In this document: piece after piece, positions 1 to 64,000 of the stretch
Layout of the letters: every line of letters starts with the position of its first letter
Numbering within the stretch: the first letter of the stretch is position 1
DNA from: Escherichia coli
GTDB lineage: Bacteria; Pseudomonadota; Gammaproteobacteria; Enterobacterales; Enterobacteriaceae
Length of the DNA stretch: 64,000 nt
Reading direction: 5' to 3' (one strand)
Assembly (NCBI RefSeq): GCF_030384885.1
Contig: NZ_CP128613.1
Program-made: the position numbers and the translations under genes
The notes under the pieces: model-generated
The model's database searches: none
The model's input: only the letters and a program-made list of their open reading frames with translations
Told to the model about the DNA's origin: nothing

Positions 1-34
1 ATCACTGCCGCCTTTCTTAAAATATTTATCTGGT

Positions 35-2494
35 ATGGACACCGTGAATATTTATCGACTCTCTTTTGTATCCTGCCTGGTCATGGCGATGCCTTCCGCC
101 ATGGCGGTTGAATTCAACCTGAATGTCCTCGACAAATCGATGCGTGAGCGCATTGATATTTCATTATTAAAGGAAAAAGGTGTCATTGCTCCCGGTGAAT
201 ATTTTGTCAGCGTTGCGGTAAATAATAACCAAATTAGTAATGGGCAAAAAATTAACTGGCAAAAAAAGGGTGACACTACCATTCCGTGCATCAATGATTT
301 ATTGGTCGATAAGTTTGGCTTAAAACCCGAAGTCCGTCAGTCGTTACCTCTGATTAATCAGTGCGTCGATTTTAGCTCCCGACCAGAAATGCTCTTCAAT
401 TTTGATCAGGCCAGTCAGCAACTGAATATCACCATCCCACAGGCCTGGCTGGCGTGGCAGTCAGATAACTGGACTCCACCCTCCACATGGAAAGAAGGTG
501 TCCCCGGTGTCCTGATGGATTACAACTTGTTTGCCAGCAGCTACCGCCCACAGGATGGTAGCAACAGCACTAACCTGAACGCCTATGGAACAGCCGGAAT
601 TAACGCGGGAGCATGGCGTTTACGCAGTGATTACCAATTGAATCAGACCGATAGCGATGATAACCATGAACAGTCAGGCGAAATATCACGCACCTATCTT
701 TTTCGTCCATTACCGCAATTAGGTTCAAAATTAACCCTTGGTGAAACGGATTTCAGTTCCAATATTTTCGACGGCTTTTCTTATACCGGCGCGGCACTGG
801 CGAGTGACGACCGGATGTTACCGTGGGAACTGCGCGGCTACGCTCCACAAATTAGCGGTATTGCACAAACCAATGCCACGGTGACGATCAGTCAATCAGG
901 CCGCGTCATCTACCAGAAAAAAGTCCCGCCAGGCCCGTTTATCATTGATGACCTTAATCAGTCCGTCCAGGGTACGTTGGATGTCAAAGTGACGGAAGAA
1001 GATGGTCGGGTGAACAATTTCCAGGTTTCGGCAGCATCGACGCCTTTCCTTACGCGCCAGGGGCAGGTTCGCTATAAACTTGCTGCCGGTCAGCCGCGAA
1101 CATCTATGTCTCATCAAACTGAAAATGAAACCTTTTTTAGCAATGAAGTTTCCTGGGGGATGCTGTCAAATACCTCGCTGTACGGCGGCCTGCTGATTTC
1201 GGGTGATGACTACCATTCTGCCGCAATGGGTATCGGGCAAAATATGCTCTGGCTTGGTGCATTGTCGTTTGATGTCACCTGGGCCAGTAGTCAGTTTGAT
1301 ACTCAGCAGGACGAGCGGGGCTTAAGTTACCGCTTTAATTACAGCAAACAAGTGGATGCCACTAACAGCACGATTTCGCTCGCCGCTTATCGCTTCTCAG
1401 ATCGTCATTTTCACAGCTACGCCAACTATCTGGATCACAAATACAACGACAACGATGCGCAGGACGAAAAACAGACGATCAGCTTATCCGTGGGGCAACC
1501 GATTACCCCACTGAACCTCAATCTGTACGCCAACCTGCTGCATCAAACCTGGTGGAATGCAGACGCCTCCACGACCGCCAACATCACGGCGGGTTTTAAT
1601 GTTGATATTGGTAACTGGAGAGATATCTCGATCTCGACGTCATTCAATACAACCCATTACGAAGATAAAGATCGCGACAACCAGATTTACCTGTCGATTT
1701 CGCTTCCCTTCGGTAACGGTGGTCGGGTCGGTTATGACATGCAAAACAGTAGCCACAGCACCACACACCGCATGTCGTGGAACGATACGCTGGATGAACG
1801 AAATAGCTGGGGGATGTCTGCTGGACTACAATCCGACCGTCCGGACAATGGAGCCCAGGTGAGCGGTAACTATCAGCACCTGAGTTCAGCGGGTGAGTGG
1901 GATCTTTCTGGTACTTATGCTGCCAATGACTACAGTTCTGTTAGCAGCAGCTGGAGTGGTTCTTTCACGGCGACGCAATATGGTGCAGCCTTCCATCGCC
2001 GCAGCTCCACCAATGAACCACGCCTGATGGTCAGCACCGATGGCGTGGCAGATATTCCGGTTCAGGGCAATCTCGACTACACCAACCATTTTGGCATTGC
2101 AGTGGTACCGCTGGTTTCCAGTTATCAACCTTCCACCGTGGCCGTGAACATGAACGACTTACCCGACGGCGTGACGGTGACAGAAAACGTCATCAAAGAA
2201 ACGTGGATTGAAGGCGCAATAGGTTACAAATCACTGGCATCCCGTTCCGGTAAAGACATTAACGTTATCATTCGCAACGCCAGCGGTCAGTTCCCTCCCC
2301 TCGGTGCGGATATCCGTCAGGATGGCAGCAGCATTAGCGTGGGGATGGTTGGCGAGGAAGGACACGCCTGGTTAAGCGGAGTCGCTGAAAATCAAAAGTT
2401 TACCGTGGTCTGGGGTGATAGTCAGCGTTGCTCGATCCATCTTCCTGAACATATGGAAGACACCGCAAATCGCCTGATTTTACCTTGTCATTAA
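35..2494 (+). CDS. ybgQ: Fimbrial outer-membrane usher protein (chaperone-usher pathway)
   Basis: 819-aa ORF with N-terminal signal peptide (MDTVNIYRLSFVSCLVMAMPSAMA), usher-typical size, immediately followed by an overlapping PapD-like chaperone gene; synteny with ybgQPO next to abrB/nei. Confidence 0.8.
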   Translation: MDTVNIYRLSFVSCLVMAMPSAMAVEFNLNVLDKSMRERIDISLLKEKGVIAPGEYFVSVAVNNNQISNGQKINWQKKGDTTIPCINDLLVDKFGLKPEVRQSLPLINQCVDFSSRPEMLFNFDQASQQLNITIPQAWLAWQSDNWTPPSTWKEGVPGVLMDYNLFASSYRPQDGSNSTNLNAYGTAGINAGAWRLRSDYQLNQTDSDDNHEQSGEISRTYLFRPLPQLGSKLTLGETDFSSNIFDGFSYTGAALASDDRMLPWELRGYAPQISGIAQTNATVTISQSGRVIYQKKVPPGPFIIDDLNQSVQGTLDVKVTEEDGRVNNFQVSAASTPFLTRQGQVRYKLAAGQPRTSMSHQTENETFFSNEVSWGMLSNTSLYGGLLISGDDYHSAAMGIGQNMLWLGALSFDVTWASSQFDTQQDERGLSYRFNYSKQVDATNSTISLAAYRFSDRHFHSYANYLDHKYNDNDAQDEKQTISLSVGQPITPLNLNLYANLLHQTWWNADASTTANITAGFNVDIGNWRDISISTSFNTTHYEDKDRDNQIYLSISLPFGNGGRVGYDMQNSSHSTTHRMSWNDTLDERNSWGMSAGLQSDRPDNGAQVSGNYQHLSSAGEWDLSGTYAANDYSSVSSSWSGSFTATQYGAAFHRRSSTNEPRLMVSTDGVADIPVQGNLDYTNHFGIAVVPLVSSYQPSTVAVNMNDLPDGVTVTENVIKETWIEGAIGYKSLASRSGKDINVIIRNASGQFPPLGADIRQDGSSISVGMVGEEGHAWLSGVAENQKFTVVWGDSQRCSIHLPEHMEDTANRLILPCH

Positions 2495-2508
2495 TTAAGG
2501 AAATGAAA

Positions 2509-3240
2509 ATGACATTTATGAAAGGACTTCCCCTTTTGTTGTTGGTTACCAGTCTGTGTAGCCACGCTGCACTACAACCCGACCGCACTCGCATTGTGTT
2601 TAACGCTAATGATAAAGCTACCAGTCTGCGAGTAGATAATCGTAGCGATAAACTCCCCTACCTCGCTTATTCCTGGCTCGAAAATGAAAAAGGGGAGAAA
2701 AGCGACGATCTTCTGGTCGCCCTGCCACCGATACAACGTCTGGAACCGAAAGCAACAACGCAGGTGCGGATAGTCAAGCAAGCCTCGACCGCGAAATTAC
2801 CGGGCGATCGCGAAACGCTATTTTTCTACAATATGCGTGAAATTCCTCCCGCCCCGGAAAAAAACAGCGACCATGCCGTTCTGCAAGTCGCCATCCAGAG
2901 CCGTATCAAGGTGTTCTGGCGACCGTCTGCATTACGCAAGAAAGCAGGAGAAAAGGTCGAACTGCAGTTACAGGTCAGCCAGCAGGGCAATCAGCTTAGC
3001 TTAAAAAACCCTACTGGCTATTATCTGACCATCGCGTATCTTGGGCGAAATGAGCAAAGCGTTCTCCCGGGCTTCAAAACTGTGATGATTGCGCCTTTTA
3101 GTACAGTAAGCACAACCACTGGAAATTATAGTGGCAGCCAGTTTTATCTCGGTTATATGGATGATTATGGCGCATTACGCATGACAACGCTCAACTGTAA
3201 CGGGCAATGCCGTTTACAGGCTGTGGAGGCGAAGAAATGA
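2509..3240 (+). CDS. ybgP: Periplasmic fimbrial chaperone (PapD-like)
   Basis: ORF 2485..3240; PapD-family motifs ([40 protein letters not shown]), signal peptide; start placed at MTFMKG (2509) to give ~242 aa; overlaps usher stop. Confidence 0.8.
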
Positions 3241-4298
3241 GTGCTGGCAAGGGATTGTTGCTCATCATCTGTCTGTTATTTCTACCGTTAAAATCTGCGC
3301 TTGCCCTGAACTGTTACTTTGGTTCATCCGGTGGTTCGGTAGAAAAATCGGAATCTATTCAACCATTTGCTGTACCAGGGAATGCCAAACCCGGCGATAA
3401 GATCTGGGAGTCTGACGATATTAAAATTTCCGTCTATTGTGACAACAATACCAACGGCAACTTTGAGAGCGAGCATGTCTACGCCTGGGTAAACCCGTAC
3501 CCGGGAATTCAGGATCGCTATTATCAACTCGGCGTAACTTACAATGGTGTTGATTATGATGCTAACCAGGGAAAAAGCCGCATCGACACTAACCAGTGCA
3601 TCGACAGCAAAAACATTAATATTTATACCCCTGAGCAGATCATCGCGATGGGATGGCAGAACAAAATTTGCTCTGGTGATCCCAATAATATTCATATGTC
3701 GCGTACGTTTCTCGCTCGCATACGGTTATACGTCAAGATACGAGAGATACCGCCGCATGATTATCAAAGCACGCTCAGCGATTACATTGTGGTGCAATTT
3801 GATGGCGAAGGAAGCGTTAATGAGGACCCTACCGCCCAAAACCTGAAATATCATATTACCGGTCTGGAAAACATTCGGGTATTGGATTGCAGCGTCAATT
3901 TTTCTATTACCCCAGCCAACCAGGTCATTGATTTTGGTAAATTTAATGTACTGGATATCCGGCGACACAACATGACAAAAACATTCGGTATTAAAACGAC
4001 AAAATCACAAAACGATCAATGTACCGACGGATTCAAAGTCAGCTCTTCGTTTTATACCGAAGAAACGCTGGTTGAAGAAGATAAAGCATTGCTGATTGGC
4101 AATGGTCTGAAGCTACGTTTACTGGATGAAAACGCCTCGCCCTATACCTTCAACAAATACAGCGAATATGCCGACTTCACCAGTGACATGCTGATCTACG
4201 AAAAAACCTATACGGCTGAACTTTCGTCTATTCCCGGCACTCCCATTGAGGCTGGCTCCTTCGATACCGTGGTGCTTTTTAAGATTAACTATAACTAA
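3237..4298 (+). CDS. ybgO: Fimbrial-like adhesin/subunit protein
   Basis: ORF 3207..4298; start at ATG 3237 overlapping chaperone stop (ATGA); signal peptide [17 protein letters not shown]; last gene of chaperone-usher operon. Confidence 0.7.
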
Positions 4299-4448
4299 TT
4301 TCCCATGATGCCCTTTGCAACCGAAAGGGCATCTCTTTCAGAAAATTGCTGATTTTCCCCTTTTCCTTGATTGCTGTTATTTTTTCCTGGCCCGGCTTTC
4401 TTTATGCTGTATCGATACACCAAAGAGAAAATAATGAGGAAGCGAAGG

Positions 4449-5495
4449 ATGCCAGTTTTGCAGTGGGGAATGTTATGTGTGCTTTCACTTCTCCTTTCTA
4501 TTGGCTTCCTCGCGGTACATCTTCCGGCGGCACTATTACTTGGGCCAATGATCGCCGGAATCATCTTTAGTATGCGCGGAATTACTCTGCAACTTCCCCG
4601 ATCCGCTTTTCTCGCCGCCCAAGCCATTCTTGGCTGCATGATTGCGCAAAACCTCACTGGTTCGATTCTCACCACGCTAGCCGTTAACTGGCCGATTGTG
4701 CTAGCCATTTTACTCGTGACGTTACTTTCCAGCGCCATCGTGGGTTGGTTATTGGTGCGCTATAGCTCACTGCCTGGAAATACCGGTGCCTGGGGTTCTT
4801 CTCCTGGCGGCGCGGCGGCAATGGTCGCTATGGCGCAAGATTACGGCGCAGATATTCGCCTGGTGGCATTTATGCAATATCTGCGAGTGCTGTTCGTCGC
4901 GGGGGCCGCTGTTCTGGTCACCCGCATGATGCTGGGCGATAACGCTGAAGCGGTTAACCAGCAGATCGTCTGGTTCCCGCCAGTGAGCATTAATCTCCTG
5001 CTTACGATTTTGCTCGCGGTCGTTGCCGGTACGGCGGGATGCTTGCTACGTCTTCCTTCCGGCACGATGCTCATCCCGATGCTGGCGGGCGCAGTGCTCC
5101 AGTCTGGTCAGCTCATCACCATCGAACTACCAGAATGGCTGCTGGCGATGGCGTATATGGCAATTGGCTGGCGGATTGGTCTTGGTTTCGATAAGCAAAT
5201 CTTACTGCGGGCATTGCGCCCGCTGCCACAAATCTTGCTGTCGATTTTTGCTCTGCTGGCTATTTGTGCAGGTATGGCGTGGGGACTGACCCGGTTTATG
5301 CATATTGATTTTATGACTGCCTACCTCGCCACCAGTCCCGGCGGGCTTGATACCGTGGCGGTCATCGCCGCAGGGAGCAATGCCGATATGGCGCTTATTA
5401 TGGCGATGCAAACCCTACGCCTGTTCAGTATTTTGCTGACGGGGCCAGCCATTGCGCGGTTTATTTCAACCTATGCGCCGAAGCGGTCGGCCTAG
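4449..5495 (+). CDS. abrB: AbrB-family inner-membrane protein (putative regulator/transporter)
   Basis: ORF 4371..5495, polytopic hydrophobic protein; start chosen at MPVLQWGML (348 aa), alternative in-frame ATG at 4434. Confidence 0.75.
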
Positions 5496-6283
5496 TGCTG
5501 GCAGCCTGGACACCAGTAAAACGGGCGCGAGGACAACGTGGTTTTCTCAATGATGCTGCCACAACGTTCGCACGGTTCGCCATCACGATGAAAAACCTTA
5601 AAGCGAAACAGCGCCCCATGATGTTTATTCTCATCCACCTGCCCCCGCGTAGCGTAAGAAAGTCGAGGAATCTCCAGTAACGCGTGTGCGAGTGCATCCA
5701 GTTGCGCCGCATTGAGATCTTTCGCTTTATGATTGCCGGTTAACCCCACCTGCCAGAGGATCTCCACCCGCAAATAATTGCCAAGCCCAGCCAGAAACGC
5801 CTGATCGAGTAGTAATCCAGCAAACTGACGGTTACGAAAGCGCGGCGACAATAACCGTTCTTTCGCCACCTCCGGCGTCAGTTTCGGATCCAGCACATCG
5901 GGGCCAACGCGTTGTAAAAACGGATGCGTGGTCAGTTGTTCCGGGGTCAACATCTCAATATCCGAGGCGCTATAAAGCAGAATGGTTTTGTCAGCCGTTT
6001 GCAGTTTTACCCGCAATACTCGCGTGGTCTGCGGCTCTTCGCCGGTATCAACCACGCGCCAGACGCCGTAAAGCTGATTATGGCTGTAGAGCGTTAACCC
6101 GTTGGAAAAATGAGTTAACAACGCCTTACCTCGCGTTTCCACATGGGTAACGTGTTGACCGATAAGTTGTGATTGATAAGGTTTTAACTGCGGGAAGGCA
6201 AACCAGACATCAGTTAGAGGTTTGCCTTTGATCGCCGCCTCCAGGTTATCCGCTGCGCGGCGGATTTCCGGGCCTTCAGGCAT
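5492..6283 (-). CDS. nei: Endonuclease VIII (DNA glycosylase/AP lyase)
   Basis: ORF 5492..6511 contains [14 protein letters not shown]... (Fpg/Nei N-terminal PEGPE motif) and C-terminal zinc finger [25 protein letters not shown]; true start at ATG 6283 (263 aa). Confidence 0.9.
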
Positions 6284-6317
6284 GGTGATATCCTTTTTTT
6301 GTTCTTTTTTTGCGGGA

Positions 6318-7052
6318 TTATGCTGCGACAACAATCCCCTTTTTGGTAAATGTAGAGCGTAGTCGGCGGGCGAACGCCAGTGCGTGCTCGCCGTCGCCAT
6401 GCAGACAGACAGTCTGCACCGTGACCGTCGCCCATTCGCCGGTGATACTTTTGACTCTGCCGTGTTGCACCATCTCCAGCGTCTGCGCCAGCGCCTGTTC
6501 TTCGTTTTCAATCAACGCGCCAGGCTGACTTCGCGGTACCAGTGAGCCGTCAGCCTGATATCCGCGATCGGCAAATACTTCCTCGCGCGTTGTCAGGCCA
6601 TATTGCTTGCCTGCACGAATCAGCTCGCTTCCCGCCAGCCCGACGAGAATCAATGCCGGATCGCAAGCGTAAACTGCTCTGGCAATGGCGTCTGCCAGTT
6701 GTGCGTCTTTCGCCGCCTGGTTGTATAACATGCCGTGCGGTTTGACATGACGCATCACGCCGCCTTGCGCGCGAGCAATAGCGGCCAGCGCACCAATTTG
6801 ATACAGCGTTTGGGCGTAAACGGTTTCCGGCGGCAATTGCATGGCGCTACGGCCAAAATGTTCCCTGTCCGGAAAGCTCGGGTGAGCGCCAATGGCGACA
6901 CCATTTTGTATGGCATCACGCACGCAAGCCTGCATGGTTTGTGCATCGCCTGCATGAAATCCACAGGCAATATTGGCTGAGGAAACCAGCGTTAATAGCT
7001 CTGCGTCGCTGACACAGCCTTCGCCCAGATCGGCGTTCAGGTCAATTTTCAT
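6318..7052 (-). CDS. pxpA: 5-oxoprolinase subunit A (LamB/YcsF family)
   Basis: 244-aa ORF, LamB/YcsF-family sequence ([12 protein letters not shown]...), overlaps upstream pxpC stop; conserved ybgJKL cluster. Confidence 0.85.
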
Positions 7053-7974
7053 TGTGCAGCCGCCACGCTAATTGTTCGAAATAACGTTGCTGATCTTGCC
7101 GTGCTTTCAGTGCCTCTTCCAGTGAACACTGGACAAAATGAATCGGCTGACCGAGCGGAATTTGCGCCAGATGGTACATATCAGCCTCAATGATACAGGC
7201 AATACGCGGATAACCACCGGTGGTCTGTGCGTCGTTCATCAATACAATCGGCTGCCCGTTATGCGGCACCTGCACCACGCCCGGCAACAAACCATGAGAT
7301 AACAGTTCGCGATCGGTGGTGCGTTTTAAGATTTGCCCCTGTAGGCGATAGCCCATCCGGTTACTTTGCGGGCTAAGCTGCCAGGGCGAACGCCAGAATG
7401 CATCCTGCGAGGCGCGATCGAACTCATGATATTCCGGCCCCGGCAAGGCGCGAATGCGGTTGCCCCACAGCAGCTGTTTAACGCCCTGCGCTTCCATAAA
7501 ATCACGCTTCGATTTACCCATCGGGAGTCGGTCACCATCCTTCAGTAAACGGCCTTCCAGCCCACCAATCCCCACTTTGAGATCGGTACTGCATGACCCC
7601 ATTACCGGCGGAACATCAATACCACCCGCGACCGCCAGATAACTGCGCATCCCGTGCTGCGGGCGTTTAAGCGTTAAACGCTGGCCTGCTTTCATCGGCA
7701 ATCGCCAGCCAGTCCAGACGGCATTATCATCCAGCCGCGCTTCGCAACCTGCCCCCGTCAGGGCAAACCAACCATCAGTTTCGAACTCTACCGTTAACTG
7801 ACCGAGCGTTATCTCCAGCGCGGGGGCATTGGCGTCATTACCCACCAGCAGGTTAGCAATGCGTAACGCAGGCATATCCAGTGCGCCGCAGTGGCTGATA
7901 CCCGACTGGCGAAAACCGTGACGACCGCCATCCTGCACAGTAGTATACATGCCCGCACGAATAATCTTCAGCAT
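7042..7974 (-). CDS. pxpC: 5-oxoprolinase subunit C (allophanate hydrolase subunit 2-like)
   Basis: 310-aa ORF, overlaps pxpB and pxpA; conserved operon context. Confidence 0.85.
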
Positions 7975-8624
7975 ACTCCCTCCTTCTGCGGTACAAAGCG
8001 CACGCTGTCTCCCGGACGTAATAAGATGGGTTCGTCACGCGCCGGATCAAACAGGCTGAGTGAGGTATGACCAATCAACTGCCAGCCGCCCGGCGTTGCC
8101 AGCGGATAAACACCGGTCTGCGGCCCGCCGATCCCGACAGAACCTGCCGGAACGAGCAAGCGCGGTTCAGCGCGCCGTGGCGTGTGTAGTTGTTCCGGCA
8201 AACTCCCGAGATACGGGAAGCCCGGTTGAAAACCTAAAAACCAGACCACGTATTCCACAGAGGAGTGCAATTCAACAACCTGTTTTTCGCTCAATCCACA
8301 ATGCGCCGCGACCACCGCCAAATCCGGTCCGCCTGCGCCACCGTAAACCACCGGAATTTCAATAAAACGAGACTCCGGCTCCAGCGCCTCACTCTCCTCC
8401 CACCAGCGTTGCAAACGCTCTATGGCATCCAGCGCCAGCGACTCAGGATTACGTAAAATCACCGTGATATTGTTCATGCCGGGAATGGCTTCAACCACAT
8501 TCGGCATATCCACCAGACGCTGCGCCAGTCGCCGGATACGTTTCTGGCTAGCCAGCGTCACCGGCGGTTCCAGCTCCAGCACTACCGCCGTTTCACCTAT
8601 CAGATAACAACGCGCTCGTTGCAC
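7968..8624 (-). CDS. pxpB: 5-oxoprolinase subunit B (allophanate hydrolase subunit 1-like)
   Basis: 218-aa ORF at head of pxpBCA cluster. Confidence 0.85.
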
Positions 8625-8646
8625 TTTCGATCCCTCTGATTATTCG

Positions 8647-9390
8647 TTATGCAGGATTAGGAATATCAATAAAGGTCACATCAAGATCGGTATTTTCATT
8701 CAGCCACTCGCTCAATGCGCGAATACCACCGCGTTCAGTGGCATGGTGACCCGCAGCATAAAAATGCAATCCCTGCTCGCGGGCTGAATGAATGGTCTGT
8801 TCAGAAACTTCGCCAGTAATAAAAGCATCCACGCCAAAACGCGCGGCGCTATCGATAAAACTCTGCCCGCCGCCCGTGCACCAGGCGACGCGCTGAACCA
8901 CCTCAGGTCCGGTATCGCCACACCATAACGGCTTACGTCCCAGACGCGCTTCAATCCAGGAAGCCAGCTCCAGTCCCGGCACAGGCATGGTCAGTTCGCC
9001 CCACGGCACCAACGGCTCAATTTCGCCCATGACCGTGATCCCCAGTATCGCCGCCAGCTGTGCGTTATTGCCCAGCTCTGGATGTGCGTCAAGCGGCAAA
9101 TGCCAGCCATACAGGTTGATATCATTCACCAGCAACGTTTTTAAACGGTTACGCTTCATGCCGCGAATTACCGGGGATTCGCCTTTCCAGAAGTAGCCAT
9201 GATGCACAATGACCGCATCCGCGCCCAGACGCACCGCTTCATCGAGCAGCGCCTGGCTGGCGGTGACACCGGTAACAATTTTTTGCACCGTCTCTTTGCC
9301 TTCTACCTGCAAACCATTCGGCGCGTAATCACTTATGGCCGCGCTGTTCAGTTTCTCGTTAATCAGTTGTTCCAGTTCGGTGTTTTTCAT
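8647..9390 (-). CDS. ybgI: Nif3-family metal-binding protein (GTP cyclohydrolase 1 type 2 homolog)
   Basis: 247-aa ORF, NIF3/YbgI-family sequence (MKNTELEQLINEKL...HHGYFWKGE...). Confidence 0.85.
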   Translation of the reverse strand: MKNTELEQLINEKLNSAAISDYAPNGLQVEGKETVQKIVTGVTASQALLDEAVRLGADAVIVHHGYFWKGESPVIRGMKRNRLKTLLVNDINLYGWHLPLDAHPELGNNAQLAAILGITVMGEIEPLVPWGELTMPVPGLELASWIEARLGRKPLWCGDTGPEVVQRVAWCTGGGQSFIDSAARFGVDAFITGEVSEQTIHSAREQGLHFYAAGHHATERGGIRALSEWLNENTDLDVTFIDIPNPA

Positions 9391-9477
9391 CTTCGCGCCT
9401 TCCGTATTCTGATAGCTATACCGTTAACATAGCGTTACCTCGCCTGTTCGTCGATAGCCAATCTTTTGACATATTAA

Positions 9478-11142
<1,665 letters not shown>

Positions 11143-11149
11143 CAGGCCA

Positions 11150-11290
11150 GCACCGATGCCTGATAAGACGCTTAATGCGTCTTATCAGGCCTGGATGTCC
11201 CTGCAATATATTGAATTTGCACTATTTGCCAGGCCGGAGAAGGTGTTCACGCAGTATCCGGCATCCGGGCAAGATTGCCTGACGCGTCTG
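11150..11290. repeat. REP/BIME palindromic element cluster in convergent dtpD-phr intergenic region
   Basis: Imperfect palindromes gcctgataagacgcttaatgcgtcttatcaggc and gccggatgcc...gcctgacgcgtc with a central caatatattgaatttg linker. Confidence 0.7.
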
Positions 11291-12709
11291 TTATTTCCCC
11301 TTCCTCGCCGCCTCATACGCTGCCAACGTTCGTACTCTCGCTTCTTTGTGATCGACTATCGGTTGCGGATAATCCAGCGTCACACCTGATTTATCTGCCC
11401 ACTTCCACGGTTCATGCACCGCTTTCCCTGGTACATCGCGCAGCTCCGGTAACCATCGGCGGATAAACTCACCTTCGCGATCAAATTTCTCGCCCTGGGT
11501 TGTCGGGTTAAAAATACGAAAATACGGCGCAGCATCGGTTCCGGTGGAGGCCGCCCATTGCCAGCCACCGTTATTGGCTGCCAAATCACCATCAATCAGC
11601 TGCGACATGAAATATCGCTCGCCTTCGCGCCAGTCGATCAATAAATCTTTCACCAGAAAACTGGCTGTAATCATCCGTAGCCGGTTATGCATCCAGCCAC
11701 TGCTATTAAGCTGACGCATGGCGGCATCAACAATTGGGTATCCCGTTTTGCCTTCCTGCCAGGCCTTTAAATGGGCGGGATTGCTTTGCCACTGTACGCG
11801 ATCGGTCCAGGCAATAAAGGGGCGATGCTTACACAGTGACGGGTGATACGTCATCAAATGACGGTAGAACTCGCGCCAGATCAGCTCATTAAGCCAGACG
11901 CTACCAGCCCCGCCATCCAGCGCTTGCGGCTGTTCCGCCAACAGGCGATGCAGACACTGGCGAGGCGATAACCCGCCCGTTGCCAGGCTGGCGGACAAAC
12001 GACTGGTGCCTTCCACTGCCGGAAAATCTCGTTGTTGCTCATACTCTCCGGCACCGTTCTGGCAAAACTGGCGTAATTGCGCAATCGCCGCTTTTTCTTC
12101 CACCGGGAAATGCGCAGTATCGAAAGACTGACGAGGATAATTCAGCGTAATGGATGGCGCGGGCTCTATCGATCCGCTACTACGAACTTTTGGTGCAGCG
12201 ACGCACTCCGGCCCCCCTTCTCGCAGCCGTTTCAGCCAGGCGTTTTTAAATGGCGTAAAGACTTTGTACATCTCATGATTGCCAGTCATCACCGCCCCCG
12301 GCGGCAGGATCACGCTGTCATCAAATCCTTCACACACCACGTTACGCAGCGTTCTCTCAACCTGCACATCCCGAGCCCGCTCATTCACCTCATACTGATA
12401 GTTATAAAACAGATGGGTAACACGATTTTCCGCGCACACCTGTTTAACTATTTCGACGCTGGCGGCAAAGTCATCCACTTCATGAAACAGCAAAGGAATG
12501 CCTTTTTCCGCCAGCGCGATTTGTAGCCCGTTCAGTTGTGCATTGATAAATTCAGCCTGACGCGGCGACATATTATGCGCCGCCCACTGGCGTGGTGTAG
12601 CGATATACAACGCCAGCACGCGTGCAGACGAATAGCGGCAAGCGGCCGCCAGCGCGAGATTATCATGCAGACGTAAATCCTGGCGAAACCAGACCAGATG
12701 GGTAGTCAT
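11291..12709 (-). CDS. phr: Deoxyribodipyrimidine photolyase
   Basis: 472-aa ORF, photolyase sequence (MTTHLVWFRQDLRLHDNLAL..., FAD-binding C-terminal domain); overlaps ybgA stop. Confidence 0.9.
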   Translation of the reverse strand: MTTHLVWFRQDLRLHDNLALAAACRYSSARVLALYIATPRQWAAHNMSPRQAEFINAQLNGLQIALAEKGIPLLFHEVDDFAASVEIVKQVCAENRVTHLFYNYQYEVNERARDVQVERTLRNVVCEGFDDSVILPPGAVMTGNHEMYKVFTPFKNAWLKRLREGGPECVAAPKVRSSGSIEPAPSITLNYPRQSFDTAHFPVEEKAAIAQLRQFCQNGAGEYEQQRDFPAVEGTSRLSASLATGGLSPRQCLHRLLAEQPQALDGGAGSVWLNELIWREFYRHLMTYHPSLCKHRPFIAWTDRVQWQSNPAHLKAWQEGKTGYPIVDAAMRQLNSSGWMHNRLRMITASFLVKDLLIDWREGERYFMSQLIDGDLAANNGGWQWAASTGTDAAPYFRIFNPTTQGEKFDREGEFIRRWLPELRDVPGKAVHEPWKWADKSGVTLDYPQPIVDHKEARVRTLAAYEAARKGK

Positions 12710-13215
12710 AAAACTCCTGCATGGCGCAAGTTAATCACCCGCGGCCAAAGTTCGAAATAACGCTGCTCTGAAAGCCAGGCGTCAGGATAAAGCGCCATAT
12801 AGTGTTTGATACGCATCAGCGGCGCAAGAAGCGGTTGCTCGCCACGGCGATAACTGTCGATAAGCGCCGCCAGCTGCTGGCGTTCTGTGGAATCAATATG
12901 TGGGCGAAAATATCCCTGAACGTGCATCAAAACATTGGTGTGGTCACGTCGGTTGGCGGGGTGAGAAAGCAAAACAATTACGCGTTGGCGGTACTGGTTG
13001 TAATAGTCATCCAGATTTTGCCACTGGTGAATATCAGCCACAAACGGGCCAAGTTTGCGGTATTCCGGCTGGGAATGAGCCAGAAAGACGAGTTTATAGC
13101 GGCTGTGATAATCGTTGAGCGCCCCGCGCGTTAAGCCTCGCTCTTTAAGACGGTGTAACTCATGCAAAGCAAAAATGCGGATAAGGGTGCTGTCATCAAA
13201 AAGTTGTTGATTCAT
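12706..13215 (-). CDS. ybgA: DUF1722-family protein co-transcribed with photolyase
   Basis: 169-aa ORF immediately upstream of and overlapping phr start. Confidence 0.8.
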   Translation of the reverse strand: MNQQLFDDSTLIRIFALHELHRLKERGLTRGALNDYHSRYKLVFLAHSQPEYRKLGPFVADIHQWQNLDDYYNQYRQRVIVLLSHPANRRDHTNVLMHVQGYFRPHIDSTERQQLAALIDSYRRGEQPLLAPLMRIKHYMALYPDAWLSEQRYFELWPRVINLRHAGVL

Positions 13216-13412
13216 TACTACTCCTGGGCGGTTTACAGGAGTAAGTGTAGACGGCGGTACTGAAAAAACGAAACGAATAAATGATAACAGTAAAAAAATT
13301 CAATTATTCATAATAAATTTCATGGTGGCAAGAAATAGTTTCTTTTCTTCATCGCTCATGGCAGCAACGTTTAACATGTTGTCATCAAAATTATTGATGA
13401 TATTTTTTAATT

Positions 13413-13748
13413 TCAGTAACTGCAAAGGAGAAAAATAGTCACTCCGATGAGATTACTCAATACCAGCAATAGCTCCCCATCATATAAATAGCCCACCATA
13501 AGATTAATCTCTATCATCTCAATTGCTTTTTGTACAGCAAGCGCCGGTAAGATATTCTGACGAAGCATTTTGGCAATATCATTTTCATCCAGTTCATCGG
13601 GTGTTTTATCTAATAAAGAATTATACCAGTTTATTAAACCACTTTTGAAAGCGAACGAATCATATTGCAGGTGATAAATCTGTTTTAGGGTTTCTTTATT
13701 TTTCAATTTATAGTGCCTTTGTTTGCTATAATTTTTCTGAAATAACAT
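13413..13748 (-). CDS. Hypothetical small protein with hydrophobic C-terminus (island ORF 5)
   Basis: 111-aa ORF in AT-rich island; start overlaps stop of upstream ORF (TGATG), indicating translational coupling; no family recognised. Confidence 0.45.
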   Translation of the reverse strand: MLFQKNYSKQRHYKLKNKETLKQIYHLQYDSFAFKSGLINWYNSLLDKTPDELDENDIAKMLRQNILPALAVQKAIEMIEINLMVGYLYDGELLLVLSNLIGVTIFLLCSY

Positions 13749-14215
13749 CAGCGAGTTTGCTCAGGTGCAGGGATGACCGAAATTGTCATGTATTTTTTCA
13801 GTCTGGCTTCTCGTTTCACACCTTTCGGATCTGAACCAAAAGGAAGCGTCAAGCATGGTGAGTCAACGGTTTGGATTGTCCAGAGAGAATCACCAATGAA
13901 TCTGAAATTGATGCTATCCGCTGTAACGGATAATCCCTCAAAACTTCCCGTCGCATACTCATTACCCAAACGTACGGTCTCTTTAACTCCATCGTTAACA
14001 TCGATAAGGACAATTGTCAGTGATTCCTCAAAAATAACGTCATCCGTCAGAAAAAGGATATAACGCTGGTCATTAACCTGAATTGCCGCTTCCAGTATTT
14101 GCCCTGGTACAATAATACCTGTGTTATTGCCATTAAGCACAACGTCAGACTGAGCCTGAGATAAATCAGTCGCTTTGTGAACCTTGACCAACGATATCGA
14201 ATTAACCTGTTGCAT
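13748..14215 (-). CDS. Hypothetical protein (island ORF 4)
   Basis: ORF track gives 13748..14308 from a GTG; I prefer ATG at 14215 (MQQVNSISLV..., 155 aa) because the upstream part is better explained by a separate out-of-frame glycine-zipper ORF ending 2 nt before this ATG. Confidence 0.45.
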   Translation of the reverse strand: MQQVNSISLVKVHKATDLSQAQSDVVLNGNNTGIIVPGQILEAAIQVNDQRYILFLTDDVIFEESLTIVLIDVNDGVKETVRLGNEYATGSFEGLSVTADSINFRFIGDSLWTIQTVDSPCLTLPFGSDPKGVKREARLKKYMTISVIPAPEQTR

Positions 14216-14217
14216 AA

Positions 14218-14358
14218 TCAATTCCACAAGCGCCCCATTTCCCATGCGGCAAGTGCACCGCCGACAAAGCCGCCAATAAGTACGCAAACAGGTGCTCCTG
14301 GACCACACATCAATCCGGTCAACGCACCGCCTGCGACAGCACCGGCAATAATATTCAT
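14218..14358 (-). CDS. 46-aa double glycine-zipper transmembrane micropeptide (island ORF 3)
   Basis: My own translation of the minus strand: MNIIAGAVAGGALTGLMCGPGAPVCVLIGGFVGGALAAWEMGRLWN, stop TGA 2 nt before the next start; two GxxxG-type glycine zippers; not in ORF track (below length cutoff). Confidence 0.4.
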   Translation of the reverse strand: MNIIAGAVAGGALTGLMCGPGAPVCVLIGGFVGGALAAWEMGRLWN

Positions 14359-14541
14359 CCGGGTACGACTGCCAGTGGTTTTAACAGATTTACGCTCACC
14401 GTTACGTATCCTGCCACCACTCAGGTTGCAGACGCGGCAGTCACAGCCTTGACGGTGTTGAAACTAAAGTTCAGGTGATAGTCTGATGTTCATAGTTTGA
14501 GCATTATCCCCTGACAGAATCAAATCAAGCAGTGTCAATGA

Positions 14542-14799
14542 TCACGTGTATATATCATTTAAAGCATTATCAAGCCAATCTTCCATGTTTTTAATTTTAG
14601 CCCGCGCATATAAATCATTCATAACATCCTCATAACTCTGTCCATCATTGACCATACAATTAGCTGTATGAGGCAGAACATGTATAAAATCAGACAATAT
14701 AAAACAAGCCTTTGAATTTCCAGAGTTAGCTGCAATTCTGATATCAATCAATCCTCTGGCAATCAATTTAAGAATAACATCTTGCATTTTAATTTCCAT
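14542..14799 (-). CDS. Hypothetical small cytoplasmic protein, immunity-protein-like (island ORF 2)
   Basis: 85-aa ORF in AT-rich island, co-oriented with neighbours; no family recognised. Confidence 0.45.
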   Translation of the reverse strand: MEIKMQDVILKLIARGLIDIRIAANSGNSKACFILSDFIHVLPHTANCMVNDGQSYEDVMNDLYARAKIKNMEDWLDNALNDIYT

Positions 14800-14881
14800 A
14801 TCATCCAGTTAAATTTCAGTAGTAAATCGTCTATCAAAAAAAGATGAAATTAACATTCATAAATTTATTACAATATGAAAA

Positions 14882-15235
14882 TCAAAAATATACATCATCA
14901 GCTTCTACCGAAAACTCCATGGCTCCTAAGGCACCTAAATCAATACTAAATATAGTATCACTTTCCTTAGCACTCCCAACATAGATAAAATAGCCTAAAT
15001 CTCCGTCTTGACCTATCAAAAAATAGTCAGGTTCCACTTGTTGAATATCATATGTTTCATTTCTTTCAATAAGATCAGAATAGTTATATAAATATAATGT
15101 TTCGTGCTTCTTATTAGTTATTTCATAGGTCTCACTATCTTTAATTTCTTCTATCAAAAAACGTTTATACACTGGAGGAAACTTGATTGACATGTCAAAT
15201 TCAATTTTATTTATATATTCTATAATTTTATTCAT
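14882..15235 (-). CDS. SUKH/SMI1-KNR4-like immunity-type protein (island ORF 1)
   Basis: 117-aa ORF; FPPVYKRFLIEE ... YFLIGQDGDLGYFIYVG resembles the SMI1/KNR4 (SUKH-1) pattern (aromatic/Pro N-terminal motif plus GxDGxGxxxY) seen in polymorphic-toxin immunity proteins; assignment by eye only. Confidence 0.5.
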   Translation of the reverse strand: MNKIIEYINKIEFDMSIKFPPVYKRFLIEEIKDSETYEITNKKHETLYLYNYSDLIERNETYDIQQVEPDYFLIGQDGDLGYFIYVGSAKESDTIFSIDLGALGAMEFSVEADDVYF

Positions 15236-15469
15236 GTTAAGAATACCTGAAAGATTATTTATTGATTATCTTGATGAATATATCTTCACTTTTTATTTTC
15301 ATTTACTCATCGCGGAAATACACATTGCCTTGTAGACAAGCGCTAATAATACGTTATGAACCTGACTTCCGCCAGACAATCAATCTATGAATTCATTACG
15401 CCGTAGTGTTTTAGAAAGACACTTTCTGACCAGATGGTGAACCATATACTACATCGCGCATTATAAAAA

Positions 15470-15505
15470 AACCGCCAGCGTTTCCACTAGCGGTTTTCAA
15501 TGTTT
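15470..15505. terminator. Putative bidirectional hairpin downstream of ybfA
   Basis: aaaaaaaccgccagcgtttccactagcggtttt: short GC stem flanked by A-run and T-run. Confidence 0.4.
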
Positions 15506-15519
15506 TCAAAACTCAGCAA

Positions 15520-15726
15520 TCAGTAAAAATCACCGGTTGCCTTTTCGGCCTGATCCATCCACACCGGCTTATCGCTGGTTTTCGACCAGACGCGATGCAG
15601 GTAGCTGTAAAAGCGGGCGCGGTCTTTCCAGAAAAGCATGAAAGGCAGCGCCAAAACGCCCGCTGCAACCGCATAAGTACGGCGTAAAAAGATAAGCCAT
15701 GCAGGATATTCTCTGTAGAGTTCCAT
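15520..15726 (-). CDS. ybfA: DUF2517-family small protein
   Basis: 68-aa ORF ([35 protein letters not shown]...), divergent from kdpF. Confidence 0.8.
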
Positions 15727-15937
15727 ACTTTTCTCCCCCTTTTGTATCTACCCGGTGAATGGCACCGGAAAAATGAATTTGTTTATCTGATGAAAATAGT
15801 ACCGCCTTTTGTGTAATTTTACTACTCATCCGACCACTTATTTTTGCTTATTGATGGTTTATTTACATTCATCGTGTAATTAAGTTACATGAAAGTTAAA
15901 TTAATACTAAACATTAGTTAAATCATGGCTTTTGCCA

Positions 15938-15956
15938 TTTTTATACTTTTTTTACA
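15938..15956 (+). promoter_or_regulatory. KdpE operator (direct-repeat half sites) in kdpFABC promoter
   Basis: tttttatactttttttaca about 80 bp upstream of kdpF start; matches the described KdpE-binding direct repeat TTTATA-N-TTTACA. Confidence 0.65.
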
Positions 15957-16038
15957 CCCCACCCGCAGATTTTTGCGAAATCTTTGCAGCCAGAATTCTA
16001 CCCTTCCGGTATCACTTTTAGGCCACTGGAGGTGCACT

Positions 16039-16128
16039 GTGAGTGCAGGCGTGATAGCCGGCGTGTTGCTGGTGTTTTTATTACTGGGTTATCTGGTTTA
16101 TGCCCTGATCAATGCGGAGGCGTTCTGA
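16039..16128 (+). CDS. kdpF: K+-transporting ATPase small subunit KdpF
   Basis: GTG-initiated 29-codon ORF ([28 protein letters not shown]) whose stop overlaps the kdpA ATG; embedded in ORF 15925..16128. Confidence 0.85.
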
Positions 16129-17801
16129 TGGCTGCGCAAGGGTTCTTACTGATTGCCACGTTTTTACTGGTGTTAATGGTGCTGGCGCGCCCTTTGGGCA
16201 GTGGGCTGGCGCGGCTGATTAATGATATTCCTCTTCCTGGTACGACGGGCGTTGAGCGCGTACTTTTTCGCGCACTTGGCGTGTCTGACCGTGAGATGAA
16301 CTGGAAGCAGTATCTCTGTGCCATTCTCGGCCTGAACATGCTGGGGCTGGCAGTGCTGTTTTTTATGTTGCTCGGTCAGCACTATCTGCCGCTTAATCCA
16401 CAGCAGTTGCCAGGGCTGTCGTGGGATCTGGCGCTGAATACCGCCGTCAGCTTTGGCACGAATACCAACTGGCAATCTTACAGCGGTGAAACCACGTTGA
16501 GCTATTTCAGCCAGATGGCGGGCTTAACGGTGCAAAACTTTCTTTCTGCCGCCAGCGGGATTGCGGTGATTTTTGCCCTCATTCGTGCATTTACCCGCCA
16601 GAGCATGAGCACACTCGGGAATGCCTGGGTCGATCTGCTACGCATCACGTTATGGGTGCTAGTCCCTGTGGCGTTGTTGATCGCACTGTTTTTTATTCAA
16701 CAAGGTGCGCTGCAAAACTTTCTGCCCTATCAGGCGGTGAATACCGTTGAAGGAGCGCAACAGCTGTTACCCATGGGGCCTGTAGCTTCTCAGGAAGCGA
16801 TCAAGATGCTCGGTACTAACGGCGGTGGCTTCTTTAATGCCAACTCGTCGCATCCGTTTGAAAACCCAACCGCACTGACCAACTTCGTGCAGATGCTGGC
16901 GATTTTCTTGATCCCAACAGCGCTGTGCTTTGCCTTTGGTGAAGTGGCAGGCGATCGCCGCCAGGGGCGCATGTTGCTGTGGGCGATGTCAGTGATTTTT
17001 GTCATCTGCGTAGGCGTGGTGATGTGGGCAGAAGTTCAGGGTAATCCTCATCTGCTGGCGCTGGGTGCGGACAGCAGCATCAATATGGAAGGTAAAGAGA
17101 GCCGTTTCGGCGTGCTGGTCAGTAGCCTGTTTGCGGTCGTGACTACAGCGGCTTCCTGTGGCGCGGTGATTGCGATGCATGATTCGTTTACCGCTCTCGG
17201 CGGCATGGTGCCGATGTGGCTGATGCAAATTGGTGAAGTGGTGTTCGGCGGTGTCGGTTCTGGTCTTTACGGCATGATGCTGTTTGTCCTGCTGGCGGTG
17301 TTTATTGCTGGGCTGATGATTGGTCGTACGCCGGAATATCTGGGTAAAAAAATCGACGTACGCGAGATGAAACTGACCGCACTGGCGATTCTGGTCACTC
17401 CAACGCTGGTACTGATGGGCGCAGCACTGGCGATGATGACCGACGCCGGACGTAGCGCCATGCTCAACCCTGGCCCGCATGGTTTTAGCGAAGTGCTGTA
17501 CGCCGTGTCATCCGCCGCTAACAACAACGGCAGCGCCTTTGCCGGATTAAGCGCCAACTCTCCGTTCTGGAACTGTTTACTGGCGTTCTGCATGTTTGTT
17601 GGTCGCTTCGGGGTGATTATCCCGGTAATGGCAATTGCCGGTTCGCTGGTGAGTAAAAAGAGCCAACCCGCCAGCTCCGGCACGCTGCCAACGCACGGCC
17701 CGCTGTTTGTTGGCCTGTTAATCGGCACCGTGTTGCTGGTTGGCGCACTGACCTTTATCCCTGCCCTGGCGCTTGGTCCGGTGGCGGAATATCTCTCCTG
17801 A
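16128..17801 (+). CDS. kdpA: K+-transporting ATPase subunit A (channel subunit)
   Basis: ORF 15984..17801; start at [12 protein letters not shown] (557 aa), overlapping kdpF stop. Confidence 0.9.
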
Positions 17802-17823
17802 TGATATTGAGTGAGCACTGAAT

Positions 17824-19872
17824 ATGAGTCGTAAACAACTGGCGCTATTCGAACCAACACTTGTCGTTCAGGCGCTGAAAGAAGCGGTGAAAAAATTAAA
17901 CCCGCAGGCGCAATGGCGCAATCCGGTGATGTTTATCGTCTGGATCGGCAGTCTGCTGACCACCTGTATTAGCATCGCGATGGCAAGCGGTGCGATGCCT
18001 GGCAATGCGCTGTTTAGCGCGGCCATTAGCGGCTGGCTGTGGGTCACCGTACTGTTCGCTAATTTCGCCGAGGCGCTGGCAGAAGGCCGCAGTAAAGCGC
18101 AGGCCAACAGTCTGAAAGGGGTGAAAAAAACTGCCTTTGCCCGCAAGCTGCGTGAGCCGAAATATGGCGCTGCGGCGGACAAAGTTCCTGCCGATCAACT
18201 GCGTAAAGGCGATATCGTGCTGGTAGAAGCTGGCGATATTATCCCCTGCGATGGTGAAGTCATTGAAGGGGGCGCATCGGTCGATGAAAGCGCCATCACC
18301 GGGGAATCGGCACCGGTGATCCGTGAATCCGGCGGCGATTTTGCCTCCGTCACCGGCGGCACGCGTATTCTTTCTGACTGGCTGGTGATTGAGTGCAGCG
18401 TTAACCCCGGTGAGACATTTCTGGATCGGATGATCGCGATGGTGGAAGGCGCGCAGCGACGTAAAACGCCGAACGAGATTGCCCTGACCATTCTGCTGAT
18501 TGCCCTGACTATCGTCTTTTTACTGGCAACCGCCACGCTGTGGCCGTTTTCCGCGTGGGGCGGTAATGCAGTCAGTGTAACGGTACTGGTGGCGCTGCTG
18601 GTCTGTCTGATTCCAACCACCATCGGTGGCCTGTTGTCAGCGATCGGCGTCGCCGGGATGAGTCGGATGCTGGGCGCGAATGTGATTGCCACCAGCGGGC
18701 GTGCAGTTGAAGCGGCGGGCGACGTGGACGTCCTGCTGCTGGATAAAACCGGTACCATCACCCTCGGTAACCGTCAGGCATCAGAGTTTATCCCTGCGCA
18801 GGGCGTAGAGGAAAAAACGCTGGCCGACGCAGCGCAACTGGCTTCGCTGGCCGACGAAACGCCGGAAGGCCGCAGTATTGTGATCCTCGCCAAGCAGCGT
18901 TTTAACCTGCGCGAGCGCGATGTGCAGTCGCTTCACGCCACTTTTGTACCGTTTACTGCGCAAAGTCGAATGAGCGGGATCAATATCGATAACCGTATGA
19001 TCCGTAAAGGTTCTGTCGATGCCATTCGCCGCCATGTTGAGGCTAACGGTGGTCACTTCCCTGCCGATATCGATCAAAAAGTCGATCAGGTTGCGCGTCA
19101 GGGAGCCACGCCGCTGGTGGTGGTGGAAGGTTCTCGTGTGCTGGGCGTTATTGCGCTGAAAGATATCGTCAAAGGCGGTATTAAAGAGCGCTTCGCCCAA
19201 CTGCGCAAAATGGGCATTAAAACGGTGATGATTACTGGCGATAACCGTCTGACTGCCGCCGCCATTGCCGCGGAAGCGGGCGTCGATGATTTCCTCGCCG
19301 AAGCGACACCGGAGGCCAAGCTGGCGTTAATTCGTCAGTATCAGGCGGAAGGCCGTTTGGTGGCGATGACCGGCGACGGCACCAACGATGCTCCGGCGCT
19401 GGCGCAGGCAGATGTCGCGGTGGCGATGAACTCTGGTACTCAGGCGGCGAAAGAAGCGGGCAATATGGTGGATCTCGACTCTAACCCGACCAAGTTGATC
19501 GAGGTGGTGCATATTGGCAAACAGATGCTGATGACCCGTGGCTCGCTGACCACCTTCAGCATTGCCAACGATGTGGCGAAATACTTCGCCATTATTCCGG
19601 CGGCGTTCGCGGCAACATATCCGCAGTTAAATGCGCTGAACATCATGCGCCTGCATTCACCCGACTCCGCCATCCTCAGTGCGGTGATTTTCAACGCCTT
19701 GATTATCGTCTTTTTAATTCCCCTGGCGTTAAAAGGCGTGAGTTATAAACCGCTTACCGCTTCTGCCATGTTGCGCCGTAACTTATGGATTTACGGTCTG
19801 GGTGGGCTGCTGGTGCCGTTTATTGGTATCAAAGTCATTGATTTACTGCTGACCGTTTGCGGTCTGGTGTGA
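17824..19872 (+). CDS. kdpB: K+-transporting P-type ATPase catalytic subunit B
   Basis: 682-aa ORF with P-type ATPase motifs ([19 protein letters not shown]). Confidence 0.95.
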
Positions 19873-19880
19873 GGTTTACC

Positions 19881-20453
19881 ATGCGTGGATTACGTCCGGC
19901 ATTATCAACATTTCTCTTTTTGTTACTGATTACTGGCGGTGTTTACCCGCTGCTGACCACCGCGCTGGGGCAATGGTGGTTTCCCTGGCAGGCCAATGGT
20001 TCGTTGATTCGCGAAGGTGATACGGTGCGCGGCTCGGCATTAATCGGGCAGAATTTTACCGGCAACGGCTATTTTCATGGTCGCCCGTCGGCAACGGCAG
20101 AAATGCCCTATAATCCACAGGCTTCTGGCGGGAGCAATCTGGCGATCAGTAACCCTGAGCTGGATAAACTAATAGCCGCACGCGTTGCTGCATTACGGGC
20201 CGCTAACCCGGATGCCAGCGCGAACGTTCCGGTTGAACTGGTGACGGCGTCGGCAAGCGGGCTGGACAATAACATCACCCCGCAAGCGGCGGCCTGGCAG
20301 ATCCCACGCGTGGCGAAAGCGCGTAATCTCAGCGTTGAACAGCTCACGCAGCTGATCGCAAAATATAGCCAACAACCGCTGGTGAAATATATCGGCCAGC
20401 CGGTCGTCAACATTGTCGAACTCAATCTGGCGCTGGATAAGCTTGATGAATAA
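19881..20453 (+). CDS. kdpC: K+-transporting ATPase subunit C
   Basis: ORF 19857..20453; start at [11 protein letters not shown] (190 aa). Confidence 0.9.
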
Positions 20454-23130
20454 CGAACCCTTACGTCCCGACCCCGATCGTCTGCTGGAACAAACTGCCG
20501 CGCCGCATCGGGGGAAGCTGAAAGTATTTTTCGGTGCCTGTGCAGGCGTCGGGAAGACCTGGGCGATGCTGGCAGAAGCCCAGCGACTGCGGGCGCAAGG
20601 GCTGGATATTGTGGTTGGCGTGGTTGAAACTCACGGACGGAAAGATACCGCCGCAATGCTGGAAGGGCTGGCTGTTCTGCCGCTAAAACGCCAGGCGTAC
20701 CGTGGGCGGCACATCAGCGAGTTTGATCTCGATGCCGCCCTCGCCCGCCGTCCGGCGCTGATCTTAATGGACGAACTGGCGCACAGTAATGCGCCAGGCT
20801 CTCGTCATCCTAAACGCTGGCAGGACATTGAAGAGCTGCTGGAAGCGGGCATTGATGTTTTCACTACCGTCAACGTTCAGCATCTGGAAAGCCTGAACGA
20901 TGTGGTCAGCGGCGTCACCGGAATTCAGGTGCGGGAAACCGTGCCCGATCCCTTTTTTGATGCTGCCGACGACGTAGTGCTGGTGGACTTGCCCCCAGAC
21001 GATCTGCGTCAACGGCTGAAAGAAGGCAAAGTCTATATTGCCGGGCAGGCGGAGCGCGCCATTGAACATTTTTTCCGCAAAGGCAATCTGATCGCCCTGC
21101 GCGAACTGGCACTGCGCCGTACTGCCGATCGCGTAGATGAGCAAATGCGCGCCTGGCGGGGGCATCCTGGCGAAGAGAAAGTCTGGCACACGCGCGACGC
21201 GATTCTTTTATGTATTGGGCATAACACCGGCAGCGAAAAACTGGTCCGCGCGGCGGCACGGTTGGCATCGCGCCTTGGGAGCGTCTGGCACGCGGTGTAT
21301 GTTGAAACCCCTGCCCTGCATCGCTTACCGGAGAAAAAACGTCGGGCAATTCTCAGCGCCTTACGTCTGGCGCAGGAGCTGGGCGCGGAGACAGCAACAC
21401 TTTCTGATCCGGCGGAAGAAAAAGCCGTAGTGCATTATGCCCGTGAACATAATCTCGGCAAGATTATTCTCGGTCGCCCGGCCTCGCGCCGCTGGTGGCG
21501 TCGGGAAACGTTTGCTGACCGACTGGCGCGCATCGCCCCCGATCTCGATCAGGTGCTGGTCGCGCTTGATGAACCACCCGCCCGCCCGCTTAATAACGCG
21601 CCGGATAGCCGCTCTTTTAAAGACAAGTGGCGGGTACAGATTCAGGGGTGCGTGGTTGCCGCCGCGTTATGTGCCGTTATCACCTTAATTGCCATGCAGT
21701 GGCTGATGGCGTTTGATGCCGCCAACCTGGTGATGCTGTATCTGCTTGGCGTGGTGGTGGTGGCGCTATTTTATGGACGCTGGCCTTCGGTGCTTGCTAC
21801 CGTCATTAATGTGGTGAGTTTCGATCTCTTTTTTATCGCCCCACGCGGCACGCTCGCCGTCTCTGATGTGCAATATCTGCTGACCTTCGCGGTGATGTTA
21901 ACCGTCGGGCTGGTGATCGGGAACCTTACTGCTGGCGTGCGTTATCAGGCGCGGGTAGCCCGTTACCGCGAACAACGCACACGGCACTTATATGAAATGT
22001 CGAAAGCTCTGGCTGTGGGCCGCAGTCCGCAGGACATCGCCGCCACCAGCGAACAATTTATTGCTTCTACGTTTCATGCCCGCAGCCAGGTATTGTTACC
22101 CGATGACAACGGTAAATTGCAGCCGTTAACACATCCGCAAGGAATGACGCCGTGGGACGATGCCATCGCGCAGTGGAGTTTTGATAAAGGCCTGCCTGCG
22201 GGCGCGGGCACCGATACGTTACCCGGTGTGCCATACCAGATTTTGCCGTTAAAAAGCGGTGAGAAAACCTACGGGCTGGTGGTGGTGGAACCGGGGAATC
22301 TGCGCCAGTTGATGATCCCGGAACAGCAACGCCTGCTGGAGACGTTCACGCTGTTAGTTGCCAATGCCCTGGAACGCCTGGCGCTGACCGCCAGCGAAGA
22401 ACAGGCGCGGATGGCAAGCGAACGAGAACAGATCCGCAACGCCCTGCTGGCGGCGCTTTCGCATGATTTACGCACGCCGCTTACGGTGCTGTTCGGTCAG
22501 GCAGAAATCTTAACGCTCGATCTGGCAAGCGAAGGATCGCCTCACGCCCGCCAGGCCAGCGAGATTCGTCAGCATGTGCTGAACACGACCCGACTGGTGA
22601 ATAATCTACTGGATATGGCGCGAATTCAGTCCGGCGGCTTTAATTTGAAGAAAGAGTGGTTAACGCTGGAAGAAGTGGTCGGTAGCGCGCTACAAATGCT
22701 GGAACCGGGATTATCATCGCCCATCAACCTGTCTTTGCCAGAACCGCTGACCTTAATCCACGTTGATGGGCCACTCTTTGAACGGGTGCTGATTAATCTG
22801 CTGGAGAACGCGGTGAAATATGCGGGTGCGCAGGCCGAAATTGGTATCGATGCCCACGTTGAGGGCGAAAATCTACAACTGGATGTCTGGGATAACGGCC
22901 CCGGTCTTCCGCCAGGTCAGGAGCAGACGATATTCGATAAGTTTGCTCGTGGAAATAAAGAGTCGGCGGTGCCGGGCGTTGGGCTTGGGCTGGCAATTTG
23001 TCGGGCGATTGTGGATGTACACGACGGCACCATTACCGCCTTCAACCGACCGCAAGGTGGTGCCTGTTTTCGTGTTACACTTCCCCAGCAAACTGCCCCT
23101 GAACTTGAAGAATTTCATGAGGATATGTGA
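20446..23130 (+). CDS. kdpD: Sensor histidine kinase KdpD
   Basis: ORF 20413..23130; start at [16 protein letters not shown]; H-box [14 protein letters not shown], ATPase G-boxes; overlaps kdpC end. Confidence 0.95.
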
Positions 23131-23804
23131 CAAACGTTCTGATTGTTGAAGATGAACAGGCTATTCGTCGCTTTCTGCGCACGGCGCTGGAGGGCGATGG
23201 GATGCGCGTCTTTGAGGCCGAAACGCTGCAACGCGGCTTGCTGGAAGCGGCAACCCGTAAGCCCGATTTGATTATTCTCGATCTCGGCCTGCCAGACGGT
23301 GATGGGATTGAGTTTATCCGCGACCTGCGCCAGTGGAGCGCGGTGCCAGTAATTGTGCTTTCCGCCCGCAGCGAAGAGAGCGACAAAATCGCCGCGCTGG
23401 ATGCTGGAGCGGATGATTATCTGAGTAAGCCATTTGGTATTGGCGAATTACAGGCCCGTCTGCGCGTTGCTTTACGTCGCCACTCCGCCACCGCCGCTCC
23501 CGATCCGCTGGTGAAATTTTCTGATGTTACCGTCGATTTAGCCGCCCGCGTAATCCACCGCGGCGAGGAAGAGGTGCATCTCACCCCGATTGAATTCCGC
23601 CTGCTGGCGGTGCTGCTCAACAATGCCGGAAAAGTGCTCACCCAGCGCCAGCTTCTCAACCAGGTGTGGGGACCAAACGCGGTCGAACACAGCCACTATT
23701 TGCGTATATATATGGGGCATCTGCGACAAAAACTGGAGCAAGATCCCGCCCGCCCTCGCCATTTTATTACTGAAACCGGTATTGGGTATCGGTTTATGCC
23801 ATGA
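23127..23804 (+). CDS. kdpE: Response regulator KdpE (OmpR family)
   Basis: 225-aa ORF, GTG start overlapping kdpD stop (GTGA); receiver domain (LIVEDEQAIRRFL...DLGLPDGDG) and winged-helix output domain. Confidence 0.95.
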   Translation: MTNVLIVEDEQAIRRFLRTALEGDGMRVFEAETLQRGLLEAATRKPDLIILDLGLPDGDGIEFIRDLRQWSAVPVIVLSARSEESDKIAALDAGADDYLSKPFGIGELQARLRVALRRHSATAAPDPLVKFSDVTVDLAARVIHRGEEEVHLTPIEFRLLAVLLNNAGKVLTQRQLLNQVWGPNAVEHSHYLRIYMGHLRQKLEQDPARPRHFITETGIGYRFMP

Positions 23805-23849
23805 ATTATTATTCAATAAATACGCTTAACTAATTATTAATTTATTATT

Positions 23850-23883
23850 AAACCTGCCCCGAAAATTATTATTTGGCAGGTTT
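23850..23883. terminator. Putative hairpin downstream of kdpE
   Basis: aaacctgcc-N15-ggcaggttt in AT-rich context; long loop, so weak. Confidence 0.35.
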
Positions 23884-24078
23884 AATTTCTTAATGAAAAT
23901 ATAACCTACGAAATTGCAACATTTAAACAACAAAACAGCATCTAATATGGCGCTATTCATAATTAACGATTTATTATTTGGGGTGTGATCGTTTTTTGTT
24001 GATCTTCTTCACAGTTTATAGCCTTTTCATGGATAGAATAACTCTACCTTCAACTGACACAGCAAAAGGTAAAGGTAA

Positions 24079-24183
24079 ATGGAAAATAATAACCGCTTAA
24101 TGCCTCATATAAGGCGGACAACCCATATCATGAAGTTTGCCCATCGTAATAGTTTTGACTTTCATTTCTTTAATGCCCGTTAG
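24079..24183 (+). CDS. speFL: speF leader peptide (ornithine-sensing ribosome arrest peptide)
   Basis: 34-codon ORF translated by hand: MENNNRLMPHIRRTTHIMKFAHRNSFDFHFFNAR*, about 310 bp upstream of speF; matches the described SpeFL leader; not in ORF track. Confidence 0.8.
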   Translation: MENNNRLMPHIRRTTHIMKFAHRNSFDFHFFNAR

Positions 24184-24493
24184 TCTTCTGACTAAAGGGC
24201 ACCCCAGCGTACAGGTCTCCCTGACTTTAAGCATTACAGGTTAATACCTGTATCCCTCGGTGCTCATATACTGCTAACCCTTTTAAACTCTAAATAATTC
24301 AAGTCGCAGCACTAGCAACTTGAAGTATGACGAGTATAGCCAGTTACCGGGCTGGTCTGGGTTATTGCATCTGCAAAAAGCAAACTACTGATTTATTTAT
24401 CAGCGGTGGAGTTTTGCTTTTTTTCCGGCGTGATCGATTTCTCCTTTGAGAAATTGAGGACCTGCTATTACCTGAAATAAAGAGATGAACAAA

Positions 24494-26692
24494 ATGTCAG
24501 AATTAAAAATTGCCGTTAGTCGTTCTTGCCCGGATTGTTTTTCCACTCATCGTGCATGCGTGAATATTGACGAAAGTAATTATATTGACGTTGCCGCCAT
24601 TATTTTATCAGTCAATGATGTTGAACGTGGAAAACTCGATGAAATAGACGCTACTGGCTATGGCATTCCTGTTTTTATTGCAACGGAAAATGAAGAACGT
24701 GTACCAGCAGAATATCTGCCACGTATTACTGGTGTCTTCGAGCATTGCGAATCACGGAAAGAATTTTATGGACGTCAGTTAGAAACCGCTGCCAGCCATT
24801 ATGAAACGCAGCTGCGCCCGCCCTTCTTCCGCGCACTGGTCGATTATGTCAATCAGGGCAATAGCGCTTTTGACTGCCCGGGTCATCAGGGGGGTGAGTT
24901 TTTCCGTCGCCATCCGGCAGGCAATCAGTTCGTGGAATATTTTGGCGAAATGCTCTTCCGCTCCGACTTGTGTAATGCCGACGTAGCAATGGGCGATCTA
25001 CTGATTCATGAAGGTGCGCCATGCATTGCACAGCAACATGCGGCTAAAGTGTTTAATGCCGATAAAACGTACTTTATTTTAAACGGCACCTCCTCTTCCA
25101 ACAAAGTGGTTTTAAACGCCCTGCTAACACCGGGTGATCTGGTGCTGTTTGACCGCAATAACCATAAGTCTAACCACCACGGGGCCTTGCTACAGGCTGG
25201 TGCAACACCGGTTTATCTGGAAACAGCACGTAACCCGTATGGTTTTATCGGTGGGATTGATGCGCACTGCTTCGAAGAAAGTTATCTGCGTGAACTGATT
25301 AGAGAAGTTGCACCGCAACGGGCAAAAGAGGCGCGTCCGTTCCGCCTCGCTGTGATTCAGTTAGGCACCTACGACGGTACTATTTATAACGCCCGCCAGG
25401 TGGTGGATAAAATCGGTCATCTGTGTGACTACATCCTGTTTGACTCAGCATGGGTCGGCTATGAACAGTTTATTCCGATGATGGCGGACTGTTCGCCGCT
25501 GCTACTGGAGCTTAATGAGAACGATCCGGGTATTCTGGTTACGCAATCTGTACATAAGCAGCAGGCTGGTTTTTCTCAGACTTCACAAATTCATAAAAAA
25601 GACAGCCATATCAAAGGGCAACAGCGTTATGTACCGCACAAACGCATGAACAACGCCTTTATGATGCACGCCTCCACCAGCCCGTTCTATCCGCTGTTTG
25701 CCGCACTGGATATCAACGCCAAAATGCATGAAGGTGTCAGCGGTCGTAATATGTGGATGGATTGTGTGGTTAACGGTATTAATGCCCGCAAATTGATCCT
25801 CGATAACTGTCAGCACATTCGTCCGTTCGTTCCTGAACTGGTGGATGGTAAACCCTGGCAATCGTATGAAACAGCGCAAATTGCGGTTGATCTGCGCTTC
25901 TTTAAATTTGTACCCGGTGAGCACTGGCATTCTTTTGAAGGTTACGCAGAGAACCAATACTTTGTCGATCCGTGCAAACTGTTGCTGACAACTCCTGGCA
26001 TTGATGCACGTAACGGCGAATATGAAGCATTCGGTGTACCCGCGACGATTCTTGCTAACTTCCTGCGCGAAAATGGCGTAGTGCCGGAAAAATGCGATCT
26101 TAACTCCATCCTCTTCCTGCTGACTCCGGCAGAAGATATGGCCAAACTGCAGCAACTTGTTGCCCTGCTGGTACGCTTCGAAAAACTACTGGAAGCTGAT
26201 GCGCCTCTGGCGGAAGTATTGCCTTCCATCTACAAACAGCATGAAGAGCGCTACGCCGGTTATACCCTGCGTCAGTTGTGCCAGGAAATGCATGATTTGT
26301 ATGCCCGTCACAACGTGAAACAACTGCAAAAAGAGATGTTCCGTAAGGAGCACTTCCCACGCGTCAGCATGAATCCACAAGAAGCCAACTACGCCTATTT
26401 ACGCGGTGAAGTGGAGCTGGTTCGTCTGCCGGATGCAGAAGGCCGTATCGCAGCCGAAGGTGCGCTTCCTTATCCTCCGGGTGTGCTGTGTGTTGTTCCG
26501 GGTGAAATCTGGGGTGGTGCTGTTCTGCGTTACTTCAGCGCTCTGGAAGAAGGGATCAACCTGCTACCAGGTTTTGCACCGGAGCTGCAGGGTGTCTATA
26601 TCGAAGAACATGATGGTCGTAAGCAAGTTTGGTGCTATGTCATCAAGCCTCGTGATGCGCAAAGCACCCTGTTGAAAGGGGAAAAATTATGA
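24494..26692 (+). CDS. speF: Inducible ornithine decarboxylase
   Basis: ORF 24485..26692; start placed at MSELKIAVSRS (732 aa) with SD agaga ~9 nt upstream; PLP-dependent Orn/Lys/Arg decarboxylase family; stop overlaps potE start. Confidence 0.9.
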   Translation: MSELKIAVSRSCPDCFSTHRACVNIDESNYIDVAAIILSVNDVERGKLDEIDATGYGIPVFIATENEERVPAEYLPRITGVFEHCESRKEFYGRQLETAASHYETQLRPPFFRALVDYVNQGNSAFDCPGHQGGEFFRRHPAGNQFVEYFGEMLFRSDLCNADVAMGDLLIHEGAPCIAQQHAAKVFNADKTYFILNGTSSSNKVVLNALLTPGDLVLFDRNNHKSNHHGALLQAGATPVYLETARNPYGFIGGIDAHCFEESYLRELIREVAPQRAKEARPFRLAVIQLGTYDGTIYNARQVVDKIGHLCDYILFDSAWVGYEQFIPMMADCSPLLLELNENDPGILVTQSVHKQQAGFSQTSQIHKKDSHIKGQQRYVPHKRMNNAFMMHASTSPFYPLFAALDINAKMHEGVSGRNMWMDCVVNGINARKLILDNCQHIRPFVPELVDGKPWQSYETAQIAVDLRFFKFVPGEHWHSFEGYAENQYFVDPCKLLLTTPGIDARNGEYEAFGVPATILANFLRENGVVPEKCDLNSILFLLTPAEDMAKLQQLVALLVRFEKLLEADAPLAEVLPSIYKQHEERYAGYTLRQLCQEMHDLYARHNVKQLQKEMFRKEHFPRVSMNPQEANYAYLRGEVELVRLPDAEGRIAAEGALPYPPGVLCVVPGEIWGGAVLRYFSALEEGINLLPGFAPELQGVYIEEHDGRKQVWCYVIKPRDAQSTLLKGEKL

Positions 26693-28008
26693 GTCAGGCT
26701 AAATCGAACAAAATGGGCGTCGTTCAGTTAACCATACTGACGATGGTCAACATGATGGGCTCCGGCATCATCATGCTGCCGACAAAGCTTGCCGAAGTTG
26801 GGACGATCTCAATAATCTCCTGGTTGGTGACAGCCGTAGGCTCAATGGCGCTGGCATGGGCATTCGCAAAATGCGGTATGTTCAGCCGTAAATCAGGCGG
26901 TATGGGCGGTTATGCCGAGTATGCTTTCGGTAAATCCGGTAACTTTATGGCGAACTATACCTACGGCGTCTCGCTGCTGATTGCTAACGTGGCGATTGCT
27001 ATTTCGGCAGTTGGTTACGGCACCGAACTGCTCGGCGCGAGTTTGTCACCAGTGCAGATTGGTCTGGCAACCATCGGAGTGCTGTGGATTTGTACCGTGG
27101 CTAACTTTGGTGGTGCGCGCATTACCGGGCAAATCAGTAGCATTACCGTGTGGGGGGTCATTATTCCGGTGGTAGGCCTGTGCGTTATCGGCTGGTTCTG
27201 GTTTAGCCCGACACTTTACGTTGATTCCTGGAATCCGCATCATGCACCGTTCTTCAGTGCGGTAGGTTCTTCCATCGCCATGACGCTGTGGGCTTTTCTT
27301 GGTCTGGAGTCTGCGTGTGCGAATACTGATGTAGTGGAAAACCCGGAACGTAATGTGCCAATCGCGGTACTCGGCGGTACGTTAGGTGCGGCGGTGATTT
27401 ATATCGTCTCCACCAACGTGATTGCCGGGATTGTGCCCAATATGGAGCTGGCAAATTCAACGGCACCATTTGGTCTGGCCTTCGCGCAAATGTTCACACC
27501 GGAAGTGGGTAAAGTCATTATGGCGCTGATGGTGATGTCCTGCTGCGGTTCACTGCTTGGCTGGCAGTTCACCATTGCCCAGGTGTTTAAATCTTCATCT
27601 GATGAAGGCTACTTCCCTAAAATTTTCTCCCGTGTAACCAAAGTGGATGCACCGGTTCAGGGGATGTTGACCATTGTGATTATTCAGAGTGGATTGGCAC
27701 TGATGACCATTAGCCCGTCACTGAACAGCCAGTTCAACGTGCTGGTTAACCTGGCCGTGGTGACCAATATCATTCCGTATATCCTGTCGATGGCGGCATT
27801 AGTCATTATTCAGAAGGTCGCCAATGTGCCACCATCAAAAGCGAAAGTAGCAAACTTTGTTGCCTTTGTTGGTGCGATGTACAGTTTCTATGCGCTGTAC
27901 TCATCCGGGGAAGAAGCCATGCTGTACGGTTCCATCGTGACTTTCCTTGGTTGGACACTGTATGGTCTGGTATCACCACGCTTTGAACTGAAAAACAAAC
28001 ACGGTTAA
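26689..28008 (+). CDS. potE: Putrescine:ornithine antiporter
   Basis: 439-aa APC-family membrane ORF overlapping speF stop (ATGA). Confidence 0.9.
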   Translation: MSQAKSNKMGVVQLTILTMVNMMGSGIIMLPTKLAEVGTISIISWLVTAVGSMALAWAFAKCGMFSRKSGGMGGYAEYAFGKSGNFMANYTYGVSLLIANVAIAISAVGYGTELLGASLSPVQIGLATIGVLWICTVANFGGARITGQISSITVWGVIIPVVGLCVIGWFWFSPTLYVDSWNPHHAPFFSAVGSSIAMTLWAFLGLESACANTDVVENPERNVPIAVLGGTLGAAVIYIVSTNVIAGIVPNMELANSTAPFGLAFAQMFTPEVGKVIMALMVMSCCGSLLGWQFTIAQVFKSSSDEGYFPKIFSRVTKVDAPVQGMLTIVIIQSGLALMTISPSLNSQFNVLVNLAVVTNIIPYILSMAALVIIQKVANVPPSKAKVANFVAFVGAMYSFYALYSSGEEAMLYGSIVTFLGWTLYGLVSPRFELKNKHG

Positions 28009-28023
28009 AAAAGCGAAATAAAA

Positions 28024-28052
28024 AAGGGCGATTGAATGATCGCCCTTTCTGT
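28024..28052 (+). terminator. Rho-independent terminator of speF-potE
   Basis: gggcgattgaatgatcgccc hairpin followed by T-run, directly after potE stop. Confidence 0.7.
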
Positions 28053-28090
28053 TTGTTGACAAAGAGTTCGTTATTTATGCCGCATCCGGC

Positions 28091-28232
28091 AGGTGTAGGG
28101 TCCAAACGCGGTCGAACACAGCAACTATTTGCGTAATTATATGAGGCATTTGCGACAAAAACTGGAACAGGATCTCGTCCGCCCCGCCATTTCATTACTG
28201 AAACCGGTATTGGGTATCGGTTTATGCTTTGA
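28091..28232 (+). pseudogene. Degenerate duplicate of the kdpE 3' end (kdpE-homolog remnant)
   Basis: ~142 bp roughly 90% identical by eye to 23663..23804 (the last ~47 codons of kdpE), same orientation, frame broken; likely equivalent to the K-12 kdpE-like pseudogene remnant (name uncertain). Confidence 0.75.
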
Positions 28233-28355
28233 AAAAAGTGGCAATGTATGGATAAAGTCATTTTTTATTCAAATATAAGGAACTTAATATTTAAAAAATG
28301 TCCCATACAATGCCTCATCATAAATGACACCGTAGCACACAAGGAGCAAGTAGCG

Positions 28356-29006
28356 ATGCGTGAAGTGAGTCAGTTAGTAAATACGGAAGATTCAGCCTGG
28401 CCAATAATCCAGAATTGGTTAAAAGAAGCCACAAACCATGCCGAACTCTTACCGGTTAATAAAGATTTAGCCGAAACCGCACTTTATCAATTACAGGTTA
28501 CAACAAAATCACCGATGGGTGCGCTTGTCTATGGCTCCGGAGGTCTGCTGATTGATAACGGTTGGTTACGCATAGCAGGCTCTGGTCACCCCCGGTTACC
28601 ACGAGATCCAGCAAGTTGGACACAACGCCCTGAATTCGCAAGCGTGCGGGCTTTACCCATCGCCGATGATGTCGCAGGGGGAATTTTTGCTCTTAATGGT
28701 GGCGATCTTGGGGAAGATACTGGCTGCGTTTATTATTTTGCGCCAGATACGCTGAATTGGGAAAGTCTGGAGGTTGGATATTCTGAGTTTCTTCAGTGGG
28801 CATTATCCGGTGATTTAGATACCTTCTATGAAAATGTACGCTGGCCGCAATGGCAAGAAGACGTAATAAAATTATCGGCAACGGAAGCCTTCACTTTCTA
28901 CCCTTTCTTATGGGTACAAAGTGAAGAAGCAAGAACAAGAAAAGTTATTTCGCTTACTGAACTCTGGGAAATGCAGTATCAAATGAAAGAAACAATCACG
29001 CAATAA
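28356..29006 (+). CDS. ybfG: DUF2625-family protein
   Basis: ORF 28248..29006; start at ATG 28356 preceded by strong SD aaggag (spacing ~9); appears intact here. Confidence 0.7.
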   Translation: MREVSQLVNTEDSAWPIIQNWLKEATNHAELLPVNKDLAETALYQLQVTTKSPMGALVYGSGGLLIDNGWLRIAGSGHPRLPRDPASWTQRPEFASVRALPIADDVAGGIFALNGGDLGEDTGCVYYFAPDTLNWESLEVGYSEFLQWALSGDLDTFYENVRWPQWQEDVIKLSATEAFTFYPFLWVQSEEARTRKVISLTELWEMQYQMKETITQ

Positions 29007-29046
29007 GACATGTTCAGGTCCGGGTTTCATTCCCGGACTCGCTATT

Positions 29047-29541
29047 TTAATGTGTGTTTATCGCTTTCAATTCTTGCTGGCAATTTTCTGACTGACAGCG
29101 TCGCAACTCAATAATCCCGACATGCATCATCGAGCCAAAAAATCCGCTTTCGCTGACATAATCCTCATTAACTATCGGTCGAGTGCCGGGCTTACCCTGG
29201 CAAATCCTCATAAAAAATGAGGTGTAGCATTGCCATTCAGGATTTAAACCGGTCTTTTCTTGTGCTGACATATCATGAAGATAAGTAAGTTCTTTTTCGT
29301 TCCCGCCTGACAACTGCCAGCGGCGGGTATTATCAGGTAAGTTATCGCCACGGCAATTTGTCTTACACCGGGAAGGCGCAATATTTACCGCAATGCTACC
29401 CGTTAATCCTCTGGTTTTATCTTTAGGGGTCAGTAACCAGTCACCAGCTAATGATGATTGTTCAGGTTGGGCGCATGCTGTCAGTAGTAGTGTGGCGGTA
29501 ATTAATGCCACTCTGACGACCAGACTCCTTTTGGTCTTCAT
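29047..29541 (-). CDS. ybfP: Lipoprotein
   Basis: ORF 29047..29592; start at MKTKRSLVV... with lipobox LLTAC (164 aa). Confidence 0.75.
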   Translation of the reverse strand: MKTKRSLVVRVALITATLLLTACAQPEQSSLAGDWLLTPKDKTRGLTGSIAVNIAPSRCKTNCRGDNLPDNTRRWQLSGGNEKELTYLHDMSAQEKTGLNPEWQCYTSFFMRICQGKPGTRPIVNEDYVSESGFFGSMMHVGIIELRRCQSENCQQELKAINTH

Positions 29542-29582
29542 TTTGAATTCCCTTGAGCTATTCAGTTTGTTGGCAAAGTGCT

Positions 29583-29690
29583 CGTTGTTCATGCCGGATG
29601 CGGCGTGAACGCCTTATCCGGCCTACAAAATAGGGCAAATTCAATATATTGCACCATCTTCCCAAGCCTGATAAGCGTAGCGCATCAGGC
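29583..29690. repeat. REP/BIME element pair with RIP-like linker
   Basis: gccggatgcggcgtgaacgccttatccggcctacaaaa...caaattcaatatat...gcctgataagcgtagcgcatcaggc; same architecture as 37010..37100. Confidence 0.75.
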
Positions 29691-29700
29691 AGTCATAAGT

Positions 29701-29735
29701 AAAAAAGGGCGATCTTCTGACCGCCCTTTTTCTTA
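29701..29735. terminator. Bidirectional hairpin terminator downstream of pgm
   Basis: aaaaaagggcg...cgcccttttt: GC stem with A-run and T-run on either side. Confidence 0.65.
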
Positions 29736-29745
29736 TTAAATGTGT

Positions 29746-31386
29746 TTACGCGTTTTTCAGAACTTCGCTAACAATCTCAACCGCTTCTTTCTCGATCTGC
29801 TTGCGATGTTCTTCACCGAGGAAGCTTTCGCAGTAGATTTTGTATGCGTCTTCCGTGCCTGACGGACGCGCGGCGAACCAGCCGTTGTCAGTCATCACTT
29901 TCAGACCGCCAATAGAAGCACCGTTGCCCGGTGCCGCCGTCAGGCGCGCGGTGATCGGGTCACCTGCCAGGGTGCTGGCGCTCACCATTTCCGGAGACAG
30001 CTTAGACAGCGCCGCTTTTTGTGCGGAAGTCGCAGCTGCCTGCAAACGGTTATAGCTCGGCGCACCAAAGCGTTTTGCCAGTTCGTTGTAGTGTTCCTGC
30101 GGGTTCTTACCGGTGACCGCGGTGATTTCTGCCGCCAGCAGACACATAATGATACCGTCTTTATCGGTGGACCACGGCGTGCCGTCGAAACGCAGGAAGG
30201 AAGCCCCTGCGCTCTCTTCGCCGCCAAAGCCGAAGCTGCCGTCGAACAGACCATCAACAAACCATTTGAAGCCTACCGGGACTTCTACCAGCTTACGGCC
30301 CAAATCATTGACCACACGGTCGATCATCGCAGATGAAACCAGCGTTTTACCGACAGCAACATCTTTGCCCCACTGCGGACGATGCTGGAACAGGTAGTTG
30401 ATCGCCACCGCCAGGTAGTGGTTCGGATTCATCAAACCTGCCGGAGTGACGATACCGTGACGGTCATAATCCGGGTCGTTAGCAAACGCCAGATCGAACT
30501 TATCACGCAGTGCCAGCAGACCCGCCATCGCACACTCGGAGGAGCAGTCCATACGGATCGCGCCGTCTTTATCGAGGTGCATAAAGCGGAAGGTTTGATC
30601 GACCTGATCGTTAACGATGGTCAGGTTGAGGTTGTAATACTCGCCAATGCGCTTCCAGTATTCAATACCGGAACCGCCCAGCGGATCAACGCCCAGCGTC
30701 AGGCCCGCTTTCTGAATCGCCGCCATATCAACGATATCGGCCAGACCTTCCACAAACGGCTGCACCAGATCCTGCTCTTTCACATGACCGGATGCCATCG
30801 CTTCGTCGAGGGAGATACGCTTCACACCTTTCAGGCCATCGGCCATCAGTGCGTTGGCCCTGTCTTCCACCACTTTGGTGACGTTGGTATCAGCCGGGCC
30901 ACCATTTGGCGGATTGTACTTGATACCACCATCTTCTGGCGGGTTATGGGACGGTGTAATCACGATACCGTCTGCCAGCGGGCCACCTTTTTTATTGTGA
31001 ACCAGGATGGCATTGGAAACGGCAGGCGTCGGAGTGAAGCCATTGTTTTCCTGCACAATAACATCTACGCCGTTCGCTGCCAGCACTTCCAGTACGGAAA
31101 TGAACGCAGGCTCGGACAGGGCGTGAGTATCTTTACCCACATAGCAAGGGCCAGTGATGCCGTTTTTCGCACGTTCTTCAGCAATTGCCTGAGCGATCGC
31201 CAGAATATGCGGCTCGTTAAAGCTGCGGCGCGCTGCACTGCCACGGTGACCGGAAGTACCGAATTTCACCGCGTGCTCCGCATTCCCTGCTTCTGGTTTC
31301 AGTACATAATATTGCGCCGTCAGTTGGGCGACGTTAATCAAATCACTCTGTTGTGCAGGTTGGCCTGCACGATTGTGGATTGCCAT
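29746..31386 (-). CDS. pgm: Phosphoglucomutase
   Basis: ORF 29746..31437; start at [12 protein letters not shown] (546 aa); phosphoserine loop TPSHNP present. Confidence 0.95.
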
Positions 31387-31411
31387 TGCTTTGTCCTTTG
31401 TCTGCAACGTT

Positions 31412-31957
31412 TTAGATAGTTCCGCAAACCTTCTCAATCAATTCCGCCGGGAATTGCATCGACTGCATGATGTGTTCGATCATGCTGCATTTACGGCCGG
31501 TGTTGGTGTTGGTGATCACCCAATACGGCGTGCCTGGCACATGTTTCGGCTTGGTCTGATTACCATTTTTCAGCAGCGTTTGTTCATCTGCTGCAAAGTA
31601 AACGCGTGTACGACCGTGCAACGATTCCGTGGCCTCGGCAAACGCCTGGGCGTCAAGAGAATATAGTGTAGACAACAGCAGCATGAAGCGATTGACCGCT
31701 CGCTTTTGCTCTGCGTATTCGTCTGAAAGCAAAAGTTCACGCATTGCGCGAACCTTGTCTTTAATCGTTTTGACCGGCTTCGCTTCGACGATAGCAGGTG
31801 ACGCAACGCGAACCTCTTTCGTCACCGGAGCAGCAGGCTGTGATGCGGCGGAAAATTTCAACATACGCCGTAAAATGTCGGATGCGCTCTCGCCGATATG
31901 CTTAGTGTGGCTGGCAATATAGCTGTAGAGTTCATCATCAACTTCAATCGTTTTCAT
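31412..31957 (-). CDS. seqA: Negative modulator of replication initiation SeqA
   Basis: ORF 31412..32035; start at [18 protein letters not shown] (181 aa). Confidence 0.9.
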
Positions 31958-32141
31958 CTTAATCCAGTGCAGTGTCTTAGCTGAATACAAGTCGCCAGGA
32001 GTATATGAATAAATCCCGGCAGCGGATAGCGTCAAGCCTGGCTTGCAGAAAAACTCGGATTAAACCTTATTTGTTGCAGCCCTGTGGCACAATGGTCAAC
32101 ATAATACCCTAACCCGACAACGCGAAAAAAAGAACTTTGCC

Positions 32142-32906
32142 ATGAAATTGAATATCCGCGCGCAAACTGCACAAAACCAGCACAATAATTCTCCCATCGT
32201 TCTTGTCCATGGTCTGTTTGGCAGCCTCGACAACCTTGGCGTACTGGCTCGCGATCTGGTAAACGATCACAATATCATCCAGGTTGATATGCGTAACCAC
32301 GGTCTTTCACCGAGAGATCCGGTGATGAATTACCCGGCGATGGCGCAGGATCTTGTTGATACCCTGGATGCACTGCAGATCGATAAGGCAACATTTATTG
32401 GACACTCAATGGGCGGTAAAGCGGTGATGGCACTGACTGCACTGGCCCCCGATCGCATCGATAAACTGGTGGCGATTGATATTGCGCCGGTCGACTATCA
32501 CGTACGCCGTCATGATGAGATTTTCGCGGCCATCAACGCAGTCAGTGAATCAGACGCACAAACACGCCAGCAAGCAGCGGCAATAATGCGCCAGCATCTT
32601 AATGAAGAAGGGGTGATTCAGTTTCTGTTGAAATCTTTTGTTGACGGGGAGTGGCGCTTTAACGTGCCAGTATTGTGGGATCAGTATCCGCATATTGTGG
32701 GGTGGGAGAAAATCCCGGCATGGGATCACCCTGCCCTGTTTATCCCTGGCGGCAATTCTCCGTATGTTAGCGAGCAGTATCGTGATGATTTACTAACACA
32801 ATTTCCACAGGCACGGGCGCATGTGATTGCAGGCGCGGGTCACTGGGTCCATGCTGAAAAACCGGATGCGGTACTACGCGCCATCCGTCGCTATCTCAAT
32901 GATTAA
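32142..32906 (+). CDS. ybfF: Alpha/beta-hydrolase esterase
   Basis: 254-aa ORF with GHSMGG nucleophile elbow. Confidence 0.85.
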   Translation: MKLNIRAQTAQNQHNNSPIVLVHGLFGSLDNLGVLARDLVNDHNIIQVDMRNHGLSPRDPVMNYPAMAQDLVDTLDALQIDKATFIGHSMGGKAVMALTALAPDRIDKLVAIDIAPVDYHVRRHDEIFAAINAVSESDAQTRQQAAAIMRQHLNEEGVIQFLLKSFVDGEWRFNVPVLWDQYPHIVGWEKIPAWDHPALFIPGGNSPYVSEQYRDDLLTQFPQARAHVIAGAGHWVHAEKPDAVLRAIRRYLND

Positions 32907-32909
32907 CGT

Positions 32910-32929
32910 AACTGATTAAAAACCCAGCG
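32910..32929. promoter_or_regulatory. Candidate LexA (SOS) box upstream of ybfE
   Basis: aaCTGattaaaaaccCAGcg = CTG-N10-CAG with AT-rich spacer; ybfE is reported as LexA-regulated. Confidence 0.45.
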
Positions 32930-33045
32930 TCCGCGTCGCTTTCCGCGCGTGGGCGTTGGCGTGACTCATCGCGCTGATGTATTATGGCGCGCTATCCATC
33001 CGGGCAGAGGCCTGGCTGATTGTTTCCCCCGAAGTCACCAAGATC

Positions 33046-33339
33046 ATGGCCAAAGAACAAACGGACCGTACGACATTAGATCTGTTCGCGCACGAGCGTC
33101 GACCGGGACGACCGAAAACTAATCCGCTTTCGCGCGATGAACAGCTGCGTATTAATAAACGCAACCAGCTAAAACGCGACAAAGTACGTGGCCTTAAGCG
33201 TGTCGAACTGAAGCTGAACGCGGAAGCTGTCGAGGCGCTGAACGAGCTGGCGGAATCGCGCAATATGAGCCGTAGCGAACTGATCGAAGAGATGTTAATG
33301 CAGCAACTGGCGGCGCTGCGTAGTCAGGGCATCGTTTAA
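33046..33339 (+). CDS. ybfE: CopG-family putative DNA-binding protein (SOS-regulated)
   Basis: ORF 32977..33339; start at [14 protein letters not shown] (97 aa). Confidence 0.75.
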
Positions 33340-33478
33340 ATTTCCACTTTCATGTAGCACAGTGTGCAGTCCTGCTCGTTTGCTGATTCCGCAAGACTGC
33401 CTGTTCTGCTATGATTGCCTTTATCCGTGGGCAATTTTCCACCCCCATTTCAATAAGTTTCAAGAGGTTATTTCACTC

Positions 33479-34009
33479 ATGGCTATCACTGGCATCTTTT
33501 TCGGCAGCGACACCGGTAATACCGAAAATATCGCAAAAATGATTCAAAAACAGCTTGGTAAAGACGTTGCCGATGTCCATGACATTGCAAAAAGCAGCAA
33601 AGAAGATCTGGAAGCATATGACATTCTGCTGCTGGGCATCCCAACCTGGTATTACGGCGAAGCGCAGTGTGACTGGGATGACTTCTTCCCGACTCTCGAA
33701 GAGATTGATTTCAATGGCAAACTGGTTGCGCTGTTTGGTTGTGGCGACCAGGAAGATTACGCTGAATACTTCTGTGACGCATTGGGCACCATCCGCGACA
33801 TCATTGAACCGCGCGGCGCAACTATCGTTGGTCACTGGCCAACTGCGGGCTACCACTTCGAAGCGTCAAAAGGTCTGGCAGATGACGACCACTTTGTCGG
33901 ACTGGCTATCGACGAAGATCGTCAGCCGGAACTGACCGCTGAACGTGTAGAAAAATGGGTTAAACAGATTTCTGAAGAATTGCATCTCGACGAAATTCTC
34001 AATGCCTGA
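33479..34009 (+). CDS. fldA: Flavodoxin 1
   Basis: ORF 33362..34009; start at [22 protein letters not shown] (176 aa), classic long-chain flavodoxin FMN-binding loop. Confidence 0.95.
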
Positions 34010-34214
34010 TGTGATGCGGCGTAGACTCATGTCTACGCCGTATTAATAGATAATGCCAATCAAAATAATTGCTACAAATTTGTAACTTTTGCTGTTGTAC
34101 CTGTACAATGTCCCGGTGTTCAAGTGGCCTTGCCGTTGTAAATGTAAGCTGTGCCACGTTTTTATTAACAATATTTGCCAGGGACTTGTGGTTTTCATTT
34201 AGGCGTGGCAATTC

Positions 34215-34233
34215 TATAATGATACGCATTATC
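34215..34233. promoter_or_regulatory. Fur box overlapping fur/uof promoter (autoregulation)
   Basis: tataatgatacgcattatc matches the 19-bp Fur consensus GATAATGATAATCATTATC at about 16/19 positions. Confidence 0.65.
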
Positions 34234-34305
34234 TCAAGAGCAAATTCTGTCACTTCTCCTAATGAAGTGAACCGCTTAGTAACAGGACAGATTCCGCATG
34301 ACTGA
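34219..34305 (+). CDS. uof: fur upstream leader ORF
   Basis: 28-codon ORF MIRIISRANSVTSPNEVNRLVTGQIPHD whose stop overlaps the fur start; embedded in ORF 34069..34305. Confidence 0.75.
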   Translation: MIRIISRANSVTSPNEVNRLVTGQIPHD

Positions 34306-34744
34306 TAACAATACCGCCCTAAAGAAAGCTGGCCTGAAAGTAACGCTTCCTCGTTTAAAAATCCTGGAAGTTCTTCAGGAGCCGGACAACCATCACGTCA
34401 GTGCGGAAGATTTATACAAACGTCTGATCGATATGGGTGAAGAAATTGGTCTGGCTACGGTATATCGCGTACTGAACCAGTTCGACGACGCTGGTATCGT
34501 CACCCGCCACAATTTTGAAGGCGGTAAATCCGTATTTGAACTGACACAGCAACATCACCACGATCACCTGATCTGCCTCGACTGCGGCAAGGTTATCGAA
34601 TTTAGTGATGATTCCATCGAAGCGCGTCAGCGTGAAATTGCCGCAAAACATGGCATTCGCCTGACTAACCACAGTCTCTATCTTTACGGTCACTGTGCCG
34701 AAGGCGATTGCCGCGAAGATGAGCACGCGCACGAAGGCAAATAA
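34298..34744 (+). CDS. fur: Ferric uptake regulator
   Basis: 148-aa ORF MTDNNTALKKAGLKVTLPRLKILEVL... with C-terminal His/Cys-rich metal site. Confidence 0.95.
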   Translation: MTDNNTALKKAGLKVTLPRLKILEVLQEPDNHHVSAEDLYKRLIDMGEEIGLATVYRVLNQFDDAGIVTRHNFEGGKSVFELTQQHHHDHLICLDCGKVIEFSDDSIEARQREIAAKHGIRLTNHSLYLYGHCAEGDCREDEHAHEGK

Positions 34745-34760
34745 GCCAGCCTGAACGAGA

Positions 34761-34788
34761 AAAGCCAACCTGCGGGTTGGCTTTTTTA
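34761..34788 (+). terminator. Rho-independent terminator of fur
   Basis: aagccaacctgcgggttggctttttt hairpin plus T-run. Confidence 0.7.
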
Positions 34789-34827
34789 TGCAAGGGAAAT
34801 AAGAAAAGCGAGAGTTACAGCTCTCAC

Positions 34828-35154
34828 TTATTTGTTATTACTGCGAATTTCCTGCCAGACTTTATCACAATCGGTTTTCACCGCCTGATCATTTCCGGTT
34901 TGCGTCGCACGCAGACACTGCTGATAATCCAGTACGCGTACACTTTCCTGCTCGGCAAATTGCTGATGTTGTTTCTCTTTCTTCAGCACGTTTAACACGC
35001 TCTGACAGGCTTCAATTTTTTCCGGCGAACCTTGCGCGGTGTTGATACAGGCGCTGTAAGCTTCTTTCAGATGGCTGTCTTCCTGTGGCGCGGTGGATTG
35101 TGCACAAGCCACCAGCCCCGATGCCATCATGGCGATGAGAATCAGTTTTTTCAT
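34828..35154 (-). CDS. chiQ: Chitosugar-induced lipoprotein
   Basis: 108-aa ORF with lipobox (LVACAQ), immediately downstream of chiP. Confidence 0.8.
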   Translation of the reverse strand: MKKLILIAMMASGLVACAQSTAPQEDSHLKEAYSACINTAQGSPEKIEACQSVLNVLKKEKQHQQFAEQESVRVLDYQQCLRATQTGNDQAVKTDCDKVWQEIRSNNK

Positions 35155-35203
35155 TGCAAATTCCTCAAACGTGCGGCAGGCACAAAACCTGCCGCGTCGG
35201 GCA

Positions 35204-36610
35204 TCAGAAGATGGTGAATGGTGCGATTACCATGAATTTCACGTCGCGCTCATCCTGGAAGATGTTACCGTAACCACCGCCCCAGCTTGGGATGTCGGAG
35301 TGGTTGTCGTATTCGGTGAAGTGCAGTTTGAACATCGTGCCTTTGGCGCGACCGTCCTGAATGGTGTAGACCGCATCCAGGCTGTAGGCAGACTCTTCAA
35401 TAGTCCGGTTTTTGTCGTAGTACGCATCCGGATTGCTCTGCCAGGTCGCAGGTTTAGCATCCCATGCGTAAACGTAGGAAGCGCCGATGGCGAAGCCTGG
35501 AAGATTCCAGTTTTTCAGGTCATACATCGCACCGAAGAAGACCGCTTTTTCGCCGTTAGCGTTGAAGTCGGAACGGTTATCCCACCAGATATCCAGGCGA
35601 CCGTTCGAGGAAGCGTAGGTTGGAGTCATACGTTGCAGGAAGTATCCCTGCTGACCGTCGGCTTTAACCCAGGTGCCTTCCAGACGCAAATCCACTACGT
35701 CAGCCGCCCGGTAACCAAAGGTCAACGCTTGCAGCCAGGCAGTGCCGTCGTAAAGGTCGTTGACGCTGCGATCGTCAACTTTATCGCGCGTACCGTAGAA
35801 CTGGTAGCTGGTGGTTAACGGGCTACCGGCGATATCAAATTTATAGCTGGCTTTGGCAAAATACTGATCAATATACCCTTCCGCCTGACCAAACGCCGCT
35901 TCCAGTACGAAGTTATTTTTGAAGTCGTACTTCGCCCCAAGGGAGTGTAGATAATCAACTTTGGTGGTTTTATCGTTCTGATAAAACTCATCCATTTCCA
36001 GATGCCACGGCGCTTTATATTCGTTGGTCCACATGTAGGAGAAACTCAACGCACCAGCATCGCCGTAATCAAAATTCGCCCCCGCTTCCGCCCCCTGATA
36101 AGTACCCGGCATAAAGCTCCAGTGCGGCGCTAACAGCGTCTGACCGGTTGGCTGAATATAACCTGCCCGCGCCCACACCGGACCGTATTTAAATTTGGCC
36201 GCTGCTTTATACAGGCTTATACCGCTTTTATCGCCGGACCAGTCTTCGTCATAGGCTTTATTGCTTTTTGAAAACGCGATTTCGTTCGGGTGAGAACTGT
36301 CGCCGTTTTCCGCCATTTCAATCGCCGTAAACGCAGCAATATCAAGGCCGAACATATCAGCAGCATAACCAGACTGAAAATCGAGGTTGGCATTCCAGGT
36401 GGAGTGAGAAAGGTTGGTTTTGTATTTGTCGCCGTCGGTAACGTCTTTACGGTCGCGTTCACGCTGCCAGTAATAGATACCGCCGGTTAAGGTTGAATCG
36501 TCGATGAATCCTTCGGCGCGAGCCTCCGGCATTGCCATAAAGCCCGACATTGCTGTAACACCGGCGATAGCCAGCGCCAGCGTACTACGTTTGCCACTAA
36601 ACGTACGCAT
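35204..36610 (-). CDS. chiP: Chitoporin (OprD-family outer-membrane porin)
   Basis: 468-aa ORF with signal peptide and C-terminal aromatic residue (F) typical of beta-barrel OMPs. Confidence 0.85.
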
Positions 36611-37009
36611 GGGTTAATCCTCTTTGACGTATAAATTGCTGCACCAAAGGTGAACAGCGAAAAAAAATAAAAATTAAAAAAGTAGCGTTGAGAAAAGTCT
36701 CGCTGACTACAGGAACAGACTATTTTTCGCGACGCGAATTATCAATCTCTTTCTGTAACCAGAATGTAAGAACATGAGCAACCGCACATATTTTGATGAT
36801 TTTTGTTACAAGGCTTAAGTTTGCAGTTGAAAGGCTTGCAGAAGAATAAAAGCGTGAATTTCCAGCAAGATGAAAACGGTTACATTTTATTTAATTATGG
36901 TTTGTGATTTTAAATTTGTTTTATGGATAAATTGCGAAGCGGAATTAATTCGCGAAGAAAAGCAGAAAAAAACGCCGCAGAGCGCGGCGTTTTGGATTGT
37001 TTGCATGTT

Positions 37010-37180
37010 TCATGCCGGATGCGGCGTGAACGCCTTATCCGGCCTACAAAAGCACGCAAATTCAATATATGGCAGAGATCATGTAGGCCTGATAAGCGTA
37101 GCGCATCAGGCAATTTAGCGTTTGAAACTGTTTCTATGTTTCTTGCCGGATGTGGCGTAAATGCCTCACCCGGCCTGGTA
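37010..37180. repeat. REP/BIME cluster (three REP units) between chiP and glnS
   Basis: gccggatgcggcgtgaacgccttatccggcctac ... gcctgataagcgtagcgcatcaggc ... gccggatgtggcgtaaatgcctcacccggcc. Confidence 0.75.
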
Positions 37181-37190
37181 GAACTTAAAA

Positions 37191-38855
37191 CTACTCGCCT
37201 ACTTTCGCCCAGGTATCACGCAGCCCAACGGTGCGGTTAAATACCGGTTTTTCCGCCGTAGAATGGCGGCTGTCGAGGCAGAAATAACCTTCACGCTCAA
37301 ACTGGAATGCTTTACCCGCTACCGCGTCTTTCAGCGACGGTTCAGCAAAGCCCTGTTTGATCACCAACGATTCCGGGTTAATCACCGACAGGAAATCATC
37401 CGCAGCACCTGGGTTCGGCACGCTGAACAAACGATCGTACAGACGAATTTCTACCGGCAGCGCATGTGCCGCGCTCACCCAGTGAATAACACCTTTGACT
37501 TTACGACCATCTGCCGGATCTTTGCTTAAGGTGTCAGCATCATAAGTACAGAAGATAGTGGTGATATTGCCTTCGGCATCTTTCTCCACGCGTTCTGCCT
37601 TAATGACGTAAGCATTACGCAGACGCACTTCTTTACCCAGCACCAGACGTTTGTACTGCTTGTTAGCTTCTTCGCGGAAATCGGCGCGATCGATCCAAAT
37701 CTCACCGCTAAACGGCACCTGACGGCTGCCCATTTCCGGTTTATTCGGATGATTCGGCATGGTAACCATTTCGCCTTCGCCCTGATAGTTTTCGATAACC
37801 AGTTTCACCGGATCGATAACCGCCATTGCGCGCGGAGCATTCTCATTGAGATCTTCACGGATGCAGGATTCCAGCGACGCCATCTCAATGGTGTTGTCCT
37901 GCTTGGTCACGCCAATGCGTTTGCAGAACTCACGAATAGAAGCCGCCGTGTAACCACGACGACGCAGACCGGAAATAGTCGGCATACGCGGATCATCCCA
38001 GCCTTCAACGTGCTTGTCGGTCACCAGCAGGTTCAGCTTACGCTTGGACATCACGGTGTATTCCAGATTCAGGCGCGAGAATTCGTACTGGCGCGGGTGA
38101 ACAGGAATGGTGATGTTGTCCAGTACCCAGTCATACAGACGACGGTTATCCTGGAACTCCAGCGTACACAGAGAGTGTGTAATACCTTCCAGCGCATCGC
38201 TGATGCAGTGGGTGAAGTCGTACATCGGGTAGATACACCACTTGTTACCGGTCTGGTGGTGTTCAGCAAACTTAATGCGGTACAGCACCGGATCGCGCAT
38301 CACGATAAACGGCGAAGCCATGTCGATTTTCGCGCGCAGGCAGGCTTTACCTTCTTCAAAACCACCGGTACGCATTTTTTCGAACAGCGCCAGGTTCTCT
38401 TCAACGCTACGGTCGCGGTACGGGCTGTTTTTACCCGGCTGAGTCAGGGTGCCACGGTATTCGCGGATCTGTTCCGGTGTCAGTTCATCAACATACGCCA
38501 AGCCTTTATTGATCAGTTCGATCGCATAGGCGTGGAGCTGATCAAAATAATCGGAGGAGTAACGGACGTTACCAGACCAGTGAAAACCTAACCACTCTAC
38601 GTCGTTTTTGATCGAATCGACATACTCGATATCTTCTTTTACCGGGTTAGTGTCGTCGAAACGCAGGTTGCACTGGCCTTTATAGTCCTGGGCGATCCCG
38701 AAGTTCAGGCAGATAGATTTCGCATGGCCAATATGCAGATAGCCATTCGGCTCCGGCGGGAAACGGGTGTGTACTGTGGTGTGCTTACCACTGGCCAGAT
38801 CTTCATCGATGATCTGACGGATAAAGTTAGTCGGGCGGGCTTCTGCCTCACTCAT
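37191..38855 (-). CDS. glnS: Glutaminyl-tRNA synthetase
   Basis: 554-aa ORF with class I HIGH ([14 protein letters not shown]) and KMSKS-type (VMSKR) motifs. Confidence 0.95.
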
Positions 38856-39057
38856 CGTGGATTCCTCAAAGCGTAAACAACGTATAACGGCGTATGATCT
38901 TATAAGCGGGACAGGCTGACAACTGTTAGTTTTTTAAAATTGATAATCTAACAGAGATTATGGGGATGATTGTTGAAAAAAAAAGCGGCAGAGAAGATCC
39001 CTGCCGCTTTTTATTGTTGGATGCGACGCTGCCGTGTCGCATCAGGCATGAAGCAGA

Positions 39058-41004
39058 TTACTTTTTGATTTCATACAGCGGCGTTTGACCCGCCACAACA
39101 TGACCCTGAGCTTTAATGATAAGGCCGCTGAAATCGTCGATATTGCTGCAAACCACCGGGCTAATCATCGAACGGGCGTTAGCGTTCAGGTAATCCAGAT
39201 CCATTTCCAGAATCGGTTGCCCTGCGCTTACTTGCGCCCCCTCTTCCACCAGACGTTTAAAGCCTTTGCCTTCCAGCGCTACGGTGTCGATACCCATATG
39301 GACGACAATCTCAGCGCCTTTTTCGGTTTCCAGGCAGAACGCGTGATTGGTGTTGAAGATTTTCACGATTGTCCCTGCGGCTGGCGATACGACGATTTTA
39401 TCCGTCGGTTTCACCGCCACACCGTCACCCACCGCTTTGCTGGCAAATGCTTCGTCAGGAACCTGATCCAGCGCCACAACATCACCGGTAATCGGCGATA
39501 CCAGCTCCGCGACAGACACCGCGTTTGGTACGGCCTGCGGTTTTGCTACAGGCACGGTAGTTGCAGGCGCAGTTTCAGCAGAGGCGGCTGCTACCGGACC
39601 ACGGGCAACGACTTTCTTCATTGCATCGCCAATGGATTCCGCTTTCGCGCCAACAATCACCTGAATAGTCTGTTTGTTCAGTTTTACCACCCCAGAAGCA
39701 CCCAGACGTTTACACATCGCATCGTTGACGCGAGCTGAGTCAGCCACCGTCAGGCGCAGACGAGTAATACAGGCGTCAATGGCTTTCAGGTTGTCAGTGC
39801 CGCCAACCGCAGCAATATAGTTGGTCGCCAGTTGATTGAGACCTTCTTCAGTGTTGCTGTTGGCTTCTTCAGTAACGATCTCGTCTTCTTTATCTTCGCG
39901 ACCCGGCGTTTTCAGATTGAACATGCGGATAACCACACTGAACACCACGAAGTAGATAGCGAAGAACACAACCCCCATCACCAGCAGCATCCAGACGTTC
40001 TGGCTGGCGGCCGGCAGGTTATACATCAACGCGTAGTCGATAGCCCCCGCAGAGAAGGAGAAGCCCGCGTGGATACCCAGCAGCGTTGCCACAAACAGGC
40101 TGATACCGGTCAGCAGTGCGTGCAGGAGGTACAGCAGCGGTGCAAGGAACATGAACAGGAATTCCAGCGGCTCAGTCACACCGGTCAGGAACGCAGTAAC
40201 AGCAACAGAAAGCAGCATACCGCCAACCATCGGACGACGCTCTTTCGGTGCTGCGAAGTACATCGCCAGCGCTGCACCCGGCAGACCGAACATCATAATC
40301 GGGAAGAAGCCGGACATGAACATCCCCGCCGTGCCGTCACCGGCATAGAAGCGGTTAATGTCGCCGTGGAAAACAGTACCCGCCGCGTTGGTGAATTCAC
40401 CAATCTGGAACCAGGCGATGGTGTTCAGCACCTGATGCAGACCGGTTGGGATCAGCAGACGGTTGATGAAACCAAAGATACCGGAACCCAGCGCGCCCGC
40501 AGAAACGATCCATTCGCCGCCTGCATGGATAGCGTGCTGTACCGGTGGCCAGACGTAACCAAAAATGGCCGCCAGCACCAGGCAGAAGAAGCCGGTGGCG
40601 ATCGGCACAAAACGTTTGCCGCCGAAGAAGCTCAGGAAGTCCGGCAGTTTAATATCGGACCAACGGTTATAGGCAGCACCACCGACCAGACCGGTAATGA
40701 TACCCGCCAGTACACCCATGTTAATTTCTGGGTTGATGGTCACCATCGCTTTGGTTAACACAAAGTAACCGACCGCACCCGCCAGCGCCGCCGCACCTGC
40801 GCTGTCTTTCGACCAGCTGGATGCCACACCGATGGCGAAGATTAATGCGAGGTTATCAAAAATCGCACCGCCCGCCTGGGCAATAAACGCAACGTTAAGT
40901 AAATCTGGCTGACCGAATCGCAGCAACAGTGCCGCCACCGGCAGCACCGCGATAGGGAGCTGTAACGCCCTACCGAGTCGCTGGAAAAAACCTAAAATAT
41001 TCAT
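39058..41004 (-). CDS. nagE: PTS N-acetylglucosamine-specific EIICBA component
   Basis: 648-aa ORF, membrane EIIC domain plus EIIB/EIIA domains; divergent from nagB. Confidence 0.9.
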   Translation of the reverse strand: MNILGFFQRLGRALQLPIAVLPVAALLLRFGQPDLLNVAFIAQAGGAIFDNLALIFAIGVASSWSKDSAGAAALAGAVGYFVLTKAMVTINPEINMGVLAGIITGLVGGAAYNRWSDIKLPDFLSFFGGKRFVPIATGFFCLVLAAIFGYVWPPVQHAIHAGGEWIVSAGALGSGIFGFINRLLIPTGLHQVLNTIAWFQIGEFTNAAGTVFHGDINRFYAGDGTAGMFMSGFFPIMMFGLPGAALAMYFAAPKERRPMVGGMLLSVAVTAFLTGVTEPLEFLFMFLAPLLYLLHALLTGISLFVATLLGIHAGFSFSAGAIDYALMYNLPAASQNVWMLLVMGVVFFAIYFVVFSVVIRMFNLKTPGREDKEDEIVTEEANSNTEEGLNQLATNYIAAVGGTDNLKAIDACITRLRLTVADSARVNDAMCKRLGASGVVKLNKQTIQVIVGAKAESIGDAMKKVVARGPVAAASAETAPATTVPVAKPQAVPNAVSVAELVSPITGDVVALDQVPDEAFASKAVGDGVAVKPTDKIVVSPAAGTIVKIFNTNHAFCLETEKGAEIVVHMGIDTVALEGKGFKRLVEEGAQVSAGQPILEMDLDYLNANARSMISPVVCSNIDDFSGLIIKAQGHVVAGQTPLYEIKK

Positions 41005-41126
41005 CTTATTCCCCCTACGAGAACCCTATTTGGCTCGTTTAAAGCCGTATTTTTATTTTGCTGCAAATTGTACTGCCGATGTTCTGTAATCAGATTGTTA
41101 GATCATCTGCTACAGAGTGTGTGAAA

Positions 41127-41150
41127 ATTTAATTCGTATCGCAAATTAAA
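41127..41150. promoter_or_regulatory. NagC operator in nagE-nagB divergent control region
   Basis: aatttaattcgtatcgcaaattaaa: AT-rich inverted repeat (TTAATT-N-AATTAA) resembling NagC/Mlc boxes. Confidence 0.55.
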
Positions 41151-41336
41151 CGCGTGTCTTTTGTGAGTTTTGTCACCAAATATCGTTATCATCACTCCCT
41201 TTTACTGGCTAAACCAGAAAACTTATTTTATCATTCAAAAAATCAGGTCGGATTGACGCCTGTCTGCGCAAATCCAGGTTACGCTTAAAGATGCCTAATC
41301 CGCCAACGGCTTACATTTTACTTACTGAGGTGAATA

Positions 41337-43345
<2,009 letters not shown>

Positions 43346-43353
43346 GAGAAAGT

Positions 43354-44574
43354 ATGACACCAGGCGGACAAGCTCAGATAGGTAATGTTGATCTCGTAAA
43401 ACAGCTTAACAGCGCGGCGGTTTATCGCCTGATTGACCAGTATGGGCCAATCTCGCGGATTCAGATTGCCGAGCAAAGCCAGCTTGCCCCCGCCAGCGTA
43501 ACCAAGATTACGCGTCAGCTTATCGAACGCGGGCTGATCAAAGAAGTTGATCAGCAGGCCTCCACCGGGGGCCGCCGCGCTATCTCCATTGTCACCGAAA
43601 CCCGCAATTTCCACGCAATCGGCGTACGGCTTGGTCGTCACGACGCCACCATCACCCTGTTTGATCTCAGCAGCAAAGTGCTGGCAGAAGAACATTACCC
43701 GCTGCCAGAACGTACCCAGCAGACGCTGGAACATGCCCTACTGAATGCCATTGCTCAGTTTATTGATAGCTACCAGCGCAAACTGCGCGAGCTGATCGCC
43801 ATTTCCGTGATCCTGCCAGGGCTTGTTGACCCGGACAGTGGCAAAATTCATTACATGCCGCATATTCAGGTAGAAAACTGGGGACTGGTAGAAGCACTGG
43901 AAGAACGTTTTAAAGTGACCTGTTTTGTCGGCCACGATATCCGCAGTCTGGCACTGGCAGAGCACTACTTCGGTGCAAGCCAGGATTGCGAAGACTCCAT
44001 TCTGGTGCGTGTGCATCGCGGAACCGGGGCAGGGATTATCTCTAACGGGCGCATTTTTATCGGGCGCAACGGCAACGTCGGTGAAATTGGTCATATTCAG
44101 GTCGAACCGTTGGGTGAACGCTGCCACTGCGGCAACTTCGGTTGTCTGGAAACTATCGCCGCCAACGCTGCCATTGAACAACGGGTGTTGAATCTGTTAA
44201 AGCAGGGCTACCAGAGCCGTGTGCCGCTGGACGACTGCACCATCAAAACTATCTGCAAAGCCGCGAACAAAGGCGACGGTCTGGCGTCGGAAGTGATTGA
44301 GTATGTCGGTCGTCATCTGGGTAAAACCATCGCCATTGCTATCAACTTATTTAATCCGCAAAAAATTGTTATCGCAGGTGAGATCACCGAAGCCGATAAA
44401 GTGCTGCTCCCTGCTATTGAAAGCTGCATTAATACCCAAGCATTGAAGGCATTTCGCACCAATCTGCCCGTGGTACGTTCTGAGCTGGATCACCGCTCGG
44501 CAATCGGCGCTTTTGCGCTGGTAAAACGCGCCATGCTCAACGGTATTTTGCTCCAGCATTTGCTGGAAAATTAA
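43354..44574 (+). CDS. nagC: ROK-family transcriptional regulator NagC
   Basis: 406-aa ORF with N-terminal HTH and ROK domain (CHCGNFGCLE zinc motif). Confidence 0.9.
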   Translation: MTPGGQAQIGNVDLVKQLNSAAVYRLIDQYGPISRIQIAEQSQLAPASVTKITRQLIERGLIKEVDQQASTGGRRAISIVTETRNFHAIGVRLGRHDATITLFDLSSKVLAEEHYPLPERTQQTLEHALLNAIAQFIDSYQRKLRELIAISVILPGLVDPDSGKIHYMPHIQVENWGLVEALEERFKVTCFVGHDIRSLALAEHYFGASQDCEDSILVRVHRGTGAGIISNGRIFIGRNGNVGEIGHIQVEPLGERCHCGNFGCLETIAANAAIEQRVLNLLKQGYQSRVPLDDCTIKTICKAANKGDGLASEVIEYVGRHLGKTIAIAINLFNPQKIVIAGEITEADKVLLPAIESCINTQALKAFRTNLPVVRSELDHRSAIGAFALVKRAMLNGILLQHLLEN

Positions 44575-44621
44575 TGTGCTTTTATAGTGGCGCTTATTGT
44601 TGTCAATATTCTGGGTAGTCC

Positions 44622-45374
44622 ATGACCATTAAAAATGTAATTTGCGATATCGACGGCGTGCTGATGCACGATAACGTCGCCGTACCGGGTGCAGCGGAAT
44701 TTTTGCACGGGATTATGGATAAAGGCCTGCCGCTGGTGTTGCTGACCAACTATCCTTCGCAGACCGGGCAAGATCTGGCGAACCGCTTTGCCACTGCGGG
44801 TGTCGATGTGCCGGACAGCGTGTTTTATACCTCCGCGATGGCGACCGCCGATTTCCTGCGTCGCCAGGAAGGCAAGAAAGCGTATGTGGTGGGCGAAGGC
44901 GCACTGATTCATGAACTGTACAAAGCCGGTTTCACTATTACCGATGTGAACCCTGATTTTGTGATTGTTGGCGAAACGCGTTCCTACAACTGGGACATGA
45001 TGCATAAAGCAGCCTATTTCGTCGCTAACGGTGCACGCTTTATCGCCACCAACCCGGACACCCACGGGCGCGGTTTTTATCCGGCCTGTGGCGCGCTATG
45101 CGCGGGGATCGAAAAAATCTCCGGACGTAAACCGTTCTATGTTGGTAAGCCGAGTCCGTGGATCATCCGCGCAGCATTAAACAAAATGCAGGCGCATTCG
45201 GAAGAAACGGTGATTGTCGGCGATAACTTGCGCACCGACATTCTGGCGGGCTTCCAGGCCGGTCTGGAGACGATTCTGGTGCTTTCTGGTGTTTCATCGC
45301 TCGACGATATCGACAGTATGCCGTTCCGCCCAAGCTGGATTTACCCGTCAGTCGCTGAAATCGACGTTATCTGA
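44622..45374 (+). CDS. umpH: UMP phosphatase (HAD superfamily)
   Basis: 250-aa ORF with HAD motif I (CDIDGVL). Confidence 0.9.
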   Translation: MTIKNVICDIDGVLMHDNVAVPGAAEFLHGIMDKGLPLVLLTNYPSQTGQDLANRFATAGVDVPDSVFYTSAMATADFLRRQEGKKAYVVGEGALIHELYKAGFTITDVNPDFVIVGETRSYNWDMMHKAAYFVANGARFIATNPDTHGRGFYPACGALCAGIEKISGRKPFYVGKPSPWIIRAALNKMQAHSEETVIVGDNLRTDILAGFQAGLETILVLSGVSSLDDIDSMPFRPSWIYPSVAEIDVI

Positions 45375-45377
45375 ATA

Positions 45378-45411
45378 GAAACCACGCCTCAGGGCGTGGT
45401 TTCTTATTTTT
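45378..45411 (+). terminator. Rho-independent terminator of nag operon
   Basis: gaaaccacgcctcagggcgtggtttc hairpin followed by T-run. Confidence 0.75.
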
Positions 45412-45630
45412 ACCGCTTACCAAAACTCGCCCATTCAATAAAACCTGCAAAAAATTATCGATCCATCAATAAACATGCCTCTACACCCTACCTTTTTTCA
45501 TCAATCAGCAATCACCATTACGTTTTTTATTCCCCCCCTGCCAAATCGCTTGCGCACAGTGCTGCTTTGCGGCATTTTTTTAAACAAGCAAACACAACAA
45601 GCAACAAATACCAGGTTAACGGAGAAGGTT

Positions 45631-47295
45631 ATGTGTTCAATTTTTGGCGTATTCGATATCAAAACAGACGCAGTTGAGCTGCGTAAGAAAGCACTCGAGC
45701 TGTCACGCCTGATGCGTCATCGTGGCCCGGACTGGTCCGGTATTTATGCCAGCGATAACGCCATTCTCGCCCACGAACGTCTGTCCATTGTTGACGTTAA
45801 CGCGGGGGCGCAACCTCTCTACAACCAACAAAAAACTCATGTGCTGGCAGTAAACGGTGAAATCTACAACCACCAGGCATTGCGCGCTGAATATGGCGAT
45901 CGTTACCAGTTCCAGACCGGGTCTGACTGTGAAGTGATCCTCGCGCTGTATCAGGAAAAAGGGCCGGAATTTCTCGACGATTTGCAGGGCATGTTCGCTT
46001 TTGCCCTGTACGACAGCGAAAAAGATGCGTATCTGATTGGTCGCGATCATCTGGGGATCATCCCACTGTATATGGGCTATGACGAACATGGTCAGCTGTA
46101 TGTGGCCTCAGAAATGAAAGCCCTGGTGCCGGTATGCCGCACGATTAAAGAGTTCCCGGCGGGGAGCTATTTGTGGAGTCAGGACGGCGAAATCCGTTCT
46201 TATTATCACCGCGACTGGTTCGACTACGATGCGGTGAAAGATAACGTGACCGACAAAAACGAGCTGCGTCAGGCACTGGAAGATTCCGTTAAAAGCCATC
46301 TGATGTCTGATGTGCCTTACGGTGTGCTGCTTTCTGGTGGTCTGGATTCCTCAATTATTTCCGCGATCACCAAGAAATACGCAGCCCGTCGCGTGGAAGA
46401 TCAGGAACGCTCTGAAGCCTGGTGGCCGCAGCTGCACTCCTTTGCTGTAGGTCTGCCGGGTTCACCGGATCTGAAGGCAGCCCAGGAAGTGGCAAACCAT
46501 CTGGGCACTGTGCATCATGAAATTCACTTCACTGTACAGGAAGGTCTGGACGCCATCCGCGACGTGATTTACCACATTGAAACCTATGATGTGACCACTA
46601 TTCGCGCTTCAACACCGATGTATTTAATGTCGCGTAAGATCAAAGCGATGGGCATTAAAATGGTACTGTCCGGTGAAGGTTCTGATGAAGTGTTTGGCGG
46701 TTATCTCTACTTCCACAAAGCGCCGAACGCTAAAGAACTGCATGAAGAGACGGTGCGTAAACTGCTGGCCCTGCATATGTATGACTGCGCGCGTGCCAAC
46801 AAAGCGATGTCAGCCTGGGGCGTGGAAGCACGCGTTCCGTTCCTCGACAAAAAATTCCTTGATGTGGCGATGCGCATTAACCCACAGGATAAAATGTGCG
46901 GTAACGGCAAAATGGAAAAACACATCCTGCGTGAATGTTTTGAAGCGTATCTGCCTGCAAGCGTGGCCTGGCGGCAGAAAGAGCAGTTCTCCGATGGCGT
47001 CGGTTACAGTTGGATAGACACTCTGAAAGAAGTGGCGGCGCAGCAGGTTTCTGATCAACAACTCGAAACTGCCCGTTTCCGCTTCCCGTACAACACGCCG
47101 ACCTCAAAAGAAGCGTATCTGTATCGGGAAATCTTTGAAGAATTGTTCCCGCTTCCGAGCGCCGCAGAGTGCGTACCGGGCGGTCCTTCCGTCGCGTGTT
47201 CTTCCGCTAAAGCGATTGAGTGGGATGAGGCGTTCAAGAAAATGGACGATCCGTCTGGTCGTGCGGTTGGTGTTCACCAGTCGGCGTATAAGTAA
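45631..47295 (+). CDS. asnB: Asparagine synthetase B (glutamine-hydrolysing)
   Basis: ORF 45475..47295; start at MCSIFGVFDIK (N-terminal Cys nucleophile after Met), 554 aa. Confidence 0.95.
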   Translation: MCSIFGVFDIKTDAVELRKKALELSRLMRHRGPDWSGIYASDNAILAHERLSIVDVNAGAQPLYNQQKTHVLAVNGEIYNHQALRAEYGDRYQFQTGSDCEVILALYQEKGPEFLDDLQGMFAFALYDSEKDAYLIGRDHLGIIPLYMGYDEHGQLYVASEMKALVPVCRTIKEFPAGSYLWSQDGEIRSYYHRDWFDYDAVKDNVTDKNELRQALEDSVKSHLMSDVPYGVLLSGGLDSSIISAITKKYAARRVEDQERSEAWWPQLHSFAVGLPGSPDLKAAQEVANHLGTVHHEIHFTVQEGLDAIRDVIYHIETYDVTTIRASTPMYLMSRKIKAMGIKMVLSGEGSDEVFGGYLYFHKAPNAKELHEETVRKLLALHMYDCARANKAMSAWGVEARVPFLDKKFLDVAMRINPQDKMCGNGKMEKHILRECFEAYLPASVAWRQKEQFSDGVGYSWIDTLKEVAAQQVSDQQLETARFRFPYNTPTSKEAYLYREIFEELFPLPSAAECVPGGPSVACSSAKAIEWDEAFKKMDDPSGRAVGVHQSAYK

Positions 47296-47336
47296 GAAAT
47301 GCGGTACTGCCCCGGAGAAATCCGGGGCTGTTTCAG

Positions 47337-47774
47337 TTATTGAGCTGCTTGTTGATTCTGATATGCAGTAAGGAAATGTTCCGGGTTTGCCACATCACTG
47401 TTTGACAACTCATCACTGTAGGCCACCGACCAGGTCGCCTGCTCATCCGGAATATGCAGGCTGCCATTCCCCTCTTTCAGGCGTAATAACTCAAAAGATT
47501 TGCCCTTAATTACGGCGGTATAGGATTTTTCACCTTCCTGTAATGCTTTCACTTTACAGCGAAAAATCTGGCCATCGATGTCATTATCAACATGCGATAC
47601 CTGAATGAGGGCTTCATTAGAGGCTTTCGGCCCTATCCGCATCATCCACACCACAGCGCCTTCCTGCCCACGATAGCCATAAACATATTTACCGATTTCC
47701 GGTTTGACCGTATCGGCAAACGCAGATTGCATGAGTAATAACGCACCCATCAGCGCCGTCATAAAACGCAGCAT
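47337..47774 (-). CDS. Hypothetical secreted/periplasmic protein
   Basis: 145-aa ORF with SD gaggg 7 nt upstream of ATG and a classical signal peptide MLRFMTALMGALLLMQSAFA|DT; no family recognised. Confidence 0.6.
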   Translation of the reverse strand: MLRFMTALMGALLLMQSAFADTVKPEIGKYVYGYRGQEGAVVWMMRIGPKASNEALIQVSHVDNDIDGQIFRCKVKALQEGEKSYTAVIKGKSFELLRLKEGNGSLHIPDEQATWSVAYSDELSNSDVANPEHFLTAYQNQQAAQ

Positions 47775-48037
47775 AGTATTCCCTCAATAAATCGCCTGAA
47801 GTGGTAGCAGAGATGCAGGCGTAGCGATCCCTGCCCTGTCCTGTTGCAACGGGCCAGTATTTCATAGATTAATTTCCTACCACTATTGTTGAATTCCGAA
47901 TTTCATCCTGTATGACAAAAGAATGGCTGTAGGGTGGGGAAAAAACACAAAGTAAACAATAATTGACGAATATAGCGCCACGCTGTTCGCAACCTAACCA
48001 AACAGTCACTTTCGAGCAATTTTCCTTGAAAAAGAGG

Positions 48038-48075
48038 TTGACGCTGCAAGGCTCTATACGCATAATGCGCCCCGC
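48038..48075 (+). promoter_or_regulatory. Sigma70 promoter of the tRNA operon (stable-RNA type)
   Basis: -35 ttgacg (48038..48043), 17-bp spacer, -10 cataat (48061..48066), GC-rich discriminator gcgccccgc; AT-rich UP-like region upstream. Confidence 0.7.
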
Positions 48076-48106
48076 AACGCCGATAAGGTATCGCGAAAAA
48101 AAAGAT

Positions 48107-48183
48107 GGCTACGTAGCTCAGTTGGTTAGAGCACATCACTCATAATGATGGGGTCACAGGTTCGAATCCCGTCGTAGCCACCA
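48107..48183 (+). tRNA. metT: tRNA-Met (elongator, anticodon CAT)
   Basis: ggctacgtagctcagttggttagagcacatcactCATaatgatggggtcacaggttcgaatcccgtcgtagccacca; cloverleaf with CCA end. Confidence 0.95.
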
Positions 48184-48191
48184 TCTTTTTT

Positions 48192-48276
48192 GCGGGAGTG
48201 GCGAAATTGGTAGACGCACCAGATTTAGGTTCTGGCGCCGCAAGGTGTGCGAGTTCAAGTCTCGCCTCCCGCACCA
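48192..48276 (+). tRNA. leuW: tRNA-Leu (long variable arm; anticodon read as TAG, assigned by eye)
   Basis: gcgggagtggcgaaattggtagacgcaccagatttaggttctggcgccgcaaggtgtgcgagttcaagtctcgcctcccgcacca (85 nt). Confidence 0.9.
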
Positions 48277-48299
48277 TTCACCAGAAAGCGTTGTACGGA

Positions 48300-48374
48300 T
48301 GGGGTATCGCCAAGCGGTAAGGCACCGGTTTTTGATACCGGCATTCCCTGGTTCGAATCCAGGTACCCCAGCCA
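48300..48374 (+). tRNA. glnU: tRNA-Gln (anticodon TTG)
   Basis: tggggtatcgccaagcggtaaggcaccggtttTTGataccggcattccctggttcgaatccaggtaccccagcca. Confidence 0.9.
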
Positions 48375-48407
48375 TCTTCTTCGAGTAAGCGGTTCACCGC
48401 CCGGTTA

Positions 48408-48482
48408 TTGGGGTATCGCCAAGCGGTAAGGCACCGGTTTTTGATACCGGCATTCCCTGGTTCGAATCCAGGTACCCCAGCC
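48408..48482 (+). tRNA. glnW: tRNA-Gln (anticodon TTG), second copy
   Basis: Identical 75-nt sequence to 48300..48374. Confidence 0.9.
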
Positions 48483-48497
48483 ATCGAAGAAACAATC

Positions 48498-48574
48498 TGG
48501 CTACGTAGCTCAGTTGGTTAGAGCACATCACTCATAATGATGGGGTCACAGGTTCGAATCCCGTCGTAGCCACC
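48498..48574 (+). tRNA. metU: tRNA-Met (elongator, anticodon CAT), second copy
   Basis: Identical to 48107..48183. Confidence 0.95.
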
Positions 48575-48623
48575 AAATTCTGAATGTGTCGAATGCGTTC
48601 GGCAAATTCACAAACCAATTTGT

Positions 48624-48698
48624 TGGGGTATCGCCAAGCGGTAAGGCACCGGATTCTGATTCCGGCATTCCGAGGTTCGAATCCTCGTACCCCAGCCA
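48624..48698 (+). tRNA. glnV: tRNA-Gln (anticodon CTG)
   Basis: tggggtatcgccaagcggtaaggcaccggattCTGattccggcattccgaggttcgaatcctcgtaccccagcca. Confidence 0.9.
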
Positions 48699-48735
48699 AT
48701 TTATTCAAGACGCTTACCTTGTAAGTGCACCCAGT

Positions 48736-48810
48736 TGGGGTATCGCCAAGCGGTAAGGCACCGGATTCTGATTCCGGCATTCCGAGGTTCGAATCCTCGT
48801 ACCCCAGCCA
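48736..48810 (+). tRNA. glnX: tRNA-Gln (anticodon CTG), second copy
   Basis: Identical 75-nt sequence to 48624..48698. Confidence 0.9.
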
Positions 48811-48814
48811 CATT

Positions 48815-48846
48815 AAAAAAGCTCGCTTCGGCGAGCTTTTTGCTTT
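48815..48846 (+). terminator. Rho-independent terminator of tRNA operon
   Basis: aaaaaagctcgcttcggcgagctttttgcttttc: GC hairpin with GNRA-like loop plus T-run. Confidence 0.8.
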
Positions 48847-48894
48847 TCTGCGCATATTCAATGTCGAATGCGATGTTGACACGTCTTATTCTTC

Positions 48895-48950
48895 AAAGTC
48901 GGATGCGACGCTGATGCGTCTTATCCGACCTACAGTTGGCATGCATCCGG
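48895..48950. repeat. REP-like palindromic element
   Basis: gtcggatgcgacgctgatgcgtcttatccgacctaca between tRNA operon and ubiF. Confidence 0.6.
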
Positions 48951-48963
48951 CAATGTTGTAAGG

Positions 48964-50139
48964 CTATAACCCTAACGCATATTTCAGCGCCTGCCGTTTC
49001 AATACGCCAGCACGCTCCGCCGCCATTAACCCGAGATTACGCACAAAACGCAGTGGTGGCAGATTATTGCTGAATCCGGCATAAAACAGATCCATACCGC
49101 TTTGCATAATGAAGTTATCCGCCATACGCCGCATCTGGTAACGCTTGAGGACAGGATAACTGGCCCACGCTTCGCCGTAGCTGCGGGCATTCACCAGAAC
49201 GTCAATCAGGGCATCGACATCACGATAACCAAGATTCACCCCCTGCCCCGCCAGCGGATGAATGGTGTGCGCCGCATCGCCCACCAGCGCAAGCCCTGGC
49301 TGCACATACTGCAACGCATGGCGGCGCGTCAGCGGAAACGCACCAGCAGCAAGCGGCGTTACATAACCCAGACGTGACGGGAAATGCTTCGCGATTTCCG
49401 CCTGGAGCTGCGCCATATTCATATTCTGCAACTGGCGAATACGCGCTGGTGAGTCGTACCACACCAGCGATGCCCAGTTATCAAACAGCGGCAGAAACGC
49501 GCGCGGCCCGTCCGGAGTAAACTGCTGCCAGGTGCTGTCGCCGGGATCATTCTCGCACTGTACGCTAATCAACATACACGACTGCGCATACTGCCAGGCA
49601 TGAACGCCAATTCCCGCCATTTGCCGCACCTGCGAATTTGCACCGTCAGCGCCAATCACCAGCTTCGCCTGGATCACTTCGCCCCCCTTCAGTTCCAGTT
49701 CCTGAAGATCATTATGGCGATGCAGAGCAATCAGTGAGCCTGGCACACGTAACGTTACTTTCGGATGCGCTTCCAGCGCCTGCCACAGCGCCTGTTGCAG
49801 GACAGTGTTTTCCACCATATAGCCAAGCAACGGCAGCTTCAATTCGGCTGCATCAAACACCACATGCGCCGTTTCCCACTCCCACGTTTCCAGTCTGCGA
49901 TAAGGATGGCAACGCATGGCTTGTACCGCGTCCCAGACGCCTAAACCTTTAAGCAATGATACCGAAGCCGCACTAATCGCCGAGATCCGCACATCCGGCT
50001 GGCTGTCAGCGGCAAACGGCGCAGGTTCTGCGTGCTCGATTACCGTTACCGAAAATCCGTGCTGTGCCAGTCCCAGCGCCAGTGCGCCGCCGACCATTCC
50101 TCCGCCGACAATGGCAATTTCCGTTGGTTGATTTGTCAT
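48964..50139 (-). CDS. ubiF: FAD-dependent ubiquinone biosynthesis hydroxylase (UbiF-type)
   Basis: ORF 48964..50145; N-terminal FAD fingerprint IAIVGGGMVGGALALGL; start placed at MTNQPTEI. Confidence 0.85.
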   Translation of the reverse strand: MTNQPTEIAIVGGGMVGGALALGLAQHGFSVTVIEHAEPAPFAADSQPDVRISAISAASVSLLKGLGVWDAVQAMRCHPYRRLETWEWETAHVVFDAAELKLPLLGYMVENTVLQQALWQALEAHPKVTLRVPGSLIALHRHNDLQELELKGGEVIQAKLVIGADGANSQVRQMAGIGVHAWQYAQSCMLISVQCENDPGDSTWQQFTPDGPRAFLPLFDNWASLVWYDSPARIRQLQNMNMAQLQAEIAKHFPSRLGYVTPLAAGAFPLTRRHALQYVQPGLALVGDAAHTIHPLAGQGVNLGYRDVDALIDVLVNARSYGEAWASYPVLKRYQMRRMADNFIMQSGMDLFYAGFSNNLPPLRFVRNLGLMAAERAGVLKRQALKYALGL

Positions 50140-50284
50140 GGTCAATCATCCTGTTAGCAATATGCTTTAAGTTTACAGGATTTTTACCCCCAAGGGCTGA
50201 TAACGCTCATACTGGTCACAACGGCAGCAAAGCATTACACTATGCGCCCTGCATTCCTGGCTACTATTTCGCAAGAGCAAGTCG

Positions 50285-51709
50285 ATGACCAAAAAACTCC
50301 ATATTAAAACCTGGGGCTGTCAGATGAACGAGTACGATTCATCGAAGATGGCCGATCTGCTGGATGCCACCCACGGCTTTCAACTGACCGACGTGGCGGA
50401 AGAAGCGGATGTGCTGCTGCTGAACACCTGCTCAATCCGCGAGAAGGCTCAGGAAAAAGTCTTCCATCAGTTGGGTCGCTGGAAACTGTTAAAAGAGAAG
50501 AATCCAGACCTGATTATCGGCGTCGGCGGCTGCGTGGCATCGCAAGAAGGCGAGCACATTCGCCAGCGCGCCCACTATGTTGATATTATTTTTGGGCCGC
50601 AAACGCTGCACCGTCTGCCGGAGATGATCAACTCCGTGCGCGGCGACCGCAGCCCGGTTGTAGATATCAGCTTCCCGGAAATCGAGAAGTTTGACCGTCT
50701 GCCGGAACCGCGTGCCGAAGGACCAACCGCGTTTGTCTCCATCATGGAAGGCTGCAATAAATATTGCACCTACTGCGTAGTGCCTTACACCCGTGGTGAA
50801 GAGGTAAGCCGTCCTTCCGACGATATTCTGTTTGAGATTGCCCAGCTTGCGGCTCAGGGCGTGCGTGAAGTCAACCTGCTCGGTCAGAACGTGAACGCCT
50901 GGCGTGGTGAGAACTACGACGGCACCACCGGATCGTTTGCCGATCTGCTGCGTCTGGTTGCGGCGATCGACGGGATCGATCGTATTCGCTTTACCACCAG
51001 CCATCCGATCGAATTCACCGACGATATCATCGAAGTGTACCGCGACACGCCGGAGCTGGTGAGCTTCCTGCATCTGCCGGTTCAGAGCGGTTCCGATCGC
51101 ATTCTAAACCTGATGGGACGTACCCACACGGCGCTGGAGTACAAAGCGATCATCCGTAAATTGCGTGCGGCGCGTCCTGATATTCAGATCAGTTCTGACT
51201 TCATTGTCGGCTTCCCGGGCGAAACCACCGAAGACTTCGAAAAAACGATGAAGCTGATTGCCGACGTCAATTTCGACATGAGCTACAGCTTTATCTTCTC
51301 TGCACGTCCGGGTACGCCTGCCGCCGATATGGTTGATGATGTTCCGGAAGAAGAGAAGAAGCAGCGTCTGTATATTCTGCAAGAGCGCATTAATCAGCAA
51401 GCGATGGCATGGAGCCGCCGTATGCTCGGCACCACCCAGCGTATTCTGGTAGAAGGTACATCGCGTAAGAGCATCATGGAGCTTTCCGGTCGTACTGAAA
51501 ATAACCGCGTGGTTAACTTCGAAGGCACACCGGATATGATCGGTAAATTCGTCGATGTAGAAATTACCGACGTCTACCCGAACTCTCTGCGCGGTAAAGT
51601 GGTGCGAACTGAAGATGAAATGGGTCTGCGCGTGGCAGAAACACCGGAATCGGTGATTGCCCGTACCCGCAAAGAAAATGACCTTGGCGTGGGTTATTAT
51701 CAGCCGTAA
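50285..51709 (+). CDS. miaB: tRNA-i6A37 methylthiotransferase
   Basis: 474-aa ORF with radical-SAM CxxxCxxC ([11 protein letters not shown]) and N-terminal MTTase cysteines. Confidence 0.95.
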
Positions 51710-51822
51710 TTCTCAGGCTCGCCGTTCCGGTGGGCCTTGTTTTTTCTCTCTTTATCCCCATCTTTATCACAATGCTTGCGCCTTTTTCCTGTGGCGTGAA
51801 TAATTTCCTTATAGGCCGGTGA

Positions 51823-52902
51823 ATGTTCAGCTTCCGGCGGCATACAGATAAGAGGAACGGTTTGAACATAGACACTCGCGAAATTACTCTGGAGCCAGCA
51901 GACAACGCACGTCTGTTGAGCCTGTGCGGCCCGTTTGATGACAACATCAAACAACTCGAACGCCGTCTCGGCATCGAAATCAATCGCCGTGATAACCACT
52001 TTAAACTGACCGGCCGTCCGATTTGCGTCACCGCTGCGGCAGACATTCTGCGTAGCCTGTATGTCGATACTGCCCCGATGCGCGGTCAGATTCAGGATAT
52101 CGAGCCGGAACAGATCCACCTGGCGATTAAAGAAGCACGCGTGCTGGAGCAAAGTGCGGAGAGCGTGCCGGAGTATGGCAAAGCGGTCAATATCAAGACC
52201 AAACGCGGTGTAATTAAACCGCGCACGCCAAACCAGGCGCAGTACATCGCCAATATTCTCGACCATGACATTACCTTCGGCGTTGGCCCGGCGGGTACGG
52301 GTAAAACCTACCTGGCAGTGGCTGCGGCAGTTGATGCCCTGGAGCGTCAGGAAATTCGCCGCATTCTGCTGACTCGTCCGGCGGTAGAAGCCGGTGAGAA
52401 ACTGGGCTTCCTGCCTGGCGATTTAAGCCAGAAAGTAGATCCGTATCTGCGCCCGCTATATGACGCGCTGTTTGAAATGCTGGGCTTTGAAAAAGTCGAG
52501 AAGCTGATTGAGCGCAACGTTATTGAAGTCGCACCGCTGGCCTATATGCGTGGTCGTACGCTGAACGACGCGTTTATCATTCTCGATGAAAGCCAGAACA
52601 CCACCATCGAACAGATGAAGATGTTCCTGACTCGTATCGGTTTTAACTCAAAAGCGGTTATTACCGGCGATGTCACGCAGATCGACTTGCCGCGTAATAC
52701 TAAATCAGGCTTACGTCACGCTATCGAAGTGTTGGCCGATGTCGAAGAGATCAGCTTTAACTTCTTCCACAGCGAAGACGTGGTTCGTCACCCGGTGGTA
52801 GCGCGTATCGTTAACGCTTATGAAGCCTGGGAAGAAGCCGAACAAAAACGAAAAGCGGCGCTGGCAGCAGAACGCAAGCGCGAAGAACAGGAACAAAAAT
52901 GA
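51823..52902 (+). CDS. ybeZ: PhoH-like ATPase
   Basis: 359-aa ORF with Walker A GPAGTGKT; possible alternative start (TTG 51862) giving ~346 aa. Confidence 0.85.
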
Positions 52903-53366
52903 GTCAGGTGATCCTCGATTTACAACTGGCATGTGAAGATAATTCCGGGTTACCGGAAGAGAGCCAGTTTCAGACATGGCTGAATGCGGTGATCCCGCAG
53001 TTTCAGGAAGAATCGGAAGTCACTATTCGCGTGGTCGATACCGCCGAAAGCCACAGTCTCAATCTGACCTATCGCGGTAAGGATAAGCCGACCAACGTGC
53101 TCTCCTTCCCGTTTGAAGTACCGCCTGGCATGGAGATGTCGCTGCTGGGTGATCTGGTTATCTGCCGTCAGGTGGTTGAGAAGGAAGCACAGGAGCAAGG
53201 CAAACCACTGGAAGCGCACTGGGCGCATATGGTGGTGCACGGCAGTCTGCATTTGTTAGGTTACGATCACATCGAAGACGACGAAGCAGAAGAAATGGAA
53301 GCCCTCGAAACAGAGATTATGCTTGCTCTGGGCTATGAGGATCCGTACATTGCCGAGAAAGAATAA
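52899..53366 (+). CDS. ybeY: Endoribonuclease YbeY (rRNA maturation)
   Basis: 155-aa ORF with metal-binding [11 protein letters not shown] motif; overlaps ybeZ stop. Confidence 0.9.
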
Positions 53367-53455
53367 TTTGCCAGGCATTTGACTGGCAGACGTCCCCGCC
53401 GTTGGTGATTAACGACGGCGTTTTGATTAACTAACATGAGAACCCATACGACGCC

Positions 53456-54334
53456 ATGAGCGACGACAATTCACACAGTAGTGACACGATAAGCAACAAG
53501 AAGGGATTTTTCTCCCTGTTACTCAGCCAACTTTTCCACGGTGAACCGAAAAACCGTGACGAACTGCTGGCGCTGATCCGTGATTCCGGGCAGAACGACC
53601 TTATCGACGAAGATACGCGCGATATGCTCGAAGGGGTGATGGACATCGCAGACCAACGCGTTCGCGACATCATGATCCCCCGCTCCCAGATGATTACCCT
53701 GAAACGCAACCAGACGCTGGACGAATGCCTTGATGTCATCATCGAGTCCGCCCACTCACGTTTCCCGGTGATTAGCGAAGACAAAGATCACATTGAAGGG
53801 ATTCTGATGGCGAAAGACTTGCTGCCGTTTATGCGCAGCGATGCTGAAGCCTTCAGCATGGACAAAGTGTTACGTCAGGCGGTTGTCGTTCCTGAAAGTA
53901 AGCGCGTAGACCGGATGCTGAAAGAGTTTCGCTCTCAGCGTTACCACATGGCGATCGTCATTGACGAATTCGGTGGGGTTTCCGGTCTGGTGACCATTGA
54001 AGATATCCTGGAACTGATTGTTGGTGAGATTGAAGACGAGTATGACGAAGAAGATGATATCGACTTCCGTCAGCTGAGTCGTCATACCTGGACCGTGCGC
54101 GCACTGGCTTCCATCGAAGATTTCAACGAAGCCTTCGGCACCCACTTTAGCGATGAAGAAGTCGACACCATCGGCGGTCTGGTGATGCAGGCATTTGGGC
54201 ATCTCCCGGCGCGTGGCGAAACCATCGACATCGACGGTTACCAGTTCAAAGTGGCGATGGCCGACAGTCGGCGTATTATTCAGGTTCATGTCAAAATCCC
54301 GGATGACTCACCCCAGCCAAAGCTGGATGAATAA
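53456..54334 (+). CDS. corC: Mg2+/Co2+ efflux-associated protein (CBS-pair + CorC/HlyC domain)
   Basis: 292-aa ORF. Confidence 0.85.
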
Positions 54335-54358
54335 AACCGAAACTGGATAGATAACTAC

Positions 54359-55897
54359 ATGGCTTTTGCCTCATTAATTGAACGCCAGCGCATTCGCCTG
54401 CTGCTGGCGTTATTATTCGGTGCCTGCGGAACGCTGGCCTTCTCTCCTTACGACGTCTGGCCTGCGGCGATTATTTCGCTGATGGGACTTCAGGCGCTCA
54501 CCTTTAACCGCCGTCCACTCCAGTCTGCCGCTATTGGCTTTTGCTGGGGATTTGGCCTGTTTGGCAGCGGTATTAACTGGGTCTATGTCAGCATCGCGAC
54601 CTTTGGCGGAATGCCTGGCCCGGTTAACATCTTCCTGGTGATACTGCTGGCAGCGTATTTGTCGCTGTATACCGGACTGTTTGCTGGCGTACTGTCGCGT
54701 CTGTGGCCGAAAACCACCTGGCTGCGCGTGGCGATTGCCGCCCCTGCTCTCTGGCAAGTGACCGAGTTTCTGCGCGGTTGGGTGCTGACTGGCTTCCCGT
54801 GGTTGCAGTTCGGCTATAGCCAGATTGACGGTCCGTTAAAAGGACTGGCACCGATAATGGGCGTGGAAGCCATTAACTTCCTGCTGATGATGGTAAGCGG
54901 CCTGCTGGCACTGGCGTTGGTCAAACGCAACTGGCGTCCGCTGGTGGTGGCCGTCGTGCTGTTCGCCCTTCCCTTCCCGCTGCGTTACATCCAGTGGTTC
55001 ACCCCGCAACCGGAGAAAACCATTCAGGTTTCGATGGTTCAGGGCGACATTCCGCAATCGCTGAAGTGGGATGAAGGCCAGCTTCTCAATACGCTGAAGA
55101 TTTACTACAACGCAACGGCACCGCTGATGGGCAAGTCATCGCTGATTATCTGGCCTGAATCGGCGATAACCGACCTGGAAATTAATCAGCAGCCGTTCCT
55201 CAAAGCACTGGACGGTGAGTTGCGTGATAAAGGTAGCTCGCTGGTCACCGGGATTGTCGACGCGCGTCTCAATAAGCAGAATCGCTACGATACCTACAAC
55301 ACCATCATCACGCTGGGTAAAGGTGCACCGTATAGCTACGAATCAGCCGATCGCTATAACAAAAACCATCTGGTACCGTTTGGCGAGTTTGTCCCGCTGG
55401 AGTCGATTCTGCGTCCGTTAGCACCGTTCTTTGATCTGCCGATGTCGTCATTCAGCCGTGGACCATATATCCAACCACCGCTGTCGGTAAATGGTATTGA
55501 GCTTACTGCGGCTATTTGCTACGAGATCATTCTCGGCGAGCAAGTGCGCGATAACTTCCGCCCGGATACCGACTATCTGCTGACTATCTCCAACGATGCG
55601 TGGTTTGGTAAGTCTATTGGCCCATGGCAGCACTTTCAGATGGCGCGAATGCGTGCGCTGGAGCTGGCGCGCCCGCTGCTGCGTAGCACCAACAACGGCA
55701 TTACGGCGGTGATTGGCCCGCAGGGTGAGATTCAGGCGATGATCCCGCAATTCACCCGCGAAGTGTTAACCACTAATGTGACGCCGACCACCGGACTCAC
55801 ACCGTACGCACGTACCGGCAACTGGCCGCTGTGGGTGCTGACGGCACTGTTTGGTTTTGCCGCTGTGCTGATGAGTCTGCGTCAACGACGTAAATAA
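54359..55897 (+). CDS. lnt: Apolipoprotein N-acyltransferase
   Basis: 512-aa ORF with N-terminal membrane domain and C-terminal nitrilase-like domain. Confidence 0.9.
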
Positions 55898-55900
55898 TCC

Positions 55901-55977
55901 CTTCTTATCGTGCCGGAATACATCCCGTATTTCGGCACGCTCGCCGGATGTGGTATCAGTGCGTTATCCGGATGACA
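55901..55977. repeat. REP-like palindromic elements downstream of lnt
   Basis: tgccggaatacatcccgtatttcggcacgctcgccggatgtggtatcagtgcgttatccggatgac. Confidence 0.5.
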
Positions 55978-56293
55978 AAATTCCCCTATCCAACTTTGGC
56001 ACATCTATTGCTTTGTTATACAAGGCAAAGCTTGAACCCGCGTCAGTACAACCCGGTTGCACCACAGCAATCCACCGGTAGCACCAAAAGAGTGCATTTT
56101 AAGAGTTTTGCTTCGGAATGGTGCGGCGCATCTCGCAAAAACAAACAATAAAACATCAATATCTTTACATTTAGCCAAACTAAATGTTACCTAACAAACA
56201 CAACACTGCACAATAAAGTTGCAGATGATAACAACACAAACACTCACAACGGGTATCCATGCGTTCTTAACGCAGAAGATAAAGGAGTTGGAT

Positions 56294-57202
56294 ATGCAAT
56301 TACGTAAACCTGCCACAGCAATCCTGGCCCTGGCGCTTTCCGCAGGACTGGCACAGGCAGATGACGCCGCCCCGGCAGCAGGCAGTACGCTGGACAAAAT
56401 CGCCAAAAACGGTGTGATTGTCGTCGGTCACCGTGAATCTTCAGTACCTTTCTCTTATTACGACAATCAGCAAAAAGTGGTGGGTTACTCGCAGGATTAC
56501 TCCAACGCCATTGTTGAAGCAGTGAAAAAGAAACTCAACAAACCGGACTTGCAGGTGAAACTGATTCCGATCACCTCACAAAACCGTATTCCGCTGCTGC
56601 AAAACGGCACTTTCGATTTTGAATGTGGTTCAACCACCAACAACGTCGAACGCCAAAAACAGGCGGCTTTCTCTGACACTATTTTCGTGGTCGGTACGCG
56701 CCTGCTGACCAAAAAGGGCGGCGATATCAAAGATTTTGCCGACCTGAAAGGCAAAGCCGTAGTCGTTACTTCCGGCACTACCTCTGAAGTTTTGCTCAAC
56801 AAATTGAATGAAGAGCAAAAAATGAATATGCGCATCATCAGCGCCAAAGATCACGGTGACTCTTTCCGCACCCTGGAAAGCGGTCGTGCCGTTGCCTTTA
56901 TGATGGATGACGCCCTGCTGGCCGGTGAGCGAGCGAAAGCGAAGAAACCAGACAACTGGGAAATCGTCGGCAAGCCGCAGTCTCAGGAAGCCTACGGTTG
57001 CATGTTGCGTAAAGACGATCCGCAGTTCAAAAAGCTGATGGATGACACTATCGCTCAGGTGCAGACCTCCGGTGAAGCGGAAAAATGGTTTGATAAGTGG
57101 TTCAAAAATCCAATTCCGCCGAAAAACCTGAACATGAATTTCGAACTGTCGGACGAAATGAAAGCACTGTTCAAAGAACCGAATGACAAGGCACTGAACT
57201 AA
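56294..57202 (+). CDS. gltI: Glutamate/aspartate ABC transporter periplasmic binding protein
   Basis: ORF 56219..57202; start at MQLRKPATAILALALSAGLAQA (signal peptide), 302 aa. Confidence 0.9.
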   Translation: MQLRKPATAILALALSAGLAQADDAAPAAGSTLDKIAKNGVIVVGHRESSVPFSYYDNQQKVVGYSQDYSNAIVEAVKKKLNKPDLQVKLIPITSQNRIPLLQNGTFDFECGSTTNNVERQKQAAFSDTIFVVGTRLLTKKGGDIKDFADLKGKAVVVTSGTTSEVLLNKLNEEQKMNMRIISAKDHGDSFRTLESGRAVAFMMDDALLAGERAKAKKPDNWEIVGKPQSQEAYGCMLRKDDPQFKKLMDDTIAQVQTSGEAEKWFDKWFKNPIPPKNLNMNFELSDEMKALFKEPNDKALN

Positions 57203-57209
57203 TTACAAG

Positions 57210-57359
57210 AACCAGGGGCGGAAATTCTAGCCCTCTCGATTGTTACGTAGCACGGACAGACTATACGCCTGATGGTCGTTCCCCATCGGGCCTGAAAACC
57301 GCAATACGCTGGGTAACAATCTTCGAGGGTAGCAGTTAACGCTGCTACCCTCTTTTTTC
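57210..57359 (+). ncRNA. sroC: Candidate SroC-type sRNA from the gltI-gltJ intergenic region, ending at an intrinsic terminator
   Basis: 169-bp intergenic spacer inside the operon containing hairpin gagggtagcagttaacgctgctaccctc (57325..57352) plus T-run; SroC is described at this position. 5' end not determinable from sequence. Confidence 0.5.
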
Positions 57360-57371
57360 TGGAGTAGATTT

Positions 57372-58112
57372 ATGTCTATAGACTGGAACTGGGGTATTTT
57401 TTTACAACAAGCCCCGTTCGGCAACACCACCTATCTTGGTTGGATCTGGAGTGGTTTTCAGGTGACGATTGCTTTGTCGATCTGCGCCTGGATTATCGCT
57501 TTCCTCGTCGGTTCATTTTTCGGCATTTTACGTACCGTTCCAAACCGTTTTCTCTCCGGTCTGGGTACGTTGTATGTCGAACTGTTCCGCAACGTGCCGT
57601 TGATTGTGCAATTCTTTACCTGGTATCTGGTTATCCCTGAACTGTTGCCGGAAAAAATCGGCATGTGGTTTAAGGCAGAACTAGACCCCAATATTCAGTT
57701 TTTCCTCTCCTCCATGCTCTGTCTGGGACTGTTTACTGCAGCTCGTGTTTGCGAACAAGTACGCGCCGCGATTCAGTCGTTGCCGCGTGGGCAAAAGAAT
57801 GCCGCGCTGGCAATGGGTCTGACGCTACCGCAGGCTTACCGCTACGTACTGTTGCCTAACGCTTATCGCGTTATCGTCCCGCCAATGACCTCTGAGATGA
57901 TGAACCTGGTGAAAAACTCCGCCATCGCCTCGACTATCGGTCTGGTGGATATGGCGGCGCAGGCCGGTAAATTGCTCGATTACTCAGCCCACGCCTGGGA
58001 GTCATTTACCGCCATTACGCTGGCGTATGTGTTGATTAACGCTTTTATCATGCTGGTGATGACGCTGGTTGAACGTAAAGTTCGCCTGCCCGGCAACATG
58101 GGGGGCAAATAA
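57372..58112 (+). CDS. gltJ: Glutamate/aspartate ABC transporter permease
   Basis: 246-aa polytopic ORF. Confidence 0.9.
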
Positions 58113-58786
58113 TGTACGAGTTTGACTGGAGTTCCATTGTTCCTTCCCTGCCATATCTGCTCGACGGGCTGGTGATCACCCTGAAAATCACCATCACGGC
58201 GGTGGTCATTGGTATTTTGTGGGGTACGATGCTGGCAGTGATGCGCTTGTCCAGCTTTGCGCCGATTGCCTGGTTTGCCAAAGCCTACGTTAACGTGTTC
58301 CGTTCGATCCCGTTAGTCATGGTTTTGCTATGGTTTTACCTGATTGTGCCGGGTTTTCTGCAAAACGTGCTGGGATTATCGCCAAAAAATGATATCCGTT
58401 TAATTTCGGCGATGGTGGCGTTTTCGATGTTTGAAGCGGCCTACTATTCAGAGATTATCCGTGCCGGTATTCAAAGTATTTCCCGTGGGCAGTCGAGCGC
58501 CGCGCTGGCGTTGGGGATGACTCACTGGCAGTCGATGAAACTGATTATTCTGCCGCAGGCGTTCCGCGCGATGGTGCCGCTGCTGCTCACTCAGGGCATC
58601 GTACTGTTCCAGGATACCTCGCTGGTGTATGTGTTATCTCTGGCCGATTTCTTCCGTACCGCCTCAACCATTGGTGAGCGTGATGGTACACAGGTCGAAA
58701 TGATTCTGTTTGCCGGGTTTGTTTATTTCGTTATTAGCCTTAGCGCATCGTTGTTGGTCAGCTACTTGAAAAGAAGGACAGCATAA
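58112..58786 (+). CDS. gltK: Glutamate/aspartate ABC transporter permease
   Basis: 224-aa polytopic ORF, start overlaps gltJ stop. Confidence 0.9.
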
Positions 58787-59511
58787 TGATTACCCTGAAA
58801 AATGTTTCAAAATGGTATGGTCACTTTCAGGTGCTGACCGACTGCTCAACCGAAGTGAGAAAAGGCGAAGTGGTGGTGGTTTGCGGCCCGTCAGGCTCCG
58901 GCAAATCAACACTGATTAAAACCGTCAACGGCCTCGAACCGGTGCAGCAAGGTGAAATCACCGTCGATGGCATCGTGGTTAATGATAAGAAAACCGATCT
59001 GGCAAAGTTGCGTTCCCGCGTCGGGATGGTGTTCCAGCATTTCGAGCTGTTCCCTCATTTGTCGATTATTGAAAACCTGACCCTGGCGCAGGTGAAAGTG
59101 CTTAAACGCGATAAAGCGCCCGCTCGTGAAAAAGCCCTGAAATTACTGGAGCGCGTAGGACTTTCCGCACATGCCAATAAATTTCCAGCGCAGCTTTCCG
59201 GTGGTCAGCAGCAGCGTGTGGCAATCGCTCGCGCATTGTGCATGGACCCTATTGCGATGCTGTTCGACGAACCAACGTCGGCGCTTGACCCGGAGATGAT
59301 CAACGAAGTGCTGGACGTGATGGTCGAACTGGCGAACGAAGGAATGACCATGATGGTGGTGACCCACGAAATGGGCTTTGCCCGCAAAGTGGCGAATCGG
59401 GTGATCTTTATGGATGAAGGTAAAATTGTCGAAGACTCACCGAAAGACGCTTTCTTCGATGATCCGAAATCGGACCGCGCAAAAGACTTCCTCGCGAAAA
59501 TCCTGCACTAA
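58786..59511 (+). CDS. gltL: Glutamate/aspartate ABC transporter ATP-binding protein
   Basis: 241-aa ORF with Walker [13 protein letters not shown] signature [15 protein letters not shown], Walker [11 protein letters not shown]. Confidence 0.95.
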
Positions 59512-59628
59512 TCCTTCTGGCGCGCATACCGAGGTGCGCGCCATCTCACGCTTTATCGTTTCGGCCCTCGTATCTGTTACATTCCGGCGTTACCCTTGTC
59601 GTAAAGAAGCACACAACAAGGAGCAACA

Positions 59629-60564
59629 ATGGCACTGCCAATTCTGTTAGATTGCGACCCAGGTCATGACGACGCTATCGCAATAGTTCTCGCCCTCGCC
59701 TCACCAGAGCTTGATGTCAAAGCAATTACGTCTTCCGCCGGAAACCAGACACCAGAAAAAACCTTACGCAATGTTCTGCGTATGCTGACCTTGCTTAATC
59801 GCACCGATATTCCGGTAGCAGGCGGCGCGGTAAAACCATTAATGCGTGATTTGATTATCGCGGACAATGTGCACGGCGAAAGCGGTCTCGACGGCCCGGC
59901 ATTACCGGAACCAACGTTCGCACCGCAAAACTGCACGGCGGTGGAGCTGATGGCGAAAACGCTGCGTGAAAGTAATGAACCCGTCACGATTGTTTCTACC
60001 GGACCGCAAACTAACGTTGCCTTGCTGCTCAATAGCCATCCGGAATTGCATAGCGAAATCGCCCGAATCGTGATTATGGGCGGCTCAATGGGGCTTGGTA
60101 ACTGGACGCCAGCGGCAGAATTTAATATTTACGTTGACCCAGAAGCGGCAGAAATTGTCTTCCAGTCAGGGATCCCGGTGGTGATGGCCGGTCTGGATGT
60201 TACTCACAAAGCGCAAATTTACGTTGAGGACACCGAGCGTTTCCGCACCATTGGTAACCCGGTTTCTACCATTGTTGCCGAACTGCTGGATTTCTTCCTC
60301 GAATATCACAAAGACGAAAAATGGGGCTTTGTGGGCGCACCGCTGCATGACCCATGCACCATCGCCTGGCTGTTGAAACCAGAGTTGTTTACCACTGTTG
60401 AGCGCTGGGTTGGCGTGGAAACACAGGGGAAATATACTCAGGGCATGACGGTTGTTGATTATTATTATCTGACAGGCAATAAACCGAATGTCACTGTAAT
60501 GGTCGATATTGATCGTCAGGGCTTTGTTGATTTACTGGCTGAGCGTCTGAAATTTTACGCTTAA
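59629..60564 (+). CDS. rihA: Pyrimidine-specific ribonucleoside hydrolase
   Basis: 311-aa ORF with N-terminal DCDPGHDDA nucleoside-hydrolase motif. Confidence 0.9.
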
Positions 60565-60647
60565 CACACCACATTGATTAAGATCACCACGCTTTCACAG
60601 GGTGGTCTTAATCTGTTTATCTCTTTTTCTTTCAAGATATAAATGCA

Positions 60648-62318
60648 ATGGATAATGCAGAACTCGCCATTGGTATCGATCTCGGCACTACCAATAGTTT
60701 AATTGCCGTCTGGAAAGACGGTGCCGCGCAATTAATTCCAAATAAGTTCGGTGAATATTTAACACCATCCATCATTAGTATGGATGAAAATAATCATATT
60801 TTAGTCGGAAAACCGGCTGTATCACGGCGCACTTCGCATCCGGATAAAACCGCCGCATTATTTAAACGCTCAATGGGTAGTAATACCAACTGGCGGTTAG
60901 GCAGCGACACATTTAACGCACCAGAACTGTCCTCTTTGGTCTTACGTTCATTAAAAGAAGATGCCGAAGAATTTCTGCAACGTCCGATTAAAGATGTGGT
61001 GATCTCCGTTCCGGCTTATTTCAGTGATGAACAACGCAAGCATACCCGTTTAGCAGCGGAGCTAGCCGGGTTAAATGCGGTACGCTTAATTAATGAACCC
61101 ACAGCAGCTGCGATGGCTTATGGCCTGCATACTCAACAAAATACCCGCTCTCTGGTGTTTGATCTCGGTGGCGGCACGTTTGACGTCACGGTGCTCGAAT
61201 ACGCCACGCCGGTGATTGAAGTTCACGCCTCCGCTGGCGACAACTTTCTTGGCGGCGAAGATTTTACTCATATGCTGGTGGATGAAGTTTTAAAACGCGC
61301 CGCAGTGGCTAAAAACATGCTCAACGAAAGTGAGCTGGCAGCCCTGTACACCAGCGTGGAAGCGGCAAAATGCAGCAATCAATTACCGCTGCAAATTAGC
61401 TGGCAGTATCAGGAAGAAACGCGTGAGTGCGAATTTTACGAGAACGAACTGGAAGATTTGTGGTTGCCGCTGCTCAATCGCTTGCGAGTGCCGATTGAAC
61501 AGGCGTTGCGCGATGCACGTCTGAAGCCAAGTCAAATCGACAGTCTGGTGCTGGTTGGCGGCGCATCACAAATGCCGCTGGTGCAGCGAATCGCCGTGCG
61601 TCTGTTTGGCAAATTGCCATATCAAAGTTACGACCCGAGCACCATTGTCGCGCTGGGCGCAGCGATCCAGGCTGTCTGCCGCTTACGCAGCGAAGACATT
61701 GAAGAAGTGATCCTCACCGATATTTGCCCCTACTCCTTAGGTGTTGAAGTTAACCGCCAGGGCGTTTCCGGCATTTTCTCACCGATTATTGAACGAAACA
61801 CCACTGTACCGGTGTCGCGTGTAGAAACTTACTCGACCATGCACCCGGAACAGGATTCAATTACGGTTAACGTCTATCAGGGAGAAAACCACAAAGTTAA
61901 AAATAACATTCTGGTAGAATCCTTCGATGTGCCGTTGAAGAAAACCGGGGCTTATCAGTCGATTGATATTCGCTTTAGTTATGATATCAACGGGTTGCTT
62001 GAAGTTGACGTGCTTCTGGAAGACGGCAGCGTTAAGTCCAGAGTCATTAACCACAGCCCGGTAACGTTAAGTACCCAGCAAATTGAAGAGAGTCGGGCAA
62101 GGTTATCCGCATTAAAAATTTATCCGCGCGATATGCTTATCAACCGTACCTTTAAGGCCAAACTGGAAGAGTTGTGGGCGCGGGCGCTGGGTGACGAGCG
62201 AGAAGAGATCGGCCGGGTGATCACCGATTTTGATGCGGCGTTGCAGTCAAACGATATGGCCCGCGTCGATGAAGTTCGGCGACGAGCGAGCGATTATTTG
62301 GCTATTGAGATCCCTTAA
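60648..62318 (+). CDS. hscC: Hsp70-family chaperone HscC
   Basis: 556-aa ORF with Hsp70 ATPase signatures (IGIDLGTTNS, DLGGGTFD). Confidence 0.9.
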   Translation: MDNAELAIGIDLGTTNSLIAVWKDGAAQLIPNKFGEYLTPSIISMDENNHILVGKPAVSRRTSHPDKTAALFKRSMGSNTNWRLGSDTFNAPELSSLVLRSLKEDAEEFLQRPIKDVVISVPAYFSDEQRKHTRLAAELAGLNAVRLINEPTAAAMAYGLHTQQNTRSLVFDLGGGTFDVTVLEYATPVIEVHASAGDNFLGGEDFTHMLVDEVLKRAAVAKNMLNESELAALYTSVEAAKCSNQLPLQISWQYQEETRECEFYENELEDLWLPLLNRLRVPIEQALRDARLKPSQIDSLVLVGGASQMPLVQRIAVRLFGKLPYQSYDPSTIVALGAAIQAVCRLRSEDIEEVILTDICPYSLGVEVNRQGVSGIFSPIIERNTTVPVSRVETYSTMHPEQDSITVNVYQGENHKVKNNILVESFDVPLKKTGAYQSIDIRFSYDINGLLEVDVLLEDGSVKSRVINHSPVTLSTQQIEESRARLSALKIYPRDMLINRTFKAKLEELWARALGDEREEIGRVITDFDAALQSNDMARVDEVRRRASDYLAIEIP

Positions 62319-62325
62319 ACACGGC

Positions 62326-62357
62326 TGCCGGATGCGGCATAAACGCTGCATCCGGCA
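62326..62357. terminator. Palindromic REP-like hairpin between convergent hscC and djlC
   Basis: gccggatgcggcataaacgctgcatccggc. Confidence 0.55.
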
Positions 62358-62377
62358 TCGGCGCAAAAAACACATCC

Positions 62378-63829
62378 TCAGCTAAACAACATCGCGATTT
62401 TTCCGAGAGCATAACCTATCACCAGCACCGTTAAGCTGATTTTGATAATGCTGGTAATGCTCTGTGGTTTTTCATCCTCATCATTTTTTTCTTCGTGGTT
62501 TTCAGGTGTTGGCTCATCGACATCTTCATCCTCCGGCTCGAGTTTCACTTTCGTCAACAGCATCCGCGTGATAATGGCCTCTAATGGATGAGCATCTCCA
62601 CCTTCCAGCCTTATATTAAGACGGGCCAGCATCTCTTGTTTCGGGAACGCTTCCAGCACAACCTGTTCCGCTACCCGATACAAATCCAGTAACGGTGAAT
62701 CTTGTTCTGTCTCGCTACCGACTCTCGATTTCCACCATGCCCATGCTTTGCGCTTGAAGAATAACGACTCAATAAACGATTGACCTAACGGCGATAATTT
62801 TCCGCTATGTAAAATTTCCGCCCATAACAGCCGCGTCCGGGCGCTCTCACCAGGAACATATTTCAACGGTTGACCTTGAGCATCTATCATGCTTCGCGCT
62901 TCGATAACCATCACTAATAACGCGAAATAATCCGGGCAATGACGCTTGCTCCACTGCAACAACAAATTATCAGCTTGTGTAGATGGGTAACTCTCCCGGT
63001 ATGCGCAGAGATCGGCAAGCAGGCTTTCCCCCTCGCCACAGTACAACCGTTGCGCACACTGGTAATAACGTGCATCTTCGCTTTCTGGATTTTCTGCTTG
63101 CCACTGTTGGGCAACAGGAATAAGTTCCGCCATACCTGTTTTCACCGAGCTGTACCAGCGCAACAGTTTGCGATGTAACTTGACATCATCAGGAATGAAC
63201 CACGGACCTTCCATTGCCATAAACGCAGTGACATAGTCAGGATGGTAACGGCAGCAGCGTTCCAGCGCGAAGTAATACTCAACAGTCTGGTTCTGCAACG
63301 CGACAGGATATTCCAGAAGACTAAGGAAATCGAAACAATCACCAGCCTGAATGGCCTCAAGAAAAGCCTCCCTTTCTTCCTCATCCATTCCTTCGCTGTC
63401 ATTAAACGAATGCCAGTTCAAACGCTCTGCCAGCAAAGAAGCACAATTTAATGAAAGATATCGCGCTTCTATAGCGACTGCACACAGCGGCCAGCGTAAT
63501 TGATCGACATCCTCCATGTTCCAGGTATTTAATTGCTGAATAAATTTCTGCCAGGCGGAGGGCTGAAAACGATCACTTTCAGAATCCAGTAATGCCCTGA
63601 ATGCACGTAGTATTTCATGTTCAGCGGCGGCATCTTTTTCTTCATCATCTGCTTCCGCGACAGGATTTACCGCCAGTCGCAGCGCCTCTTCATAGGCCTG
63701 GCGTAATGCTTTAAACCCCTGCGGATCGGTTTCGGGATGACACAACGGTAAGCGAGCAAGATAAGCCTGGCGGATAATGTCTATTTGCGTCGTGCTTTCA
63801 ATTTCGAGGATTTGCCAACATGTTTTCAT
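62378..63829 (-). CDS. djlC: Membrane-anchored DnaJ-like co-chaperone of HscC
   Basis: 483-aa ORF, J-like N-terminal region, acidic linker and C-terminal hydrophobic anchor; adjacent to hscC. Confidence 0.7.
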
Positions 63830-63844
63830 AGGTCGCTCACATCC

Positions 63845-64000
63845 TTAAGCGTTACCGGGCATTCAGGCTGGACAGTTAATGGCTGCCAGGGAAGCGTGGC
63901 ATAGAAACGGTCGCTTCCCGCTGCCAGCTCTTCGAACATCCGACTCCCGGCGCTATCGTATTTGTACAGGGTTAGCGCCTCGCGTAGCGAAGCGTTGTCT
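63845..64000 (-). CDS. 3' end of an upstream gene running off the window (likely ybeU-like, by synteny only)
   Basis: Open frame on the minus strand ending with TAA at 63847..63845, about 15 nt before the djlC start; 5' part lies beyond the window. Confidence 0.35.

Follow-up and report, generated by a model that had tools for sequence, protein, structure and literature searches.

RIP/BIME-1-type REP-linker-REP repeats in three intergenic spacers of an Escherichia coli genomic window

Shared architecture and family assignment

The dtpD/phr, ybfP/pgm, and chiP/glnS spacers in the window, i.e. the whole 64-kb stretch of DNA analyzed here, very probably contain members of the E. coli RIP/RIB/BIME-1 family of intergenic repeats. 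RIP is said to stand for the repetitive IHF-binding palindromic element of Oppenheim et al. 1993, and RIB reportedly for the reiterative ihf BIME of Boccard & Prentki 1993. This class was described in 1991-93, and the three copies are an already known, ordinary finding. Each spacer has two inverted REP palindromes flanking a linker of 42-43 bp, which agrees with the REP-linker-REP architecture proposed in the initial annotation, whose spacer coordinates are right to within a few bases. The features are as follows.

dtpD/phr element
11158..11190, plus strand: Z2-type REP, typed against K-12 REP325
11191..11232, minus strand: 42-bp L linker, with the 19-mer core GCAAATTCAATATATTGCA at 11202-11220 (minus)
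11204-11216, minus strand: IHF-like 13-mer ATTCAATATATTG
11233..11262, minus strand: degenerate Y-type REP, reading GCCGGATACTGCGTGAACACCTTCTCCGGC on that strand
ybfP/pgm element
29557..29592, plus strand: left-flank family motif, consensus cagtttgttggcaaagtgctcgttgttcat; the nhmmer match starts from profile position 10
29593..29622, plus strand: canonical Y REP, with CTAC next to it (29623-29626)
29623..29665, plus strand: 43-bp L linker, with the 19-mer core at 29635-29653
29639-29651, plus strand: IHF-like ATTCAATATATTG, with CACC after it, a feature shared with lambda H'
29666..29690, plus strand: Z1 REP GCCTGATAAGCGTAGCGCATCAGGC
29701..29733, minus strand: pgm intrinsic terminator, GGGCGGUC-AGAA-GAUCGCCC followed by U6, read from the sequence
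chiP/glnS element
36969..36993, minus strand: glnS intrinsic terminator, an 11-pair stem followed by TTTCTGCTTT
37014..37043, plus strand: canonical Y REP, followed by CTAC
37044..37086, plus strand: 43-bp L linker, with the 19-mer core at 37056-37074
37060-37072, plus strand: IHF-like 13-mer ATTCAATATATGG, with TTG changed to TGG and 2 mismatches
37087..37111, plus strand: Z1 REP, with GTAG ahead of it (37083-37086)
37145..37174, plus strand: extra Y-like REP, oriented like the Y of the RIP and 131 bp away from it

All three linkers contain the core GCAAATTCAATATATKGCA. The 14-mer CAAATTCAATATAT occurs exactly at 11206-11219 (minus), 29636-29649 (plus), and 37057-37070 (plus), and has no other match in the 64-kb window even with up to two mismatches (0.55 expected). 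Alignment of the three loci reveals 15 invariant nucleotides, GCAAATTCAATATAT, followed by K-GCA. The nearly identical core noted initially thus exceeds the 12 bp below which its identity would have been in doubt. Across the REP-linker-REP region, the three copies are 77-87% identical to each other and 78-95% identical to the external family consensus (ybfP/pgm 89%, chiP/glnS 95%). An nhmmer profile of 93 elements, all taken from other genomes, gave full-length matches at 36996-37127 (E=5.9e-46), 29557-29699 (E=8.3e-45), and 11155-11264 (E=6.6e-22). It detected no fourth full copy in the 64-kb window, the remaining matches being solitary REPs and one fragment.

The elements are all extragenic and lie downstream of the stop codons of dtpD and phrB, of pgm, or of glnS. 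The dtpD (plus) and phrB (minus) genes are convergent, and their spacer is almost filled by the element. The second copy follows the 3' end of pgm and lies 5' of ybfP; the third one is 3' of glnS and upstream of chiP. This gene context bears out the proposed placement between convergent or 3'-adjacent genes. Each locus has one Y-L-Z unit and no tandem array; counting its extra Y' REP, chiP/glnS has about 1.3 units.

The published BIME-1 definition, namely a Y REP, an L linker, and an inverted Z REP (PMC3333891), agrees with this arrangement. Of 90 core copies flanked by REPs in other genomes of Escherichia and Pseudocitrobacter, 76 have a Y REP and a short Z REP, and the external linker is 42-43 bp long in 76/78 (mode 43, 63/78). 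To type the Z REPs, we referred to K-12 REP325, which is labelled Y-l-Z2 (PMC4550694) and on sequence comparison has a long-loop Z; the short-loop Z accompanying L is therefore taken as Z1. This contrast, together with the joining of the short Z to L in the 76 family copies, underlies the Z1 call at ybfP/pgm and chiP/glnS. Typed by sequence, these two elements are canonical Y-L-Z1 units with an inverted Y and Z1 pair, and the dtpD/phr element is Y-L-Z2. The architecture, the external copies, and the published definition uphold the assignment to the IHF-site-containing RIP class of BIMEs, with the dtpD/phr copy as a chimera. At the REP feet facing the linker, where the family has GTAG/CTAC, chiP/glnS has CTAC and GTAG, ybfP/pgm has CTAC and CCAA, and dtpD/phr has CTGG and CCAG. 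Canonical family copies also have conserved outer flank motifs, which form inverted repeats.

Besides the Y REP, the long L linker with a putative IHF-type site, and the inverted Z1 REP, the three elements share with BIME-1/RIP/RIB their single unit per locus and their extragenic position at the 3' ends of transcription units. Each departs from BIME-1 in its own way: dtpD/phr by having Z2 in place of Z1 and by loss of GTAG/CTAC, chiP/glnS by TGG for TTG in the IHF-like site and the extra Y' REP, and ybfP/pgm by a GTAG decayed to CCAA and a right flank that is cut short. Alternating inverted Y and Z REPs likewise occur in BIME-2 and atypical BIMEs, such as K-12 REP325 between yjdM and yjdN, and the Z2-type REP of dtpD/phr is shared with REP325. 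However, BIME-2 has short linkers (S, l, r, s), forms tandem arrays, and is the preferred site of gyrase, whereas the window copies have 42-43 bp L-type linkers and no tandem repetition. Pseudomonas REPINs, or REP doublets, are also non-autonomous, multi-copy, intergenic units of two inverted REPs and a spacer, and are similarly associated with a domesticated IS200/IS605-like Y1 transposase (RAYT), but their REP sequences are unrelated and a conserved IHF-site linker has not been described for them. The Correia elements, MITEs of Neisseria, resemble the window copies in being small intergenic inverted repeats with a central IHF-binding consensus, often co-transcribed at gene ends (PMC3184786); they are unrelated in sequence and termini, and have TA target duplications and functional promoters.

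Divergence of the individual copies

The Z partner of the dtpD/phr copy is not Z1 but a long-loop Z2, and so it is at the same locus of K-12 and of Escherichia sp. E1V33. L is paired with a long Z in only 2-3/90 family copies, and L plus Z2 combinations are atypical (chimeric) BIMEs (PMC3333891). By its sequence, the copy is hence a rare BIME-1/BIME-2 chimera under the strict definition of that paper, while RIP-like in architecture. In the source strain, the Z2 REP forms a perfect palindrome of 14 bp around a 5-nt loop (GCCTGATAAGACGC TTAAT GCGTCTTATCAGGC), flanked by CTGG instead of CTAC; the flank of the Y REP is CCAG instead of GTAG. The source strain and K-12 show 24 differences across the spacer, which is about 149 bp long, although the flanking gene ends are nearly identical, and the strain haplotype is rare. 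Two of the changes are directed to structure. In the 5' arm of Z2, GATAAG has replaced GATGCG, which produces the perfect palindrome, and the GTAG of the Y side is changed to CCAG, now complementary to the Z2-side CTGG. These clustered changes could record hairpin-templated (quasipalindrome template-switch) mutation within and between BIME arms, a conceivable but rather improbable origin. If so, the changes would remove asymmetries needed by TnpA_REP, and RIP elements could then serve as natural reporters both of template-switch mutagenesis and of the way REP doublets are immobilized. As GTAG and the stem mismatch are both lost, the copy is probably an immobile fossil.

In the ybfP/pgm copy, the GTAG next to Z1 has decayed to CCAA, and the right-flank motif is 11 bp shorter than in K-12. 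The pgm terminator sits between pgm and the RIP and is also kept beside pgm in the RIP-less strain ATCC 11775. A terminator scanner gave no match at 29701..29733, probably because the A and T runs lengthen the stem. The element is thereby located outside the pgm transcript, beyond the terminator.

At chiP/glnS, the glnS terminator is downstream of all three REPs, and therefore the RIP lies within the glnS 3'UTR. The extra Y-like REP at 37145-37174 falls inside the overall range given in the initial annotation, and strains D7 and DA33137, which have the short allele, retain it as their sole REP there. At the position of the IHF-like 13-mer, K-12 reads ACTCAATATATTG.

The IHF-like site and proposed roles on DNA and RNA

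The IHF consensus is WATCARXXXXTTR (PMC2709558). Relative to the consensus written as WATCAANNNNTTR, ATTCAATATATTG has one mismatch at dtpD/phr and ybfP/pgm, and ATTCAATATATGG has two at chiP/glnS. The putative site lines up in register with lambda H' (ttgctTATCAAtttgTTGcacc), which its 3' TTGCACC also resembles. Matches with at most one mismatch number 72 in the window versus 57 expected, so a consensus match alone is not diagnostic. Such matches occur at nearly chance frequency. The case for IHF binding therefore comes from family membership and the literature, not from the motif scan. Binding of IHF to the class is attributed to Boccard & Prentki 1993 and Oppenheim et al. 1993 in PMC3333891, PMC2817692, and PMC3184786. 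In composites without the exact core, conservation reaches 90-95% at the TTG positions, compared with only 43% at one position of the N4 stretch. The change in chiP/glnS is a T-to-G substitution within this highly conserved TTG, and the TGG variant would probably bind IHF more weakly. On DNA, the L linker would be bound by IHF via the ATTCAAnnnnTTG site, and IHF would bend the linker between the two REPs, as the class literature indicates.

The predicted RNA folds of the elements have z values of -2.5 to -4.8 with stable REP hairpins. No T run follows any REP hairpin of the three elements, and these hairpins are not intrinsic terminators; the genuine pgm and glnS terminators are hairpins separate from the REPs. 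Terminators next to 88 family copies are oriented outward (24 and 14) far more often than inward (3 and 3), against a background of 3.3%. This family-wide excess supports placement in 3'UTRs. Protection of 3' ends by REP stem-loops is described for the class, with 24% of Rho-dependent termini located at REPs (PMC6061677). Binding of IHF, gyrase, and Pol I, as well as use of REPs as IS target sites, has also been reported (PMC3333891, PMC2817692, PMC3184786). In the transcribed elements, i.e. the glnS 3'UTR and the ends of the dtpD and phr transcripts, the REP stem-loops would block 3'-to-5' exonucleases and thereby may set and stabilize the mRNA 3' end. Judged from the arrangement of genes and terminators, the role as mRNA stabilizer that the initial annotation put forward, alongside a putative insulator role, is plausible at glnS, whose terminator comes after the element, and likewise plausible at dtpD/phr, where the scanner found no intrinsic terminator in the spacer. 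It is unlikely for pgm, because the gene's own terminator hairpin separates it from the element; behind that terminator, the copy most likely has a DNA-level role only or none.

Presence/absence polymorphism and alternative readings

All three loci are polymorphic for presence or absence of the element among about 5,400 E. coli genomes. Counts at no less than 80% coverage were 2,084/5,425 for pgm and 1,981/5,422 for dtpD/phr, with short alleles checked in a few strains. In the element-less allele of CFT073 and D6, the dtpD/phr spacer is 41 bp; a glnS/chiP allele 131 bp shorter and lacking the element occurs in at least about 1,190 genomes; and in ATCC 11775, which has no RIP, potE and pgm are 56 bp apart. 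In one strain, the dtpD/phr REP has received an IS1397 insertion. Since each element is missing from many E. coli genomes, whatever function it may have for the host at its site is dispensable. The elements would be non-autonomous repeats that spread under the REP-associated transposase TnpA_REP (RAYT), with loss via REP-REP recombination.

These alleles bring up the possibility that the elements are selfish or neutral REP doublets, dependent on RAYT/TnpA_REP and REP-REP recombination, that have no host function at the three sites, the IHF site and hairpins being features of the element's own biology. We consider this a serious possibility, yet lean against it. It accommodates the natural element-less alleles at all three loci, the decay at functionally important positions (GTAG lost, TTG changed to TGG, Y stem degraded), the MITE-like inverted-repeat outer flanks of the canonical element, and the many copies per genome, with the exact core at no fewer than 21 loci in E. 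whittamii; moreover, BIMEs have been proposed as non-autonomous transposable elements (PMC2817692). It is less easily reconciled with the strong conservation of the L core and its TTG across species and genera, with the non-random placement just upstream of outward-pointing terminators, and with the protein-binding and mRNA-protection roles published for the class. The preferred reading, IHF binding on DNA and 3'-end protection on RNA, and an origin as selfish doublets are not mutually exclusive.

The elements are unlikely to serve mainly in terminating or attenuating transcription between neighbors, with the REP hairpins acting as Rho-dependent or bidirectional terminators and IHF irrelevant. 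The convergent dtpD/phr spacer, nearly filled by the element and devoid of an intrinsic terminator, would suit such a role, and BIME attenuation and aid to Rho-dependent termination are cited for the class in PMC2817692 and PMC4550694. Nevertheless, a canonical intrinsic terminator is present at both pgm and glnS besides the element, there are no U tracts at the REP hairpins, 3'-end protection rather than termination is preferred for such stem-loops by Dar & Sorek (PMC6061677), and the conserved 43-bp linker would be left unexplained. Less likely still, the elements would not be DNA-level IHF sites but templates for nucleoid-associated or 3'UTR-derived small RNAs of the HU-binding naRNA/REP325 type. 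HU-binding naRNAs do arise from the Y-l-Z2 units of REP325 and most REPs are transcribed (PMC4550694), RepRanger reports REPs in >50% of sRNAs, and the glnS copy is within a 3'UTR; however, the three loci have no Rfam family match, and naRNA units have a short l linker and Z2 rather than L and Z1. There is a negligible chance that the chiP/glnS element belongs to a protein-coding gene. An 82-codon ORF is indeed present and annotated by PGAP in the source genome as a hypothetical protein (36870-37118, plus strand), but it spans the glnS terminator plus the Y, L, and Z1 repeats, has no Pfam family (best match E=0.27, under the cut-off), and translates a many-copy repeat, the 451-bp query containing it having matched at least about 40 sites in each genome; in short-allele strains, most of it is missing.

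Architecture and gene context of the three elements

The 14-mer CAAATTCAATATAT, an AT-rich core, occurs exactly three times in the window, at 11206-11219 (minus strand), 29636-29649 (plus strand) and 37057-37070 (plus strand), and a window scan allowing up to two mismatches found no further match (0.55 expected). In the three-way alignment, GCAAATTCAATATAT is invariant and is followed by K-GCA, with conserved REP palindromes on both sides. The REP signature scan places one Y-type and one Z-type REP around each core, and the REP-linker-REP segments are 77-87% identical to each other. Core scan, alignment and REP scan together confirm, far beyond chance, the shared architecture that the initial annotation had proposed for the dtpD/phr, ybfP/pgm and chiP/glnS spacers, and the nearly identical core described there is an exact copy at each spacer. 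We also searched the window with a profile HMM made from 93 family copies, the window copies being excluded. The three elements were recovered as full copies, and weaker matches comprise an extra Y-like REP (Y'), three solitary REPs and one fragment. The solitary REP-like palindromes all lack the long linker (L).

Features of the three loci and further profile HMM matches (window coordinates)
9661-11142, plus strand: dtpD, convergent with phrB
11155-11264: full copy, dtpD/phr, profile HMM E=6.6e-22
11158-11190: Z-type REP, dtpD/phr element (linker 11191-11232, 42 bp)
11233-11262: Y-type REP, dtpD/phr element
11291-12709, minus strand: phrB, convergent with dtpD
28045-28090: RIP fragment, left-flank motif and collapsed Y REP, weaker match
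29047-29541, minus strand: ybfP-like gene, downstream of pgm
29557-29699: full copy, ybfP/pgm, profile HMM E=8.3e-45
29593-29622: Y-type REP, ybfP/pgm element
29666-29690: Z-type REP, ybfP/pgm element (linker 29623-29665, 43 bp)
29746-31386, minus strand: pgm, with the ybfP-like gene downstream
35204-36610, minus strand: chiP, downstream of glnS
36870-37118, plus strand: PGAP ORF "hypothetical protein", 82 aa, WP_077627102.1
36996-37127: full copy, chiP/glnS, profile HMM E=5.9e-46
37014-37043: Y-type REP, chiP/glnS element
37087-37111: Z-type REP, chiP/glnS element (linker 37044-37086, 43 bp)
37145-37174: extra Y' REP at chiP/glnS, weaker match
37191-38855, minus strand: glnS, with chiP downstream
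48898-48929: solitary REP after the tRNA cluster, before ubiF, weaker match
55943-55972: solitary REP between lnt and gltI, weaker match
62327-62356: solitary REP between convergent hscC and djlC, weaker match

The window differs from strain 2013C-4282 (NZ_CP027579.1, 1903135-1967134) by eight mismatches, and its orientation is reversed with respect to K-12, running from ~752 kb to ~688 kb. Gene context was taken from the NZ_CP027579.1 annotation, with which the gene neighbors inferred earlier agree at all three loci. The K-12 RefSeq record lists no REP or RIP repeat features, and hence locus-level annotation is unusable as a check.

Assignment to the BIME-1 family

BIME-1 as described by Ton-Hoang et al. 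is composed of z1 and y REPs with a long, well-conserved linker L that frequently has an IHF site, BIME-2 of tandemly arranged z2 and y REPs with short linkers; chimeras are called atypical BIMEs (PMC3333891). Z1 and Z2 were told apart by reading K-12 REP325, without the published figure. REP325 is labelled Y-l-Z2 by Qian et al. (PMC4550694), and its Z in the K-12 sequence is the long-loop GCCTGATAAGACGCGCAAGCGTCGCATCAGGC; hence, the short Z accompanying L is Z1. By this typing, the ybfP/pgm and chiP/glnS elements are classed as canonical BIME-1 (RIP/RIB), and the dtpD/phr element as Y-L-Z2, a rare chimera. K-12 and Escherichia sp. E1V33 likewise have this Z2 at dtpD/phr. The original assignment to the RIP class of BIMEs was therefore right, with one chimera among the three. 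The elements are of an already known kind, as catalogues of E. coli repeats have included RIP/BIME-1 from the early 1990s on, and their importance beyond correct annotation is small.

The family was sampled by scanning one genome per species for GCAAATTCAATATATNGCA, which gave at least 100 stretches, so that species counts are lower bounds. About 85 of the matches listed come from Escherichia (E. albertii, E. whittamii, two unnamed species and divergent E. coli) and Pseudocitrobacter, and 15 are bare chance hits in unrelated taxa without surrounding REPs. Among the matches listed, 76 of the 90 REP-flanked cores lie between a left-hand Y REP and a right-hand short Z REP, GCCTGATAAGCGTAGCGCATCAGGC; a long-loop Z occurs in only two to three of the 90, and the linker is 42-43 bp long in 76 of 78 family copies. 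The family consensus reads ...CAGATTGTTGACAAAGTGCGCTTTGTTCAT-[Y]-CTACAAAATCATGCAAATTCAATATATTGCAGAAATCGTGTAG-[Z]-AATTTTGCGTTTGTCATCAGTCTCA, in which the motifs beyond the REPs are conserved and roughly inverted relative to each other. The count of at least 40 places per genome refers to any long REP match and was not taken as RIP copy number.

Several comparison loci (L numbers) are distinctive. In Escherichia sp. MOD1-EC7003 (L096, L098, L101, L102), complete Y-L-Z1 units are repeated in tandem, the periods being 107, 162 and 115 bp, with at least eight copies at one locus; as BIME-1 is described as single-copy, these arrays would fall under the atypical BIMEs. Pseudocitrobacter faecalis, P. 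vendiensis and a MAG (L026-L041, L063-L066) contain many near-identical RIP copies, with L core and Z1 identical to the family and GTAAAC in the Y loop, so the RIP family is not confined to Escherichia. Canonical E. coli-type RIPs on tiny contigs of Desulfosporosinus sp. OT (L034, 262 bp) and Methylobacterium frigidaeris (L062, 261 bp), and on a Bacteroides MAG contig (L017), are probably E. coli contamination.

Presence/absence polymorphism and the dtpD/phr haplotype

Each of the three loci also holds an element in K-12, and within each spacer it is the element that diverges most from the K-12 sequence. Among ~5,400 complete E. coli genomes, all three loci are polymorphic for presence or absence; the elements account for local hypervariability and indel polymorphism between strains. 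At dtpD/phr, the alignment spans the spacer in only 1,981 genomes. In CFT073 and D6, the two short-allele strains examined, the RIP-less dtpD/phrB spacer is 41 bp long and contains a single perfect-palindrome REP, which supplies the phrB stop codon. At glnS/chiP, the allele of ~1,190 genomes is shorter by 131 bp and keeps Y' alone (verified in D7 and DA33137); this difference equals the spacing of the two direct Y repeats. In ATCC 11775, only 56 bp separate potE from pgm, so that this strain lacks the entire 1.7-kb ybfI'-ybfG-ybfP-RIP block; the match at pgm is truncated in the same way in Nissle 1917 and in an O157:H7 strain. As the dtpD/phr and pgm elements are present in other Escherichia species (L060, L085), the sequence comparison suggests that the short alleles at these two loci are deletions. 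Such deletion behavior of BIMEs is described in older literature.

Two further observations concern these spacers. The RIP fragment at 28045-28090 directly follows the potE terminator (28026-28047), and the potE and pgm terminators (the latter at 29701-29733) have AAAAAAGGGCGAT...CGCCCTTT in common and together bracket the 1.7-kb block. In strain 09A19CPO009 (L111), an IS1397-family IS3 element is inserted in the REP of the dtpD/phrB spacer, which fits the known targeting of REPs by IS1397.

The only mildly unusual point of the three loci is the strongly altered dtpD/phr haplotype carried by this strain. The spacer (11143-11290) is 86% identical to that of K-12 while the adjoining gene ends are nearly identical, and the haplotype is rare, with at least 95% identity in only ~27-36 of the ~5,400 genomes. 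Z2 here forms a perfect 14-bp palindrome, and mutually complementary CTGG/CCAG stand in place of CTAC/GTAG, the tetranucleotides at the REP foot facing the linker. These changes may be traces of hairpin-templated mutation. Gene conversion from another locus was rejected for tracts of at least ~28-35 nt, because the haplotype maps to just one site of its own genome.

IHF-like site, transcript context and likely action

Read in the Y-to-Z direction, the linker has ATTCAA-tata-TTG, which is one mismatch away from WATCAANNNNTTR and shares its register with the lambda H' site ttgctTATCAAtttgTTGcacc (PMC2709558); the ybfP/pgm copy continues TTGCACC, a further likeness to H'. In composites without the exact core, a sample that avoids circularity, conservation is 90-95% for TTG and only 43% for the third N position. 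The chiP/glnS copy of this strain has TGG instead of TTG, and K-12 has ACTCAATATATTG at this site. The proposed IHF-consensus core thus has one mismatch at dtpD/phr and ybfP/pgm and two at chiP/glnS, and matches with up to one mismatch occur in the window near the chance rate (72 vs 57 ± 7.5 expected). The consensus scan was therefore rejected as independent evidence; it is family membership, together with in vitro work on the class as cited in PMC3333891, PMC2817692 and PMC3184786, that points to IHF binding. A literature search for IHF at the three loci under old gene names returned nothing useful. The L linker would act on DNA, through ATTCAAnnnnTTG, as a putative IHF bend site between two REPs.

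We then inspected the position of each element relative to transcripts. The glnS transcript runs through Y', Z1, L and Y to a canonical terminator (36969-36993, minus strand), which places the element inside the glnS 3'UTR. At pgm, a canonical hairpin with U6 (29701-29733, minus strand), read from the sequence, lies between the stop codon and the RIP, which is therefore outside the pgm mRNA; this hairpin is kept beside pgm in a strain without the element. The terminator scanner missed it, probably since A/T runs lengthen the stem and use up the tail. The Y REP of this element ends 51 bp upstream of the ybfP ATG. The terminator scan found no intrinsic terminator in the 148-bp convergent dtpD/phr spacer, which is almost wholly RIP. 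In 88 family copies of other genomes (L005-L104; background 3.3%), terminator-like hairpins just outside the RIPs are directed outward in 24 cases on the Z side and 14 on the Y side, and inward in three and three. The glnS arrangement is hence the typical one, RIPs as a rule sitting after a stop codon and ahead of the intrinsic terminator that belongs to it. The title of a Boccard and Prentki paper reportedly agrees with this placement.

In predicted RNA folds of the elements, REP hairpins dominate (z = -2.5 to -4.8). Where transcribed, as at glnS and for dtpD and phr, the REPs would protect RNA 3' ends; the pgm copy would have no RNA role. Termination as the main role is weak given separate canonical terminators at two of the three loci, and a naRNA-like role is unsupported, as linker and Z type differ from naRNA units and no Rfam family covers the three element loci. 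A purely selfish or neutral nature would fit much of the evidence and does not exclude 3'-end protection and IHF bending. Natural RIP-less alleles show that whatever the elements may do for the host at these sites is dispensable. The idea of an insulator role goes back to Moulin et al. 2005, as cited in PMC3333891. The alleles with and without elements at the three loci and the TTG-to-TGG variant are ready comparisons for tests of IHF binding or mRNA 3'-end protection.

We rejected the possibility that the ORF at 36870-37118 encodes a protein: it spans the glnS terminator as well as the Y, L and Z1 repeats, belongs to no Pfam family, and is mostly missing from short-allele strains. It is most likely spurious and repeat-derived, and the spacers deserve repeat-element labels rather than "hypothetical protein".

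Elsewhere in the window, Rfam matches are ordinary and expected, namely sroC sRNA in the gltI-gltJ spacer (57198-57360) and seven tRNAs at 48107-48807 (Met-Leu-Gln-Gln-Met-Gln-Gln cluster). The ybgA-ybfA interval (13413-15235) has a short block in place of the ~10-kb rhsC/ybfD region of K-12, containing a CDI immunity protein gene, small hypothetical genes and an IS630 fragment.

What the first reader, a model, noticed from the sequence alone, without database searches (positions are those of the whole stretch)
14218..14358. Unannotated 46-aa double glycine-zipper micropeptide coupled to downstream ORFs
Hand translation gives MNIIAGAVAGGALTGLMCGPGAPVCVLIGGFVGGALAAWEMGRLWN: two GxxxG/AxxxG glycine-zipper helices and a short charged tail. 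Its stop sits 2 nt before the ATG of the 155-aa ORF, whose stop in turn overlaps the 111-aa ORF start. The ORF track instead extends the 155-aa ORF from a GTG across this region in another frame, so the peptide would be missed by standard calling. Such peptides are typical of membrane-active small toxins or accessory pore/immunity subunits. Weaknesses: poor SD, and the frame stays open upstream to a TAG at ~14466 without another ATG, so it could be the decayed C-terminus of a larger gene.
Basis: seen in the sequence. Interest (0 to 1): 0.6.

Follow-up and report, generated by a model that had tools for sequence, protein, structure and literature searches.

The report
Toxin-gene stump beside orphan immunity gene
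The 46-codon reading frame is real, but it is most likely the leftover tail of a bacterial-warfare toxin gene that a mobile element cut off, sitting in front of the still-intact antidote gene; this kind of leftover is common, although the toxin family itself has not been described.

Summary
The ORF exists exactly as described: window 14358..14218, minus strand, 46 aa, with a TGA 2 nt before the ATG of the 155-aa ORF.

It is a chimera, not an evolved micropeptide gene.
- Its ATG and first three or four codons (MNII) come from an internal fragment of an IS630-family transposase gene. An internally deleted IS630 remnant occupies 14552..14348.
- Codons 4-46 are the last 43 codons of a ~225-residue all-helical toxin domain. 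That domain ends in a transmembrane helix followed by a double glycine-zipper hairpin.

The toxin domain is widespread in Proteobacteria (567 relatives). It has no Pfam or NCBIfam model. Some members carry an N-terminal type VI secretion PAAR domain, and one lies next to VgrG.

In 66 of 80 genomes the toxin gene is followed directly by a homologue of the 155-aa ORF. That protein is a soluble all-beta protein and I infer it is the cognate immunity protein.

In this E. coli the 810-bp block (IS remnant, toxin stump, immunity gene) sits in an array of immunity genes between ybfA and ybgA. K-12 carries rhsC at this site. The block is present in 13 of 5,426 complete E. coli genomes and in E. fergusonii.

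The long GTG-started 186-aa frame is not coding. Expression of the stump cannot be excluded, but nothing supports it.

The parts
14218..14358 (-). 46-codon chimeric ORF. Codons 1-3/4 (MNII) derive from an IS630-family transposase. Codons 4-46 plus the stop are the 3' end of a glycine-zipper toxin gene.
   Evidence: ORF list. Similarity to the IS630 transposase runs to 14348. Similarity to toxin genes starts at 14350. Protein relatives reach E 2e-19.
14218..14350 (-). Toxin-gene stump: the last 43 codons, covering half of one helix and the final helix of the glycine-zipper hairpin, plus the TGA.
   Evidence: blastn identity is 88% to L005, 81% to L003 and 94% to L025. It corresponds to residues 198-240 of the modelled 240-aa toxin, whose helices are at 183-212 and 217-239.
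14425..14552 (-). Left end of an IS630-family element. It includes the transposase start (ATG 14493) and 9 codons, MNIRLSPEL, closed by TAG 14466..14464. A 12-nt deletion is present relative to intact copies.
   Evidence: blastn gives 76% identity to Pantoea dispersa plasmid L023 901-1040 and 86% to Serratia plasmid L024 901-987. The transposase is annotated in L023.
14348..14427 (-). Internal fragment of the same transposase gene, about codons 178-204 (...LSGGRIRNGERKSVKTTGSRTRMNII). It is joined to the left-end piece by a ~450-bp internal deletion, and it supplies the ATG of the 46-aa ORF.
   Evidence: blastn gives 82-86% identity to L023 1491-1570 and L024 1494-1573. The L023 transposase translation reads ...KLSGGWIRRGERKPVKTIGSRTRMNIIGAL.... 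NCBI's annotation pipeline places its pseudogene at 14424..14305.
13748..14215 (-). 155-aa ORF, inferred to be the cognate immunity protein of the toxin. It is soluble and all-beta, and the gene is intact.
   Evidence: A homologue lies directly downstream of the toxin gene in 66 of 80 genome loci and in all six loci aligned. The AF2 model has pLDDT 91.3 with 12 strands. No signal peptide was apparent by eye; one 19-residue window (53-71) just reaches the 1.6 hydropathy threshold, and there is no sustained hydrophobic segment. On this lineage it shows 6 synonymous and 2 non-synonymous changes.
13741..14550 (-). 810-bp block (IS630 remnant, toxin stump, immunity gene). It is absent from the common E. 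coli version of this locus, which has 8 bp here instead.
   Evidence: blastn against L002 and the junction sequences. The block is present in 13 of 5,426 complete E. coli genomes and in E. fergusonii.
13413..13706 (-). Neighbouring CdiI_3-family immunity gene, starting at TTG 13706. Here it is truncated by a 1-nt deletion near 13445. The 111-aa ORF from ATG 13748 is a mechanical extension across the insertion junction.
   Evidence: RefSeq annotation, PF18616 on intact copies, and the indel against L007.
14542..14799 (-). 85-aa gene of unknown family. Its 3' end is replaced by the start of the insertion; the gene is 90 aa in genomes without it.
   Evidence: No Pfam match.
14882..15235 (-). 117-aa SMI1/KNR4 (SUKH)-type protein, a family typical of immunity-gene arrays.
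   Evidence: Pfam PF09346 at E 1.6e-4. Some RefSeq records name it SMI1/KNR4.

Best explanation
The 46-codon ORF is an accidental chimera left by gene decay.

The parent operon. A two-gene operon encodes a ~225-residue toxin domain and, 2 nt after its stop, a ~155-aa immunity protein. In the AF2 model the toxin domain is a soluble helical part, then a transmembrane helix, then a double glycine-zipper hairpin.

What happened here. The operon sits next to an IS630-family insertion sequence. Deletions removed most of the IS and the first ~200 codons of the toxin gene. They joined transposase codon ~204 in frame to toxin codon ~198. The surviving frame therefore begins at a transposase methionine (…SRTRMNII) and ends with the toxin's last 43 codons.

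What is still a working gene. I infer that only the immunity gene is. It is kept, together with SUKH-type and CdiI-type immunity genes, in the ybfA-ybgA interval where other strains carry rhsC. I infer that it protects the cell against neighbours that deliver the intact toxin by type VI secretion.

How the intact toxin probably works (inferred). It inserts its hydrophobic C-terminal helices into the target's inner membrane and dissipates the membrane potential. The soluble immunity protein would neutralise it by binding.

Shown: the chimeric anatomy, the family, the toxin-immunity pairing, and the PAAR and VgrG links. Inferred: pore formation, immunity function, and lack of expression of the stump.
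For: 1. Toxin homology starts at 14350, 8 nt after the ATG.
2. Window 14552..14425 and 14427..14348 match two separate parts of IS630-family elements at 76-86% identity. The second piece carries the '…GSRTRMNII' codons. NCBI's annotation pipeline independently calls a partial IS630 transposase pseudogene in this frame.
3. Relatives of the peptide extend N-terminally into 'GRGLIVLSIAISVYEIY…DDKVSESGRQIAINGAGIAG' and further.
4. A reconstructed 240-aa toxin finds 567 relatives, 72 of them at E<=1e-30. Typically they are 230-530 aa with the domain at the C-terminus.
5. 80 genome loci were recovered, most with intact single ORFs.
6. PAAR fusions: Pfam E 1.7e-17 and NCBIfam T6SS_PAAR_dom E 8e-44, above the curated cut-off. 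A VgrG gene (E 2e-139) lies next to the toxin gene in a Serratia genome.
7. A homologue of the 155-aa protein lies directly downstream in 66 of 80 loci and aligns over its full length.
8. The 2-nt stop-to-ATG spacing is inherited from intact operons.
9. The block is an 810-bp insertion in an immunity-gene array at the rhsC site of K-12.
10. On this lineage the stump shows 3 non-synonymous and 2 synonymous changes, against 2 and 6 for the immunity gene.
11. No Shine-Dalgarno sequence precedes ATG 14358.
12. Orphan toxin fragments with expressed immunity genes, some disrupted by IS elements, are documented for CDI and Rhs loci (PMC3150448).
Against: - The frame is intact, with no stop or frameshift, in all 9 Escherichia copies compared. 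These are >=98.5% identical (>=98.9% over the 901-bp block), so this carries little weight.
- The stump has an ATG and is positioned for translational coupling to the immunity gene, so some translation is possible.
- Glycine-zipper segments alone carry the toxicity of some toxins (TelE, EsxX).
- The immunity role of the 155-aa protein rests only on gene order and co-occurrence. A soluble immunity protein is atypical for the T6SS pore-formers whose immunity proteins I checked (Ssp6, Ssp4, Tse5), which have membrane-bound ones.
- The substitution counts are too small to be significant.
- The order of events cannot be reconstructed (IS insertion, deletions, arrival at this locus).
Confidence: 0.85

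Rival explanations
1. The chimeric ORF is translated, and the 46-aa glycine-zipper hairpin acts in the membrane. It could be a weak toxin held in check by the 155-aa protein, forming an addiction-like pair. Alternatively it could be an accessory partner or decoy that stabilises the immunity protein.
For: - The frame is intact with an ATG in all Escherichia copies.
- Only 2 nt separate its stop from the immunity ATG.
- Two hydrophobic glycine-zipper helices are retained.
- In EsxX the glycine zipper is the toxic part, and a soluble protein (ExiB) neutralises it by binding that zipper in the cytoplasm (PMC12744356). The 155-aa protein here is also soluble.
Against: - There is no Shine-Dalgarno sequence.
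- The ATG is an accident of a transposase fragment.
- The peptide lacks the family's preceding transmembrane helix and the whole N-terminal domain.
- It occurs in only one near-identical insertion.
- Three of its five lineage-specific changes are amino-acid replacements in the first zipper helix.
Confidence: 0.08
2. The stump is kept as a cis element, not as a peptide. Its 3' end carries the ribosome-binding region of the immunity gene, and translation through it, or transcription from the IS630 end, helps to express that gene.
For: - The toxin stop and immunity ATG spacing, and the preceding bases (TGGAATTGATTATG), are conserved between the window and the intact operon in L005.
- The IS left end, with the transposase start region, lies directly upstream in the same orientation.
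- Orphan immunity genes are expressed by read-through in E. coli EC93 (PMC3150448).
Against: - Only the last ~20 nt would be needed for a ribosome-binding site.
- Promoter-like matches in the region are no more frequent than in shuffled sequence: 11 found against 10.0 +/- 3.3 expected.
- This idea is compatible with the main explanation rather than opposed to it.
Confidence: 0.25
3. The true gene is the 186-aa GTG-started ORF (14308..13748), which runs across the region in another frame, and the 46-codon frame is noise.
For: The long ORF is present in the mechanical list here and in relatives L005 (186 aa) and L003 (200 aa).
Against: - Over the shared stretch, changes against L005 are 1 synonymous and 15 non-synonymous in that frame, compared with 13 and 3 in the 46-codon frame. 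Counts by codon position are 2, 1 and 14.
- The 155-aa protein starts at the conserved ATG in six divergent loci.
- RefSeq uses the ATG.
- The extension stays open only because the glycine- and alanine-rich codons contain no stops when read in the other frame (inference).
Confidence: 0.01

Closest known systems
Orphan toxin-fragment / immunity modules of polymorphic toxin loci (orphan cdiA-CT/cdiI and Rhs-CT/rhsI; Poole et al. 2011, PMC3150448)
   Same: A 5'-truncated toxin gene fragment without proper initiation signals is followed directly by an intact cognate immunity gene. The pair lies in an array with other immunity genes at an Rhs-type locus. IS elements are involved in the disruption.
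   Different: The parent toxin is not a CdiA or Rhs tip and has no VENN or PxxxxDPxGL boundary. The fragment keeps only 43 codons, far less than a whole toxin domain, so it cannot be 're-loaded' as a functional toxin. Its start codon comes from a transposase.
T6SS membrane-depolarising, pore-forming effectors (Ssp6, Ssp4, Tse4, Tse5-CT, Tke5)
   Same: The parent family is linked to T6SS by PAAR fusions and a neighbouring VgrG. It is small and helical with hydrophobic C-terminal helices. A small immunity gene lies directly downstream.
   Different: There is no match to any Pfam or NCBIfam model or to any solved structure by sequence or fold. I could not compare sequences with Ssp6, Ssp4 or Tke5 directly. 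The immunity proteins I checked (Ssp6, Ssp4, Tse5) are membrane proteins; this one is a soluble all-beta protein. Pore formation by this family is untested.
T7SS glycine-zipper toxins TelE / EsxX with the soluble immunity protein ExiB (TipE) (PMC12744356, PMC10434224)
   Same: A C-terminal extended glycine zipper serves as the membrane-active part. A soluble, cytoplasmic neutralising protein is encoded next to the toxin.
   Different: The secretion system and phylum differ (LXG/T7SS in Firmicutes). I detected no sequence relationship. ExiA and ExiB are DUF5085 proteins, whereas the 155-aa protein has no Pfam match and its model resembles partial beta-propeller blades. The resemblance is an analogy only.
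IS630-family insertion sequences
   Same: The left terminal region, the transposase start and an internal transposase segment are 76-86% identical to annotated IS630-family elements. The left end abuts a TA in the host sequence.
   Different: Only about 205 bp remain. There is a ~450-bp internal deletion, a 12-nt deletion and a stop codon, and the whole 3' part with the right end is missing. The element is dead.

Membership tests
Orphan toxin-remnant + immunity module (polymorphic toxin systems) | The fragment is homologous to the C-terminus of full-length toxins found elsewhere | tested here: met
   Codons 4-46 correspond to residues 198-240 of a 240-aa toxin, with 94% nucleotide identity to the intact locus L025.
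Orphan toxin-remnant + immunity module (polymorphic toxin systems) | The cognate immunity gene lies directly downstream, and the pairing is conserved with intact toxins | tested here: met
   66 of 80 genome loci have the homologue immediately after the toxin gene. Six loci align at 29-74% identity.
Orphan toxin-remnant + immunity module (polymorphic toxin systems) | The fragment lacks its own translation initiation signals | tested here: inconclusive
   There is no Shine-Dalgarno sequence, but an ATG supplied by the transposase fragment is present.
Orphan toxin-remnant + immunity module (polymorphic toxin systems) | It lies in a toxin or immunity gene array | tested here: met
   The neighbours are a SUKH-type gene and a CdiI_3 gene. 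The interval holds rhsC in K-12.
Orphan toxin-remnant + immunity module (polymorphic toxin systems) | The immunity protein neutralises the toxin | not testable with these tools
   This needs co-expression or competition assays.
T6SS effector (parent toxin family) | Fusion to, or genetic linkage with, PAAR, VgrG or Hcp | tested here: met
   PAAR is fused in P0041, L053 and L055. VgrG is adjacent in Serratia locus L087. Many members stand alone with no T6SS gene in the flanks examined.
T6SS effector (parent toxin family) | T6SS-dependent secretion and killing | not testable with these tools
   Experimental test required.
Pore-forming colicin / Ntox25 / other catalogued membrane toxin domains | Match to the family's sequence profile or solved fold | tested here: not met
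Stand-alone small membrane protein / micropeptide gene | Conserved as an independent short ORF in diverged lineages | tested here: not met
   The 46-aa form exists only in one Escherichia insertion, whose copies are >=98.5% identical. All other relatives are long proteins or different truncations.
Stand-alone small membrane protein / micropeptide gene | Own ribosome-binding site and start codon of native origin | tested here: not met
   There is no SD, and the ATG is transposase codon ~201.
Stand-alone small membrane protein / micropeptide gene | Purifying selection acting since it became a short ORF | tested here: inconclusive
   There are 3 non-synonymous and 2 synonymous changes on this lineage, too few to judge.
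IS630-family insertion sequence (the upstream 205 bp) | Terminal sequence and transposase coding sequence similar to annotated IS630 elements | tested here: met
   76-86% identity to two pieces of elements in Pantoea, Serratia and Klebsiella plasmids.

The most novel reading that the evidence does not exclude
Fusing a transposase methionine to the toxin's glycine-zipper hairpin created, by accident, a new expressed 46-aa membrane peptide. The soluble 155-aa protein binds it, as ExiB binds the EsxX zipper. The pair would then behave as a newly born toxin-antitoxin or addiction module, which would explain why the stump is retained intact in both E. coli and E. fergusonii.
Probability: 0.06. Interest if true: 0.6.

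Novelty: new member of a known kind. Interest (0 to 1): 0.27.

Why it matters
For genome annotation, this is a clear case where a tidy, 'coupled' small ORF is a pseudogene stump. The correct labels are: toxin fragment, IS630 remnant, and orphan immunity gene.

The by-product is more useful than the ORF itself.
- The parent toxin domain is widespread in Proteobacteria: 567 relatives, some fused to PAAR.
- Its invariable ~155-aa soluble all-beta partner has no Pfam or NCBIfam model either.
- I found no characterised member of either family in the libraries I searched.

A T6SS-linked membrane-type toxin with a cytoplasmic-looking immunity protein would be an interesting pair to test. The E. coli and E. 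fergusonii orphan copy suggests which gut strains might resist it.

Tried and rejected
- Pfam, NCBIfam, PADLOC and PHROGs scans of the peptide, the reconstructed toxin and the neighbouring ORFs gave nothing informative. The exceptions were weak PHROG hits to the glycine-zipper regions of tail lysins and tape-measure proteins.
- PDB sequence searches for the toxin and the immunity protein found nothing.
- Rfam found no RNA family in 13000-16000.
- The promoter and terminator scan was no better than shuffled sequence.
- A MAFFT alignment suggested that 14359-14541 might be a heavily deleted toxin 5' region. I rejected this: blastn found no significant similarity, and the stretch turned out to be IS630 sequence.
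- I considered membership of the Ssp6 family and set it aside. Ssp6 immunity proteins are small two-TM proteins and the family is restricted to Enterobacteriaceae. No direct sequence comparison was possible.
- dN/dS among the Escherichia copies has no power, because they are >=98.5% identical.
- The first genome-wide locus search, using the broad alignment, failed for lack of a conserved stretch. A narrower alignment worked.
- tblastn of the toxin against plasmids found one hypothetical protein only.

Full report
**Setting.** The window is E. coli chromosome and is 100% identical to strain 2013C-4282 over the region. The finding lies on the minus strand between ybfA (next to kdpFABC) and ybgA-phrB. 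In K-12 this interval holds the rhsC element. Here it holds a row of small same-strand genes:
- a 117-aa SMI1/KNR4 (SUKH) protein (Pfam E 1.6e-4);
- an 85-aa protein with no family;
- the 46-codon ORF;
- a 155-aa ORF;
- a CdiI_3-family immunity gene.

The ORF is at 14358..14218 with the stated translation. Its TGA ends 2 nt before the ATG (14215) of the 155-aa ORF. The frame is open for 35 more codons up to TAG 14466..14464, with no other start codon. There are five GxxxG motifs in two hydrophobic blocks separated by CGPGAP. No Shine-Dalgarno sequence precedes the ATG.

'Unannotated' is only partly right. One RefSeq record annotates the ORF as hypothetical protein WP_157943798.1, and E. fergusonii records also call it. 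The identical-sequence record marks 14424..14305, in the same frame, as a partial 'IS630 family transposase' pseudogene.

**The peptide is the tail of a larger protein family.** A search with the open frame found 40 proteins at E down to 2e-19. Apart from the two 46-aa Escherichia forms, the close relatives are mostly 74-141 aa. They continue N-terminally into a hydrophobic helix and beyond: '…SAGKSNPxVN…LSRxGRGLIVLSIAISVYEIY..DDKVSESGRQIAINGAGIAG…'.

In three contexts these proteins followed a second upstream ORF in the +1 frame. Joining the two gives a ~240-aa protein. That reconstruction found 567 relatives (72 at E<=1e-30) among 1.84 billion representatives. They are typically 230-530 aa and matched over ~225 residues at their C-terminus. 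A genome scan returned 80 loci across Gamma-, Beta- and Alphaproteobacteria and a few other lineages, most with intact single ORFs. AFDB holds intact enterobacterial members, such as Erwinia tasmaniensis B2VEE3 at 80% identity.

The AlphaFold2 model is confident (pLDDT 87.7) and all-helical. Its helices at 149-179, 183-212 and 217-239 form the hydrophobic end. The E. coli ORF keeps only residues 198-240 of that numbering.

**What the family is.** It has no Pfam, NCBIfam or PADLOC model. It has no relative in the PDB by sequence or by fold. UniProt names its members 'uncharacterized' or 'glycine zipper family protein'.

N-terminal extensions include PAAR (Pfam E 1.7e-17; NCBIfam T6SS_PAAR_dom E 8e-44, above cut-off), PG_binding_1 and Phage_Mu_F. 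In a Serratia genome a VgrG gene (E 2e-139) lies about 700 bp away. This is the behaviour of a polymorphic toxin domain that is delivered, at least in part, by type VI secretion. The membrane-active, pore-forming mode of action is my inference from the transmembrane helix and glycine zipper. It rests on analogy with Ssp6, Ssp4, Tse5 and the T7SS zipper toxins, not on any homology.

A soluble immunity protein differs from the membrane immunity proteins of Ssp6, Ssp4 and Tse5. It recalls instead ExiB, which sequesters the EsxX zipper in the cytoplasm. That is an analogy, not a tested relationship.

**Where the ATG comes from.** Similarity to toxin genes begins at window 14350, 8 nt after the ATG. 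The 190 bp upstream matched IS630-family elements on plasmids, in two pieces.
- Window 14552..14425 is the element's left end. It contains the transposase start (ATG 14493), followed by MNIRLSPEL and then a TAG created beside a 12-nt deletion.
- Window 14427..14348 is an internal transposase segment that reads …LSGGRIRNGERKSVKTTGSRTRMNII. The intact Pantoea copy reads …KLSGGWIRRGERKPVKTIGSRTRMNIIGAL….

So the ORF's Met-Asn-Ile(-Ile) and the open frame upstream are transposase sequence. They are joined in frame to toxin codon ~198, and this explains the RefSeq pseudogene label. The ORF is an IS630::toxin chimera produced by deletions.

**How the block sits in the chromosome.** Compared with the common E. 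coli form of the locus, 14550..13741 (810 bp) replaces 8 bp. The common form is the one seen in 157 of the 170 genomes that matched. The left edge of the block is the IS end at a TA. The right edge lies 7 nt after the immunity stop codon.

The insertion clips the 3' end of the 85-aa gene. It also creates the ATG of the mechanical 111-aa ORF; the CdiI_3 gene really starts at TTG 13706.

The block occurs in 13 of 5,426 complete E. coli genomes and at the same site in many E. fergusonii. All copies are >=98.5% identical (>=98.9% over the 901-bp block). In Enterobacter the same toxin is truncated differently, in one case by an adjacent IS3-family element, again leaving the immunity gene intact.

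**Which frame is coding, and is the stump under selection?** Over the 43 toxin-derived codons, the window differs from L005 by 13 synonymous and 3 non-synonymous codon changes, with counts by codon position of 2, 1 and 14. In the frame of the GTG-extended 186-aa ORF the same changes score 1 synonymous and 15 non-synonymous. The 186-aa call is therefore wrong, and the zipper frame was the selected one in the intact toxin.

I polarised changes using L025 and L005. The Escherichia lineage has 3 replacements (A8V, M13L, A14T, all in the first zipper helix) against 2 silent changes in the stump. The immunity gene has 2 replacements against 6 silent changes. This pattern is what relaxed constraint on the stump and continued constraint on the immunity gene would give, but the counts are too small to be significant.

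**Verdict.** The ORF is the decayed C-terminus of a larger toxin gene, given a start codon by chance from a dead IS630 element. It sits next to an orphan immunity gene in an immunity-gene array.

This is a known kind of arrangement (PMC3150448), although it involves a toxin-immunity family that has not been described. Translation of the stump cannot be excluded. I put the chance that it has a function of its own at roughly 6-8%.

Noticed in passing
window 13300-13706 (minus strand): The CdiI_3-family immunity gene carries a 1-nt deletion near 13445 relative to E. coli EC42405, where it is 135 aa. Here this gives a 97-aa truncated product plus a leftover 41-aa ORF (13425..13300).
   Followed up: partly
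L005 1158-1165; L003 7995-8001; L006 ~6620-6640: Stand-alone toxin genes in three unrelated loci are split by +1 frameshifts. Two are at homopolymeric A runs (A8, A7), and two fall in the same 'KSEGK' linker between the soluble and membrane halves. These could be pseudogenes, sequencing errors or slippage-controlled expression. Most of the 80 genome loci are intact.
   Followed up: partly
toxin model md9800ad2d952: Foldseek hits at E 1e-7 to 1e-6 include regions of large fungal proteins (Clonostachys, Orbilia, Epichloe, Sodiomyces). One bacterial hit is named 'Channel forming colicins domain-containing protein' (Pluralibacter gergoviae A0AAI9GKQ2, 32% identity). Possible distant kinship with other membrane-targeting domains was not examined.
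   Followed up: no
L028 (Tatumella morbirosei) 1359-7674: Four tandem pairs lie just upstream of the intact toxin-immunity pair. Each pair is a ~280-aa YPO3983-family protein (TIGR03034, E 5e-118) and a ~155-aa protein with a hydrophobic N-terminus. One such pair also lies downstream of the toxin in L025. This looks like another effector-immunity array.
   Followed up: partly
L007 (E. coli EC42405), equivalent to window 14341-14296: Seven substitutions cluster in ORF46 codons 6-21, while the rest of the 900-bp block has three. They make that copy Enterobacter-like (…AMAGLV…), which suggests a short recombination tract.
   Followed up: partly
window 14305-14424: The RefSeq 'IS630 family transposase' partial pseudogene interval runs about 45 nt past the true end of transposase similarity (14348), into toxin-derived sequence. 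The label is right for its upstream part and wrong for its downstream part.
   Followed up: yes
reconstructed toxin, residues 87-231: There are weak PHROG matches to a phage tail-associated lysin family (phrog_1047, E 2.4e-6) and to a tape-measure family. They probably reflect shared glycine-zipper and transmembrane segments.
   Followed up: no
L009 (Enterobacter) 4850-6252; L010/L011 5143-6252: Enterobacter carries an independent truncation of the same toxin: an 83-aa ORF with an unrelated N-terminus, 'MMPHSVSETWRRNGGRALKMRK…'. In one genome it lies directly after an IS3-family transposase, and in others after an integrase fragment. In every case the 155-aa gene is intact.
   Followed up: partly

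Follow-up and report, generated by a model that had tools for sequence, protein, structure and literature searches.

A toxin-free SUKH-family immunity gene in a small polyimmunity island at the rhsC site of Escherichia coli

The described systems closest to the locus examined here are the Imm-SUKH immunity proteins, the Rhs-CT/RhsI modules of the T6SS and the polyimmunity loci, together with the acquired interbacterial defence islands that Ross et al. reportedly described in 2019 and that serve as a further comparison. For Imm-SUKH (PF09346), the exemplar structure given by Zhang et al. 2012 (PMC3482391) is 3d5p (BF1740). The same study describes Tox-SHH as a nuclease domain of the HNH/EndoVII fold, lists Imm-SUKH among its immunity families, and reports more generally that SUKH proteins are partners of many HNH-fold toxin families (PMC3482391). 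Heterogeneous polyimmunity loci that contain no toxin are described there as well (PMC3482391).

We analysed a window of 64,000 nucleotides, the whole stretch of E. coli DNA to which all positions below refer unless another locus is named. The window region is 100% identical to E. coli strain 2013C-4282 (NZ_CP027579), in which RefSeq labels the CDS identical to our gene of interest 'hypothetical protein' (WP_001033417.1). The gene order in the window is ybgI-dtpD-phrB-ybgA, then a short island, then ybfA-kdpFABCDE (Table 1). An initial annotation of this DNA had described an ORF of 117 codons in the island, likened its product to the SMI1/KNR4 (SUKH-1) immunity fold on the strength of two motifs, and regarded it as an orphan immunity gene at an Rhs hotspot. 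The ORF is as described, and its translation contains both IKFPPVYKRFLIEE and FLIGQDGDLGYFIYVGS. The gene has a GC content of 25-32%, compared with 50-58% in the flanks, and is the sole such AT-rich trough in the 64 kb. Its neighbours are ybfA (15520-15726) upstream and, on its own strand, an 85-aa ORF downstream. RefSeq lists in order after the SUKH gene, all on the same strand, an 85-aa hypothetical protein, an IS630 transposase fragment, a 155-aa hypothetical protein and a CDI immunity protein.

Table 1. Features of the island between ybgA and ybfA, with positions in the 64-kb window.
Feature	Coordinates	Strand	Evidence
Low-GC island flanked by ybgA and ybfA, with four immunity-type genes in tandem on one strand	13254..15465	minus	blastn junctions against K-12 and Ecol_316
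CdiI_3-family immunity gene, frameshifted	13300..13748	minus	Pfam PF18616, E=1.4e-17; remaining ORF 13413-13748 (111 aa)
155-aa ORF, family without a name; candidate immunity protein or partner of the glycine-zipper remnant	13748..14215	minus	homologue neighbourhood
Glycine-zipper (membrane-helix) small-protein gene, putative 3' remnant	14221..14424	minus	tblastn with 98-aa Enterobacter protein
85-aa ORF, second orphan Rhs-immunity-like gene of an unnamed, different family	14542..14799	minus	homology to Rhs-linked 85-aa protein
117-aa SUKH-1 (SMI1/KNR4) immunity-type gene	14882..15235	minus	ATG start, intact ORF, no cognate toxin
Island-specific AT-rich non-coding stretch, without toxin remnant	15236..15465	minus	stops in all three frames

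When searched alone, the 117-aa sequence matches the Pfam family SMI1_KNR4 (PF09346) over residues 6-95 with a modest score (E=1.6e-4, 22.7 bits) and, more weakly, SUKH_6 and SUKH_5, while the NCBIfam scan matched no model to any of five island or flank proteins, this one included. A database search returned 41 homologous clusters. Many of these, among them an E. coli protein 97% identical to ours, are already listed by NCBI as 'SMI1/KNR4 family protein', and elements of this kind are well described. An alignment of 26 homologues taken from the clusters formed the basis for a family profile and for a structure model. Scanned singly, 21 of the 26 aligned homologues matched PF09346 at E<=0.001 (best 1e-9), and the profile of the whole alignment found the sequence of PDB entry 3d5p with E=2.1e-10. 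The AlphaFold2 model of the 117-aa protein, made with the family alignment, had a pLDDT of 88.2 and a pTM of 0.82. Compared with the PDB by Foldseek, this model ranked 3d5p_A first (E=7.6e-7, TM 0.75, rmsd 2.2 A over 112 columns). The next ranks went to B. subtilis YobK (2prv, TM 0.63), a SUKH-type immunity protein, and to PSPTO_5518 (2pag); RhsPI, the immunity protein of an Rhs-WHH pair (8bd1_B), appeared further down as a weak match. Profile comparison and predicted structure both support the resemblance first proposed, and assignment of the protein to SUKH/SMI1-KNR4 is supported at the level of sequence and of modelled fold. Like the described Imm-SUKH proteins, it is small, has the same predicted alpha+beta fold and matches their profile. 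It differs from them in being shorter than most, in its low score when searched alone against PF09346, and in belonging to a narrow subfamily, the 41 clusters of which come from Enterobacterales and a few Flavobacteriia.

Homologues with 47-72% identity lay in an Rhs locus in every genomic context that we examined. In E. marmotae the homologue (L006-L008, 70% identity) starts 20 bp past a full-length prePAAR-PAAR-Rhs gene that ends in a Tox-SHH domain (PF15652), and upstream of this Rhs gene are VgrG and a gene for a DcrB-family chaperone. The arrangement is the same in one Cronobacter locus (L004), where the homologue starts ~20 bp beyond a full-length PAAR-Rhs-Tox-SHH gene; in two other Cronobacter strains it sits further along an array of orphan Rhs fragments. 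In Photorhabdus (L009, L010) the homologue again starts ~20 bp downstream, here of an Rhs fragment that has Tox-SHH. We then built a Tox-SHH HMM from the toxin domains of E. marmotae, Cronobacter and Photorhabdus and scanned 1.2 kb upstream of each homologue. The domain was complete in E. marmotae, Cronobacter L004 and Photorhabdus, complete and split over two frames in Serratia fonticola (L016/L017, ~5300-6000; HMM 5-63 and 60-152), and present as a 3' remnant in Xenorhabdus (L018/19, HMM 86-152) and Tenacibaculum (L020/21, HMM 106-152). No match was found within the same 1.2 kb in Cronobacter L003/L005, Mangrovibacter or the Escherichia island. Tox-SHH or a remnant of it is thus directly upstream of the homologue in six genera, and the association with toxin domains, on the recurrence of which the initial annotation had staked its proposal, is a recurrent one.

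These data establish that the SUKH subfamily to which the 117-aa protein belongs pairs with the Rhs C-terminal Tox-SHH domain in relatives. As with other Imm-SUKH proteins, its homologues are encoded directly after nuclease toxin domains of the HNH fold, and those with 70-72% identity are the immunity genes of Rhs-CT/RhsI T6SS modules (for example E. marmotae L006). This is also the highest identity to any toxin-linked homologue, so that a specificity of the window protein for any existing toxin is no more than putative. The Serratia sequence represents a freshly frameshifted orphan toxin, a halfway stage on the path from a toxin-immunity pair to an immunity gene on its own.

The window copy, unlike the Imm-SUKH genes described with their toxins, has no toxin adjacent to it. 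Neither an rhs gene nor an orphan rhs-CT lies immediately 5' of it; instead, 230 bp of non-coding DNA separate it from the conserved ybfA terminator, at which homology with K-12 resumes (position 15466, the junction being 15465/15466). The whole interval up to ybfA, 284 bp long, contains stops in all frames and shows no blastn similarity to the toxin loci that we fetched, and homology with the E. marmotae toxin-immunity locus begins exactly at the start codon of the immunity gene. TBLASTN of five Rhs-Tox-SHH C-termini against the 64-kb window returned nothing (best E=0.054, at an unrelated position), and the Tox-SHH HMM had no match in its six frames. The claim that no cognate toxin is adjacent therefore holds for both neighbours, ybfA and the 85-aa ORF, and these searches for Tox-SHH came back empty across the whole window. 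Of 5426 complete E. coli genomes, a set that includes the strain 100% identical to the window, 170 carry the gene. In each of these, a single uninterrupted match runs from the gene through the spacer upstream of it into the ybfA terminator, so that the E. coli copy is always at the rhsC site and always toxin-free. Judged by these comparisons, made at the DNA level for the genome set, the gene is an orphan in the window strain and likewise in all 170 of the complete E. coli genomes.

Between the same junctions, K-12 has the 9.6-kb rhsC element (rhsC, ybfB, an orphan Rhs fragment, ybfC and copies of ISAs1), in the orientation of the island genes; by blastn against K-12 the island that replaces it is 2.2 kb long. 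This replacement at identical junctions bears out the view of the gene as an orphan at an Rhs hotspot. Its supposed retention after the loss of an Rhs core, in contrast, is one of two histories, and acquisition of a cassette of immunity genes only is equally compatible with the data because no Rhs remnant is left in the window. The island resembles the Rhs-CT/RhsI T6SS modules in that it shares site and orientation with K-12 rhsC (rhsC-ybfB), but it differs from them in having no rhs core, VgrG, PAAR or toxin C-terminal domain. Rfam at a permissive threshold gave no RNA family in 12500-16500.

The island exists in more than one form. The commoner Ecol_316 type (L002) is without the sequence at window positions 13741-14550 and has ~240 extra bases (L002 13469-13707) adjoining the ybfA terminator. 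The 810-bp module at 13741-14550 was found in 13 of the 5426 E. coli genomes, compared with 170 for the SUKH gene. Other Escherichia assemblies contain the window's island type at 98.9% identity and with the same neighbours, and the cluster of a 99% identical SUKH protein bears the name of E. fergusonii. When window positions 9500-21000 were compared in 500-bp steps with L025, L029 and L031, the island was 99.2-100% identical to them, whereas the flanks (dtpD, phrB, ybgA and kdpA-C) were a mosaic at 92-98% identity, which suggests that the island has spread recently by recombination. Escherichia of divergent background, perhaps E. fergusonii among them, may have exchanged the island in recent times, and the flanks of the rhsC site appear to be rich in recombination.

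The remaining genes of the island were examined in the same manner. The initial annotation had taken the 85-aa ORF for a possible second immunity-like gene, and this is supported by its 57% identity (E=4e-32) to a protein of the same length from E. coli E62, the gene of which begins 2 bp beyond a full-length Rhs gene linked to VgrG. That paralogue occurs in about 100 E. coli genomes. The ORF itself has no Pfam or NCBIfam match, and Pfam gave no match either for the toxin domain of the E62 Rhs protein, its last 273 aa. In E. coli PapM-36-2 (L011 6986-11737) the Rhs effector and the 85-aa immunity gene are annotated as one fused CDS of 1583 aa, the toxin end of which reads ...DDSFFGTCNMKNEF..., whereas in E62 (L012 6986-11738) it reads ...DDSFFWDM, followed by a stop and then a separate gene; the fused CDS is either a toxin-immunity fusion or an artefact of sequencing or an indel.

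RefSeq calls positions 14305-14424 a fragment of an 'IS630 family transposase'. TBLASTN with a 98-aa glycine-zipper protein from Enterobacter, however, aligned 68 residues in this part of the island at 56% identity (E=1.8e-18), and the aligned sequence ends 3 bp before the 155-aa ORF, as it does in Enterobacter (L013). From its translation, this stretch looks like the remnant of a membrane toxin rather than a transposase. The stretch encodes the last 60-odd residues of a small glycine-zipper protein, ending in ...AGGALTGLMCGPGAPVCVLIGGFVGGALAAWEMGRLWN and a stop. The 155-aa ORF has no Pfam match; its homologues, of 63-83% identity, come from Enterobacter and Cronobacter, none has a Pfam domain, and those of Enterobacter directly follow the 98-aa glycine-zipper protein. 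The remnant and the ORF look like a toxin-remnant plus immunity module, in which the 155-aa product would be the immunity protein. We also considered the 155-aa ORF as the missing toxin of the SUKH gene and rejected it, since its homologues are small proteins in their own right, encoded after the glycine-zipper protein and not near SUKH genes. The last gene, that of the CdiI_3 family, is annotated by RefSeq as a 'contact-dependent growth inhibition system immunity protein'. Relative to intact alleles of 135 aa (L025) and 149 aa, a 1-bp deletion in a run of G near 13444/13445 shifts its frame, and the 97-aa CDS of RefSeq is therefore a truncated product.

Taken as a unit, the island has the hallmarks of a heterogeneous polyimmunity locus. 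The SUKH, CdiI_3 and 85-aa RhsI-like genes belong to unrelated families, stand in tandem on the minus strand and are accompanied by no intact toxin gene, and the content of the site varies between strains (the window type, the Ecol_316 type and the rhsC element of K-12), all as in the loci described previously (PMC3482391). The SUKH gene is an orphan immunity gene within such a small heterogeneous locus, an arrangement already described. The island differs from polyimmunity loci and defence islands in being very small: it has four genes, one of them frameshifted, and for two the assignment comes solely from the neighbourhood of their homologues; in addition, it has no adjacent recombinase gene and occupies an Rhs site rather than a mobile element.

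The main alternative to a functional immunity gene is a relic without function: the loss or replacement of an Rhs element would have stranded the SUKH gene or carried it along as a hitch-hiker, and its sequence would so far have escaped degradation. Some of the island is decaying: public data contain shortened forms of the SUKH protein (P0009, P0020, P0028 and P0033-37), the adjoining CdiI_3 gene is frameshifted and the toxin 3' remnant persists beside the 155-aa ORF. The gene is also kept in only 3% of complete E. coli genomes, and no convincing promoter was found; a simple scan revealed no sigma-70-like promoter in the 230 bp upstream of the gene, and promoter and terminator sites in the region were no more frequent than expected by chance. 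Each of these observations would fit a relic. Against it, the window allele and that of Ecol_316 differ at 16 sites, 13 synonymous and 3 nonsynonymous, giving a dN/dS of 0.045 (dS 0.23), and the ratio is 0.08-0.19 in comparisons with toxin-linked homologues. These values argue for purifying selection on the orphan gene, with the proviso that some of the differences may have accumulated while it was still linked to a toxin. Moreover, 169 of the 170 genomic copies are nearly complete, with 80% or more of the gene present, the ORF of the window is intact with a confidently predicted fold, and the near-identity of the island (99-100%) over flanks of 92-98% suggests recent spread instead of passive decay. 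We therefore regard a relic as unlikely, though it is the alternative that best withstands the data.

It could also be argued that the gene is not an orphan at all and that it guards against a divergent Tox-SHH, or another HNH-fold toxin, encoded elsewhere in the genome. Direct inspection covered the 64 kb of the window, a word-indexed protein search for the Tox-SHH domain gave 18 short fragments only and no full-length Rhs proteins, and the many HNH-fold families known to pair with SUKH proteins (PMC3482391) would leave room for such a partner. When the toxin plus immunity region of E. marmotae was used as a blastn query against the 5426 complete E. coli genomes, however, the only matches were to the Rhs-core end of the query (positions 2-96) and to its immunity part; at the DNA level the toxin-coding part had no match in any of these genomes, including that of the strain 100% identical to the window. 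In addition, wherever the toxin is present in relatives it is immediately upstream of the immunity gene. A guarded toxin at a distant locus is accordingly very improbable in our estimation. A housekeeping or regulatory role of the kind proposed for eukaryotic Smi1/Knr4 is scarcely credible, since the name of the Pfam family, which comes from yeast regulators, and the lack of a toxin beside the gene are outweighed by the location of all bacterial homologues found in Rhs toxin loci or arrays, by the absence of the gene from 97% of E. coli genomes and by its residence in a low-GC, horizontally acquired island together with other immunity genes.

We consider it likely that the gene encodes a SUKH-1 immunity protein of a Tox-SHH-neutralising subfamily, toxin-free and standing first in a polyimmunity island at the rhsC site. 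The comparisons above establish the family and fold of the protein, show its relatives to be paired with Tox-SHH, and place the gene, as an orphan under purifying selection, at the rhsC site. As for mechanism, the 117-aa protein would bind incoming Tox-SHH nuclease domains injected by T6SS-armed competitors, such as E. marmotae, Cronobacter and the like; binding would block their DNase activity and stop the cleavage of DNA. The role of the protein would be one of pre-emptive defence rather than self-protection.

More tentatively, the island as a whole might be an actively maintained and horizontally spreading defence cassette of immunity genes only, by means of which Rhs-less E. coli and E. 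fergusonii would withstand the T6SS effectors, Tox-SHH among them, of the Enterobacterales around them, and its spread would proceed by recombination at the rhsC site. This broader proposal draws on the contrast in identity between island and flanks and on the dN/dS of 0.045, and we hold it with less confidence than the reading of the SUKH gene itself.

The analysis assigns a likely function, and a likely class of target toxin (the Tox-SHH nucleases of Rhs proteins), to a gene that is mostly labelled 'hypothetical' in RefSeq. It introduces no new principle, but it shows that the rhsC site of E. coli can hold a toxin-free set of immunity genes and offers a small, concrete example of what would be pre-emptive interbacterial defence in enteric bacteria.

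Follow-up and report, generated by a model that had tools for sequence, protein, structure and literature searches.

The 64,000-nt stretch of the Escherichia coli chromosome analyzed here (hereafter, the window) carries two gene modules between kdpE and pgm, with a fragment of kdpE lying between them. All the features described are on the plus strand except the ybfP-like gene and pgm, which are on the minus strand. At the left stands the intact response regulator gene kdpE (23127..23804; 225 aa, ending in ...GYRFMP*; PGAP annotation, ORF list, and tblastn), whose final 144 nt, together with 1 additional nt, constitute the functional copy of a direct repeat (R1, 23661..23805; repeat search, blastn, and alignments). 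The sequence then shows a hairpin (AAACCTGCC...GGCAGGTTT, 23850..23883), located in AT-rich DNA at the left end of the speF module and, by its sequence, likely the kdpE terminator; the GC content of the whole kdpE–speFL spacer is 31–40%. The module itself comprises speFL (24079..24183; a leader or arrest peptide ORF of 34 aa; annotation and ORF), speF (24494..26692; inducible ornithine decarboxylase), and potE (26689..28008; putrescine-ornithine antiporter), the last two identified by annotation and tblastn. It is followed by the potE terminator (AAAAAAGGGCGATTGAATGATCGCCCTTTC, R3, 28020..28049; terminator scan and sequence comparison), with a GAATGA-type loop, by a duplicate of the ybfP-upstream sequence that appears as filler in the join (R2, 28050..28078; blastn and sequence), by a stub representing one arm of a REP palindrome (GCCGCATCCGGCAG, 28079..28092; comparison with the full REP at 29593-29626), and by the kdpE 3' remnant (R1', 28090..28233; repeat search, blastn, and annotation), which ends in ...RFML* with a TGA stop. 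The second module, located between potE and pgm, contains a DUF2625 gene (28356..29006; annotation, with Pfam PF10946 on homologs), which is the ortholog of K-12 ybfG and is intact here, and a ybfP-like lipoprotein gene (29047..29541; annotation). The second copy of the filler (R2', 29564..29592; blastn and sequence) abuts the ybfP start on its upstream side and runs into a REP–IHF-like spacer–REP element (29593..29690; sequence), which we take to be of the RIP/BIME type, and then come the pgm-proximal terminator (AAAAAAGGGCGATCTTCTGACCGCCCTTTTTC, R3', 29701..29732; sequence comparison) and pgm (29746..31386; annotation and tblastn), the conserved right flank of the site. The complete order is kdpE[R1]–speFL–speF–potE–terminator R3–R2–REP stub–R1'–ybfG–ybfP–R2'–BIME–R3'–pgm. 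An Rfam search of the region 23.6–29.8 kb gave no matches.

The copy of the kdpE 3' end after potE is real, and the coordinates given for it in the initial annotation were correct within 1–2 nt (repeat search and blastn). R1 and R1' are 89.66% identical over 145 nt (blastn, E = 1.4e-49), in agreement with the value of about 90% that had been judged by eye, and the repeat search resolves them into two adjoining blocks, 23661-23755 vs 28090-28184 (88%) and 23754-23805 vs 28182-28233 (92%), whose shift in offset from 4429 to 4428 corresponds to one 1-nt deletion in R1'. The AT-rich region, speFL, speF, and potE all lie between the two copies, as had been claimed. The remnant begins 82 nt past the potE stop, beyond the potE terminator, and matches the last 47 codons of kdpE, i.e., the C-terminal part of the KdpE DNA-binding domain only. 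In the alignment it is disabled by TGG→TAG at the third codon and by a frameshift from the 1-nt deletion; frame-breaking indels had been proposed. In an identical record (E. coli 2013C-4282, NZ_CP027579.1), PGAP describes it as a winged-helix pseudogene, "frameshifted; incomplete; missing N-terminus." Two more repeat pairs, R2/R2' and the terminators R3/R3', had been overlooked, and given their presence the structure reads as two alleles in tandem.

R2 is 82–86% identical to the sequence just upstream of ybfP. In the window it is found as one exact copy plus the diverged R2', and elsewhere in the genomes it gives weak matches of 80–84% with borderline E-values. The final bases of the REP stub overlap the start of R1', which marks the join point, where the microhomologies are of 1–3 nt and the filler appears templated from ~1.5 kb away. 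The REP sequence GCCGGATGCGGCGTGAACGCCTTATCCGGCCTAC at 29593, which presumably fits the REP palindrome consensus, has a second identical copy at 37014-37047 of the window, and queries containing the REP element match 15–39 places per genome. The two terminators are different alleles: the R3' type occurs in alleles B, C, D, and E (see below), while the GAATGA-type loop of R3, seen beside potE in no E. coli other than the A-type, is very similar to the E. albertii potE/pgm terminator. None of the 3163 B-type E. coli junctions reaches 95% identity to a synthetic junction with the GAATGA terminator, the best one being at 93.4%.

R1' is the ortholog of ybfI (b4636), an already known and annotated pseudogene of K-12 MG1655, as the initial annotation had suspected. 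Both copies lie between potE and ybfG, oriented alike and with both breakpoints and disabling changes such as TGG→TAG in common, and the R2/REP stub upstream and the sequence downstream have the same layout. They are 92.4% identical over 145 nt, the window copy having an extra 1-nt deletion and 10 substitutions. The neighboring ybfG differs in that it is intact in the window strain and a pseudogene in K-12. Since the two remnants have common breakpoints and four common derived changes (that at TGG→TAG included), they point to a single origin, and their differences at 10/144 positions indicate that the joining event is old. A reconstructed ancestral remnant differs from kdpE alleles of E. coli at 8–11 positions, from those of other Escherichia at 12–14, and from those of Citrobacter at 22–27. 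At the level of sequence comparison, a single origin and an E. coli-like kdpE as the source are demonstrated. A literature search on ybfI, ybfG, and ybfP found no account of the origin of this E. coli pseudogene or of this geometry.

In E. coli the kdpE–pgm spacer is an insertion site that exists in multiple allelic forms, and at least five structural alleles can be told apart. They were counted in 5426 complete genomes by megablast of junction queries with coverage of at least 80%, about 84 genomes being left unclassified. Allele A, with both modules as in the window and in K-12, is recognized by the remnant junction and is present in 1822 genomes; this junction is found in A-type genomes only, and ybfG follows the remnant in every example inspected. 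The most common arrangement is allele B (kdpE–speFL–speF–potE–terminator–pgm), with 3164 genomes (58%). Allele D is empty (kdpE–BIME–terminator–pgm; about 107 genomes) and allele E is the same plus ybfP (247 genomes), and these two together show a stepwise build-up of the ybfG–ybfP side in chromosomes without speF–potE. Finally, in allele C kdpE is directly followed by ybfG and ybfP, an arrangement carried by two of the 5426 genomes (CUWW10 and GF4-3). In both, an intact kdpE continues into exactly the sequence found downstream of the remnant (TTTGAA|AAAAGTGG...ybfG). The kdpD–kdpE region of CUWW10 is 100% identical to that of a K-12-like A-type. Two further candidates for unusual alleles were discarded, FDAARGOS_497 being an ordinary mosaic A-type and 2017-01-4CC an IS1 deletion.

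Across species we surveyed 80 listed loci, among which Salmonella, E. fergusonii, E. marmotae, and E. ruysiae are not represented, so that the outgroup picture within Escherichia is thin. The check for an empty site in relatives that had been proposed gave a positive result: kdpE and pgm converge directly (kdpE → ← pgm) in Pantoea, Serratia, Dickeya, Yersinia, several Citrobacter, and E. whittamii, as they do in the about 107 D-type E. coli genomes. This adjacency is the ancestral state, relative to which speFL–speF–potE is an insertion. The module without any kdpE remnant was detected by tblastn in E. albertii, Citrobacter sedlakii and others, Enterobacter, Kluyvera, Lelliottia, Leclercia, Atlantibacter, and more, and in E. 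albertii and more than 30 other listed species of Enterobacteriaceae it occupies the kdpE–pgm interval and its left border is the same. In the 80 species loci listed, blastn at word size 7 places the kdpE end only once per locus except in A-type loci, and no kdpE remnant after potE was found outside A-type E. coli. The speF allele classes within E. coli are unusually deep (91.6–98% identity vs 97–98% for pgm), and K-12-like speF is 86.9% identical to that of E. albertii, no closer than the other E. coli alleles are. No foreign donor of the DUF2625 gene was found: the sequences from E. coli have 86% identity or more, and those next in line (Kosakonia, Erwinia, Pantoea) only 53–57%. Two intermediate matches (P0005 and P0006) come from contigs of ~1 kb with uninformative flanks.

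The initial annotation had interpreted the direct repeats as the footprint left when speFL–speF–potE entered the kdp locus as a unit, duplicating or splitting its target in kdpE. The geometry invites such a reading, the repeats flanking exactly a module with GC below that of its surroundings and missing from the ancestral kdpE/pgm adjacency. The insertion of the module relative to that adjacency is supported; the kdpE duplication as a scar of its arrival is not, because the same module, with a conserved left border and no duplication of kdpE, is carried by more than 30 other species of several genera and by the 58% of E. coli that are B-type. In addition, the remnant is specific to E. coli and E. 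coli-like, and thus far younger than the presence of the module in Enterobacteriaceae, and a 145-bp duplication devoid of inverted repeats, transposase, or integrase is a misfit for transposition or site-specific integration. The B-type loci largely refute this interpretation, and we consider it very improbable. The remnant might otherwise be the last piece of a second response regulator gene or kdp operon, paralogous or foreign, which decayed in place and has nothing to do with the junction, and the generic PGAP label (a winged helix-turn-helix pseudogene only) would be compatible with this. However, homology to kdpE starts abruptly at the REP stub with nothing kdpE-like upstream, the ancestral remnant falls within the kdpE diversity of E. 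coli once its own derived changes are set aside, and both its 3' end and what follows downstream run colinear with the arrangement of CUWW10 and GF4-3, where an intact kdpE precedes ybfG, which makes this origin scarcely credible.

The anatomy of the locus and the distribution of its alleles are direct observations, and R1' is the decaying pseudogene ybfI, which probably marks the seam of two alternative modules placed in tandem instead of being a scar left by the first entry of speF–potE. In the A-type, a B-type segment that extends to and includes its own terminator (R3) would come first and a C-type segment starting 144 nt before the kdpE stop second, both joined via ~45 nt of filler (R2 plus the REP stub) that would have been copied from the ybfP-upstream/REP region. 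The stretch that starts within kdpE and ends at the pgm terminator then occurs twice, each time with different cargo, hence the interleaved direct-repeat pairs R1/R1', R2/R2', and R3/R3'. We infer one illegitimate join within E. coli, microhomology- or REP-associated, for which template switching, homology-facilitated illegitimate recombination, or a duplication-type join are candidate mechanisms. Afterward the truncated kdpE copy would have decayed neutrally, and the alleles would have moved among lineages by ordinary homologous recombination. Recombination between R1 and R1' could also delete speF–potE, giving a C-type (kdpE...TATCGGTTTATGCTTTGAA-AAAAGTGG...ybfG); the C-type genomes match the product expected and switch within the last identical block, and they could also be relic C alleles. 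Against the tandem join it can be argued that the C-type is nearly absent and both its representatives could be secondary deletions from A, that the filler and microhomology reading depends on a handful of bases, and that neither of the predicted intermediates was found, be it a tandemly duplicated C-type or an E. coli B-type whose terminator has the GAATGA loop. As to which module was resident, ybfG–ybfP being added to a speF–potE chromosome and the reverse seem to us about equally probable. The latter direction, one of the two that the tandem join allows, takes a more specific form in which a divergent Escherichia lineage supplied a speF–potE segment, together with the terminator belonging to it, to a C-type chromosome within E. 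coli; homology in kdpE would have served as anchor, and an illegitimate right join 144 nt upstream of the stop would have duplicated the kdpE end. The E. albertii-like loop of R3, missing from all B-type E. coli junctions, and the depth of the speF allele classes are in favor, as is the near-extinction of the C-type, expected if the gain of speF–potE was advantageous. Yet the R2 filler still needs explaining, every potential B-type donor within E. coli has the other allele of the terminator, the donor lineage itself was not found, and K-12-like speF shows no special closeness to E. albertii, so that we regard this capture as possible without favoring it. In its fullest version, which we offer tentatively and regard as rather doubtful, the spacer would be an old multi-allelic hotspot in which a ybfG–ybfP chromosome captured a non-coli Escherichia speF–potE cassette through an illegitimate recombination that was anchored by homology and brought in templated filler, the terminator being a fossil of the donor and the 145-bp repeats rendering the module deletable. 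Finally, a C-type chromosome might first have undergone a duplication running from within kdpE as far as the REP (a REP|kdpE join), with speF–potE later replacing the first ybfG–ybfP. REPs are documented duplication join points, and the R2–REP stub|R1' junction is exactly what would be expected at the join of such an [R1...REP] unit; nevertheless, a second illegitimate event would be needed at R3|R2, where B-type donors have no homology, and no intermediate with duplicated ybfG–ybfP appeared among the rows inspected, so we judge this order of events unlikely.

The closest known processes are duplication-type joins and illegitimate recombination at REP/BIME elements, homology-facilitated illegitimate recombination, and microhomology-mediated template switching. 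The tandem join proposed here resembles them in its novel junction beside a REP arm, its short templated filler, its microhomologies, and the direct repeats that flank the added segment, and the arrangement R1...R3–R2–stub|R1'...R2'–BIME–R3' is that of a tandem or duplication-type rearrangement, its junction being restricted to A-type genomes. It differs in that the partner of the REP is coding sequence instead of a second REP, and in that the two repeat units have different cargo (speF–potE vs ybfG–ybfP), which suggests that the event joined two alleles rather than duplicating one. There is also a likeness to transposon target-site duplications and to islands flanked by att repeats, since direct repeats bracket a lower-GC module at the 3' end of a gene, but the speF–potE module also exists elsewhere without the repeats. 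Repeats of 145 bp at 89.7% identity are unlike the short exact target-site duplications (about 2–14 bp) of transposons or IS, speFL, speF, and potE are the only genes inside, the annotation shows no transposase or integrase gene there, and the repeat search found no inverted repeats at the module ends. An integrase island was likewise rejected, with no integrase annotated from kdpA to fur and repeats that are long and diverged, not short and att-type.

This is an ordinary rearrangement around a known pseudogene, and it does not call for any novel type of system or mechanism. Nevertheless, it offers a concrete origin for ybfI of K-12 and corrects a tempting misreading of the repeat as the scar of speF–potE acquisition, and it makes the kdpE–pgm locus a clean natural case in which an illegitimate join beside a REP would have put two alternative islands in tandem. 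The extra ybfG–ybfP module is carried by about a third of the complete E. coli genomes, and about 6.5% of them are without the inducible ornithine decarboxylase/antiporter at this site, a variation that may be of use in pan-genome typing of E. coli and for the acid and polyamine physiology that depends on speF–potE. Should the capture from a foreign lineage be true, the acid-inducible ornithine decarboxylase/antiporter module would now be recombinationally deletable via the 145-bp repeats.

Behind potE the window carries a second, direct copy of the end of kdpE (CDS 23127-23804), as the initial annotation had proposed. The repeat consists of two abutting blocks, 23661-23755 versus 28090-28184 (88% identity) and 23754-23805 versus 28182-28233 (92%), and the one-base shift in offset between them implies that the second copy (R1', R1 being the kdpE end itself) has lost 1 nt. 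By blastn the two copies are 89.66% identical over 145 nt (E=1.4e-49), against the ~90% judged by eye. Between them lie speFL, speF and potE, with a kdpE-speFL spacer of 31-40% GC. The 43-aa ORF at 23969-24100, over the speFL upstream region, was called "TonB-dependent receptor" by PGAP here and "hypothetical protein" in other genomes, and is almost certainly a spurious call within the speF leader region. R1' starts 82 nt past the potE stop, is disabled by a TGG->TAG change at its third codon plus a frameshift, and was annotated by PGAP as a winged-helix pseudogene, frameshifted and incomplete at the N terminus. Its presumed identity with the kdpE-like pseudogene of K-12 was correct: at the equivalent site MG1655 has the pseudogene ybfI (b4636), located between potE and the pseudogene ybfG (b0691), with ybfP (b0689) farther on, and R1' shares 92.4% identity and identical boundaries with it. 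R1' is, in short, the already known ybfI, and a literature search found nothing on this pseudogene or its repeat geometry.

Downstream of the remnant an intact DUF2625 gene (28356-29006), ortholog of ybfG, converges with a ybfP-like lipoprotein gene on the minus strand (29047-29541); these are followed by a REP-IHF-like-REP element (29593-29690), a terminator and, again on the minus strand, the end of pgm (gene at 29746-31386). The K-12 ybfG has an internal stop. All close relatives of the DUF2625 gene that were seen (at least 86% identity) came from E. coli, followed at ~53-57% by those of Kosakonia, Erwinia and Pantoea. There are two further repeat pairs. R2 (28050-78), just past the potE terminator, and the single REP arm that leads from it to the remnant (the stub, 28079-92) form ~45 nt duplicating, at 82-86% identity, the sequence directly upstream of ybfP (R2', 29564-92), which continues into a full REP; the terminators of potE (R3, 28020-49) and pgm (R3', 29701-32) are one hairpin with differing loops. 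The full order, kdpE(R1)-speFL-speF-potE-R3-R2-stub-R1'-ybfG-ybfP-R2'-BIME-R3'-pgm (BIME, REP-spacer-REP), resolves into two tandem units of kdpE end, cargo and terminator, with different cargo. We reinterpret the locus as two alternative kdpE-pgm occupants fused in tandem. A query with R2 and the stub (28050-28092) matched three places in K-12-like genomes, which may have a third R2-like copy, and gave weak matches elsewhere (80-84%) in genomes lacking this double arrangement. Unrelated to this locus, the window also contains seven clustered tRNA genes (48107-48807) and the sRNA sroC (57198-57360, 170.8 bits).

Species-representative genomes were scanned with KdpE, giving at least 80 loci with 10-kb flanks, against which the window proteins were compared by tblastn. 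Among the loci listed, the backbone kdpD-kdpE -> <- pgm-seqA is conserved throughout Enterobacterales. The empty site does exist, with kdpE directly adjoining pgm (allele D) in Pantoea, Serratia, Dickeya, Pectobacterium, Yersinia, Buttiauxella, Mangrovibacter, several Citrobacter, E. whittamii and one more Escherichia representative, while speF-potE occupies it (allele B) in E. albertii, other Citrobacter, Enterobacter, Kluyvera, Lelliottia, Leclercia, Trabulsiella, Atlantibacter and others. In none of these listed loci did tblastn place DUF2625 or ybfP between kdpE and pgm, and blastn at word size 7 gave no further match to the kdpE end. Comparison of filled and empty Citrobacter sites places the module between the kdpE stop and the common terminator, with no duplicated sequence, and its left border (TGAATnnTTATTCATT) is common to Citrobacter and Escherichia. 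The kdpE repeat had been taken as the footprint of the module's entry as a unit; the speFL-speF-potE module is indeed a real, old insertion, but species loci with speF-potE show no kdpE repeat, which was not left by its acquisition.

Within E. coli, 5426 complete genomes were surveyed, a genome being counted when one place covered 80% or more of a query specific to the junction. Both modules (allele A, potE-R3-R2-R1'-ybfG upstream) were found in 1822 genomes, speF-potE only (allele B, potE-56 bp-pgm) in 3164, and intact kdpE followed directly by ybfG-ybfP, without speF-potE (allele C), in two, CUWW10 and GF4-3. This distribution ties the remnant to the presence of the two modules together rather than to speF-potE itself. 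The site lacks speF-potE, and also ybfG, in about 354 of the 5426 (e.g., O145 RM9873-C1, DG341-1, F9792); in 247 of these ybfP is the sole occupant, flanked by REP copies (allele E, kdpE-BIME-ybfP-R2-BIME-pgm), leaving about 107 empty sites (D). About 84 remained unclassified, such as 2017-01-4CC, where a deletion associated with IS1 has taken out the 3' part of kdpD, all of kdpE, speF-potE and the remnant, and stops immediately before the DUF2625 gene. A potE fragment (~90-91% identity to the 3' part of the window gene) also occurs on the 77.9-kb plasmid NZ_CP182310.1 of strain EC100, at about 25573-25927.

The window and K-12 remnants have common breakpoints and four derived substitutions, the stop included, which indicates a single origin, and they differ at 10 of 144 positions. 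Counted from the inferred ancestral remnant, E. coli kdpE alleles lie 8-11 differences away, those of other Escherichia 12-14 and those of Citrobacter 22-27, pointing to an E. coli-like kdpE as the source; much of the ~10% R1-R1' divergence is neutral decay. Diversity is unusually high across the whole locus (speF 91.6-98%, kdpE 93-97%, pgm 97-98% identity within E. coli). The interval 23400-28700 is 100% identical to strain 2013C-4282 (NZ_CP027579.1) and 93-97% in most other E. coli. The speF allele classes are unusually deep, the window gene (24494-26692) having 96% amino-acid identity to that of K-12 and the spread within the species exceeding half of the E. coli-E. albertii distance. The existence of mosaic A-types, and of one B-type with K-12-like left-hand alleles, implies shuffling by homologous recombination.

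The simplest account would be one illegitimate join, in which a C-type segment beginning 144 nt before the kdpE stop was placed after a B-type segment whose last element is its terminator, with ~45 nt of filler copied from the nearby ybfP-upstream/REP region. The junctions carry 1-3 nt microhomologies, and the pattern is like the template switching or homology-facilitated illegitimate recombination known at REP elements. Transposition or integrase-mediated insertion was rejected, since the repeats are long (145 bp) and diverged, and inverted repeats and mobility genes are absent. As to direction, the loop of R3 is of the GAATGA type, resembling that in the terminator of E. albertii, and among 3163 B-type junctions in E. 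coli there was none with as much as 95% identity to a query built with it; this one clue favours speF-potE as a possible incomer. Secondary E. coli B-types would yield an identical loop pattern, and conversion from A to B or B to A is easy through ordinary recombination between potE and pgm. In the two C-type genomes, CUWW10 and GF4-3, kdpE carries none of the private changes of the remnant and switches to the downstream sequence of the remnant exactly after ...ATGCTTTGAA, and kdpD-kdpE of CUWW10 matches that of a K-12-like A-type at 100% identity. This fits deletion by exchange between R1 and R1' in their last identical block, and the two genomes might also be relics of the C allele.

The fused locus represents neither a novel class of element nor a novel mechanism. 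The kdpE-pgm site has at least five structural alleles, and read in this way it makes a neat item in the natural history of the E. coli pan-genome.

Follow-up and report, generated by a model that had tools for sequence, protein, structure and literature searches.

The SpeFL leader ORF of the speF-potE operon in an Escherichia coli genome and the two leader haplotypes of the species

Is a 34-codon open reading frame in the AT-rich DNA before speF the ornithine-sensing leader of the speF-potE operon, and what do its differences from the E. coli K-12 sequence signify? The question arose from a stretch of 64,000 nucleotides of Escherichia coli DNA (assembly GCF_030384885.1, contig NZ_CP128613.1; here called the window), in which the original prediction had recognised the ORF without database searches and had given its coordinates and peptide exactly. 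The ORF (24079..24183) starts with ATG, consists of 34 codons plus a TAG stop and encodes MENNNRLMPHIRRTTHIMKFAHRNSFDFHFFNAR. It is embedded in the gene order kdpE - speFL - speF - potE, with all four genes, and all leader elements described below, on the plus strand. According to the ORF list and the RefSeq annotation of a near-identical strain, the upstream neighbour kdpE occupies 23127..23804, and its stop lies 274 nt 5' of speFL. The regulated gene speF encodes the inducible ornithine decarboxylase (24494..26692, from the ORF list and the RefSeq annotation of strain EC42405) and is co-transcribed with potE, annotated as the putrescine-ornithine antiporter (26689..28008). The mechanical ORF list begins speF at 24485, while RefSeq begins it at 24494 in EC42405, whose leader region is 100% identical to that of the window. 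Because of this annotation, and because the upstream in-frame ATG at 24485 is out of frame in K-12 through a 2-nt difference, we place the speF start at 24494. The spacer between speFL and speF is then 310 nt, in line with the predicted distance of about 310 bp.

By its sequence, its position and its annotation, the ORF is SpeFL, the ornithine-sensing leader of the speF-potE operon. A match to SpeFL had been proposed together with an alignment as its check, and the alignment bears it out: the window peptide and the SpeFL chain of PDB 6TBV/6TC3 share 32 of 34 residues over the full length (E 1.7e-18), and the peptide scores 27.9 bits against Pfam PF10940 (Leader peptide SpeFL / DUF2618), for which the cut-off is 25. 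In EC42405 the label 'leader peptide SpeFL' (WP_001312672.1) is found in RefSeq at exactly the equivalent of 24079..24183, and the same protein is annotated in O157:H7 and other strains. A scan of the window peptide against NCBIfam gave no HMM match; the name given by PGAP evidently comes from a rule type other than an NCBIfam HMM. An exhaustive representative protein search with the peptide returned 14 matches, all of them SpeFL variants or damaged forms. The element is already known: it was described in 2019-2020, and has since been seen in a ribosome-bound structure, made into a Pfam family and annotated by NCBI. The suggestion that length-filtered ORF calling would miss it is right for a naive cut-off of 60 aa but not for PGAP, which already annotates speFL. 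The case illustrates that a 34-codon regulatory ORF is recognisable from raw sequence. Its length alone is not significant, since 26 ORFs of at least 20 aa overlap the same surrounding 1.5 kb; the significance of the ORF lies in its homology, in the pattern of substitutions relative to K-12 and in the conserved synteny.

K-12 SpeFL (b4803; PDB 6TBV/6TC3; Herrero del Valle et al., 10.1101/604074) is the same gene at the same locus. It translates to MENNSRTMPHIRRTTHIMKFAHRNSFDFHFFNAR, and the differences from the 34 residues of the window peptide are limited to S5N and T7L. [quoted passage not shown] The ornithine-recognition motif HIRRTTH, an instance of HIRRXXH as defined in 10.1101/604074, is read from the translation at codons 10-16 (24106..24126) and is preceded by nine residues. 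The residues that proved to be required in the published experiments (H10, I11, R12, R13, H16, F26, F28, F30 and F31) are all present in the window translation, and F20, N32 and the contact residues E2, N3 and P9 are kept as well. R12 and R13 are encoded by the consecutive rare arginine codons AGG CGG (24112..24117, per-codon table), which are identical in K-12 and Salmonella. These codons have been given roles in the exposure of the rut site and in arginine sensing (10.1101/604074; PMC6386406). The TAG, which directly follows R34 (codon 34), is conserved.

At the DNA level, 12 speFL codons differ between the window and K-12, 10 of them synonymously. Within codons 8-34 all nine differences (9/9) are synonymous and fall on third positions, for which the chance is about (1/3)^9; the codon pattern reads as frame-specific purifying selection on the SpeFL peptide. 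speFL is followed by speF at eight more loci, which come from five or more other genera; this order holds in Salmonella, Yokenella, Pluralibacter, K. aerogenes and Y. enterocolitica, also where the upstream gene is a different one.

The features that the published mechanism calls for are all found in the window: the HIRRXXH motif, the Phe core with Asn32, the rare arginine codons, a stop within a hairpin and before a pause consensus, and pairing potential between the 3' end of speFL and the speF ribosome-binding site. A putative promoter of the speF operon (24034..24047) has the -10-like element TAGAAT at 24034-24039, with transcription likely to start near 24046-24047; the promoter block TGGATAGAAT is conserved in both K-12 and the window. 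In Salmonella the transcription start was mapped 31 nt upstream of the orf34 ATG (PMC6386406), to which the position in the window corresponds by alignment. A scan for consensus sigma-70 promoters found no site where the Salmonella start predicts one, and the promoter is therefore assigned by homology. The sequence AAAGG (24065..24069), 9 nt before the ATG, is the probable Shine-Dalgarno sequence of speFL, and GAAAGG is invariant in the alignment of the window, K-12 and Salmonella. PGAP additionally annotates a 43-aa CDS at 23969-24100, which overlaps the putative promoter and the start of speFL in a different frame and is called 'TonB-dependent receptor' in some strains and 'hypothetical protein' in others. 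This CDS has no Pfam match, lies where the intergenic region is least conserved and is probably a spurious call.

An approximate candidate rut region, biased towards C over G, was delimited by composition at 24118..24280. The C/G ratio is 1.3-2.5 in 60-nt windows starting at 24085 to 24265, and at most 1.1 from the window starting at 24280. The published model places the rut site over the 3' part of speFL (10.1101/604074), and the modest C>G bias would be compatible with such a region. The last speFL codons and the TAG are enclosed in a predicted hairpin (24174..24201), which corresponds to the published RNA polymerase pause hairpin; its folding energy is -16.4 kcal/mol (z -3.3), and 0 of 200 shuffled sequences were as stable. 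The leaders of K-12, Salmonella, K. aerogenes, Yokenella, Pluralibacter and L016, one of the copies of a second E. coli locus described below, fold into an equivalent hairpin; that of Y. enterocolitica does not, and that of another second-locus copy, L017, does not do so cleanly. The sequence from 24198 to 24209 matches the consensus pause element G-11 G-10 ... Y-1 G+1 (G24198, G24199, C24208, G24209) and is part of a block, CAGCGTACAGGTCT, that is conserved across genera. This element, with its use, is described in the legend to Supplementary Fig. 4 of 10.1101/604074; homology would put the end of the attenuated transcript near 24208. An Rfam scan of the leader gave nothing at any family's gathering score.

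With the identity, the motif, the codons, the hairpin, the pause consensus, the pairing potential, the synteny and the purifying selection read from the sequence itself, we are highly confident that speFL works here as published for E. coli K-12 and Salmonella (10.1101/604074; PMC6386406; review PMC12360218); none of the observations speaks against it. For the window allele we infer ornithine binding, the block of RF1 and Rho dependence from this published work; ornithine-dependent, puromycin-resistant arrest at codons 33-34 was demonstrated for the K-12 sequence only (10.1101/604074). According to the model, transcription would begin about 30 nt upstream of speFL, and RNA polymerase would pause at the hairpin around the speFL stop, which a translating ribosome would melt. 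At low ornithine, the ribosome would terminate at UAG and leave, and slow decoding of AGG-CGG would hold back the trailing ribosomes. This would expose the C-rich stretch that covers the 3' part of speFL and continues beyond it, Rho would load, and transcription would end near 24208. At high ornithine, an ornithine molecule would be trapped between the 23S rRNA and the HIRRTTH loop of the nascent peptide, while the Phe-rich C-terminal domain would compact and block RF1, leaving the ribosome stalled with codon 34 in the P site. Stalled and queued ribosomes would cover the rut region, allowing transcription to proceed into speF-potE. As the stalled ribosome would also occupy 24150-24172, a segment predicted to be otherwise paired with the speF Shine-Dalgarno sequence and AUG, translation of speF would be released at the same time.

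Among known systems, the Salmonella Typhimurium orf34/SpeFL (Ben-Zvi et al., PMC6386406) is an ortholog at the same locus; its residues 1-6, MENNNR, are those of the window peptide, while it has F7 and M19 where the window has L7 and K19. Its leader undergoes Rho-dependent termination, to which we liken the presumed behaviour of the window leader. TnaC, the leader of tnaCAB with its tryptophan-dependent arrest, resembles SpeFL in that a small-molecule block of release at the leader stop masks rut and prevents Rho termination (PMC12360218). It differs in having an unrelated peptide, Trp as the ligand, RF2 acting at UGA and another pocket in the tunnel. TnaC is thus an analogue of SpeFL and not a member of its family.

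To assess the pairing with the start of speF, the 483-nt leader was folded to its minimum free energy (z -4.17). In this fold, speFL codons 24-32 (24150..24172) form the 5' arm of a long-range helix, the 3' arm of which (24478..24505) contains the speF Shine-Dalgarno sequence AAGAG (~24480-24484), the ATG start codon (24494) and the codons directly after it. The helix has two parts, one of 10 bp between 24150-24159 and 24496-24505 and one of 12 bp between 24161-24172 and 24478-24489. A small downstream hairpin is formed at 24212-24223. For the window, the long-range duplex has a predicted energy of -19.5 kcal/mol, which 9 of 300 shuffles reached; in K-12 it is weaker, at -13.8 kcal/mol and no better than shuffles, because two synonymous K-12 changes (CAC, TTC) break pairs. 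It is clearly better than shuffles only in window-type leaders, and not clearly so in K-12, Klebsiella aerogenes, Yokenella, Pluralibacter and Yersinia. In Salmonella the equivalent helix was proven by compensatory mutations (Ben-Zvi et al., PMC6386406), and the segments involved, TTTCATTTCTTTAAT in speFL and ATAAAGAGATGAA at the speF ribosome-binding site, are the same as in the window. For six helices of the spacer in 7 sequences, 94% of the cells were paired versus 33-44% with the partners slid, and 3 compensatory pairs were found; with too little variation among the 7 sequences for significance, this was no better than column shuffles.

The same elements are used differently in the model of Ben-Zvi et al., in which arginine and RNase G would dominate: the speed of the ribosome over AGG-CGG would chiefly decide between two alternative folds of the leader, and thereby the stability of the speF mRNA, and the ornithine arrest would be secondary. 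This mechanism was demonstrated in Salmonella (PMC6386406), the only organism in which the arginine/RNase G layer has been shown, and the two arginine codons, the stop-codon hairpin, the hairpin at 24212-24223 and the long-range helix are all present in the window. However, the model complements the ornithine arrest and does not replace it, as both papers treat the same ORF. Moreover, the central spacer with the 'ring' site is not conserved: the spacer measures 380 nt in Salmonella and 257-310 nt in E. coli, and the central part of the Salmonella spacer is unrelated to that of the window and is not an ERIC element. The RNase G-sensitive structure may for this reason not carry over to E. coli. 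A dominant role of arginine and RNase G is possible, but we lean against it and retain the ornithine-dependent arrest as the main mode of control.

The second part of the question concerns the deviations from K-12. The K-12 leader DNA is only ~83% identical to that of the window, as compared with ~95-98% in the flanks. A sensitive blastn search with 24040-24283 against 5426 complete E. coli genomes detected the locus in 5044 of them. The identity to the window was at least 95% in 3334 genomes (window type) and 80-90% in 1702 (K-12 type), with 7 intermediate genomes at 90-95%; the distribution is therefore bimodal, and window-type leader DNA is the commoner E. coli form, present in about two thirds of the complete genomes with the locus. 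At the protein level, the window and K-12 peptides are each found on at least 1000 contigs in a 15-billion-protein collection. The original prediction had given SRT for residues 5-7 of K-12, correctly as the b4803 translation shows, and had taken the deviating NRL of the window to reflect either a strain variant or an error in the K-12 sequence it had in mind; it is a strain variant, and the NRL allele is widespread in E. coli. Both forms are natural, and that of the window is the commoner and the more consensus-like. The N-termini of relatives read MENNNRFM (Salmonella), MENNNRLM, MENNNRMM, MENNNRIM and MENNNRKM, with MENNSRLM and MENNSRRM being rarer. By this comparison, the window allele is nearer than that of K-12 to the family consensus MENNNRxM and to the form in Salmonella and other Enterobacteriaceae, and the combination of S5 with T7 in K-12 is less usual. 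Common variation affects positions 5, 7 and 14, which the HIRRXXH motif leaves free, and position 19 (K or M), while other residues vary in rarer alleles.

Frameshifts or premature stops in related strains, or a lack of homology to SpeFL, had been named as evidence that would speak against the assignment. Neither applies: the homology is clear, and frameshifted, fused, truncated or IS1-disrupted forms of speFL are rare, on 1-19 contigs, next to the intact alleles with their at least 1000 contigs each. A variant whose N-terminus is new (MNKLESLPPHIRR...) was seen on 18 contigs, among them loci of E. coli GCA_024585965.1 and GCA_045574165.1. It was considered as a third N-terminal allele and rejected, as one of these two loci has IS1 transposase genes immediately before speFL, and an insertion of IS1 into a K-12-type speFL is the simplest account. 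The variant is without the sensor-hairpin residues 1-8, and its ornithine sensing should be abolished. In another K-12-type locus, that of E. coli N921 (NZ_CP176484.1), speF is a pseudogene with a frameshift and an internal stop, and the leader ORF is intact; here the 34-codon leader is annotated as 'hypothetical protein'.

Of the 53 additional nucleotides in the window spacer (310 nt versus 257 nt in K-12), most belong to a 52-nt segment at 24287..24338. The comparison of repeats identified it as a 'short' ERIC/IRU element that lacks its internal part and is inserted at a TA. In the leader fold it has a hairpin of its own (24298-24304 with 24318-24324). The segment is a dispersed repeat, present in 5425 of the 5426 E. 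coli genomes at a median of 6 places per genome. In a K-12 strain, the interval from dxs to yajO contains a full-length element; both its ends match the ends of the window copy, and it carries what we take to be the two ERIC-PCR primer sites. In the window copy, the two ends of the full-length ERIC are joined directly, with the internal part deleted. Since the same TA site is without ERIC in K-12, Yokenella, K. aerogenes and Pluralibacter, the short ERIC is a derived insertion. In E. coli Z1323HEC0355, the short copy is directly followed by a full-length ERIC, giving a spacer of 434 nt, and a series of none, short and short plus full ERIC hence exists within E. coli. A simpler scheme, in which spacers of 257, 310 and 380 nt would represent none, short and full ERIC with the full element in Salmonella, was rejected, as the extra Salmonella sequence is unrelated to ERIC. 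The ERIC is expected to have little effect on ornithine sensing, because it lies downstream of the predicted termination point and forms a separate hairpin. It may influence the stability of the mRNA, since the equivalent section of the Salmonella spacer is the 'ring', in which deletions alter stability (PMC6386406). In a literature search no paper was found that links ERIC to speF. The ERIC also coincides with a weak, sub-threshold Rfam match to the Salmonella sRNA isrH (24282-24338, 18 bits, E 0.03, model positions 159-216), which suggests that the isrH model contains ERIC-like sequence.

The divergence from K-12 extends beyond the leader. The kdp genes, the 3' portion of speF and potE are 95-98% identical to K-12, but a block from ~23660 to ~25150 is 65-88% identical; it runs from the 3' end of kdpE through the intergenic region with speFL into speF, of which it takes in the first 650 nt (to codon ~220). 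Some E. coli carry a second copy of speFL-speF-potE, which in strain CFS3292 is located directly upstream of cadA and lysS (L017/L018, NZ_CP026935.2 4580621-4584618) and which is also represented by L016; it adjoins remnants of CDI/VENN toxins and IS elements. The 34-aa leader of the second copy, MENNNRKMPHIRRVTH..., is annotated only as 'hypothetical protein'. The spacer and the 5' end of speF in the window are 98% identical, without gaps, to the second copy of CFS3292, compared with 83% to K-12, and the promoter region of the second copy is unrelated to that of the window. This pattern suggests recombination between the paralogous speFL-speF-potE loci, in either direction. In addition, the last 145 nt of kdpE (23661-23805) are repeated just 3' of potE at 28090-28233 with ~90% identity and a 1-nt deletion; the repeat belongs to the ybfI pseudogene in K-12 and to a frameshifted winged-helix pseudogene in EC42405. 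The cassette speFL-speF-potE is consequently flanked by direct repeats of the kdpE 3' end, as would be expected if it had been inserted into or next to kdpE. Just 3' of kdpE, an inverted repeat, AAACCTGCC ... GGCAGGTTT (23850-23883), with a 16-nt AT-rich loop and a T-rich tract after it, may represent the terminator of the kdp operon. It is overlapped by a sub-threshold Rfam match to STnc370 (26.8 bits, gathering score 54).

Two leader types so sharply separated (3334 and 1702 genomes, with only 7 between them) raise the possibility that the window-type leader is tuned differently from that of K-12, in its ornithine threshold, in the tightness of the OFF state or in mRNA stability. The predicted duplex onto the speF ribosome-binding site (-19.5 versus -13.8 kcal/mol) is consistent with such a difference, as is the location of the ERIC at the spacer position equivalent to the Salmonella 'ring', where deletions alter mRNA stability (PMC6386406). 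Deletion of residues 1-7 abolishes arrest in K-12 SpeFL (10.1101/604074), and an effect of S5N and T7L, which fall within the N-terminal sensor hairpin, on ornithine sensitivity is conceivable. However, Salmonella orf34, with N5 and a hydrophobic F7, responds to ornithine, which makes it very likely that the N-terminal variant is functional, and the ERIC is a separate local hairpin beyond the predicted termination point (~24208). Altered tuning therefore seems unlikely to us. Still more doubtful is the fuller proposal that the commoner haplotype as a whole (N5/L7, short ERIC and a 22-bp helix at the ribosome-binding site) is measurably differently regulated, and that the dimorphism possibly stems from recombination with the island-borne copy adjacent to cadA. 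Irrespective of regulation, the K-12 reference leader is not typical of E. coli, as about two thirds of the genomes with the locus have the ERIC-bearing haplotype with a different predicted pairing, and the difference is relevant when regulatory data from K-12 are extrapolated to pathogens such as O157:H7. We regard the observations on the ERIC, the haplotypes and the repeats as modest leads and not as discoveries.

That the ORF is a non-coding chance product of AT-rich intergenic DNA, with regulation being purely RNA-based, deserves next to no credence: short ORFs are plentiful (26 of at least 20 aa in 1.5 kb) and the overlapping 43-aa CDS of PGAP looks spurious, but the substitutions in speFL are frame-specific and synonymous, the peptide remains conserved between genera whose flanking DNA is down to 45-65% identity, the SpeFL peptide has been seen within the ribosome (PDB 6TBV), a double-frameshifted template abolishes stalling (10.1101/604074), and the published frameshift and start-codon mutants already refute this reading (10.1101/604074, PMC6386406).

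Elsewhere in the window, seven tRNA genes are located at 48107-48807, the corresponding cluster in EC42405 being Met, Leu, Gln, Gln, Met, Gln, Gln. Beyond ~48 kb, the window is offset by ~200 nt from EC42405 and hence does not stem from that very strain. A full-length gene for the sRNA sroC lies at 57198-57360 (170.8 bits).

Follow-up and report, generated by a model that had tools for sequence, protein, structure and literature searches.

The DNA upstream of fur in the stretch of Escherichia coli analysed here (64,000 nucleotides of contig NZ_CP128613.1, hereafter the window) is very probably the native and already known fur control region of the species, in which two layers of control share the same nucleotides and act on different transcripts. 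Fur is the master iron regulator, and the expression of its gene is a textbook example of layered control. An initial annotation of this sequence had proposed that the compact overlap of a Fur box with the start of the leader open reading frame (ORF) uof couples autorepression and leader translation to the translation of fur. This is supported in part: the elements were identified correctly, but the two controls appear to act on different mRNAs: the Fur box is placed on the promoter of transcripts that would start inside uof, while the leader ORF can be translated only from longer ones.

Results

The fur locus and its elements

The gene order at the locus is pgm, seqA, ybfF, ybfE, fldA, uof, fur, chiQ, chiP and glnS. 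Positions 33900-34800 are 100% identical to the annotated strain 2013C-4282, in which RefSeq calls both uof and fur, and are present in 5424 of the 5426 complete E. coli genomes. In K-12 MG1655 (uof b4637, fur b0683) the Fur box, the two promoter-like elements, the 28-codon uof, the 8-nt overlap and the fur start are all the same. Across the fldA-fur intergenic region and the leader the sole difference to K-12 is a T to C change at 34258, which lies in the loop of the leader hairpin and converts codon 14 of uof from Ser (UCU) to Pro (CCU). RefSeq lists the Pro14 variant as WP_001695552.1; most complete genomes have the K-12 form. At the DNA level the codon reads CCT here, while K-12 and E. albertii have TCT and another E. 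coli, strain SCPM-O-B-8794, has TTT (Phe). The features of the region are collected in Table 1. The intrinsic terminator of fur was missed by the consensus scan, probably because its T-run is drawn into the stem by A/U pairs. A search of Rfam found no family covering the fur leader; elsewhere in the window, at 48107-48807 and 57198-57360, it finds a seven-gene tRNA cluster and the sRNA sroC.

Table 1. Features of the fur control region, in window coordinates.
Feature	Position	Strand	Evidence or detail
Hairpin just 3' of the fldA stop	34012..34045	+	-25.4 kcal/mol, z = -7.9; no U-tract
Conserved OxyR-like block ATAGATAATGCCAATCAAAATAATTGCTACAAATTTG	34046..34082	+	near-invariant across 9 genera; abuts the upstream promoter
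Upstream promoter-like element	34080..34109	+	-35 TTGTAA 34080-34085, 18-nt spacer, -10 TACAAT 34104-34109; scan 9/12
Pfur core promoter	34192..34220	+	-35 TTTTCA 34192-34197, 17-nt spacer, -10 TATAAT 34215-34220; consensus scan 10/12
Fur box (operator) TATAATGATACGCATTATC	34215..34233	.	16/19 to consensus; 16.8 bits; among footprinted sites
uof, 28-codon fur leader ORF	34219..34305	+	ATG 34219-34221, TGA 34303-34305; NF011344; RefSeq
UCA Ser6 codon of uof	34234..34236	+	read in the sequence; role from PMC11448259
GAGCAA, candidate RyhB seed target (tentative)	34238..34243	+	complementary to RyhB nt 42-47, including G44 and C45
Leader RNA hairpin	34250..34270	+	stem 34250-34256/34264-34270, loop 34257-34263; uof codons 11-18
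fur Shine-Dalgarno AGGA	34284..34287	+	10 nt 5' of ATG; anti-SD duplex -4.0 kcal/mol
fur coding sequence, 148 aa	34298..34744	+	NF006999, 309 bits; RefSeq annotation
fur intrinsic terminator, 13-bp stem then U-run	34758..34787	+	-19.7 kcal/mol, z = -5.2

The Fur box is the highest-scoring site in the window

The Fur box differs from the consensus GATAATGATAATCATTATC at three of its 19 positions and is composed of the hexamers TATAAT (5/6 matches), GATACG (4/6) and, beyond the spacer C, ATTATC (6/6, inverted). No other site with three or fewer mismatches to the consensus occurs on either strand of the 64-kb window, for which the shuffle expectation is 0.01. The box was also scored with a symmetrised position weight matrix (PWM) trained on 15 other Fur-controlled promoters of K-12, represented by their best sites; fur was left out. 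Its score is the highest of the 127,964 19-mers in the window and falls within the range of 7.0-19.0 bits obtained by leave-one-out scoring of the training sites; these were chosen by consensus seeding, and the matrix is therefore tied to the consensus. The second and third highest scores, 14.3 bits (27129-27147) and 13.3 bits (60451-60469), both fall within long ORFs; the start of a 556-aa ORF, at 60648, is located ∼180 nt downstream of the latter match.

A weak overlapping Fur site, scoring 3.2 bits, is located at 34209, 6 bp upstream of the box, an offset that fits the 6-bp clustering of Fur sites described in PMC2189734. The same study lists fur among 11 footprinted E. coli Fur sites. The near-consensus 19-bp Fur box of the initial annotation is confirmed, with exact coordinates, and is the site listed as the footprinted operator of fur.

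At box positions 10-14 (34224-34228) the sequence is ACGCA instead of the consensus AATCA. Yet 69-72 of the 81 genomes compared below share the C at position 11 and the G at position 12, and these two positions seem to be under a constraint other than Fur binding, possibly as part of the Pfur discriminator or start-site region. Across genera the box scores 16.8 bits in Escherichia, most Citrobacter and Salmonella, 14.5 bits in Enterobacter and less than 10 bits elsewhere.

The Fur box lies on the −10 element of Pfur

The first six bases of the Fur box constitute a perfect −10 hexamer, which is paired across 17 nt with the −35 element TTTTCA, and the last two bases of this hexamer, A and T, double as the first two of the uof start codon. 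The arrangement TTTTCA, 17 nt, TATAAT(G) is exact or near-exact in most of the 81 Enterobacterales sequences and is retained also in Erwinia, Pantoea, Dickeya, Hafnia and Edwardsiella. In Yersinia enterocolitica Pfur is likewise covered at its −10 by a Fur box, TATAATGAGACGCAATTGA, located ∼84 nt upstream of fur with fldA further upstream; the authors who studied that promoter report no uof and a box with only 58% identity to the consensus (PMC7867234).

The geometry of the promoter would place the start of Pfur transcripts at ∼34226-34228, within uof and 3' of its AUG. This is consistent with Jaworska et al. (PMC7867234), who report two fur start sites within the uof ORF, a separate uof start site upstream and a Fur box over the −10 of Pfur-a. 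Sinha et al. (PMC6191717) likewise place the Pfur starts inside uof, the Fur box over the −10 of Pfur-a and Puof upstream. The start-site positions used here are based on these two secondary statements together with promoter geometry, and a search for fur start-site coordinates in Cappable-seq data returned no match. As Pfur starts inside uof, the short transcripts that Fur represses would lack the uof start codon, and translation of the leader ORF would in consequence be limited to longer transcripts, derived from the upstream promoter or from fldA.

The overlap of the Fur box with the uof ATG, as claimed initially, is real, but the box sits on the −10 of a promoter that starts inside uof. 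The −10 hexamer and the Fur consensus make this overlap unavoidable, and it is not a feature of design. An ATG arises whenever TATAAT is followed by G, and it also arises at positions 5-7 of the Fur consensus (GATA-ATG-ATAATC...). Genomes without uof, including those of Pantoea, Klebsiella oxytoca and Y. enterocolitica, contain TATAATG as well.

Upstream elements and longer transcripts

The upstream promoter-like element, whose segment CTGTACAAT is invariant in 9 genera, is a candidate for Puof that would generate transcripts containing the whole uof ORF. The conserved block that abuts it resembles an OxyR site when judged by eye. Activation of fur by OxyR is reported in the literature. Both the promoter-like element and the OxyR-like block are near-invariant also in genera that do not have uof.

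The stable hairpin directly 3' of fldA has arms that covary between genera, with complementarity kept while the sequence has changed. It is probably a leaky terminator, or else a processing or stability element, that would permit read-through from fldA into uof-fur. Cotranscription of fldA and fur is stated in the literature (including PMC7867234), and Conway et al. describe ybfE-fldA read-through transcripts.

The hexamer TACAAT of the upstream promoter-like element, together with the G that follows, also generates an ATG (34108-34110) that shares the frame of uof; this frame is open from 34069 onwards and would give a 65-codon extension. The upstream open stretch is 37 codons long in E. albertii and widely variable elsewhere, and the extension is probably due to chance.

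The uof reading frame and the fur initiation region

The uof ORF comprises 28 sense codons (MIRIISRANSVTSPNEVNRLVTGQIPHD). The fur ATG is contained within the last two of these (cATGac), generating an 8-nt overlap (ATGACTGA) that is conserved as a string in 77 of the 81 sequences. The ORF and its overlap with fur stand as initially described, although the uof stop does not overlap the fur ATG itself; it follows 2 nt later and occupies fur nt +6 to +8. The identification of the ORF as uof is secure, as it matches the NCBIfam equivalog model NF011344, 'fur leader peptide', over the full length (1-28) with 81.3 bits against a cut-off of 71, and is annotated by RefSeq in the fully identical genome. 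Among a spread sample of E. coli, uof is annotated in all 40 of 40 genomes. When the interior of the leader was shuffled an ORF remained open to the fur start in ∼25% of the trials, and the Shine-Dalgarno (SD) sequence of uof is weak (−3.6 kcal/mol). The ORF thus owes its standing to annotation, the literature and partial conservation, because taken by itself it is no better than chance.

The conserved parts of uof coincide with other elements. Read in triplets, the Fur box supplies the first five codons (MIRII), where the consensus box would encode MIIII. The last approximately ten codons overlie the fur ribosome-binding site (RBS) block AACAGGACAGAUUCCGCAUGACUGA, which is conserved whether uof is present or not. 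As every conserved segment matches a noncoding element, namely the box, the hairpin or the RBS, the uof peptide appears to be irrelevant. Selection at the peptide level was considered and rejected on the same grounds.

The GGA of the fur SD can pair with UCC at 34293-34295 to form a 3-bp hairpin. This was the sole consensus structure found by RNAalifold on the MAFFT alignment, and it is near-invariant and hence carries no covariation signal.

Decoding of the Ser6 UCA codon of uof is reported to depend on MiaB-modified tRNA-Ser, in what has been termed 'iron-responsive decoding' (PMC11448259). Codon 6 is CCA in Enterobacter and Kosakonia. The miaB gene itself is located in the same window, at 50285-51709 on the plus strand, 16 kb from fur (TIGR01574, 737 bits).

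The uof frame is patchily conserved

The frame was surveyed in 80 Enterobacterales fur loci, one genome per species, giving 81 sequences for comparison. The initial annotation had made its case for uof depend in part on conservation of the frame in related species, and this proved to be divided: 38 of the 81 sequences keep a uof-like ORF with its stop at fur +5 and a length of 28, 29 or 30 codons (79, 82 or 85 nt), whereas the frame is broken in Salmonella, K. oxytoca and others. All length changes among the genomes that keep the frame are multiples of 3. Seven sequences, including those of Mangrovibacter, Cedecea neteri and Buttiauxella B2, have an ORF that terminates at the alternative stop in ATGA; six loci (L022, L027, L030, L054, L056 and L065, from Mangrovibacter, Cedecea and Buttiauxella B2) use a different frame and terminate at the TGA of ATGA on the fur start. 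A further four (Buttiauxella izardii, Buttiauxella agrestis, Dryocola and Enterobacter R1) have an ORF that continues in frame into fur, and at loci L057, L058, L060 and L063 such run-on translation would yield an N-terminally extended Fur from long transcripts. The ORF stops at least 18 nt before fur in 24 of the 81, and in the other eight no ATG is present at this position.

An ORF open to the fur start is found in 48 of the 64 Enterobacteriaceae-like sequences, compared with ∼25% in shuffles, and in 1 of the 17 sequences outside this group. In K. oxytoca, Raoultella and Atlantibacter the uof frame is absent, the ORF being cut short, and in Erwinia, Pantoea and Dickeya genomes it is also absent, save for one Erwinia MAG. 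A 1-nt deletion that leaves a 16-codon ORF ending 30 nt before fur occurs in Salmonella enterica subsp. arizonae, Citrobacter sedlakii, Citrobacter sp. Awk 4 and Enterobacter sp. Bisph1.

In S. enterica subsp. arizonae (L028) and in four further assemblies (L095-L098), which have the same 150-aa Fur, the Fur box is identical to that of E. coli, and the leader also shares the −35 and −10 elements, the hairpin stem, the fur RBS and the overlap string. It differs in the 1-nt deletion in the loop, in its 16-codon ORF and in having no overlap between this ORF and fur (L028:1122-1200; L095-L098:322-400). That the frame is broken in Salmonella and Klebsiella, while the promoter, the Fur box and the hairpin are kept, indicates that coupling is dispensable in close relatives. 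On its distribution among these genomes uof is a young, lineage-restricted and dispensable addition to an older promoter and operator.

A conserved hairpin in the leader

The only stable structure of the leader is the hairpin within uof (−8.5 kcal/mol, z = −4.3). A hairpin forms at the same place in all Enterobacteriaceae-like sequences that were folded, with differing stems: CACUUC/GAAGUG, ACUUCC/GGAAGU, GCUCC/GGAGC, GCUCA/UGAGC and GCCC/GGGC. The divergent hairpin arms were misaligned in the MAFFT alignment, and per-sequence folds and a covariance model were used instead. In the covariance-model alignment, which was fitted to the structure and is thus biased in favour of pairing, 87.6% of the cells are paired, compared with 31-47% when the partner arm is slid. 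Both sides have changed in six of the eight pairs, and compensatory changes were found in 31 cells versus 0-9 in the slid controls. None of 500 shuffles reached the score of the hairpin.

The 1-nt deletions that break the frame and the Ser/Pro/Phe polymorphism at codon 14 all map to the loop. By the measure of these alignments the hairpin is better conserved than the uof frame and is kept even where the frame is broken. The fur-leader papers that we examined make no mention of this hairpin. We consider it a tentative possibility that the hairpin, and not the uof frame, reflects the strongest RNA-level selection in the leader, and also that selection keeps any frame from the TATAATG ATG that reaches fur, and not uof in particular. 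The regulatory unit would then be a structured leader crossed by ribosomes, in which the hairpin would act in cis on stability, Hfq binding or coupling.

Coupling and RyhB

Reviews citing Vecerek 2007 state that translation of fur is coupled to translation of uof and that RyhB blocks uof initiation. The coupling asserted in the initial annotation accordingly agrees with these accounts, but the leader mechanism would be confined to transcripts other than those repressed by Fur. The close spacing of stop and start that is typical of coupled cistrons is present, with the stop 5-7 nt past the A of the fur ATG. Folding of the short and the long leader in search of a structure that masks the RBS gave z = 0.2 and 0.0, no better than shuffles. 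The fur SD is touched only by the invariant 3-bp GGA/UCC helix, and the conserved hairpin stops 14 nt short of it. As no significant structure occludes the SD, the sequence does not reveal a structural basis for obligatory coupling.

The importance of RyhB nucleotides G44 and C45 is stated in PMC6191717. The hexamer GAGCAA is the sole stretch of at least 6 nt that would form exclusively Watson-Crick pairs with a RyhB segment involving these two nucleotides, and GGCAAU at 34207-34212 is a second 6-nt match that involves them; both classes of transcript contain GAGCAA, and only the long ones contain GGCAAU. Local 30-nt scans for pairing with the RyhB core gave a best value of ∼−13 kcal/mol against a background with mean −10.6 and s.d. 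4.0, singling out no site, and when full-length RyhB was folded against the leader the long duplexes were no better than those of shuffles. As pairing is indistinguishable from background, no RyhB site is claimed here. The published RyhB-uof model has itself been described as not computationally predictable (PMC3018821). Sinha et al. (2018; PMC6191717) found that RyhB lowers the short fur mRNA and leaves the uof-fur mRNA unaffected, and an effect on the short mRNA only is unexplained by a simple model of blocked uof initiation.

The thrL and ivbL leaders under GcvB control (PMC7534054) resemble uof in that a short upstream ORF has its initiation blocked by an sRNA and expression of the downstream gene is lowered. 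These leaders act by transcription attenuation, whereas uof reportedly acts by translational coupling and has its start codon within the −10 element and the operator.

Discussion

The present analysis supplies the anatomy of the region, the statistics on the Fur box, the family memberships and the data on how far promoter, hairpin and frame are conserved. The Fur footprint, the start sites, the coupling and the effects of RyhB and MiaB are taken from the literature. We infer the exact position of the Pfur start, the identity of Puof and the class of transcript that supplies most Fur.

The data are best accommodated by two layers of control that share DNA and operate on separate mRNAs. Fe-Fur bound to the box, the operator of the sigma-70 promoter Pfur, would exclude RNA polymerase and thereby exert the mild autorepression described in the literature. 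Pfur transcripts, starting as predicted, would be devoid of the uof AUG and would retain just the leader hairpin and the SD of fur itself. The longer transcripts that arise from the upstream promoter or by read-through from fldA would carry the box as RNA, and on these the AUG at 34219 would start uof, which ends at a UGA 5 nt into fur. According to the published accounts of the leader, ribosomes finishing uof drive initiation at fur, RyhB with Hfq blocks uof initiation, and decoding of the leader needs MiaB-modified tRNA.

The initial annotation implied that the Fur box and uof are a single device on one transcript, jointly gating the same fur mRNA. The physical overlap of box and ATG is indeed genuine and both layers respond to iron; moreover, a roadblock formed by Fur at +100 of the upstream transcription unit might conceivably halt elongation of long transcripts. 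However, the box coincides with a conserved −10 element, and Pfur starts inside uof and would yield mRNAs without the uof AUG. The overlap, in addition, is forced by the sequence, and TATAATG is also found where there is no uof. We therefore regard the combined device as very improbable. A different view, that uof is an accidental ORF with no regulatory function of its own and that what is conserved is the promoter, the operator, the hairpin and the fur RBS, has more in its favour than the weak SD and the frequency with which such a frame is open by chance. Each conserved part of the peptide reflects a noncoding constraint, codon 14 can be S, P or F within E. coli, and the frame has been lost through loop deletions or shortening in several genera and is open in only 1 of 17 sequences outside the Enterobacteriaceae. 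Against this, published experiments report that uof is translated and that translation of fur depends on it. The open frame is also enriched (48/64 against ∼25%) in approximately ten groups whose middle regions share less than 75% identity, and the length differences among genomes that keep it are multiples of 3. An accidental origin of this kind is thus improbable, and two layers of control on separate mRNAs remain the preferred reading.

All of the central points of this reading are already published. What is mildly new is comparative: promoter and operator dictate the start codon of uof, its frame is conserved only in patches and has been broken in Salmonella, and the leader hairpin covaries. 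The analysis sharpens one point that is blurred in short summaries, namely that uof cannot be translated from the mRNAs of the promoter governed by the Fur operator. As the mRNAs repressed by Fur would be without uof, the contribution of uof-containing versus uof-less transcripts to the output of Fur becomes a quantitative question, and the same applies to the effect of RyhB on the short mRNA.
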